Shown: positions 1-47,079, numbered from the stretch's first letter. The stretch: DNA of 47,079 nucleotides from Histomonas meleagridis 2922-C6/04-290x (GCA_020184695.1 JAANOX010000223.1:1-47079), one strand, 5' to 3'. Notes: a model not told the origin generated them from the letters alone. A program made the numbers and translations.

Positions 1-1150
1 TTTCTTCTATTGATATAACTGAATCTGGAACTTTAAATTCTTTAGATGAATTTCCATATGGATAACTTATGAGTTTTGTAATACTCTTATCATATAAAAC
101 TCCATCACGTTCTGTGTAATATGGATTTTCTTTGGAAATATTTATAATTTGAAGATTGTCACAACGAATAAATGGATTTGATGATATTGAAGAAACTGTT
201 TTTGAAATTGAAACAGTTTTAAGATTCAAACAGCCGTGAAACATGAGAGCCCCAATTGTTTGGACACCTTGATCAAAAAATACACATTCAAGGTTTGCGC
301 ACCCAAAAAATGCATTTGACCCAACTGTTGTAAGAGGGATTTTGAATTTCAATTTTTTTATTGCATTACAAAATCGAAATGCATTTGACCCAATACTTGT
401 TACACCTTTTCCATATGAAACATTTTCTATGTGAGGACATGAATCAAATGCATTTTCTCCAATTAAGGTGACTGAATTTGGAATTGTAAATGTTTTATTG
501 GCTTTTCCAAATGGATAAATAATGAGTTTTGCAATATTTTTGTCATATAAAACTCCATCATGTTCAGAATAATATGGATTTTCTTTGGAAATGTTTATGA
601 ATTTAAGATTTTGACAGTAAATAAATGGATTTGTTAATATTGAAGAAACTGTGCTTGAAATTGTAACATCTTTTAGCGCATAACAATTGTAAAACATATA
701 AGATCCGATTGTTTGAACACCTTCATCAAAAAATACACTATCAAGACCAGTACATCCTATGAAGACATTAAACCCAACCGTTGTAATAGGACATTTGAAT
801 CTCAAATTTTTTAATGATGTGCAATAACTAAATGCATTTGACATAATAATCTCTATACCTTCTCCAAATGAAACATTTTTCAAGATATAACAATAAGAAA
901 ATGCACTTTCTCCAATTGATGTAACTGAACTATTAATTACAGCAGTAATTAATAAACTCCATACATAAAAAGCTTTACTTGGAATTTCTGTAATTCCACT
1001 TGAAATAATAACATGCTTTGTCTTGTTTTTGTAATCGTCATTAAATTCACTCGATTTCGTAATAGTTAATGTTGACGTTTTATTATCAAAAATTTGGAAC
1101 GAATGAGAAAAAAAGATAATAAATATGATGAAAATAAAGTTAAAATTCAT
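1..1150 (-). CDS. BspA-like (TpLRR/LRR_5) surface protein, 3' end outside window
   Basis: Manual translation from ATG at 1150: MNFNFIFIIFIIFFSHSFQIFDN (signal-like), then repeated TpLRR units (IPSKAFYVW, IGESAFSYC, IGSNAFRFC, GVLYDK...YP). Appears open to the window edge, which would explain its absence from the ORF track. Confidence 0.85.
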   Translation of the reverse strand, partial: MNFNFIFIIFIIFFSHSFQIFDNKTSTLTITKSSEFNDDYKNKTKHVIISSGITEIPSKAFYVWSLLITAVINSSVTSIGESAFSYCYILKNVSFGEGIEIIMSNAFSYCTSLKNLRFKCPITTVGFNVFIGCTGLDSVFFDEGVQTIGSYMFYNCYALKDVTISSTVSSILTNPFIYCQNLKFINISKENPYYSEHDGVLYDKNIAKLIIYPFGKANKTFTIPNSVTLIGENAFDSCPHIENVSYGKGVTSIGSNAFRFCNAIKKLKFKIPLTTVGSNAFFGCANLECVFFDQGVQTIGALMFHGCLNLKTVSISKTVSSISSNPFIRCDNLQIINISKENPYYTERDGVLYDKSITKLISYPYGNSSKEFKVPDSVISIEE

Positions 1151-2106
1151 TTTATTTTTGATTTGTTGTTTAATTAATTGACGTTTTATCAATGAATAAA
1201 TAATAACGATTGATATAAATATATTAGAATATAATTTAGTATTTATTTGAAAAGATTTAAAAAGATTGAAGAAATTTGAAAAGAAAGATGATAAACATTC
1301 ATTTACATGTTCAAAATAAATAACCAATTGATATAAATTATGATAAAGATATGAATTTCGAATGTTTATTTGTAAATATTTAAATGTTTCATTACTTTTT
1401 AATGAATTATTAAACATGTCATTATGATTTACAGGATAATTATAAATATAATTAAGTTCTTTGTTTTCATTATTTAAAGAATGTTTAAAATTAGATACTA
1501 GCATGTAAAGATAATTTCCAATTACCATTTGTATTGATATCATTGCAAAATAATACAAAATATAATTTTGATTTTTAATTATATAATAATTTTTTGACTC
1601 AAAAACTACTTCAAAATAAACATGCTTTTTACATTCAAATATATTTATTTGATTTTTTTAAATGACGTATCAATTAAATAAAAAAACATATTTATAATTA
1701 TGTAGTTGGTGATTTATAAGTAGCTAAATAATTAAATTGTGCATTTTGTTTCAAAGAGTTTTTTTAGAAATCATTTTTTTTGTTTTTTTTCATTTTAGCG
1801 ATTTAAATAAAATTTAATGTTTGGTTATATTTATTTTTGATATCATAAATACAACTACAATTGGTGAAAATGAAATTATTGTAATTTCTCTCTTGAGGAT
1901 TTTTTAAACAATATAATATTTCACTTGAATAACAATATTAATATGGGATATGAAAAAATCTTATTGCGAAGAAATTCGTTTTAAGATTATGGAAAAATTT
2001 TAATATATATAAGAAATAATATTCCAAAGAATTATTTTAAAATCATGAAATCCAATAAATATTATAAGTTGGAATTTTAATGTTTTACTTATGAAATCCT
2101 TTTATA

Positions 2107-3720
2107 TCATACGTATACGACAAATTTGTCTTCTTTGAAATCTTTTGCAAATGGATCTTCTTCAACATTATGTTTTGCATAGTCTAATGGAAGATGTGTT
2201 TCTATTACTTCCATATCATTATCGCTATCTCCAACTTCACTTGTATTTTCTATCGTATCTTGACGATTATTTCTAACACGAACTAATAGCAAAATAATCA
2301 ATACAATAATAACAACCAAAGCAGATGTAACTCCAACTCCAATATAAAGATTTGTATTATCAGTATTTTTATTTTCGCTATTTTTAGCATAAAAATTAAG
2401 ACCTGAGTAAAAAGTGAAATATTTAGAATAACTAATAAGTGTATAACCATAAAATACAATCGGTGTTAGAATATATGTTAATGATGAATCGATTTGGGTA
2501 AGAATAAATGAATTTGTGTATGAACTATAAAAACTTAATGTTTGCGTATAAGATACAATATATGATAATGTATATGAACATGTTACATCAGAGTCAAATG
2601 TATTTGAATATGTAAATGTAAGTGATGGTAATGGGTTACAATCACTAATTATTCCTTTAGTGATTTTTAATTCTCCGAATGATTCACCTTGATATTTTTC
2701 ATATACCATAACAGTATCTGCTAAAACATTTGTAAAACAAGTACCATTAATTGTTGGACAAGTTTCGCCATAAAAATAAATACACTTGAGTGAATTACAA
2801 TCTGAAAATGCATTTCTTCCAATATCTCTTACACTTTCTCCAATGATAATTGATTCCAATTGTTTACAGGTTGAAAAACAACTTACTTGTATTTCAACAA
2901 CAGAGTTTGGAATTGTGAAGTTTGTGAATGAACATTCATAGAATGCATAACTATGTATTGCTATTACATTATCACTTAATGTAATTGAAGTTAGTTTCTT
3001 GCACCCTTCAAAAGCATGTGCTTCAATCGAATTTACTGAGTCTGGAGCTGTGTAGCTTTCTGTGGTATTTCCACATGGATAACAGATGATTTTTGTGATT
3101 CCTTTATCATATAAAACACCATCGCATTCATAGTTAGAATAATACGAATTTTCGCTGGAAACATTTATGAATTGAAGTTTTAGACAACGTAGAAAAGGAT
3201 TTGTTGATATCGAAGAAACTGTGCTTGGAATTGTAACAGACTTAAGTTTAACACAATTTTGAAACATATAAGTTCCAATTGTTTGAACATTTTCACCGAA
3301 ATATACAGTTTCAAGATCCGAGCAATCATAAAATACATTGGATCCAACTATTGATAGAGGACTTTTAATTTTTATCTCTTTTAATGATCGACAATATTGA
3401 AATGCATGGCCGCTAATATTTGTAACACCTTCACCAAATGTAATATTATCTAATTTATTACAATAATAAAATGCTCTTTCCCCAATTGTTGTAACTGAGT
3501 CATTAATTACAGCTGTTATCATTGAGGTCCATCTATAAAAAGCATTGTCTGGAATTTCAGTTATTCCGCTTGAAATGATAACATGTTTCGTTAAGTTTTG
3601 ATATTCTTTTGTAAATTCACTCGAATTCGTAACAGTTAATGTTGATGTTTCATTATCAAAAATTTGTAACGAATTAGAAAAAAAAAAAATAAATACTATG
3701 AGAATAAAGTTAAAATTCAT
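2107..3720 (-). CDS. BspA-like LRR surface protein with signal peptide, Ser/Thr-rich stalk, TM helix and acidic cytoplasmic tail (~537 aa)
   Basis: ORF 2107-3939; probable start is MNFNFILIVF at 3720 by analogy with the paralog at 1150. TpLRR repeats (TIGERAFYYC, SIEAHAFEGC), TM IGVGVTSALVVIIVLIILLLV, tail ending DPFAKDFKEDKFVVYV. Confidence 0.9.
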   Translation of the reverse strand: MNFNFILIVFIFFFSNSLQIFDNETSTLTVTNSSEFTKEYQNLTKHVIISSGITEIPDNAFYRWTSMITAVINDSVTTIGERAFYYCNKLDNITFGEGVTNISGHAFQYCRSLKEIKIKSPLSIVGSNVFYDCSDLETVYFGENVQTIGTYMFQNCVKLKSVTIPSTVSSISTNPFLRCLKLQFINVSSENSYYSNYECDGVLYDKGITKIICYPCGNTTESYTAPDSVNSIEAHAFEGCKKLTSITLSDNVIAIHSYAFYECSFTNFTIPNSVVEIQVSCFSTCKQLESIIIGESVRDIGRNAFSDCNSLKCIYFYGETCPTINGTCFTNVLADTVMVYEKYQGESFGELKITKGIISDCNPLPSLTFTYSNTFDSDVTCSYTLSYIVSYTQTLSFYSSYTNSFILTQIDSSLTYILTPIVFYGYTLISYSKYFTFYSGLNFYAKNSENKNTDNTNLYIGVGVTSALVVIIVLIILLLVRVRNNRQDTIENTSEVGDSDNDMEVIETHLPLDYAKHNVEEDPFAKDFKEDKFVVYV

Positions 3721-4124
3721 CTTATTTTTGATTTGTTGTTTAATTAATTTATGCTTTATTGATGAATGGGTGATAAATAATAAATAACAAAGATAATTTA
3801 TGGAAAAAATATTTAAAAAATTATTAATAAAATTGAATTTTTGGTTCAAATAATACTTAATTTTTTCATTTTTTAAACAATGCTTAAAACTATTTATTGG
3901 CATGTAAAAATTTGCACCAAATGATAAATAACCTAGCATCCAAAACCTACCTTAGAAAAAAATGAATTACCATCATACTGTCTAAAAAACCAAACAAAAT
4001 AAATTTATCTTTTAAGAGTTGGTTCAGTCCTTTTTGGTTTTTGTAAGACGTGATTTTAACGGTCTCGAATTATTTTTCTTCTAACTAAAAATAAATTTTA
4101 TTATTGAATCAATTCGAAATTTTA

Positions 4125-4720
4125 TTGAGATTATAATGGAATGCTCCACAACCAAATGCGCCTAAAATGATATGGTCAACGTTATTCTAAATACAACATT
4201 GAAAAATTGTTTGAATACGTGAATCTCTCTATTAAGTTGATCAATATCGATACCTTTTCGAACGCTAAGATAATCAACAGCAGATGTAATAAGTGTTGCA
4301 AAAATTGGTTTGTCCAAAAGTGTAAAATCTAGTAATTTTTCCTTCAAATTGTACATTTGGACTGAAAATTAAGTAACTGGATGCTTCGCCTTTGGTATTA
4401 TATATGCTTTATTCATAAAATTCATTCTTTTGTATTAAGGAATAATTAATTTTATGAAAGTTGTCCTGGTATATAATCTTCTTGTGAACTTACTTTTCTT
4501 GTTATGGCTGGTACATTCATTGTAACAGGTGCATTGAATACTATTTGGAAGATTTCTCTGGTGACTGAATCAGACGAAAACTTTATTGAGTCGATGGTTT
4601 CTTGTAACGTTTAGATAACCTATTCAATTTTCGCTTTTTGAATGCGCCGATCATAGCTAAAGCGACCTGGTATTTTGTTTCACTAAATTTTTACTTGTCC
4701 TGGACTTTGCAAAACAAAAA
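4125..4720 (-). pseudogene. Degenerate microbial-type PARG (DUF2263/TIGR02452-like)
   Basis: Across frames: SSQEDYI ... YLIFSPNV ... LLDKPIFATLITSA ... RIQTILQCCI*NNVDHIILGAFGCGAFHYN, matching the order of family motifs QEE, IYSPxV, FITxAA, LGAWGCGAF. Several stops and frameshifts. Confidence 0.6.
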
Positions 4721-4959
4721 TGAACAATTCAGTTTATTCAATAAAAAATATTTTTCTTAAATAAAGAAAATGTTGCTCAAGTAGTTCTTTCAGTGTTTGA
4801 TATATTTGATAATAATTGTCAGTATTCATTAGTAAAATAATTTATTCACTATTTGTAGCAGGAATGAATAATTCAAAAGTCTATATGAATATCATTAAAG
4901 AAATAAAAAAAATTTGAAGATAACAAACAGATACAAAAAGAAAAATACATTAAGTTTTT

Positions 4960-5585
4960 CTTGAAAAATGATTTTGAAAATATGTTATCAAGAATCAAAT
5001 TATTTTCTTGAGAGAATGATTCAAGAAAATTTATGTGAATCGAACATAATTGAACAGGTGAGAGAAGAATCATATTTTATACCTTACATGTCCAAAAATT
5101 CCAGAAGAGAATGACTATTTGAAACCAAAAATGGGAAACATTAAAGAACTTTCAAAGAATGATTGGGAAATTAACAAGAAATTAATCAAAGAAAGTGTTA
5201 ATCCAAATGAAATTGCAAAAATAATAATTCGAAATGATGAAATAGAAAAACTTCAAGAAATATCATCACAACCAAATTTTGATTTTAATCAAACAATTGA
5301 ACCATCACTTTATGAAAGATGTTCATTTATTAATAAAAAAAATGTTTCATTAATTGATTATGCAGCATTTTTTTCTTCTATTAAATGTTTTAAATATTTA
5401 CGTATGAATAATGCAAATGTAAATAACACATGTAAACATGCAATTGCAGGTGGAAATGAAGAAATCATTCATCATTTGAGGATGCATATGAAATAGCAAT
5501 TGAATTCCATCGAAATGATATCTTCAAATACATACATGAAAATAAAATATGTCATATTAAAAAATCAGAAAAATTAAAAATTTAA
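4960..5585 (+). pseudogene. Trichomonad ankyrin-repeat/DUF3447-type protein fragment A
   Basis: NPNEIAKIIRNDEIEKLQE, SLIDYAAFFSSIKCFKYL, AIAGGNEEIIH, then AIEFHRNDIFKY in another frame. The frameshift after IIHHL is shared with the R copy. Confidence 0.7.
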
Positions 5586-5840
5586 AAAATGAAAAAATTC
5601 CAAAGATCTGGCTAGCAGATGCTCATTTGGGAAAGTATCTAATAACAACCCGCTCACCTCATGTTTTTGGTCTTTTCTTTTATCAATTATAATTTTTACA
5701 CGCATATTTTTATAGTTTTTTTAATATTAACACATTAACAAATTTTTTCAATCCCAATATTTTTTCTATTATACTCATTTCTTTTTTATAATTTTATATC
5801 TATATCTTAATAAGTTTATTTTAAAAATTTCTTATTGTTT

Positions 5841-5871
5841 GCTTCGCTTTGATCCGCAAACGGCGCGAAGC
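5841..5871. other. GC-rich two-tier hairpin GCTTCGC...GCGAAGC
   Basis: 7-bp inverted repeat (5841-5847/5865-5871) with an inner TTTG/CAAA stem, in an otherwise very AT-rich background. Mirrored at 39008-39038. Confidence 0.7.
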
Positions 5872-5992
5872 GCATTCTTGTTATGATAAGATTCTCAATT
5901 AAAATATCTAAAAATCAATCAGAAGAAATTCAAAAATGCATTATATTTGGAATAAATAGCTATATTATATTACCATATTATACAGAAACCTT

Positions 5993-6960
5993 TTGAAAAT
6001 GTTGAATCGAGGATACTCAAAATTTTATTATTTATCTTTCCCAAAAAGTGGTTTCAACTTGTTATTGATGAAACTCTCGAAATCATTAGAATCAATTGTC
6101 TTTAATTTAAACGAAAATAATTTAGAAACATCAGTTCAAGAAACAATTAATTTATTTGTTGATGTACTACCATATACATTTAACTATCTTGTTACCATAC
6201 TTATATTTCAGTATTTGTTTCTCAAGCTTATGATGAAAATACATATATTAAATATTTATTGATTTTAAATGCAAAAGAAGAAGAAGAAGAAGAAGAAAAA
6301 CCAAAGTAAAACTGAAGTTAATATTGTTCAAATATTTTGTAAATATTTACTGAAAATAAAAAAGCAAGAATCATATTTCCTTCTTGAAAAGATGATCGAA
6401 GAAGAAATAGGTGAACCATCTTCAGTAAAGAATGTGAACACATTATATTTTTCTCAATATAAAACAAAAGAAGAAATAAACAAATTAATGAACAAATGGG
6501 CAGAACCTCATAAATTATCAAAAAATGCTTGGAAATTTCATATGCAATATGTAAAAGAAGGAGTTAATCCATTAGAGGTTGCGAAATGATGATTTAGAAA
6601 AGCTTCAAGAAATATCATCACATAATGAATTTGACTTTAATCAAATAATTGAACCATCACTTTCTGAAAGATGTTCATTTGTTAATACTAAAAAAATGTT
6701 TCATTAATTGATTATTGTGCATTTTTTAGTTTGATTAAATGTTTTAAATATTTATTATCAAATAATTCTAATATTAAAAATACATCTAAATATGCAATTG
6801 CAGGTGGAAACTTAGAAATTATTTATTTATGAGAACAAAACAATTCATCATTTAAAGAAGCATCTGAAACAACGATCGAATTTCATCGAAATGAAATTTT
6901 TCGTTCTCTTTATGAAAATAAAATTAACATTTTTTTCCATACGTGCTTGCCACATTTTTA
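5993..6960 (+). pseudogene. Trichomonad ankyrin-repeat/DUF3447-type protein fragment B
   Basis: GVNPLEVAK, LIDYCAFF..IKCFKYLL, AIAGGNLEII, IEFHRNEIF in shifting frames, with an in-frame TGA at ~6830. Confidence 0.65.
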
Positions 6961-6997
6961 GAATTTCAGGTGGCAATGAAAGAGTTTAAGTATATAA

Positions 6998-9900
6998 GTG
7001 GTCCAAGAAAATTTAAAACGAGAATATCTCGAAAACGATCCATAGGTGTATAGTAAAAATTTAGTGACATTGCTTCTATTATGTGTAGAGTATAAATAAT
7101 TCAAAAAATCGAATTTAAAATCTTGATCATTCCATGCTGGCAGATGCGCATCTGTAATCTCAAAATGTTCATTTTCAATTATCTGTAAGAACAACATTTC
7201 TATGTAGCTAGTCATTCTATATATCGAGCATCAACATGATTCTTTCTCTCCTTTCATAAAAAATCAATAGATCAACTTGATTTACTTATAGAGAAAGATG
7301 TACCACTACAAATCGCTTAGCCACACCTATTAACGTAAACTATAAACCTAAGTCTAAACTATATATCAATGTTGAAATGTTTTCAACGTCCAATATCAAG
7401 AAAACTAATAACAAAATCATTTCATCATGTCTTTTAATATGTAACTAGAATAAAACTTCTATATTTTTTATAATTAATTGCATGCAATTGGATATCTTTT
7501 AGCATAAGTGTGAAGTTCACTGTTTATATATTCTAGGAAGATCAATTCACGGTAATAAAAATTAACAATCGAACACTGTGCTTTTTATGCAATAAAATCA
7601 CATAGAATGATACACCATCACTCTTTGATCAAATATATGTTATAAGCGTAGTGGCAAGTGAAGAAGATAGGTGCAAAAGCTTTTCTTTTCACTGCTTCTT
7701 AACGTATGAACGATAAGTCTTTCAATTCATAACGATCATGTCAAATCAATTTTAACAAATTTAATGAGCAAAAAAACAGAGAAAGCAACCCTTTCCAGGC
7801 AAATTGGTAGGCTAAAAAAGGATATTTCTAATCTTGAACAATCATTGGGGTACTACAAGAAAAGAACCCAGATACTCGAGAAAATAATAGAAGATCATGA
7901 TCCCACATTACTTCCACCAAGATCTTTCAAGGGTCAAAGGGAGTTCTATGAAGAATATTTGAGGAAATAAAAATCGGTTGACGAGCCCGTATACAAACCC
8001 ATACCTTTTGGGGAACAATTATCATTTGAATCACAGAACAATTCCAATCGTTTTCCTAAATCTCGGCAATGGAGTCCCAATGTAATTATATTTTGTTTCA
8101 TATTAAGAACTCTCAGAAGTAAGTGTTATGACTATCTTCGCTCCGTCATAACATTGCCATGTAAACAGACGCTGTACAATCACTTTAGCCATATTCAAAA
8201 TTCGTGGAAGGAGTGTTTAACCATATGTTCGGAAACAATCCGCATTATCAACCTATTTAGAAGAAGACATAACATTCAGTATTCTGAGAAAGTGGATATT
8301 GTTTTGGGTATAGATGCTATGTCAATGGAACCTGTTACAAAAGAAATTTATGATGCAAAGAGAGGGGACAATAATGCATTTTTAATACATTTACAACCTT
8401 TATCATGCAAGTATAAATGTCTTCCTTTACATGTGTTACCATACAAGAAGGGCAATGCAGATGAAGATGTCAGAATTCGGCTAAGATATCTTGCTGATTT
8501 TTTAGATGCAAATGGTTTCAATGTTCGCTGTATAGCAAGTGACGGTGATTCTGGATACTCTATAATTCATCGCGAACAGTTCAACAAGTGGTGGCCTATT
8601 TTTAGAAATAAGGGAATTGAAGATGCACTTGGGATTCTGCAGAATGATAGATTGATAATTGGCGACTTCTTACATCTATTGAAAAATGCTAGAAGCAGGA
8701 TATTGAATGGACAAATCTCAATATGTACAGACGGTAAGCTAGCCTTCACCGCGCTTGATATGGAAAAAGTACTACAGCTTGGAGCTCCATTAACAGACAC
8801 GTCACCAAAGGGAAGGATGAAGGATCATTATTGTTTGAAGATCTTTACTATGGAAAACTTCTTCCAATTGTTACATTCTAGCCACATTAACATGGCGTTT
8901 TACATACTTCCGTATGCTCTATGGTCACATGCTATTCGTAATTCATCGCTGTCACCTCAAACACGACTGGATTATCTTTGTTCTTTACTTGATATTTTTT
9001 TGCATATCATGCAAAAAACTTAGACAGGCTAACACCAAATGTACAACAAGTGAAACGTGGTCATGGTACGCAATATTGTTGTTCACTCAATCAATGCATT
9101 CGAATTATGAACACATTGATTGGTGTTTTGAGAGAGTTAAGAGCAAGGTCTGATGATCTGTGTCTGGAAAGATTGGGAACACATAATGTTGAATGTCAGT
9201 TTGGTTTAATACGTATTATGTGTCATAACAAACACAGCTGGGAAAAGATTATGAGTGCATTTTCACGTCTCACCTTAATGAATGATTTGACAACTGTGAT
9301 AGGTCGAAAGATCAACATAAGAACCAGGATGAATGTAGGTGGAGTGAAACTTACTGAAAAAGCAGGGCAATGTATTTGAGGAGTCACCCCAAGAGCTAAC
9401 TATGGAACAAGTGTTTGAGGCTGTTAATGTCGTCATGGAGAGACAAGCTGGAAGTGAAGATATACCATTTGAAACTGCTATTGAGTTATGCCCTGACCTG
9501 GCAGAGTTTGTGATGTGGTTGAATAGAATTCATGCTCAGTGGAAGGTGACAGGTGTTAGGTTGGAAGAAACCTACCAAGGAAGTCTAATCAGCAATTGTA
9601 CAATCTTAGCCAGACTCATTTCATTTTGCAAAAATGAGCCTATAAATGATGCAGACCTTGGAGATGAGGATACCAAAGAACAACAATCAGTAAGGCTGGA
9701 AGAAAATTTGTTTTGTGAGACAACCACACCTACCAGAAACGAATAATAAACGACCGTTTAAAGTATAAATTGGGAAAATCAAGCATGTTTTCACTTGTTT
9801 GAGTAACAAAGACACGATAACAGGAATAATGCTTTTTATAAACAGAATTAGAATATGAATTGAGAGTTGAAGAATAAAAAAAAAAAAAAAAATAAACAAA

Positions 9901-10031
9901 TTGCGATTTATTATCTTCCAAACCAACGTTCTCATATATGATATCAACATAACTATTTAACATACTGAGGTATTAGGTGAGATATTGCATGTTCTTTTTT
10001 ACTTTCCAAGTCATTTGGTGGGTTGGACCAC
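6998..10031 (+). mobile_element. P-element-superfamily DNA transposon (ends tentative)
   Basis: GC-richer ~3.0 kb block carrying a P-like transposase. Candidate ends are GTGGTCCAA (6998-7006) and TTGGACCAC (10023-10031), flanked by GTATATAA / GTATTTTA (6/8 match, possible decayed 8-bp TSD). Confidence 0.55.
7764..9746 (+). pseudogene. P-element/THAP9-like transposase (~660 codons when rejoined)
   Basis: Motifs WS..IIFCFILRTL..KCYDYLRSVITLPCKQTL, LGIDAMSM, IASDGDSG, GDFLHLLKNARSRIL, RMK..CLKIFT, LGTHNVECQFGLIR. In-frame TAA at 7968-7970 in both copies; frameshifts at ~9000 and ~9360 are homopolymer expansions absent from the R copy. Confidence 0.75.
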
Positions 10032-10281
10032 GTATTTTAAGTATTTTTATTTGAATGGGCATTACTGATTAATAAGTAAATTTGATTATTTAATGTGAAA
10101 TAAAGTTAATTAAAATCTTAGATAATTAAAATATCTTCATTATTTTTTATTATTATATGTTCAAAATCATTTTTTCTAAATTTAATTGTAATATAAGGAG
10201 TTATCAAAAGCGTTTTCGAATTTAATAATATATTGAAACGTTGAAGGTGTACACGTTTATTTACAAGTGGCCGTTTACGAA

Positions 10282-10988
10282 TCATTTCAATGGTTTTAAG
10301 CCCAAAAGCGCGCGGATACGATTTTCTTCTGCGATTTCATCAACAATAACAGGTTTCTCTTTTTTGTGTTTTTTCTTTGACTTGAACTTGAGCTTGCCTT
10401 TCAGTTTGAGTTTCTTTTTTTCTTCTATTTCTTCAAATAGTTGGCCATCAGGGGCCATTCCCATTTCTGCAAAAACTTCTTCACGAAGGGCTTCATTAAG
10501 ATGATTTAATGGTGAATGGCGTGGAGGCAATCCAACCCTTGGCGTAAGAGGAGGAAGTGAGACACCACACCAAAATTCATCATGAATAAACGAATGAATA
10601 ATCTCATCAAAAATGTGTAATTTGAAATTCATCATCACGAAGGATTGCTACTTGATTGTATTGCATAAGAAGTGGTTCAAGAACGATGTAAACTTCTTCT
10701 GGTGGAAATGTGAATCGAACATAAAGAGCTGCAAGCAAACGAAGATGTTTCATTTGCCAACAACGTGTGTTTAAGAAATATAAAATGATGTCTCTAGATG
10801 GTTCAAGTTCAAGAAGTTTGAGAAATAAGCACAAAAATTCACATGGAAGTTTAAGATGTCCATAAAGACCACCAACGCCTTTAATCATTTGTGCTCTATC
10901 AACAAAAACGACTAAATTAACACCAAAACAATATGTTTTGTATTGGGCTCCAAGAAGGATGAACATATTTACTTTTGCTTTCACTCAT
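10282..10988 (-). pseudogene. PRP38: PRP38 splicing factor, L copy with 89-bp deletion
   Basis: Matches 33882-34676 but lacks the segment equivalent to 33936-34024 (frameshifting; removes GTAPQHLL...YNSVYW). Also a +1 A at ~10610. Confidence 0.8.
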
Positions 10989-11091
10989 TTACAAAAATTT
11001 CTTGTCGCTTTTAATTGGTAATTGAATTGTTTACATTTCGTTCGTTATTTTATTCTTCTGGCAATTGTTGTGCAATCAAACGTGATTTTCT

Positions 11092-14000
11092 ATGAGGAAA
11101 AATGTTGTATCACTTGTCTTTTCACAACCTAATAGAATGAAGAAAGCAAATAGAAGATCTAAGCCAACAGCATATTCACAAAAATATTCACTTGTAAATC
11201 GAAAACCTCCAAAAATTTCATCACCAAATTCAGCCATATCAAGGCCAAGCAATTCAAAAAATAAACAAAAACAAAATATATCTCCAAAACAAACAAATAC
11301 AGTTATAAATTGTTATCAAGACATTTCTTTTGACACTGTTTTTGATAAAATGGTAGAAAATCTTCAAATAATGCCTCTTAGTGAATGTTTTGAAAAATTA
11401 TTAGAAGAAATATTTAAAACGAAATATGTAATTTTTTGGGAAATTTCATCAACAGAAATATTTTCAGCAACGCACAAGAAAAAAATTCCAAAAGATGACT
11501 CTATATTATGGCGAGTATCCGAGCTTAAAGAATTTCTTTTTATAAAGAATATAGAAAGCGAAGAAGCATTTAATCACACAGAAGCTGATACATTTTTTAT
11601 TCCAAAGAATTATTCAATACTTTACATACCCGTTTTATATGATTCCAAAGAAAACCAATTTATTTTTCAAATTGGTAAACCAGAAGAAGACTTTGTTGAA
11701 GAAGATTTCCAAAACTTAGATAAATTTTTAGCTAAGATTTCAATATATGGTGATTTTCTATTTCAACGTAAATCATTATTACAAATTTCATCGGAATTAG
11801 TTAATCCACATCAAAGTTCCAATTTTTTTTGTAATAAACTTATTGAATATTTTCATTCACGTTCAGCCGAATTTTATTGTTATAGACCGAAAACTAATCA
11901 AATCTTTCAAATCACTAAAGATTCGACAACAAATTCAGGCGAAATATTATCAACAGATAAAATTGGGTTTATATCATATTCATTTAAAACGCAAAAAATT
12001 ATAAATGAAGAACATATTTCTAATGTTCCATCATATAACAAAGAAGTTGATGGTGAAGAAGATGAATCAATCTTAGCAATACCATATAAAGATGAAAGTG
12101 AACAATTATGGTGTTTTGTATTGCGAAGAAAAAAACGATTTTCATACATGAGTGAAATAATATTTTCAGTTTTTATACCATTCATAGTTCGAACGATTAC
12201 ATTTGTAGTATCACCACCACAACTTGAAATGCAACTTGATAATTTTGAGAAAAGACTTAAAGCATTACTTGAAGTTGCCGAAATTTTAAAGTGGTGTACT
12301 TGATATTGATGTACTTTTTACCTACTATTATGGATCGAGCATGTAAATTATTAGATGCAGAACGTTGTTCATTATTTTTAGTCGATGCAACACATAATGA
12401 ATTAGTTACACGTTTTCATGGCGGATTAGAAAAATGCGATTCATGTTAAAAATAGGAAGAGGTATTGTTGGTATATGTGCACAATCAGGTGAAACAGTTA
12501 ATATTCGTGATGCTTATGCAGATCAACGATTCGATCGATCAGTCGATATAGCAACAGGCTTTATGACACGTACATTATTATGTATACCGATTTATAATAA
12601 CAGAGGTGAAATTACAGGTGTTACCGAAATGATTAATAAGAAGAATGACGGACATTTTGATGAAGATGATGAGAAAATGCTTATGGCGTTTAATGTATTT
12701 TGTGGTATTTCACTTGATAATGCACGATTATATAAAGCATCATTAGATTTAACAAAACAATTACGTACATTTATCCAAATGTCAGTAGCTATAAATAGTA
12801 CAATTTCACTCGAAAATACACTCGATGGGATTATGATGAATATCCAAAGTATAGTTAATGCTTCAAGAGTTACTGTGTTTTTAAATAATGAAAACGAAAA
12901 TAATTTATATGAATATCATACTATAGGTACACCTTCAACTTATGGTACTGTTTTTGCTGAAGAAACAGTACAAAATAGAAAATTCATGTTATTTGATCAT
13001 CATGAAGTTTTAGGGAGAGCACAAACACAACAATTAAATAAGGCAATTGAAAAAATATTAGCTGCAGGATTAGATGCAGATATAATGGTCTTTGGTGATG
13101 AAGATGGATATTATATTGAAGAAGAAGAGGAAGAAGAATATTTACAATATGAAGATGATGAATTTTCTCGTATTTATCCCGAAAGTTCTAAAATTAGTAC
13201 ACAACATTCACGAACAATGAATTCTAATAATAATAATAATAATAATACGTCATCACATAACTCTACAAATGTATTTGATTCACAAGTTACAAATAAAATT
13301 AATGCGGACGAAAATACAGAAGTTATTTGTTGTATTCCTTTATTTAGTTCCGAATCTACAATTCTTGGCGTTATTGAGTTTTCTTGTAATTGGAAAGTTA
13401 TGGGCGAAGATATTAAATTACTTGATTGCTTTTCAGTATTCGCAAGTGTTTCTATTGAAAGATCACAACTTAAAGAAAAGAGCAAAGTTTGGCGAAATTG
13501 AAGTCGAATTAAAAAATTGGATAACAGAACGAGAACGAACTTTAACCAATAAAATTCCAAGTAAACTTATGATATCAATGGATAAACTTACTCAAGTTTT
13601 ATTGGTACAATTCGATGCGCCTGAATGGGATGGAATTGGATATGTTAAAGTATTGTTTTCGATTTTCGATATTTTCGATTTAATGAATCACTTTTAATAT
13701 TACAAATGAAAAATTATTTCGTTTTATATTTGAAATTAGAAATACATATCGTAAAGTTCCTTATCATAATTGGCGTCATGCAGTTGATGTCACACAATTT
13801 ACTACATTCCAAATACTTACAGGTGGTCTCGATACAGTTCTTACTAAATTTGAAATTCTCGGATTAATAGTTTCCGCTATATGTCATGACGCTGATCATG
13901 ATGGGTTTAATAATGCATTTAATATTAAAGCCGAAACGCCACTTGGGATTTTATTTAAGAACCAAAGTGTTTTAGAAACTCATCATTGTTCAGTAGCGAT

Positions 14001-14523
14001 TAATGTTATCTCTAAAGATGAATGTAATCTTTTTCATTCATTATCACCTGTTGAAAACAAAAACATGTGGTCATTAATCATCTCATTAATATTAGCAACT
14101 GATATGGCAAAGCATTTCGATATATTAAAAGAATTCGATAACATTTTCTCGGAAGGTAAATTTACTATGAATGATTCACATTGTAGAAATCTGTTGTTAC
14201 AATTAATTTTAAAGTGTAGCGACGTATCAAATGTTGCGCGACCGTTTCAATTGGCTGATAAATGGAGCGAAGTTCTTTGCGAAGAATTTTTTCGTCAAGG
14301 AGACTTGGAGAAAGCACGCGGAATGGAATATACGTCTGACCTAAATGATAGAGCGCACCTTGATAAGCCAAAAAGTCAAATTGGATTTTATACTTTCGTT
14401 TGTTTGCCTTTGTTTCAAGCAGTAGCTAAAGCTGTGCCGAAGCTTGAATGCAATGTTCAACAATTGAATTCAAATCTTGAAAAGTGGAAAGAAGCAAAGA
14501 AACAAGAAAATCAAAAAGAATAA
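11092..14523 (+). CDS. GAF-domain class I cyclic-nucleotide phosphodiesterase (~1141 aa), probably intact
   Basis: GAF (LDAERCSLFLVD, GRGIVG..A..GE.VNI.DAY.D.RFDR.VD..TGF.TR.LLC.PI) and PDEase_I motifs YHNWRHAVDV, CHDADHDGFNN, ILATDMAKHF, LKCSDVSN, EEFFRQGD, QIGF. Six +1 homopolymer insertions (~12287, 12316, 12432, 12447, 13486, 13693), judged against the R and M copies, restore a single frame. Confidence 0.85.
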
Positions 14524-14820
14524 ATGTATGAATAAAATGTTTCTATATATTAAATTTTTATTTTGATTTGATATAAGTTATTAGTATGTGAAGACAGCAT
14601 GCTGTCTATCCTTAATTAAACTTAAGTCTAGACTTGAATCATTTGAAATCATTTAGTAAAGTATTGATTTCACACGAATTTTGTGTTGCTCTAACTTCTT
14701 GAAATAATCAAGGACTTACATAAAAAATCAAACTATTGAAAATAACACGTAAAGGCATCTTTCTTTCGAAATATTTTTTAGGTCACAATTATTATTGCTT
14801 CTTTGAACAATATGATCTCG

Positions 14821-15837
14821 ATGAATATGAAATTCACATTCATGATGTTTATCATCTTTATTTCTCATTCAGTACAAAAATTTGATGACGCTACGGCAAC
14901 ACTAACAATTACAAAGTCAAGTGAATTTACAGACGAATACAAAAACAAAGCAAAGCATGTTATCATTTCAAGTGGAATAACAAATATTCCTAATAAAGCT
15001 TTTTATAATTGGCCTTTATTGAGTACTGTTGAAATTAGTAACTCAGTCAAAACAATTGGAGAAAAAGCATTTGGTTCTTGTTATGTTTTAGAAAAAGTTT
15101 CAGTTGGAGAAGGTATTACAGATCTAGGAAAATCTGCATTCCAAGATTGTAAAGCATTAAATCGTGTTACTTTTAAAGGTCCTCTTACAACAGTTGGATC
15201 AGAAGTATTCTATAGGTGCACTAGTCTTGAAACTGTAATTTTTGAAGAAGGTGTTCAGTCAATAGGTTACTTTATGTTTTATAAATGCTCTAATCTTCAA
15301 TATGTTACAATTCCAAGTACAGTTACTTCAATATCAATCAATCCATTTACTTACTGCAGTAAACTTCAAATGATAAACATTTCAGAAAACAATCAGCATT
15401 ATTTACAAGTTGATGGTGTTTTATTTGATAGGAGTTTGACAAAGATTATAAGTTACCCAACTGGAAAACCATCAAAAGAATATAAACTTCCTGATTCAGT
15501 AATTTCTATTGAAAAATGTGCATTTACAAATTGTATTAATTTATTATCAATTACATTAGGAACAAATGTGAATACTATAAAAAATTTTGCATTCTCTGAA
15601 TGCGCGTTTCCAAGATTAGTAATTCCTGACTCTGTTATAGAAATTAAAAAACAAGCTTTTTATGATTGCCATCAATTGGAAACAATAGTCATCGGTAAAA
15701 ATGTAAAAGATATTCAAACTCTTGCATTTGGTTATTGTAAAATACTGAAATGTATTTACTTTTTTGGTGAAACTTCTCCAAATATTGAAATGTATTCCTT
15801 TAGAAATGTTTTAGCGAAAATCTGTTATGGTAAGTAA
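14821..15837 (+). CDS. BspA-like LRR protein lacking stalk and TM (anchor-less allele, ~338 aa)
   Basis: Uninterrupted ORF from MNMKFTFMMFIIFISHS through TpLRR repeats, ending LAKICYGK*. The downstream remnant (to ~15969) joins FSHT directly to NDDN*. Confidence 0.8.
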   Translation: MNMKFTFMMFIIFISHSVQKFDDATATLTITKSSEFTDEYKNKAKHVIISSGITNIPNKAFYNWPLLSTVEISNSVKTIGEKAFGSCYVLEKVSVGEGITDLGKSAFQDCKALNRVTFKGPLTTVGSEVFYRCTSLETVIFEEGVQSIGYFMFYKCSNLQYVTIPSTVTSISINPFTYCSKLQMINISENNQHYLQVDGVLFDRSLTKIISYPTGKPSKEYKLPDSVISIEKCAFTNCINLLSITLGTNVNTIKNFAFSECAFPRLVIPDSVIEIKKQAFYDCHQLETIVIGKNVKDIQTLAFGYCKILKCIYFFGETSPNIEMYSFRNVLAKICYGK

Positions 15838-16371
15838 AAGATAGAGAGATAAAACATTTGGAGAATTAAAAGTAACAAAAGATACAATCGAAGGATGTAC
15901 TTTGAATCCAACACCAACATTTACACCAAATGAAACAAATTCATTTTCACATACAAATGATGATAATTAAGTAATCCTCTCAAAAAAATTTGATTAAGAT
16001 AATTTTGTTGTTCACCCATGATCAAAAATTTTATTGAATAAAACATCAAAATTATCCCTAACCTTTGCATTTTATTTTATTGATTATTATTATTATTATT
16101 ATTATTTGAAATGTTCTAAATTGAATTAAATCACTTTTAATCACCAAAACCTTTCTTAATTTTCTTCTGATTACTCTCTGATAATTTTAATCTTCATTTC
16201 GGATATTAAATATTCCTTGTATAACTAGCTTTCAATGTTATAATTTTTTTATCTATTTTATTTTTCGAAATATTAGTGTGAATTATATTTTGTATCAGTG
16301 AATAAAATAAATTAAATGAATTTTTTATAAGCTTTTGATATGATATATGCTAATACCAGGATTATAAATAA

Positions 16372-16645
16372 TATATTATTACTATTATATATATTATTAC
16401 TATTATATATATTATTACTATTATATATATTATTACGATTATATATATTATTACGATTATATATATTATTACGATTATATATATTATTACGATTATATAT
16501 ATTATTACGATTATATATATTATTACGATTATATATATTATTACGATTATATATATTATTACGATTATATATATTATTACGATTATATATATTATTACGA
16601 TTATATATATTATTACGATTATATATATTATTACGATTATATATT
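16372..16645. repeat. 18-bp AT-rich minisatellite, ~15 copies (ATTATATATATTATTAC[T/G])
   Basis: 3 ACT-type units followed by 12 ACG-type units; source of the spurious NIYNRN, LLRLYI and IIVIIY ORFs. Confidence 0.95.
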
Positions 16646-16799
16646 GTGTTGCAATAGATGATACTGAATACACCAATAGATTTCATTATCCCTTTTTACC
16701 CTTTTATGTATATGATGAGAATAACAAAAAAATAATTTTAAAAAACCATCGAGTTTTAACTTCCTTTAATATCTGATAATTATGAATTTTTTATTTTTG

Positions 16800-18385
16800 C
16801 CCAAAACTTTGGCAATGAAAAGGATTATATATGAAAAATATTTTTTAGAATAAATAGAAGTGTTGATTTGCATTAGAAAGTGAGAAACATAAAAATTATT
16901 ATTATTACATAGAAAAAAATATTAATATTGATAAATTGGAAAGCTTTCAGAGTTAAATTATCCATAATAATGAGGAAAATTGTTTGTTAAATTTTCACAT
17001 TTGGATGATTTCGTAATTTAGAGATATTGAAGAAAAATGATCAAAAAATACGTTACTTTTGGTTTAACGTACAAGGGTAATCTTTCTGTGCGTCAGGTTA
17101 ATATTCTATTTCATGGATGATAATACCAAAAAATGCGCCGCGTCACATGTACCACGAAGAGTTTTGATTTCATCAACATTTCTATATTCTTCTGCAATAA
17201 TCGATGGAATATCATAATTAATTTGTTGGATCTTGTTCTTTATTTATGATTAAACATATATAAAACATTGCTGTATTGATTTAATAAATATTGTAAAGTG
17301 TTTTATCCTTTCTGTTATAGTTAATGGTAAGAAGAAATCCGATCATGATACAATTAAAAATTCTCGAGCAAAAGAAATATTAAATTATATCAGAATTCAG
17401 TGGTAAAAAAAGAAATATTTACTGCATGTCAATTATTTAGAATGATCGATATAACAATACTTGAAAATTTAGCGAAAGGTTTATTAGAATGTTGGAAAAA
17501 GCCGAAAATAATATAACTGCGGAACTTTCTCTATTTTTAAAGTCGAAGTTTGTTTTAATGAAGAAAAATTATTATTACTCCATCATTAATAGAGTTATTA
17601 AATTTAACTCGATGTTCGTTTAATGAAACAATTTTTCATGTAAAAAATTTATCACGAATTATACAAAGCCAACAATTAAGGAATCAACACCAAGAAAATA
17701 TAAATGACTTAAATGATTTATTTGAAAATGGACCAAATTTCAATCAAATGGTTTCATCAAATATTTTATTCGATAGTATTAAATATCATGTTTTAAATAC
17801 AATTGAAATATCTTATAAAGATGCAGAAGCTTTAGCTCAACAATATAATGAATATTATCCAATATATCACGTTGGACAAATTTGGGATCCAAATTCTTAT
17901 TTATTTGAAAGAGGTGGAAATACAAAAATTATTAAATTATTTGAAAATGATGAAAATTTGGATGAAATAGAATTCGATTCACAAAAAGATCTAATTTTTG
18001 ATTTTAATAAAGTAAAAAATGATATAAAACAATTTAAAAAAGATATAGAAACTTTAACACGATTTAGAGTTTGTGCTGATAGAGGTTCACTTTATATTGA
18101 TTCAAGAAAACTTCAAAAGAATTTAGTACAAATTCCAAATAAATGTTTAAATGATTTATTTGATTTAATTAATGAATTAACATCATATAAAATAAATATA
18201 TTACAAATGATTTTTAATGACTGTTTTAAAAAATTTGAAAACGATTCAAATGATCTTGATAATTATATCGATTTTTGTAATTTTATTGATAATACATCTT
18301 ATTTAACACCTTTAACTTCTCTTGAAATTGATTTTATTGGTGATGCAATTAAAGTAATGAAAGAATTTGATAAGGATTTTTACCA
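16800..18385 (+). pseudogene. Degenerate axonemal dynein heavy-chain tail-like fragment
   Basis: ORF 17748-18404 (GSLYIDSRKLQKNLVQIPNKCLNDL...LDNYIDFCNFID) and upstream LFRMIDITILENL resemble the N-terminal tail of inner-arm dyneins, from recalled similarity only. No motor domain; many stops upstream. Confidence 0.4.
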
Positions 18386-18434
18386 CCGATGCGACCGTTT
18401 ATGACGACCGTTATGCCAATACCCTGTGTCTAAT

Positions 18435-18930
18435 CTCTGTTTCACCATAAAAATAAATGCATTTGAGTGAAGTACAAAAATTAAAGGCAGAACTACCAAT
18501 ACTTTTTACATTTGCTCCAATGAAAATCGTGCTTAATTTTTCACATATGGAAAAAGCACCTATTCCAATTTCTACAACAGAGTTAGGAATTGTTATGTTT
18601 GTAAATAAACATTCAGAAAATGCATAATTTTTTATAATTTTTACACTTCTTCCTAATGAAATTGATAATAACTTTATACACAATTCAAACGCACTTTCTT
18701 CTATTGATATAACTGAATCTGGAACTTTAAACTCTTTAGATGAATTTCCATATGGATAACTTATGAGTTTTGTAATACTCTTATCATATAAAACTCCATC
18801 ACGTTCTGTGTAATATGGATTTTCTTTGGAAATATTTATAATTTGAAGATTGTCACAATCAACAAATGGATTTGATGATATCAAAGAAACTGTTTTTGAA
18901 ATTGAAACATATAAGATCCAATTGTTTTCA
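18435..18930 (-). pseudogene. Internal BspA fragment, near-identical to the gene at 1-1150
   Basis: 18695-18910 is a direct near-copy of 1-~215; ORF 18411-18884 encodes TpLRR repeats without a signal peptide or TM. Confidence 0.8.
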
Positions 18931-19128
18931 CACTTTCATTTAATTGAGTTGATTGATTTTTATGGTCTGACATTGAATAGATAAAAAAATTATAACATTG
19001 AAAGCTAGTTATACAAGGAATATTTAATATCCGAAATGAAGATTAAAATTATCAGAGAGTAATCAGAAGAAAATTAAGAAATGTTTTGGTGATTAAAAGT
19101 GATTTAATTCAATTTAGAATATTTTTAA

Positions 19129-20272
<1,144 letters not shown>

Positions 20273-20377
20273 ATAAAATGCAAAGGTTAGGGATAATTTT
20301 GATGTTTTATTCAATAAAATTTTTGATCATGGGTGAACAACAAAATTATCTTAATCAAATTTTTTTGAGAGGATTAC

Positions 20378-21428
20378 TTAATTATCATCATTTGTATGTG
20401 AAAATGAATTTGTTTCATTTGGTGTAAATGTTGGTGTTGGATTCAAAGTACATCCTTCGATTGTATCTTTGGTTATTTTTAATTCTCCAAATGTTTTATC
20501 TCTATATGTTTTACTTACCATAACAGATTTTCGCTAAAACATTTCTAAAAGGAATACATTTCAATATTTGGAGAAGTTTCACCAAAAAGTAAATACATTT
20601 CAGTATTTTACAATAACCAAATGCAAGAGTCGAATATCTTTTTACATTTTTTTACCGATGACTATTGTTTCCAATTGATGGCAATCATAAAAAGCTTGTT
20701 TCAATTTTCTATAACAGAGTCAGGAATTACTAATCTTGGAAACGCGCATTCAGAGAATGCAAAATTTTTTATAGTATTCACATTTGTTCCTAATGTAATT
20801 GATAATAAATTAATACAATTTGTAAATACACATTTTTTAATAGAAATTACTGAATCAGGAAGTTAATATTCTTTTGATGGTTTTCCAGTTGAGTAACTTA
20901 TAATCTTTGTCAAACTTCTATCAAATAAAACACCATCAACTTGTAAATAATGTTGATTGTTTTTCTGAAATGTTTATCATTTGAAGTTTACTGCAGTAAG
21001 TAAATGGATTGATTGATATTGAAGTAACTGTACTTGGAATTGTAACATATTGAAGATTAGAGCATTTATAAAACATAAAGTAACCTATTGACTGAACACC
21101 TTCTTCAAAAATTACAGTTTCAAGACCAGTGCACATATAGAATACTTCTGATCCAACTGTTGTAAGAGGACCTTTAAAAGTAACACGATTTAATGCTTTA
21201 CAATATTGGAATGCAGATTCTCCTAGATCTGTAATACCTTCTCCAACTGAAACTTTTTCTAAAACATAACAAGAATCAAATGCTTTTTCTCCAATTGTTT
21301 TGACTGAGTTACTAATTTCAACAGTAATCAATAAAGGCCAATTATAAAAAGCTTTATTAGGAATATTTGTTATTCCACTTGAAATGATAACATGCTTTGC
21401 TTTGTTTTTGTATTCGTTTGTAAAATCT
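20378..21428 (-). pseudogene. BspA, M copy (no signal peptide, anchor-less 3' end)
   Basis: DFTNEYKNKAKHV...TpLRR repeats with frameshifts. Shares the GCGAAAATCT frameshift and the FSHT/NDDN deletion junction with L. Confidence 0.8.
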
Positions 21429-23135
21429 TGCTTCTTTCCACTTTTCAAGATTTGAATTCAATTGTTGAACATTGCATTCAAGTTTCGGCACAGCTTTAGC
21501 TACTGCTTGAAACAAAGGCAAACAAACGAACGTATAAAATCCAATTTGACTTTTTGGCTTATCAAGGTGCGCTCTATCATTTAGGTCAGACGTATATTCC
21601 ATTCCGCGTGCTTTCTCCAAGTCTCCTTGACGAAAAAATTCTTCGCAAAGAACTTCGCTCCATTTATCAGCCAATTGGAACGGTCGCGCAACATTTGATA
21701 CGTCGCTACACTTTAAAATTAATTGTAAAAAAACAGATTTCTACAATGTGAATCATTCATAGTAAATTTACCTTCCGAGAAAAATGTTATCGAATTCTTT
21801 TTAATATATCGAAATGCTTTGCCATATCAGTTGCTAATATTAATGAGATGATTAATGACCACATGTTTTTTTGTTTTCAACAGGTGATAATGAATTAAAG
21901 AGTTTACATTCATCTTTAGAGATAACATTAATCGCTACTGAACAATGATGAGTTTCTAAAACACTTTGGTTCTTAAATAAAATCCCAAGTGGCGTTTCGG
22001 CTTTAATATTAAATGCATTATTAAACCCATCATGATCAGCGTCATGACATATAGCAGAAACTATTAATCCGAGAATTTCAAATTTAGTAAGAACTGTATC
22101 GAGACCACCTGTAAGTATTTGGAATGTAGTAAATTGTGTGACATCAACTGCATGACGCCAATTATGATAAGGAACTTTACGATATGTATTTCTAATTTCA
22201 AATATAAAACGAAATAATTTTTCATTTGTAATATTAAAGTGATTCATTAAATCGAAAATATCGAAAATCGAAAACAATACTTTAACATGTCCAATTCCAT
22301 CCCATTCAGGCGCATCGAATTGTACCAATAAAACTTGAGTAAGTTTATCCATTGATATCATAAGTTTACTTGGAATTTTATTGGTTAAAGTTCGTTCTCG
22401 TTCTGTTATCCAATTTCTTAATTCGACTTCAATTTCGCCAAACTTTGCTCTTTCTTTAAGTTGTGATCTTTCAATAGACACACTTGCGAATACTGAAAAA
22501 GCAATCAAAGTAATTTAATATCTTCGCCCATAACTTTCCAATTACAAGAAAACTCAATAACGCCAAGAATTGTAGATTCGGAACTAAATAAAGGAATACA
22601 ACAAATAACTTCTGTATTTTCGTCCGCATTAATTTTATTTGTAACTTGTGAATCAAATACATTTGTAGAGTTATGTGATGACGTATTATTATTATTATTA
22701 TTATTATTAGAATTCATTGTTCGTGAATGTTGTGTACTAATTTTAGAACTTTCGGGATAAATACGAGAAAATTCATCATCTTCATATTGTAAATATTCTT
22801 CTTCTTCTTCTTCTTCAATATAATATCCATCTTCATCACCAAAGACCATTATATCTGCATCTAATCCTGCAGCTAATATTTTTTCAATTGCCTTATTTAA
22901 TTGTTGTGTTTGTGCTCTCCCTAAAACTTCATGATGATCAAATAACATGAATTTTTCTATTTTTGTACTGTTTCTTCAGCAAAAACAGTACCATAAGTTG
23001 AAGGTGTACCTATAGTATGATATTCATATAAATTATTTTCGTTTTCATTATTTAAAAACACAGTAACTCTTGAAGCATTAACTATACTTTGGATATTCAT
23101 CATAATCCCATCGAGTGTATTTTCGAGTGAAATTG
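21429..23135 (-). pseudogene. 5'-truncated PDE (second GAF region plus catalytic domain), M copy
   Basis: YHNWRH, CHDADH and EEFFRQGD present; begins at ISLENT; last 8 codons lost at the BspA junction. Confidence 0.85.
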
Positions 23136-24057
23136 AGTCGATAACCGTCCAAAAGTGTGTATGTTTAAAGTATAAAATTAGACTTCCCGACCCCACCATC
23201 AGCTCGCTCCTCTCGCTACAAAAATCATGATGATTTTTGTATAATTATTCAATTTACTCAATAATTTGGTTACCTACTCGAAATTTAAGGGACGCGATAC
23301 TTTTTGATTGAGACGATAGCACTTTTTAGACCACTTTCCACATAAACCTATCAAAAACCTCGTATAACCAGCACGAATTGTCCCCGGTTATGTTTGGCCG
23401 GACATTTATCTGATTTAGTTGCAAACTATATCTCGGCGCATTTAATTATTTGATTATTTAATTTGCGCCAAATTTTAAATAGTAAATAAATATCATAAAT
23501 GTTCACTTCATTTTTATCATGAATGGTCATATTTATTCCATTGCTCAAATTGCTGACAATATCAAAAATAAAAATTCAGATGCTATTGTTGTTGCAATAT
23601 TCTTTGATCCTAAACATAATAAAACGGGAAATTACAACAATTTTATTATCCATCCGATTGGAATGATAATAAAACATAATAATTTCTCCGATTTTTATTT
23701 TGTTCACTAAGAAATAATAGAATTCTTTGATAATCCAATTGGGATTTCAATCCCAATTACTGAAAATAAGAAACCACCTCTAAATGAAAATGTTCATTAT
23801 ATAGGAATAGTTTAGAGTCAATTGGAATGTAAATTTGGACGATGGTATGAATCAAATATCTATGAGTCATGTAATGATGAAATTATTCGTACATTATTAG
23901 ATAATGTAATCGTTAATAGACATCATAAAACTCAACAATCTGCTTTTGATTTAAAGCAAGACCATTTCCAAGAGTGCCTAAAATAAAAAAATGATTTTAA
24001 TTTTTTTTTTATTTATTTTGACTCCATAAGAAACTAGAAGGTGATGAACATATTTTG

Positions 24058-24252
24058 CTATTTTGTTTTTTTCAATTTGATAATTTGGTGGTTTTTTTCA
24101 TAATAAATCGCATCACTAAAAGTTAAATGCGGTTTTTTGCTAGGTTCAACCTCATAACAAGTGTTGATAACTTTCGTATTATCAGACATTAATAAAAACG
24201 AAGTGTCAGATATAAATATCATAAAGTATGGACCAAAGGGACCCAGATGTTC
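24058..24252 (-). pseudogene. 3' fragment of an unidentified gene whose upstream end is the hairpin
   Basis: LGPFGPYFMIFISDTSFLLM...KLKKTK* is protein-like, but the ORF start lies inside the palindrome. Confidence 0.3.
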
Positions 24253-24300
24253 GAAGAACATCTGGGTCCCTTTGGTCCATACTTTATGATATTTATATCT
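24208..24300. repeat. Perfect 45-bp inverted repeat with 3-nt GAA loop (93-bp hairpin)
   Basis: 24208-24252 AGATATAAATATCATAAAGTATGGACCAAAGGGACCCAGATGTTC, loop GAA, exact reverse complement at 24256-24300. Confidence 0.97.
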
Positions 24301-24497
24301 TAACCAAAATTAAATTAATAAAACATATTTATTTCTTTTGTCCAACTAGCGCATTTGCTACACCATCTATAACAGGTAAGAATTTATCTGCTATTTTAAT
24401 TCCTTTTGCAATAGCACCTGCATGACCAGGTTAATTTTCAATTCCAGGTATTTTTCCAACAGTATTTACAACAGGTTTGGCTAATTTATTCCAAACA

Positions 24498-26212
24498 TTA
24501 CCGATAAAACGAAGAAAATAGCAAATTATATTTCACTGTATCGCCGGGAATTAATTCCCAAAACATAACGCGGAACCAATCGTATATAATTGTTGGGTTT
24601 CTTTTTATTGTTATTATTTCGACTTGCTTCAAAAATCGAATTTGTGAATACTCTGCTAAAATCGGCGAAATCGCATTATGTAGTTCAAGTGATTTCTCTT
24701 TTGCTTCTGTCGTTTGCGTCAATGGCATTTCAGCAGCATTTATTATCTTAAGAGGTTTCTTTACGATTTCGCGCCATGTTTCGACATTAGAATTCGAGAT
24801 TTCTTCAAGGAGAATAAGTTCTTCGAATCCTTTAAGTAATAAGTTATGATTAGAAAATGTTTGGATTCGCGTAAGATTGAAAATTGATATTAAAAGCTTT
24901 TCGATCGATGAATTAAATTCAGTTCGTTCAGAGATTTTCGACGAGAAATAAAAACGTAAAAAAAGTCATAAAGTCGAACAGCAGAAAACTTGCTAATGTT
25001 TACAGTAGTGGAACTAATATTAGCTATGACAGTATTAATTAATGGTAATACTGGTGATGACATTTCTAAATCAATGTCAACAACATTCGTTTATATCTCG
25101 ATAATTAAATCTCCAACAGTGTTAGATAAAATTCGCGTTTTAGTGGGGAAAATGATTTTAGTTTTCTCATTAAGAAATAATAATGTCGACATTTTAGTCG
25201 TAAGAATACTTAACGAGGATAATATAATGGTATGTAAAAGTGAAATGGTTCCTTTTTCGAGTTGATTTTGAAAATAAAATAATAATGAGATGATAAATTG
25301 AATATTGGAATTTTGACTTTCGAAATAATCGGAAATTGTTGGGAAATTGGAGATAATAATATTAAATAATGTAAAGATTTGTTGGTCACATGTGATAACG
25401 GATGAATTGTGAGTTGAAATACTCAGAAAAAGTGAGTGCAAAAGTGACGGCTCAAGTGACTCAACTGCAGAATGCCAATTGGGACATGAAAATATGATTG
25501 GTGTGACCAAAGTAAGATGGGACTTAACAATGGATATTTGTTGTGTCGTTAACTTTTTGTTGTTGAAAATATGTGGGATAAAATTAAATAAAACAAATAA
25601 ATATTCTTTCCCATTAAGCTGATCAAAAGCTAACATGAAAGGAGAAGGATCTTCAGTTGTTTCTTTTTGATTAAAGGATGCTGAATGACATGCATAAAGA
25701 AGTGTATTCATAAATTGTATATTATCTAATGGATTCTTTGAAATTAAATCAATCGAATCTAAGTGGAAATTTAATAAAGCTTTTAATAAAAAAGATTTTT
25801 CAAAAGTGTAAAAATTGGTTGATTTGATTTGAATTTTTTTGTAGATTTTTTAAACCATGGGCTGGAATCACTGTACCCTCCTGAAGATGCTAGCAAAGTT
25901 TGTAAAAATTTGCAAAATGGTGTAAATAATGAATATATTTCAGGGTTTGTATCTGATAATTGAATTGCTTTCGAAAAAGAATCGCCAAGAGTTGATATTA
26001 AATTTGAGAAATTGTTAGGATATCGAGTTCTAATTAATTTTAAATTTTTTTAATATCATTTTCTTCATCTTTTATTTGCAATAAAGTTTTTCTACTGATA
26101 CCTTTTGCCATATTGGGTGCATTTGAACACATTCATCCTTGCTAAGAACATTTAATATTTCTTGAAGATTTTTAATCGCTGAGTTTGTAATGATCACAAT
26201 CAATTTGCCCAT
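24498..26212 (-). pseudogene. HID1/dymeclin-like protein, frameshifted
   Basis: Starts MGKL (26212). Contains SNTVGDLIIEI (cf. HID1 GTHADLLI) and C-terminal IITIKRNPTIIYDWFRVMFWELI (cf. HID1 ...WFxxYxWGxI), from recalled similarity. Several frame breaks. Confidence 0.45.
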
Positions 26213-26298
26213 TTTTGGTCGATGAACGATAGATGTCAAATGACTTTGCTCAATTTTTTCTATGAGTATTTAGAAATATAGAAATAACGTACAAAAAA

Positions 26299-26748
26299 AT
26301 GAATAAAACAAAGTTACCAGCAAATCAAACATTTTCGAATCTTAACAGAACAAAAAAAGGAAAGTTAGATTATATCTATGTTAATCCAAATGTTACTCAA
26401 AAAGGGCAACATGATTTAGCACAAAAATTACAGAAAGAAATTGAGCTTGAAGTGGAACTTGATAAATCATTTCGAAATAGACAAGCGCCTGTATATTCTA
26501 AGGATAAAAACAACGACAGCATAAAAGAATTTAATCAATTTTGTATTGATTTTATTGATTCTTCAAAGGAAACTAAAGATAAAGTTACCAACGTTTTAGA
26601 TAGTATGGACACGCGAATGTCAGAAATGGAGTCCATTCAAAAACATTTCGAGGAAATTGAAAAACAATATTATCGATTTGAAATGGGTCTCCCAGAGCCA
26701 AAATGCGATACTTCACAAAAAATTGATGAAGGCAGCGACAGAAAATAA
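26299..26748 (+). CDS. Hypothetical 149-aa coiled-coil protein
   Basis: Clean ATG-to-stop ORF with protein-like composition, head-to-head (86 bp) with the HID1-like gene. Confidence 0.6.
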   Translation: MNKTKLPANQTFSNLNRTKKGKLDYIYVNPNVTQKGQHDLAQKLQKEIELEVELDKSFRNRQAPVYSKDKNNDSIKEFNQFCIDFIDSSKETKDKVTNVLDSMDTRMSEMESIQKHFEEIEKQYYRFEMGLPEPKCDTSQKIDEGSDRK

Positions 26749-27422
26749 TATTGATGCATTCAATTGATTTAATTTTTTGAATCTATATAAAATAATGGCT
26801 GTATGTTATCAAAGAGTATTTAAACTTCGTTGAAACCCAAAACTGAATAAATTTTAGAATATAGATTCTAACTCTAGATTTAGCCTGTTTGCTCTTCCAC
26901 TCTTGGGGTATTGAAATGAAATCGGTTTTTTTCATGGTATTGACTTTTTGTTATTTTAAGAGGTTCACCATGATGAAGAAATATTCCCTTGTTTTGGCTT
27001 TGCTTGCAGTGCAAATAATCTTTTCTTTTGATATCTCCAATCAAGCAGTGATTAAAAATTTTGGTTATTGATTACATCTAATGATGGTGTTAAATCAGAA
27101 TTTTCTTTCTTATTTTTACAATTTGAGCCACACACAAAAGGTATAATAGCTAATGCAAAAGAAAATGATTCATATTCTGATAAAACACAATTACCTTCAA
27201 CAAAAATTTAAACTCAATCTTTGCGACCACTTCGATAAGTTTTAATTTAAATCATCACATTTATCTTATTTACAGGTGCTTTAAAAATGAAATATTTTTA
27301 AGAATTTTTTCCGCAGTTTCCAAATTTCCAATTATAATTTCATTTTATTTTTCTTGTGTTTATGTTTAGCATATACTTAAATAAGTCTAAAATATCATTT
27401 TCAATTCAAGATCTTTTATTAA

Positions 27423-28160
27423 ATGAAAGGTTAAAAGTTCCATTTGTTTTTGCATTATTTTTTATGAATGCTTTTCAAAAATTTATTGATGAAAATTCTA
27501 CATTGATCATCAATGATTCCAATGATTTTGAAGATTCAAATAAAAATAATGCTTTTTATGTTATTTTATTAATGGTGTTGATGAAATTCCAAATGAAGCA
27601 TTCAGTAATTGTAAAACTATAACTCAAGTTAACATAAGAAATGAAGTTACAAAAATTGGAAATAAAGCATTTTACTTTTGTTCTGATTTGTCAGTTGTTA
27701 ACTTTGGTGTAAATATAAAAACAATCGGAGAAAGTGCATTCTCAAGTACAAATCTCAATAACATTACAATTCCAAATTCAGTTGATACAATTGGATACAG
27801 AGTGCTTTATGATTGTAACCAATTATTATCAGTTACAATTGGGGCAAATGTACAAATGATTGGAAATGAAGCCTTTTGTCAATGTGAAAAACTTCAAGTT
27901 TTGAATGTTGCAAAAGATAATCCAAGTTTTTCCAACTATGAAAATGATGAAGTTCTATATGATAAAAGCATAACAACTTTCATATTTTATCCAACAGGAA
28001 AAGCAGATGATAGTTTTGAAATCCCAAATACAGTTACAGCAATTGAAAAATTTGCATTTTATTATTGTGAAAAATTAAATAATATTATAATTCCTAATTC
28101 AGTTTTAGCTATTGGACATAGTGCATTTTATCATTAGAAAATTTCAACTATTACAATGGG
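27423..28160 (+). pseudogene. BspA-like pseudogene (signal + LRR, truncated)
   Basis: VPFVFALFFMNAFQKF, IPNEAFSNC, TIGESAFSST, MIGNEAFCQC, EVLYDKS..FYPTGK. Frameshift at ~27570, TAG at 28135-28137, then fused to an inverted BspA-derived piece. Confidence 0.8.
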
Positions 28161-28476
28161 TCATGTTGAAACATATAAGATCCGATTGTTTTCATACATT
28201 CATTGGATTGAGTTGATTGGTTTTTATAGTGTGACATTGAATACATAAGAAAATTATATCATTGAAAGTTAGTTAATACTTTGAATTCAAATGACTTCAG
28301 TGTAAATATCAATAAGTTCATTCAAGGTATTGCAGAAAAATAAGTCATTTAATAAAAAATTAAAATATTTAAAAAAAATGTAAATATTAAGGATTATTTT
28401 GATGTTTTATTCAATAAAATTTTGATCATGGGTGAACAACAAAATTATCTTAATTAAATTCTTTTGAGAGAATTAA

Positions 28477-30107
28477 TTAATTGTCATCATTTGATGATTC
28501 ATTAATTTGATTTCTTTTGTTTCGAATATAAATGATTAATACGATAATTAATGCAGCAAAAACAACGACTCCTACTGCAACTCCAACACCAATATAAATG
28601 TTTGTTTTATTATCATTTTTATTTTCACTATTTTTAGCAATATTAAAATCTGAATAAGACATGAAATAATCAGAATAAAGACTAACTGTATAATCATAAT
28701 ATATAACTGATGTTGAAATATATGTTGATATTGAATTGGTATTGGTGAGAATCATTGAATTGAAAAATGAACTATAAATACTTAATGTTTGTGTCATTGA
28801 TAAAATATATGTCACTGAATATGAATGTGTTAAAGTTACATCAGAAGAATATGTTTCTGTAAATGTGGAATATGATGAAAATGTATTTGGTTTAGTAGGT
28901 GTATTCGAATGTGAACCTGAAAATGAATATGAATATGATGCTGAACTTGAACTTGAATTGGTAAAAGAATTTGTATATGTAAATGAATTTGTTTCATTTG
29001 GTGTAAATGTTGGTGTTGGAATTAGAGTACATCCTTCAATTGTTTTATTCGTAACATCTAAATTTCCAAATTTTTTGTCTCTATATGTTTCACTTACCAT
29101 AACAGATTTTGCTGGAACATTTCTAAAAGAAGCGGCTCCAATTGTTGGAGAAGTTTCACCAAAAAAGTAAATACATTTCAGTACTGTACAATAATCAAAT
29201 GCATAATTTCCAATATCTTTTACATTTTTACCGATGACTATTGTTTCCAATTTTTTGGAGTAAGAAAAAGCTTGTGATTCAATTTTTATAACAGAGTCAG
29301 GAATTACTAATCTTGGAAATACGCATTCAGAGAATGCAAAATTTTTTATAGTATTCACATTTGTTCCGAATGTAATTGATAATAAATTAATGCAATTTAT
29401 AAATGCAGATTTTTCAATAGAAATTACTGAATCAGGAAGTTTATATTCTTTTGATGGTTTTCCAGTTGGGTAACTTATAATCTTTGTCAAATTCCTATCA
29501 TATAAAACTCCATCATCTTGTAAATAATGTTGATTGTTTTCTGAAATGTTTATCATTTGAAGTTTACTGCAGTAAGCAAATGGATTGATTGTTATTGAAG
29601 TAACTGTACTTGGAATTGTAACATATTGAAGATTATAACATTTGCAAAACATTAAGTAACCTAATGACTGAACACCTTCTTCAAAAATTACAGTTTCAAG
29701 ACCAGTGCACATATAGAATACTTCTGATCCAACTGTTGTAAGAGGACCTTTAAAAGTAACACGATTTAATGCTTTACAATATTGGAATGCAGATTCTCCT
29801 AGATCTGTAATACCTTCTCCAACTGAAATTTTTTCTAAAACATAATAAAAATCAAATGCTTTTTTTCTCCAATTGTTTTGACTGAGTTACTAATTTCAAC
29901 AGTAATCAATAAAGGCCAATTATAAAAAGCTTTATTAGGAATATTTGTTATTCCACTTGAAATGATAACATGCTTTGCTTTGTTTTTGTATTCGTTTGTA
30001 AAATCTTTTGGATTTGTAATTGTTAGTGTTGCTGTAGCGTCATCAAATTTTTGTACTGAATGAGAAATAAAGATGATAAACATCATGAATGTGAATTTCA
30101 TATTCAT
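28477..30107 (-). CDS. BspA-like LRR surface protein, membrane-anchored allele (~542 aa)
   Basis: Signal MNMKFTFMMF, TpLRRs, Ser/Thr stalk, TM IGVGVAVGVVVFAALIIVLIIYI. One +2 poly-T expansion at ~29860 splits the ORF; removing it gives 1629 nt in frame. Confidence 0.85.
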
Positions 30108-30413
30108 TGAGATCATATTGTTCAAAGAAGCAATAATAATTGTTACCTAAAAAATATTTCGAAAGAAAGATGCCTTTATGTGTTATTTTCAATAGTTTGA
30201 TTTTTTATGTAAGTCCTTGATTATTTCAAGAAGTTAAAGCAACACAAAATTCGTGTGAAATCAATACTTTACAAAATGATGGTCATGATTTCAAATGATT
30301 CAAGTCTAGACTTAAGTTTAATTAAGGATAGACAGCATGCTGTTTTCACATACTAATAACTTATATCAAATCAAAATAAAAATTTAATATATAGAAACAT
30401 TTTATTCATACAT

Positions 30414-33400
30414 TTATTCTTTTTGATTTTCTTGTTTCTTTGCTTCTTTCCACTTTTCAAGATTTGAATTCAATTGTTGAACATTGCATTCAAGTTTCGG
30501 CACAGCTTTAGCTACTGCTTGAAACAAAGGCAAACAAACGAACGTATAAAATCCAATTTGACTTTTTGGCTTATCAAGGTGCGCTCTATCATTTAGGTCA
30601 GACGTATATTCCATTCCGCGTGCTTTCTCCAAGTCTCCTTGACGAAAAAATTCTTCGCAAAGAACTTCGCTCCATTTATCAGCCAATTGGAACGGTCGCG
30701 CAACATTTGATACGTCGCTACACTTTAAAATTAATTGTAAAAACAGATTTCTACAATGTGAATCATTCATAGTAAATTTACCTTCCGAGAAAAATGTTAT
30801 CGAATTCTTTTAATATATCGAAATGCTTTGCCATATCAGTTGCTAATATTAATGAGATGATTAATGACCACATGTTTTTTTTTTTTTTTGGTGATAATGA
30901 ATGAAAAAGATTACATTCATCTTTAGAGATAACATTAATCGCTACTGAACAATGATGAGTTTCTAAAACACTTTGGTTCTTAAATAAAATCCCAAGTGGC
31001 GTTTCGGCTTTAATATTAAATGCATTATTAAACCCATCATGATCAGCGTCATGACATATAGCAGAAACTATTAATCCGAGAATTTCAAATTTAGTAAGAA
31101 CTGTATCGAGACCACCTGTAAGTATTTGGAATGTAGTAAATTGTGTGACATCAACTGCATGACGCCAATTATGATAAGGAACTTTACGATATGTATTTCT
31201 AATTTCAAATATAAAACGAAATAATTTTTCATTTGTAATATTAAAGTGATTCATTAAATCGAAAATATCGAAAATCGAAAAACAATACTTTAACATGTCC
31301 AATTCCATCCCATTCAGGCGCATCGAATTGTACCAATAAAACTTGAGTAAGTTTATCCATTGATATCATAAGTTTACTTGGAATTTTATTGGTTAAAGTT
31401 CGTTCTCGTTCTGTTATCCAATTTTTTAATTCGACTTCAATTTCGCCAAACTTTGCTCTTTCTTTAAGTTGTGATCTTTCAATAGAAACACTTGCGAATA
31501 CTGAAAAGCAATCAAGTAATTTAATATCTTCGCCCATAACTTTCCAATTACAAGAAAAACTCAATAACGCCAAGAATTGTAGATTCGGAACTAAATAAAG
31601 GAATACAACAAATAACTTCTGTATTTTTTTTTTTTTTTCTTTTATTTGTAACTTGTGAATCAAATACATTTGTAGAGTTATGTGATGACGTATTATTATT
31701 ATTATTATTATTAGAATTCATTGTTCGTGAATGTTGTGTACTAATTTTAGAACTTTCGGGATAAATACGAGAAAATTCATCATCTTCATATTGTAAATAT
31801 TCTTCTTCTTCTTCTTCTTCAATATAATATCCATCTTCATCACCAAAGACCATTATATCTGCATCTAATCCTGCAGCTAATATTTTTTCAATTGCCTTAT
31901 TTAATTGTTGTGTTTGTGCTCTCCCTAAAACTTCATGATGATCAAATAACATGAATTTTTCTATTTTTGTACTGTTTCTTCAGCAAAAAAACAGTACCAT
32001 AAGTTGAAGGTGTACCTATAGTATGATATTCATATAAATTATTTTTCGTTTTCATTATTTTAAAAACACAGTAACTCTTGAAGCATTAACTATACTTTGG
32101 ATATTCATCATAATCCCATCGAGTGTATTTTTCGAGTGAAATTGTACTATTTATAGCTACTGACATTTGGATAAATGTACGTAATTGTTTTTGTTAAATC
32201 TAATGATGCTTTATATAATCGTGCATTATCAAGTGAAATACCACAAAAATACATTAAACGCCATAAGCATTTTCTCATCATCTTCATCAAAATGTCCGTC
32301 ATTCTTCTTATTAATCATTTCGGTAACACCTGTAATTTCACCTCTGTTATTATAAATCGGTATACATAATAATGTACGTGTCATAAAGCCTGTTGCTATA
32401 TCGACTGATCGATCGAATCGTTGATCTGCATAAGCATCACGAATATTAACTGTTTCACCTGATTGTGCACATATACCAACAATACCTCTTCCTATTTTAA
32501 CATGAATCGCATTTTCTAATCCGCCATGAAAACGTGTAACTAATTCATTATGTGTTGCATCGACTAAAAATAATGAACAACGTTCTGCATCTAATAATTT
32601 ACATGCTCGATCCATAATAGTAGGTAAAAGTACATCAATATCAAGTACACCACTTAAAATTTCGGCAACTTCAAGTAATGCTTTAAGTCTTTTCTCAAAA
32701 TTATCAAGTTGCATTTCAAGTTGTGGTGGTGATACTACAAATGTAATCGTTCGAACTATGAATGGTATAAAAACTGAAAATATTATTTCACTCATGTATG
32801 AAAATCGTTTTTTTCTTCGCAATACAAAAACACCATAATTGTTCACTTTCATCTTTATATGGTATTGCTAAGATTGATTCATCTTCTTCACCATCAACTT
32901 CTTTGTTATATGATGGAACATTAGAAATATGTTCTTCATTTATAATTTTTTGCGTTTTAAATGAATATGATATAAACCCAAATTTTATCTGTTGATAATA
33001 TTTCGCCTGAATTTGTTGTCGAATCTTTAGTGATTTGAAAGATTTGATTAGTTTTCGGTCTATAACAATAAAATTCGGCTGAACGTGAATGAAAATATTC
33101 AATAAGTTTATTACAAAAAAAATTGGAACTTTGATGCTAAAAATTTATCTAAGTTTTGGAAATCTTCTTCAACAAAGTCTTCTTCTGGTTTACCAATTTG
33201 AAAAATAAATTGGTTTTCTTTGGAATCATATGAAACGGGTATGTAAAGTATTGAATAATTCTTTGGAATAAAAAATGTATCGGCTTCTGTGTGATTAAAT
33301 GCTTCTTCGCTTTCTATATTCTTTATAAAAAGAAATTCTTTAAGCTCGGATACTCGCCATAATATAGAGTCATCTTTTGGAATTTTTTTCTTGTGCGTTG

Positions 33401-33778
33401 CTGAAAATATTTCTGTTGATGAAATTTCCCAAAAAATTACATATTTCGTTTTAAATATTTCTTCTAATAATTTTTCAAAACATTCACTAAGAGGCATTAT
33501 TTGAAGATTTTCTACCATTTTATCAAAAACAGTGTCAAAAGAAATGTCTTGATAACAATTTATAACTGTATTTGTTTGTTTTGGAGATATATTTTGTTTT
33601 TTTGTTTATTTTTTGAATTGCTTGGCCTTGATATGGCTGAATTTGGTGATGAAATTTTTGGAGGTTTTCGATTTACAAGTGAATATTTTTGTGAATATGC
33701 TGTTGGCTTAGATCTTCTATTTGCTTTCTTCATTCTATTAGGTTGTGAAAAGACAAGTGATACAACATTTTTCCTCAT
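30414..33778 (-). pseudogene. GAF-PDE, R copy with 77-bp deletion
   Basis: Lacks the segment equivalent to L 11733-11809 (junction at ~33136), which shifts the frame. Additional homopolymer indels and poly-T garbling at 30875 and 31625. Confidence 0.75.
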
Positions 33779-33881
33779 AGAAAATCACGTTTGATTGCAC
33801 AACAATTGCCAGAAGAATAAAATAACGAACGAAATGTAAACAATTCAATTACCAATTAAAAGCGACAAGAAATTTTTGTAA

Positions 33882-34676
33882 ATGAGTGAAAGCAAAAGTA
33901 AATATGTTCATCCTTCTTGGAGCCCAATACAAAACTATAAGAAAAGTGTTAGAGGCACAGCACCTCAACATTTGCTTGACCCAAAAACTAGACACAAAAT
34001 TTATAATTCAGTGTATTGGCTTCAATATTGTTTTGGTGTTAATTTAGTCGTTTTTGTTGATAGAGCACAAATGATTAAAGGCGTTGGTGGTCTTTATGGA
34101 CATCTTAAACTTCCATGTGAATTTTTGTGCTTATTTCTCAAACTTCTTGAACTTGAACCATCTAGAGACATCATTTTATATTTCTTAAACACACGTTGTT
34201 GGCAAATGAAACATCTTCGTTTGCTTGCAGCTCTTTATGTTCGATTCACATTTCCACCAGAAGAAGTTTACATCGTTCTTGAACCACTTCTTATGCAATA
34301 CAATCAAGTAGCAATCCTTCGTGATGATGAATTTCAAATTACACATTTTGATGAGATTATTCATTCGTTTATTCATGATGAATTTTGGTGTGGTGTCTCA
34401 CTTCCTCCTCTTACGCCAAGGGTTGGATTGCCTCCACGCCATTCACCATTAAATCATCTTAATGAAGCCCTTCGTGAAGAAGTTTTTGCAGAAATGGGAA
34501 TGGCCCCTGATGGCCAACTATTTGAAGAAATAGAAGAAAAAAAGAAACTCAAACTGAAAGGCAAGCTCAAGTTCAAGTCAAAGAAAAAACACAAAAAAGA
34601 GAAACCTGTTATTGTTGATGAAATCGCAGAAGAAAATCGTATCCGCGCGCTTTTGGGCTTAAAACCATTGAAATGA
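33882..34676 (+). CDS. PRP38: Pre-mRNA splicing factor PRP38 (264 aa), intact
   Basis: GTAPQHLL...IYNSVYW..YCFG, GGLYG...PCEFLCLFLKLLELEP, LRLLAALYVR, LEPLL, HFDEII match the PRP38 domain. C-terminal EIAEENRIRALLGLKPLK. Confidence 0.9.
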   Translation: MSESKSKYVHPSWSPIQNYKKSVRGTAPQHLLDPKTRHKIYNSVYWLQYCFGVNLVVFVDRAQMIKGVGGLYGHLKLPCEFLCLFLKLLELEPSRDIILYFLNTRCWQMKHLRLLAALYVRFTFPPEEVYIVLEPLLMQYNQVAILRDDEFQITHFDEIIHSFIHDEFWCGVSLPPLTPRVGLPPRHSPLNHLNEALREEVFAEMGMAPDGQLFEEIEEKKKLKLKGKLKFKSKKKHKKEKPVIVDEIAEENRIRALLGLKPLK

Positions 34677-34927
34677 TTCGTAAACGGCCACTTGTAAATA
34701 AACGTGTACACCTTCAACGTTTCAATATATTATTAAATTCGAAAACGCTTTTGATAACTCCTTATATTACAATTAAATTTAGAAAAAATGATTTTGAACA
34801 TATAATAATAAAAAAATAATGAAGATATTTTAATTATCTAAGATTTTAATTAACTTTATTTCACATTAAATAATCAAATTTACTTATTAATCAGTAATGC
34901 CCATTCAAATAAAAATACTTAAAATAC

Positions 34928-37879
34928 GTGGTCCAACCCACCAAATGACTTGGAAAGTAAAAAAGGACATGCAATATCTCACCTAATACCTCAGTATGTT
35001 AAATAGTTATGTTGATATCATATATGAGAACGTTGGTTTGGAAGATAATAAATCGCAATTTGTTTATTTTTTTCAACTCTCAATTCATATTCTAATTCTG
35101 TTTATAAAAAGCATTATTCCTGTTATCGTGTCTTTGTTACTCAAACAAGTGAAAACATGCTTGATTTTCCCAATTTATACTTTAAACGGTCGTTTATTAT
35201 TCGTTTCTGGTAGGTGTGGTTGTCTCACAAAACAAATTTTCTTTCAGCCTTACTGATTGTTGTTCTTTGGTATCCTCATCTCCAAGGTCTGCATCATTTA
35301 TAGGCTCATTTTTGCAAAATGAAATGAGTCTGGCTAAGATTGTACAATTGCTGATTAGACTTCCTTGGTAGGTTTCTTCCAACCTAACACCTGTCACCTT
35401 CCACTGAGCATTAATTCTATTCAACCACATCACAAACTCTGCCAGGTCAGGGCATAACTCAATAGCAGTTTCAAATGGTATATCTTCACTTCCAGCTTGT
35501 CTCTCCATGACGACATTAACAGCCTCAAACACTTGTTCCATAGTTAGCTCTTGGGGTGACTCCTCAAATACATTGCCCTGCTTTTCAGTAAGTTTCACTC
35601 CACCTACATTCATCCTGGTTCTTATGTTGATCTTTTCGACCTATCACAGTTGTCAAATCATTCATTAAGGTGAGACGTGAAAATGCACTCATAATCTTTT
35701 CCCAGCTGTGTTTGTTATGACACATAATACGTATTAAACCAAACTGACATTCAACATTATGTGTTCCCAATCTTTCCAGACACAGATCATCAGACCTTGC
35801 TCTTAACTCTCTCAAAACACCAATCAATGTGTTCATAATTCGAATGCATTGATTGAGTGAACAACAATATTGCGTACCATGACCACGTTTCACTTGTTGT
35901 ACATTTGGTGTTAGCCTGTCTAAGTTTTTTGCATGATATGCAAAAATATCAAGTAAAGAACAAAGATAATCCAGTCGTGTTTGAGGTGACAGCGATGAAT
36001 TACGAATAGCATGTGACCATAGAGCATACGGAAGTATGTAAAACGCCATGTTAATGTGGCTAGAATGTAACAATTGGAAGAAGTTTTCCATAGTAAAGAT
36101 CTTCAAAACAATAATGATCCTTCATCCTTCCCTTTGGTGACGTGTCTGTTAATGGAGCTCCAAGCTGTAGTACTTTTTCCATATCAAGCGCGGTGAAGGC
36201 TAGCTTACCGTCTGTACATATTGAGATTTGTCCATTCAATATCCTGCTTCTAGCATTTTTCAATAGATGTAAGAAGTCGCCAATTATCAATCTATCATTC
36301 TGCAGAATCCCAAGTGCATCTTCAATTCCCTTATTTCTAAAAATAGGCCACCACTTGTTGAACTGTTCGCGATGAATTATAGAGTATCCAGAATCACCGT
36401 CACTTGCTATACAGCGAACATTGAAACCATTTGCATCTAAAAAATCAGCAAGATATCTTAGCCGAATTCTGATAAAGGTTGTAAATGTATTAAAAATGCA
36501 TTATTGTCCCCTCTCTTTGCATCATAAATTTCTTTTGTAACAGGTTCCATTGACATAGCATCTATACCCAAAACAATATCCACTTTCTCAGAATACTGAA
36601 TGTTATGTCTTCTTCTAAATAGGTTGATAATGCGGATTGTTTCCGAACATATGGTTAAACACTCCTTCCACGAATTTTGAATATGGCTAAAGTGATTGTA
36701 CAGCGTCTGTTTACATGGCAAATGTTATGACGGAGCGAAGATAGTCATAACACTTACTTCTGTGAGTTCTTAATATGTATCAAAATATATTTACATTGTG
36801 ACTCCATTTCCGAGATGTAGGAAAACGAGTGGAATTGTGCTGTGATTCAAATGATAATTGTTCCCCAAAAGGTATGGGTTTGTATACGGGCTCGTCAACC
36901 GATTTTTATTTCCTCAAATATTCTTCATAGAACTCCCTTTGACCCTTAAAAGATCTTGGTGGAAGTAATGTGGGATCATGATCTTCTATTATTTTATCGA
37001 GTATCTGGGTTCTTTTCTTGTAGTACCCCAATGATTGTTCAAGATTAGAAATATCCTTTTTTAGCCTACCAATTTGCCTGGAAAGGGTTGCTTTCTCTGT
37101 TTTTTTGCTCATTAAATTTGTTAAAATTGATTTGACATGATCGTTATGAATTGAAAGACTTATCGTTCATACGTTAAGAAGCAGTGAAAAGAAAAGCTTT
37201 TGCACCTATCTTCTTCACTTGCCACTACGCTTATAACATATATTTGATCAAAGAGTGATGGTGTATCATTCTATGTAATTTTATTGCATAAAAAGCACAG
37301 TGTTCGATTGTTAATTTTTATTACCGTGAATTGATCTTCCTTGAATATATAAACTGTGAACTTCACACTTATGCTAAAAGATATCCAATTGCATGCAATT
37401 AATTATAAAAATATAGAAGTTTTATTCTAGTTACATATTAAAAGACATGATGAAATGATTTTGTTATTAGTTTTCTTGATATTGGACGTTGAAAACATTT
37501 CAACATTGATATATAGTTTAGACTTAGGTTTATAGTTTACGTTAATAGGTGTGGCTAAGCGATTTGTAGTGGTACATCTTTCTCTATAAGTAAATCAAGT
37601 TGATCTATTGATTTTTCATGAAAGGAGAGAAAGAATCATGTTGATGCTTGATATATAGAATGACTAGCTACATAGAAATGTTGTTCTTACAGATAATTGA
37701 AAATGAACATTTTGAGATTACAGATGCGCATCTGCCAGCATGGAATGATCAAGATTTTAAATTCGATTTTTTGAATTATTTATACTCTACACATAATAGA
37801 AGCAATGTCACTAAATTTTTACTATACACCTATGGATCGTTTTCGAGATATTCTCGTTTTAAATTTTTTCTTGGACCAC
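34928..37879 (-). mobile_element. P-element-like transposon, R copy (67-bp deletion in transposase)
   Basis: Mirror of 6998-10031. Deletion of L 8406-8472 between TCA microhomologies (junction ~36470). Confidence 0.6.
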
Positions 37880-37949
37880 TTATATACTTAAACTCTTTCA
37901 TTGCCACCTGAAATTCTAAAAATGTGGCAAGAAAAAAAAAAAAAAAAAT

Positions 37950-38886
37950 GTTAATTTTATTTTCATAAAGAGAACGAAAAATTTCATTTCGATGAAATTC
38001 GATCGTTGTTTCAGATGCTTCTTTAAATGATGAATTGTTTTGTTCTCATAAATAAATAATTTCTAAGTTTCCACCTGCAATTGCATATTTAGATGTATTT
38101 TTTTAATATTAGAATTATTTGATAATAAATATTTAAAAACATTTAATCAAACTAAAAATGCACAATAATCAATTAATGAAACATTTTTTTAGTATTAACA
38201 AATGAACATCTTTCAGAAAGTGATGGTTCAATTATTTGATTAAAGTCAAATTCATTATGTGATGATATTTCTTGAAGCTTTTCTAAATCATCATTTCGCA
38301 ACCTCTAATGGATTAACTCCTTCTTTTTACATATTGCATATGAAATTTCCAAGCATTTTTGATAATTTATGAGGTTCTGTCCATATGTTCATTAATTTGT
38401 TTATTTCTTCTCTTCTGTTATATTGAGAAAAATATAATGTGTTCACATTCTTTACTGAAGATGGTTCACCTATTTCTTCTTCGATCATCTTTTCAAGAAG
38501 GAAATATGATTCTTGCTTTTTTATTTTCAGTAAATATTTACAAAATATTTGAACAATATTAACTTCAGTTTTACTTTGGTTTTTTTTTTCTTTTTCTTCT
38601 TCTTTTGCATTTAAAATCAATAAATATTTAATATATGTATTTTCATCATTAGCTTGAGAAACAAATGCTGAAATATAAGTATGGTAACAAGATAGTTAAA
38701 TGTATATGGTAGTACATCAACAAATAAATTAATTGTTTCTTGAACTGATGTTTCTAAATTATTTTCGTTTAAATTAAAGACAATTGATTCTAATGATTTC
38801 GAGAGTTTCATCAATAACAAGTTGAAACCACTTTTTGGGAAAGATAAATAATAAAATTTTGAGTATCCTCGATTCAACATTTTCAA
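37950..38886 (-). pseudogene. Ankyrin/DUF3447-type fragment B, R copy
   Basis: Reverse complement of ~5993-6930. Confidence 0.65.
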
Positions 38887-39078
38887 AAGGTTTCTTTATA
38901 ATATGGTAATATAATATAGCTATTTATTCCAAATATAATGCATTTTTGAATTTCTTCTGATTGATTTTTAGATATTTTAATTGAGAATCTTATCATAACA
39001 AGAATGCGCTTCGCGCCGTTTGCGGATCAAAGCGAAGCAAACAATAAGAAATTTTTAAAATAAACTTATTAAGATATA

Positions 39079-40362
39079 TAGGGGGGTCCAAAAGTTCGTG
39101 TAATCCCCTTTATTTCAATGAGTAAACATTACTGTAATTTTATATTTAATATATAATATTCATAAAGTGTTCTATAATTTATTTATGTATTAATTTGAGT
39201 TTTATCAATTGTGAATCGAAATATTCACATTTTGAAAACGATAGCGACCGTTTGAGTCCACTTATGAACCAGGAATTTCGGTCGGTATATCGTTATTGTT
39301 ATCTTAGAGGATTATCTCCAAGAGAAGCACATGAAGAAATGATACGAGCATATGGAGAAGATTGTCCTCATGAAAATACTATAAGAAAATAATTTAAAAG
39401 ATTTGAAGAAGGCTCAGAATCACTTGATGACGAACACCGTACAGGGAGACCTAAAAATACCTCATTAGTTCCAAAAGTGCAGGATCTTTTAATGAACTAT
39501 CCATTTTTATCAGCAAAAGCTATTGCCAATATGTTGGGCGCTCCTAAGACAACAATTCTTAGGGTTTTACATGATAAAATGGGTTATGTGAAGTTGAATT
39601 TTCGATGGATCCCCCATCAACTCAATGATGATCAAAAAGCCGATAGGGTTCAGGCTGCACACGAAATGTTAGAAATTCTCAGAAACAATAAAAACCCCTA
39701 GTGCAACATAATTACAGGTGATGAAACATGGATATATCGGGAAAACAACAATACAAGTCAATGGCTTCCAATTGGAAGCAAAAGGCCAGAAATTCCCAAA
39801 AGAATTATGACGGTTAACAAAACGATGATTAGCGTATACTTAAGTACGGCAGGGATTATCTTAATAGATCCTTTACCAAATAATATAAAATTTAGTGCAC
39901 AGTATATGATACAAGGTATACTTCAAAAGTTAAATAATAATATAAAACAAAGAAGAAAAATGTCGGGAGTTTCAGGTTGTTTATTACATATCGACAATGC
40001 ACCGTCACACAACGCGACCGTTACTTCCGACGAGATCCAAAAATTAGGCATTAGAAGAATGTCTCACCCTGCTTATTCACAAGATATTGCTCCTTGTGAC
40101 TTTTGGCTATTCGGTGTTGTGAAAGAACGGATCAAAGGCTACACATTCAATAACGAGAACGAATTAATTCAAAAAATTTCGGAAATTCTCAATGGAATTT
40201 CAACACAAGAAATTGAAGATGTATATGAAGAATGGTGCCGCCGTCTCGAATGGGTTATTAATAACAAAGGGGAGTACTATACAAATTAATAAAAAGATTT
40301 TTTATATCTTGTTTATTTATTGAGAAAAAAAGTTGAATTACACGAACTTTTGGACCCCCCTA
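39079..40362 (+). mobile_element. Mariner (DD34D) transposon, 1284 bp, 26-bp TIRs, TA TSD
   Basis: TIR TAGGGGGGTCCAAAAGTTCGTGTAAT at 39079-39104 and its inverse at 40337-40362. TA at 39077-78 and 40363-64. The empty site (AAGATA-TA-GATATA) is present in L at ~5795-5808. Confidence 0.97.
39264..40289 (+). pseudogene. Mariner transposase (341 codons) with two in-frame stops
   Basis: Single frame: HTH (RTGRP), RWIPHQL, ITGDETW, HIDNAPSH, YSQDIAPCDFWLF with 34 residues between the last two Asp. TAA at 39390 and TAG at 39699. Confidence 0.93.
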
Positions 40363-40589
40363 TAGATATAAAATTATAAAAAAGATATGAGTATAATAGA
40401 AAAATATTGGGATTGAAAAAATTTGTTAATGTGTTAATATTAAAAAAACTATAAAAATATGCGTGTAAAAATTATAATTGATAAAAGAAAAGACCAAAAA
40501 AACATGAGGTGAGCGGGTTGTTATTAGATACTTTCCCAAATGAGCATCTGCTAGCCAGATCTTTGGAATTTTTTCATTTTTTAAATTTT

Positions 40590-41200
40590 TAATTTTTCTA
40601 ATTTTTTAATATGACATATTTTATTTTCATGTATGTATTTGAAGATATCATTTCGATGGAATTCAATTGCTATTTCATATGCATCCTCAAATGATGAATG
40701 ATTTCTTCATTTCCACCTGCAATTGCATGTTTACATGTGTTATTTACATTTTGCATTATTCATACGTAAATATTTAAAACATTTAATAGAAGAAAAATGC
40801 TGCATAATCAATTAATGAAACATATTAATAAATGAACATCTTTCATAAAGTGATGGTTCAATTGTTTGATTAAAATCAAAAATTTGGTTGTGATGATATT
40901 TCTTGAAGTTTTTTTCTATTTCATCATTTCGAATTATTTTTGCAATTTCATTTGGATTAACACTTTCTTTGATTAATTTCTTGTTAATTTCCCAATCATT
41001 CTTTGAAAGTTCTTTAATGTTTCCCATTTTTGGTTTCAAATAGTCATTCTCTTCTGGAATTTTTGGACATGTAAGTATAAAATATGATTCTTCTCTCACC
41101 TGTTCAATTATGTTCGATTCACATAAATTTTCTTGAATCATTCTCTCGAGAAAATAATTTGATTCTTGATAACATATTTTCAAAATCATTTTTCAAGAAA
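40590..41200 (-). pseudogene. Ankyrin/DUF3447-type fragment A, R copy
   Basis: Reverse complement of ~4960-5585. Confidence 0.65.
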
Positions 41201-41449
41201 ACTTTATGTATTTTACTTTGTATCTGTTTGTTATCTTCAATTTTTTTTTATTTCTTTAATGATATTCATATAGACTTTTGAATTATTCATTCCTGCTACA
41301 AATAATGAATAAATTATTTTTAATAATTAATACTGACAATTATTATCAAATATATCAAACACTGAAAGAACTACTTGAGCAACATTTTCTTTATTTAAGA
41401 AAAATATTTTTTATTGAATAAACTGAATTGTTCATTTTTGTTTTGCAAA

Positions 41450-42030
41450 GTCCAGGACAAGTAAAAATTTAGTGAAACAAAATACCAGGTCGCTTTAGCT
41501 ATGATCGGCGCATTCAAAAAGCGAAAATTGAATAGGTTATCTAAACGTTACAAGCAACCATCGACTCAATAAAGTTTTCGTCTGATTCAGTCACCAGAGA
41601 AATCTTCCAAATAGTATTCAATGCACCTGTTACAATGAATGTACCAGCCATAACAAGAAAAGTAAGTTCACAAGAAGATTATATACCAGGACAACTTTCA
41701 TAAAATTAATTATTACTTAATACAAAAGAATGAATTTTATGAATACAGCATACATAATACCAAAGGCGAAGCATCCAGTTACTTAATTTTCAGTCCAAAT
41801 GTACAATTTGAAGGAAAAATTATTAGATTTTACACTTTTGGACAAACCAATTTTTGCAACACTTATTACATCTGCTGTTGATTATCTTAGCGTTCGAAAA
41901 GGTATCGATATTGATCAACTTAATAGAGAGATTCTCGTATTCAAACAATTCTTCAATGTTGTATTTAGAATAACGTTGACCATATCATTTTAGGCGCATT
42001 TGGTTGTGGAGCATTCCATTATAATCTCAA
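41450..42030 (+). pseudogene. Degenerate microbial-type PARG (DUF2263-like), R copy
   Basis: DHIILGAFGCGAFHYN at 41978-42025, LIFSPNV at ~41783, SSQEDYI at ~41665. Confidence 0.6.
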
Positions 42031-42496
42031 TAAAATTTCGGATAATTTAAAGAAATGAGTTGTATTAAATGAAGAGACAAACATCAAACAACTAAAGGCT
42101 GTAACAAATGAGTAAGTGAGTGTTAGTGAACAAAATATTGCACTTAATTAATAAATTGAAATCATTTAAAGAAATTAACTGTATTGAATGTTAAGATAAA
42201 CATCAAATGAATAAGTAGGTTGTATTAAATGGATAAATGATTTCCAAATTCTCAAATGATTTTGAGAGTCGCAGACTCAAAAAGCTCTATCGGTTTGCTG
42301 TGGTGCTCCAAGATTTACATAAAAGAATTATTAATAAATAAAATCAAATAAGTTTCCTTGATATAGCATACCGAATTTGTCAAACTTCAAATCAAAAATA
42401 AAATTTTATTTAAAACTTTCAATAAATTATCAAAAAAAATTATAATGAAAAACATTCCGAATAATTTTGTTGTTTTATTCAATGAAAAGGGTATTT

Positions 42497-43235
42497 TTAT
42501 GCACGAACACCAAAATTTTGTTCTTTGTTATCATCATTGCTATTATCATCTTTAATAATAATCATTTTATCATTATCATTAAATGATCCTTCATTAATTT
42601 GATTTCTTTTCTTTCGAATGTAAATTAAAAATGTAATAATTAATGCAGCAAAAACAACGACTCCTACTGCAACTCCAACACCAATATAAATGTTTGTTTT
42701 ATTATCATTTTTATTTTCACTATTTTTACCCATATTAAAATCTGAATAAGACATGAAATAATCAGAATAAAGACTAACTGTATAATCATAATATATAACT
42801 GATGTTGAAATATATGTAGATATTGAATTAATATTCGTAAGAATAAATGAATTGAAAAATGAACTATAAATACTTAATGTTTGTGTCATTGATAAAATAT
42901 ATGTCACTGAATATGAATGTGTTAAAGTTACATCAGAAGAATATGTTTCTGTAAATGTGGAATATGATGAAAATGAATTTAATTCAGTAAGTGTATTTGA
43001 ATGTGAACCTGTACTTGATATTGAAAATGAACCTGAATTGGTAAATGTATTTGGATATGTATTTGAATTTGACATAGGAAATGTATTTGAATGTGAACCT
43101 GACATAGTAAATGTATTTGAATGTAAACCTGACATAGTAAATGTATTTGAATGTGAAAAATGAACTTGATTGTGTAAAAATATTTGTTTCAGTTGGTGTA
43201 AATGTTTGTGTATGTATTGGATTACATCCTTCAAA
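42497..43235 (-). pseudogene. BspA C-terminal fragment (stalk with 30-bp repeats + TM + tail), no LRR or signal
   Basis: EGCNPIHTQTFTPTETN, SNTFTMSG repeats, TM GVGVAVGVVVFAALIITFLIYI. Sequence upstream of 43235 is not BspA-like. Confidence 0.8.
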
Positions 43236-45502
43236 TGAAAATATAAATGAATAAAATTTCGGTGTTTTCAGGTAAATTTTAAAAAAGTTGATTTTTTCTC
43301 AATATAAAATCATTTTAATTCTAAGATACTCAAAGCAATATATGTACATCAGTCAAACATTTGGATAGCATTGAAAAATATAAGATAAATTTTTTTTTTT
43401 AGAAATACGTGATGATTCAAAAATTTCCATATTTTTTGATGAAATTTTATATTTAACTTATGCATATCATGAGATTTATGTTATAGTATAAATTCCAATA
43501 TGTTTTTGCAACGTCAAAGAGTTTTGAAAAAATGTAATTTTTCTCCAAAATGGCAAAAAGTTTTTTTATGATTCCTTGCATAACTAAAGTTGATAATGTG
43601 ATGATATTATATTTCAAGAATGAGAAAAAGCGCATTTGTGAATTCTTCAAAAGTTATTTTAAGGGATTACAATATAGACCTTTAGCTATGTTTATAAGAG
43701 TATCCTACGTATACGGGGCAATGCCATGCGTGGAAACAATACAAGTTCCACAAAAAGTATTTGAGTAATAAAAAATATTGAAAGATTAAAAACATCAACA
43801 TTCTTTCTGGAAATGATTTTTTCTTTTTTTATACGATATATTTATATTTTATTTTCTTGAATATAGTTAGAACACTAATAGTTAATTTTATATTCAAGGG
43901 CAATCAAAGATTCCTTTTGTAATTTCACCAAAAAGAAGGATTTGAAATATACATTTTGAGTTTTGATGAATTTGTATAGTTTATTATAAAAGTGTTGTGT
44001 TTTTCGATTTTCATTGAATTCATTTTACCTCGGGTTGCGAGACCTCATAGAAAATATTGAATGAATAATGGCACTTGTCGGGAAAAGAGTTTTTTTGGGC
44101 TGTGCAAAATCATTGGAATTTATTCCAGGATGGTGAGTGCTTTATGTGCAATTTAGAGGGGTTCGGCAGAAAATGCCGAAGGCCTTCTGCCGCAACCCCT
44201 CTATTATTTTCGCACATGGAAGGCTCCTTCTGCGATGATAAAATCGGAGCATAACGATAACAAATATCGATAAAACCGTTTATTTCATTATTATAAATAT
44301 TTTTATTTCCTTTTCCCATGGGATTTTCCATACGTCCCGGGTACGCGTCCCCAGTCACTTTTTGAATAGAAAAACGATCAAAATATGCAAAAAATGAATT
44401 TTATCTATTGCTTTTATAAGCATTTCATCATTAAAAATAATATGAAGGCAAAGAGTAGTGATTATATTATAAATTTTAATAAAATTAATTGAACACATAA
44501 AAAATTATAAAAATTTTTTTCATACGATAGATTATTTGAATCACCGATATATATATCGTTCGAATAACCGGCAAACATGATCGGTGTATGACTTTTTCTT
44601 AGTTTGGGTCGTCACAGTCAACTTTTTCTATGCTATTCAATTATTGTGATAGAATTTCTGTAAAAATTTTGTTGTAAATCGTATCGTAGTTGACATTAAA
44701 ATTTCGGTGAGAATAAAAATGTCAAAACCTCATATCCAAATATTCATATAGAAATACACTTGAATTAAAAGACATTTATTTTTTCATTCATCTTCTCTTG
44801 TGGTAATCTTATTTATTACACGTATTGACCAAGATATTTATATTTTAATTTCGTTAATGAAATGAGCAGAAAATAATCGTTATTCATACAAAAAAATGTT
44901 ATTCGTGAGGTGTATTGTACTCCCAAAAAATAAATAAATTTTTCCAATAATTATATATAAATAATGTAAACTCTATTATCAGGGTGTATAAAAATATGAA
45001 ATTGATCTATAAATAAATTAATTCTATACAATTAGATAATACATAATTCCCAAAAATAAATACTTGAGGAATTGTAATGTTATTTATTTTTGTGCAATTA
45101 TTTTGGTGATAAACGAACGTTAAGGATGAAAAATTGGCGGGCAATAATGATGTTTGAATGAGTATTGAAAATGAGAATCCGAATGATGTTATTAATTAGT
45201 GTCAAACGTAAAATTTTTTGAATTGGCATCGAATTCAGTGTCAAACGTAAAAAATATTTTATGACGAGTTTATAACGGAGTTTATGACAAAGGAGCACAT
45301 GACAGAGAATGACGTGAACGTTAAGGTGAAATATAAAAATGTTCAAAAATAAAATTCAATAGGTTTGGAAATCGAACGTAAGGCATTAACAAAAAACGAT
45401 ACGTATGGGAATCGAACGCAAGGCGTACATCGAAAAAGTGACGTTGAAATTAAAAATAAATATATTTCGTAATGTGTTTGTTATTTCTATATAATTTACA
45501 TA

Positions 45503-46026
45503 TCAAATGATTTCTTGTCGTTTGTAGTCCGCGCCTGAAGGCTCGATGCTCGCGTGTGCTCGCTATCCGGAAAACTAATTTTCAAACCTTCAAACTCTTT
45601 TGAAATCGCTAAATTTTCATTTCCGACATATGCATTTAATGATATAATTTTATTATCGATTTATTTACGTTTCTCAACTAATTCATCGATGATTCGTTTT
45701 GAGATATCATTCTTGGCTTTCATGAATCTATTATTTAATTCTGCAGGAGCAATATTTATAAGTTTCTTTTCATTTGTTTTAGTAAGAATGTTATCGGTAA
45801 ACTTTAAATTTACTGATTTAAGAAGTTATAAATTCTTATCATAAAATTTAACGTCAACAAGAATATTATTATGAAGTATAGGTTTGTTTGTTGGTTTATC
45901 TATCTTAACTGTTGTATTATGATTATATTTAAACTCAACGGCGGCGTAAGGCGTCTTGCCGGAGCAAGACTTGTCTTGCGACTCAATTTTATATTCTGAT
46001 ATCAAATAATCTTGGAATAATTCCAT
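45503..46026 (-). pseudogene. Degenerate Maverick-associated ORF
   Basis: MELFQDYLISEYKIES... continues after frame breaks as KKKLINIAPAELNNRFMKAKNDISKRIIDELVEK*...FDM*; divergent from the ATPase with a 40-bp gap. Confidence 0.4.
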
Positions 46027-46066
46027 TTATTAAAGGTAAAAAATTTATTTTTATAAATAAAAAATA

Positions 46067-46969
46067 ATGCGAAAAAATAATTCGGAGAATATAGATAAAA
46101 AATTTGATGAGATAGAAGAATTGTTTGATAAATTAGAAAAACAAAACAAAGAAATTTTAGAAAACGCGAAAATAAAACCAATACATAAAAAATTCTTATT
46201 TGCTCAAAACGGAATAACAGCTTTTATAGCGCCAATGGGTTCTGGTAAATCATATCTTTACGTTAAACTTGGCGCGAAACAAGAAGTACTATTTAACAAA
46301 CCGTTTTTTGAACTAATAACTATTTGTAGTACATCCTCAAAATTTGATGAAACAGTAAATACTTATAAGGAAGCAATAAAGAAAACGAAACTTGTTGCGA
46401 TAAAAGATACTGATTTGTTAGATTGGATTAATAAATATATTCGGAGAATTTTAAAATATAATTCTATCATTAAATATATCAATTCTGATTTTAAGAAAAC
46501 GGATGAAGAAGTAGAAAGATTATTTATGAAATATAATTTGAATAACTCAAAGAAGAAATTAAAATACATTTCTGAAAAGTTAGCGAAATATCAATGGAAA
46601 ACTTATCCGCATAGATGCTTGTTGATATTAGACGATTTTGCTAATCATCCTTTGCTGAGGAGTAAAGAAACGGAGATGTCAAGATTATTGAAAAAGCTCA
46701 GACACTTTAATATTAACGTTATCATTTGTGTGCAAACAACAAAAAGTATACCAAAAGATATAAAAAGAACTTTGTCAGATATTGTTTTGTTTAATGGAAT
46801 TTCAAAAGATGATTTTTATGACTTAATAAAAGAAAGTCCTGCATCAATATTTGATGTTAATAATTTATGGTCCGTTTATTCTAAACTTCAAAGTCCACAC
46901 GCAACGTTTAGCATACATATTAAAGCACGAAGAGTAATAATTGCCGATAAAGCTAAAATAAAAAAATGA
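46067..46969 (+). CDS. A32/FtsK-HerA-like DNA-packaging ATPase of Maverick/Polinton type (300 aa)
   Basis: Walker A FIAPMGSGKS, Walker B LLILDDF, and LRHFNINVIICVQ (RH...Q motif typical of A32-like ATPases). Intact ORF. Confidence 0.85.
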   Translation: MRKNNSENIDKKFDEIEELFDKLEKQNKEILENAKIKPIHKKFLFAQNGITAFIAPMGSGKSYLYVKLGAKQEVLFNKPFFELITICSTSSKFDETVNTYKEAIKKTKLVAIKDTDLLDWINKYIRRILKYNSIIKYINSDFKKTDEEVERLFMKYNLNNSKKKLKYISEKLAKYQWKTYPHRCLLILDDFANHPLLRSKETEMSRLLKKLRHFNINVIICVQTTKSIPKDIKRTLSDIVLFNGISKDDFYDLIKESPASIFDVNNLWSVYSKLQSPHATFSIHIKARRVIIADKAKIKK

Positions 46970-47024
46970 AATAAAAATTATTTTTGATTTTGAATTTCAC
47001 CGACAAATAAATCTTCATCCTGTA

Positions 47025-47042
47025 ACACACACACACACACAC
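47025..47042. repeat. (AC)9 microsatellite
   Basis: Direct reading. Confidence 0.9.
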
Positions 47043-47079
47043 AGCGCTATTGAAGCTTCGCGTGATACGCTCGCTTCAA

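Follow-up and report, generated by a model that had tools for sequence, protein, structure and literature searches.

Inverted copies of a 12-kb block ending in BspA genes in Histomonas meleagridis: a probable case of duplication, decay and past sequence exchange

The poultry parasite Histomonas meleagridis carries two mirror-image copies of a 12-kb block of ordinary genes and transposons, each terminated by a gene for a BspA surface protein. Does such a locus shuffle surface antigens by recombination, as a preliminary description proposed, or does it reflect duplication followed by decay? The window analysed here is the entire 47-kb contig C223, which we searched against the genome (43,133,364 bp in 281 contigs). 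This assembly of an attenuated strain was generated from ONT reads with Flye in --meta mode and three rounds of racon, and a genome duplication of 20% was reported for it (PMC8529796).

Arms, partial copy and flanks

Self-BLAST, repeat search and alignment delimited arm L (4101-16257, plus strand) and arm R (28350-42054, minus strand). The segments 4115-15958 of L and 42040-28969 of R match in collinear blocks of 96.5-99.4% identity. The outer limit of homology lies at 4101/42054, and beyond a 480-bp indel at the inner side the two arms match weakly up to 16101 in L and 28350 in R, whereas L matches other copies, namely M (see below) and those of contig C129, as far as 16257. The global alignment contains 170 substitutions over 11,652 aligned bases (1.46%, hence 98.5% identity), and 13 kb separate the arms. 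The near-identical inverted arms announced by the preliminary description thus exist, and the locus has the form of a palindrome, with long, highly similar arms around a spacer.

Divergence is unevenly distributed along the arms, with 5 substitutions in 4235 positions in the centre, 49 in 4178 in the outer part, 28 in 1978 in the phosphodiesterase gene and 88 in 1261 in BspA. A central tract of 4.4 kb is therefore nearly identical (0.1% divergence), while BspA is the most diverged segment (7%). The alignment also includes seven larger indels, the largest of which (1,286 bp) is present in R only, and 48 indels of at most 3 bp. As 40 of those 48 sit in homopolymers of at least four nucleotides, many of the frame breaks may reflect ONT errors left uncorrected. 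In multi-copy sequence, polishing with short reads could likewise introduce or remove some substitution patterns.

Each arm contains two DNA transposon sites, a PRP38 splicing-factor gene, a phosphodiesterase gene with GAF and PDEase_I domains and, at the inner end, an LRR_5 (BspA) gene. The BspA gene of L (14821-15970, plus strand) has a signal-peptide-like start followed by LRR_5 repeats, and its frame breaks near 15837-15845. That of R (28477-30107, minus strand) shares its start and upstream sequence with that of L and continues with LRR_5 repeats, a Ser-rich stalk, a hydrophobic transmembrane helix (IYIGVGVAVGVVVFAALIIVLIIYI) and a short tail, with a single frame break in an A-run within the overlap 29838-29886. 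The 480 bp that code for stalk, anchor and tail are missing from L, from M and from both C129 copies, with a 5-nt microhomology at the junction. Two earlier observations are therefore correct: different BspA genes lie behind the same phosphodiesterase and upstream context, and the product of R is membrane-anchored while that of L is anchor-less.

The LRR_5 matches are strong (E-values of 3e-64 for L, 2.5e-32 for a partial ORF of R and 1.6e-42 for M), and the BspA family is characterised by LRR_5 repeats, to which a C-terminal transmembrane helix and short tail may or may not be added. All assembled BspA copies of this cassette family are interrupted in frame. Of the genes broken by frameshifts only, some could be whole in the living parasite, above all the BspA gene of R. 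The dN/dS ratio between L and R is 1.1-1.2; a value near 1 is also compatible with diversifying selection mixed with constraint. To the left of the arms lies an intact BspA gene (2107-3939, minus strand; 610 aa, LRR_5 E-value 2e-66) that is unique to this contig, its other matches in the genome being at most 75% identical.

The partial copy M (20242-23135, minus strand) consists of the 3' two-thirds of the phosphodiesterase gene fused to a start-less BspA gene, with several frame breaks. A 430-bp deletion corresponding to 14497-14926 of L has removed the BspA start and its upstream region. M is a mosaic, as had been noticed: it is R-like up to the equivalent of position 15223 of L and L-like from 15262, and a maximum chi-square test places the breakpoint between these positions, with a value not attained in any of 5000 permutations. 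M had also been said to look like the product of a crossover within BspA, but a reciprocal crossover cannot make a third copy.

L and M form an inner palindrome around a 2.7-kb spacer, S1 (16258-18975), which is built of dispersed repeats and includes an 18-bp tandem repeat (16371-16644), a 218-aa ORF without family and a BspA fragment (18411-18884, minus strand). The 3' flank of M contains an (AAT)n microsatellite of ~383 units (19129-20276), the counterpart of which in L (about 16080-16106) is a short ATT run. Between M and R, segment U (23136-28349) comprises a dispersed repeat (23136-24506) with a perfect 45-bp hairpin (24208-24300) and a truncated, frame-broken copy (24506-28163) of genes that are intact on contig C11, with 95-96% identity. 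The junction between M and U shows a 6-nt microhomology.

Flank B (42055-45101), which contains a BspA stalk/transmembrane fragment (42497-43234, minus strand), is joined to the cassette in R, in C129 and partly in C86, and therefore belongs to the duplicated unit. Near the contig end, an ORF (46067-46969, plus strand) matches the profile of the packaging ATPase-like Pox_A32 family and is probably part of a Maverick/Polinton-type element. Beyond C223, two short contigs, C129 and C86, carry the block joined differently to its surroundings. Besides L, R and the C129 cassette, partial copies are M, a second one in C129 (C129s) and those of C86, C109 and C188. The cassette drawn in the preliminary description thus holds as to the reality of its copies, but the unit is larger and also present elsewhere. 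The junctions of L with the left flank (4101) and of M with U (23135) occur in C223 only.

Gene decay and marks of exchange

PRP38 genes are found at three loci in the whole 43-Mb assembly, all within this cassette family, and the R copy (33882-34676, plus strand) is the only intact one detected, with a 264-aa ORF and a PF03371 match at 1e-41. The L copy (10282-10984, minus strand) is 89 bp shorter and split into two ORFs, and about 222 bp are deleted from that of C129. The phosphodiesterase gene of L (11092-14523, plus strand; GAF 7e-17, PDEase_I 2e-44) is broken into at least four ORF pieces, and that of R (30414-33518, minus strand) into at least seven. The latter lacks 77 bp that are present in L and also missing from C129. 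On large contigs, the open frames of phosphodiesterase paralogues span 859-1248 aa. The gene-breaking deletions are thus complementary: L and C129 have lost part of PRP38, R and C129 part of the phosphodiesterase gene, and L, M and C129 the BspA anchor. ONT errors cannot explain deletions of 89, ~222, 77, 480 and 430 bp.

The two transposons serve as markers of the copies. A P-element-like element of 3.05 kb is present in L (6994-10035) and in R (about 34924-37892), with an 8-bp target duplication (TTAAGTAT) and short inverted ends (GTGGTCCAA/TTGGACCAC), and its site is cleanly empty in C129. At least six further copies with 96-97% identity are found on other contigs. The 421-aa ORF of one P-like copy (L017) resembles THAP9/TNP-like transposases, at a high similarity score, by Atlas features only and has no Pfam match. 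The second element, Tc1/mariner-like (39078-40363; 1,286 bp), is present in R and C129; it has ~30-bp terminal inverted repeats, is flanked by a TA target duplication, and its site is cleanly empty in L and C86. Its transposase remnant scores weakly (PF01359, E-value 0.004, below the Pfam cut-off). A distance of 1.2 kb separates the insertion sites of the two elements, and each of the four combinations of presence and absence exists once the ancestral state with neither element is counted, which requires recombination between copies.

Private variants are also common to partner arms: C129f and C129s share seven sites, including an in-frame stop codon, and L and M share three. Past exchange among the copies is real, as the mosaic M, the incompatible transposon markers, the near-identical 4.4-kb tract and the shared private variants all point to it. 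Uneven divergence, mosaics and incompatible markers, the expected signs of exchange, were all found. The recombination part of the initial proposal thus stands as to past exchange among copies and is unsupported as to a switching cassette.

Origin of the locus

We consider a recent inverted segmental duplication, followed by independent decay and by ectopic recombination or gene conversion, to be the best reading, and a probable one. 'Segmental duplication plus decay', the other option of the preliminary description, fits the complementary deletions, the transposons in the arms, the dN/dS ratio of about 1 and the position of the block within a larger patchwork of shortened duplicates on three short contigs. 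We infer the order of events, taking the contig to represent one physical molecule. The ancestral block would have comprised flank B, the outer repeats, PRP38, the GAF-phosphodiesterase gene and BspA, in that order. Illegitimate recombination associated with microhomologies would have duplicated it repeatedly within a repeat-rich cluster of BspA genes and transposons. Each copy has since decayed on its own, through deletions of 67-480 bp (presumably microhomology-associated, given the 1-6-nt microhomologies at their junctions) as well as through transposon insertions and microsatellite expansion. Selection appears to keep only one intact PRP38 gene, that of R. The mosaics and the locally homogenised tracts would stem from homologous recombination or gene conversion of the usual kind among the copies. 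BspA would lie at the inner ends simply where the duplicated block happens to stop, and any reshuffling of BspA would be a by-product of recombination between paralogues rather than the work of a dedicated switch.

It is rather unlikely that the locus is an assembly artefact or a set of unresolved haplotypes or population variants. C223, C129 and C86 would then represent one or two real loci, traversed in different ways or present as different alleles, and the inverted linkage of L and R would result from Flye joining similar repeats or from chimeric ONT reads. All three contigs are indeed short (47, 33 and 21 kb, for an N50 of 314 kb), the --meta mode was used, and the predominance of homopolymer indels suggests poor polishing. 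PRP38, normally a single-copy gene, is present three times on these contigs only, and two of the junctions, at 4101 and 23135, are confined to C223. However, clean transposon insertions and deletions of 67-480 bp separate L, R and C129, which must therefore derive from no fewer than three different DNA molecules or loci. The arrangement of cassette, S1 and inverted BspA was recovered in two contigs independently, C223 and C129, and the junction of R with flank B was seen three times. The 13 kb between the arms are non-palindromic, unlike a fold-back read chimera, and the microhomology between M and U also argues against a misjoin.

That the locus functions in BspA diversification, with recombination between inverted paralogues generating anchored or released chimeras and M, which has no promoter, serving as silent donor, is improbable. 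The BspA genes do converge on the spacer, so that a crossover inside them would swap their 3' ends, and M is a significant mosaic and start-less like the silent donor cassettes of other pathogens. The variants private to partner arms are consistent with this idea. C129 has exactly the topology that a flipped isomer would show, with flank B and an outer end resembling R attached to an L-like inner end, and this would accommodate real inversion events. However, C129 is no simple isomer, since it lacks the P-like transposon and has deletions of its own and ~100 private differences, and, as noted for M, a third copy cannot come from a reciprocal crossover. BspA being the least similar part of the arms, exchanges are expected elsewhere, and most crossovers would leave the two genes inverted but otherwise unaltered. 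The two genes have identical upstream sequence, so that exchange turns nothing on or off. In addition, the neighbouring housekeeping-type genes of the arms decay likewise, and the dN/dS ratio of about 1 also speaks against such a function.

The stronger proposal of a dedicated recombinational switching cassette lacks support: neither a recombinase gene nor defined crossover sites were found, and no copy is intact as assembled. Pfam scans of ~40 ORFs across C223 yielded no recombinase gene, the only transposase traces being the weak mariner remnant and the P-like ORF. Short defined crossover sites that alter expression were not found, the repeats being the ~12-kb arms themselves. Silent-donor systems of the VSG, vlsE or pilS type have an intact expressed copy, whereas no copy here is uninterrupted as assembled, although ONT errors may account for part of the breaks. 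No feature singles the locus out as a switch dedicated to surface antigens.

Comparison with known systems

The ampliconic palindromes of the primate Y chromosome are large inverted duplications with arm-to-arm gene conversion. The locus resembles them in its inverted arms of >10 kb around a unique spacer, in the 0.1% divergence over 4.4 kb, in derived variants common to both arms and in the multicopy genes inside the arms. In contrast, the H. meleagridis arms are less uniform (1.5% divergence overall and 7% in BspA), they have arm-specific transposons and deletions, most of their genes are broken, and their structure is known from a single ONT contig.

Hin/Gin-type invertases, the R64 shufflon and Mycoplasma vsa combine short defined sites, a dedicated site-specific recombinase encoded nearby and one expressed 5' end. 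As in these systems, inverted repeats flank a segment that, on inverting, would swap the 3' portions of genes for surface proteins. Unlike them, the repeats consist of 12 kb of ordinary genes and transposons with no recombinase gene found, and each BspA gene has its own identical upstream region. We know of no switching mechanism described for BspA proteins.

In Trichomonas vaginalis, massive duplication of gene families was accompanied by pseudogene formation and occasional gene conversion, with phosphodiesterase and BspA pseudogenes tabulated and direct as well as indirect evidence for conversion between paralogues (Cui et al. 2010, PMC2914791). The H. meleagridis copies similarly look like recent parabasalid duplicates, with many stop codons, frameshifts and truncations. 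In T. vaginalis mostly coding regions alone were duplicated (PMC2914791), whereas here an inverted multigene block of 12-15 kb was copied with its flanks. The TvBspA-like proteins have an LRR_5/TpLRR ectodomain, and their frequent pseudogenes were proposed, as a speculation that would favour diversification, to be a reservoir for recombination (Noel et al. 2010, PMC2843621). Like these proteins and the BspA proteins of H. meleagridis (Palmieri et al. 2021, PMC8529796), the copies described here include members with and without a single C-terminal transmembrane helix and short tail. Unlike in known BspA proteins, the anchor-less form can be traced to a specific 480-bp deletion, and no copy is intact as assembled.

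Finally, the nested palindrome might be real, with BspA exchange ongoing during growth or infection, M acting as a donor and C129 being a flipped or recombined derivative, to yield anchored or released chimeras. We regard this combination as very unlikely. To our knowledge, recombination-based variation of a surface adhesin family has not been described for any parabasalid. If it were true, and if inverted BspA pairs recur in the genome, H. meleagridis would vary its surface adhesin family by recombination.

Layout of the arms and related contigs

Contig C223 makes up the window in its entirety (47,079 bp). Its inverted arms L (4101-15958, + strand) and R (42054-28969, − strand) align as collinear blocks of 96.5-99.4% identity, which bears out the inverted duplication reported in the preliminary description. 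A global alignment yields 170 substitutions over 11,652 aligned bases (1.46%). Most of the small indels (≤3 bp; 40 of 48) fall in homopolymer runs of four or more, and homopolymer indels are the Nanopore error type. The seven larger indels of this alignment measure 7, 9, 16, 67, 77, 89 and 1,286 bp.

From the outside inwards, the arms contain dispersed repeats; a Tc1/mariner-like element of 1,286 bp with ~30-bp inverted ends and a TA duplication, present in R and not in L; a 3.05-kb P-like element with an 8-bp target duplication (TTAAGTAT) in both arms; a PRP38 splicing-factor gene on the opposite strand; a GAF-phosphodiesterase (PDE) gene; and, innermost, a BspA (LRR_5) gene. The likeness of the 3.05-kb element to P-element/THAP9 transposases comes from an ORF of another of its copies, as seen in Atlas features only. 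With contents made of repeats, transposons, PRP38, PDE and BspA, the cassette is an ordinary stretch of genome rather than a dedicated unit.

The third copy, M (23135-20242, − strand), faces L across the 2.7-kb spacer S1; it is partial and carries a 430-bp deletion. S1 is composed of dispersed repeats. Just inside it, at 16371-16644, lies an AT-rich 18-bp tandem repeat of 15 units with 99% identity. About a dozen 18-bp-spaced matches to this repeat are found in the PDE region of contig C129 (10679-10915), between stretches matching L 13225 and 13247, where L and R have no sequence. The 3' flank of M harbours a pure (AAT)n tract of ~383 units (19129-20276), whose counterpart in L (~16080-16106) is a short ATT run; the tract has either expanded greatly or been given a false length by Nanopore sequencing. 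In segment U, between M and R, positions 24506-28163 are a truncated, frame-broken copy of genes of contig C11 (95-96% identity), whose source stretch (L020) has intact ORFs of 666, 155 and 843 aa. A perfect hairpin with a 45-bp stem and a 3-nt loop (24208-24300) is located within a dispersed repeat and also occurs at G000:C86:11662-11754. Because the matches listed for this repeat elsewhere in the genome fall into two parts that flank the 93-bp stretch, the hairpin may be a palindromic insertion.

Related arrangements were found on other contigs of the same assembly (43,133,364 bp, 281 contigs). C129 (32.7 kb) carries, besides S1 and a short copy of BspA, a complete cassette in inverted orientation that adjoins flank B, the sequence to the right of R. 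On C86 (21 kb), U is joined to the outermost 1.7 kb of the cassette and flank B. Flank B therefore belongs to the duplicated unit, being attached to the cassette on both of these contigs as well, and the outer end of the arms (4101/42054) is simply the stopping point of the L copy. At this boundary L resembles the C86 version. A comparison of G000:C86:17095-17215 with positions 4040-4160 of the window revealed a short tandem duplication at the boundary on C86 (CGAAATTTTATT ... CGAAATTTTATT); as the homology of L reaches into it, the outer end of L looks derived from a C86-like copy. More modules consisting of the PDE 3' part and BspA are present on C109 and C188.

Altogether, C223 is pieced together from duplicated fragments. 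Junctions 4101 and 23135 are found on no other contig of the assembly, so that the linkage of L and R on one molecule is putative. A Pox_A32-type packaging-ATPase ORF at the contig end (46067-46969) suggests a Maverick/Polinton-like element. The terminus itself (47020-47079) consists of a (CA)n run and then 35 bp of unusually high GC content, and the end of C86 is similar. At the left end, a 453-bp tandem repeat of BspA-like coding sequence (51-879; 1.8 copies, 78% identity) shares 96% identity over its first 229 bp with a BspA fragment of the spacer (18695-18921). Telomere repeats are absent from C223, C129 and C86, and Rfam and tRNA scans gave no match. The 610-aa flank BspA, the 403-aa PDE piece, the BspA of R and the spacer ORF have no exact protein matches; a word-indexed protein search retrieved only relatives of ≤43% identity for the BspA of R.

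Exchange between the copies

The two transposons provide markers of exchange. R and C129 contain the mariner-like insertion, whereas the corresponding sites of L and C86 are cleanly empty. The P-like insertion lies 1.2 kb from it; this second element is shared by the two arms, and C129 has a clean empty site. Once the ancestral empty state is counted, the four possible combinations are all represented, so the copies must have exchanged sequence or been repaired from an empty one. Polishing cannot generate such a pattern.

Divergence between L and R also varies by region, with 5 differences over 4,235 positions in the centre (8314-12717), 49/4,178 in the outer part, 28/1,978 in PDE and 88/1,261 in BspA. 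Up to the L-equivalent position 15223, most informative sites of M agree with R; from 15262 onwards, 128 of 132 agree with L. The maximum chi-square value was exceeded in none of 5,000 permutations, and the mosaic is in line with a separate preliminary note on 21088-21127. The partners of the inner palindromes have private variants in common, at seven sites for the full and short copies of C129 and at three for L and M, as would be expected of arm-to-arm conversion. Trees of PDE and BspA segments including the C86, C109 and C188 paralogues are mostly without resolved groupings; in PDE, M clusters with R and C109, and in the 3' part of BspA, R is separate from the other copies. They do not single out M, L or R as the recombinant. 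Past recombination among the copies is well supported by the transposon markers, the uneven divergence, the mosaic M and the private variants.

Structure and decay of the genes

The BspA genes of L and R have a common start (MNMKF...) and common upstream sequence. The R gene goes on to encode a stalk rich in Ser, a clearly recognisable hydrophobic helix and a short tail of basic character. Precisely the 480 bp coding for these features are missing, with CAAAT microhomology at the junction, from L, M and the two C129 copies, whose last codons are identical to those of R. The contrast first drawn between an anchored R and an anchor-less L protein is thus correct at the DNA level. None of the copies has an uninterrupted BspA ORF in the assembly. 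The frame of R is broken within an A-run (ORF overlap 29838-29886) and that of L near 15837-15845; in M, the frame is broken at several points, and the start and upstream region are gone. The inverted C129 copies (8688-9363 and 3072-3650) have a common in-frame stop (…AFYYE*TLL…), which fits conversion between palindrome arms once the gene was already broken. Sequencing error may account for the breaks located in homopolymers but not for the deletions. For L-type versus R-type LRR regions, dN/dS is 1.1-1.2, which gives no sign of constraint, and mixed diversifying selection would give a similar value. In the whole genome, a first look yielded 4,374 BspA candidates, of which the best 150 were scored.

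Gene-breaking deletions differ from copy to copy, with 1-6 nt of microhomology at their junctions. PRP38 lacks 89 bp in L and ~222 bp in C129, PDE lacks 77 bp in R and C129, and the P-like element lacks 67 bp in R. A Pfam-profile search for PRP38 (PF03371) across the 43-Mb assembly identified three loci only, all in the cassette family: R 33882-34676 (+), L 10282-10984 (−) and G000:C129:12890-13081. The R copy alone has a complete ORF (264 aa), which covers the domain. The 89-bp difference is not an intron, since its ends are not intron-like and both the ORF of R and its Pfam match span it. The only intact PRP38 of the assembly, a splicing factor expected to be single-copy, thus lies in a duplicated region that is poorly resolved. 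Large contigs carry PDE paralogues with open frames of 859-1248 aa, whereas all cassette copies are fragmented.

Published figures for the genome of the attenuated H. meleagridis strain, a Flye --meta assembly of Nanopore reads polished in three racon rounds using Illumina reads, are a base accuracy of 99.79% and a duplication level of 20% (Palmieri et al. 2021, PMC8529796). Pseudogenes defined by frameshifts only may be errors. As small, repeat-rich contigs of this ONT assembly contain many homopolymer frameshifts, pseudogene calls need read support.

Interpretation of the locus

The locus has the behaviour expected of a palindrome or inverted segmental duplication with gene conversion. Segmental duplication plus decay, offered in the preliminary description as the alternative to switching, is upheld by the gene-breaking deletions of the copies and by the patchwork contig. 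The first-named proposal there, a recombinational BspA switching cassette, is unsupported: there is no recombinase gene among the ~40 ORFs scanned, and exchange would alter no expression state because both BspA genes share their upstream sequence. Homologous exchange would favour the near-identical 4.4-kb centre, and a crossover there would flip both BspA genes unchanged. Nor does M fit as the product of a BspA crossover, as a reciprocal event between L and R makes chimeras of L and R and adds no third copy.

The topology of C129 is that expected of a flipped isomer of C223, with an L-like inner end and an R-like outer end bearing the mariner element and flank B. A simple flip is rejected: the P-like transposon that L and R both have is missing from C129, M differs from the short BspA copy there, and deletions of its own and ~100 private sites further set C129 apart. 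C129 is a separate paralogue or allele. A fold-back read artefact joining L and R is rejected, the arms being 13 kb apart and differing in transposons and deletions.

Inverted segmental duplication with conversion and decay matches what has been described for gene families of Trichomonas, where duplication goes together with the formation of pseudogenes (PMC2914791). BspA pseudogenes have already been speculated to be a recombination source of diversity (Noel et al. 2010, PMC2843621); the locus provides a concrete example of a BspA mosaic, and any function for it would be hypothetical. If BspA exchange were ongoing and the genes functional, this would be relevant to surface variation in this poultry pathogen. 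The locus provides a clear local example of parabasalid gene-copy gain and loss, in which inverted block duplication, microhomology-flanked deletions, transposon insertions and paralogue exchange are all on show.
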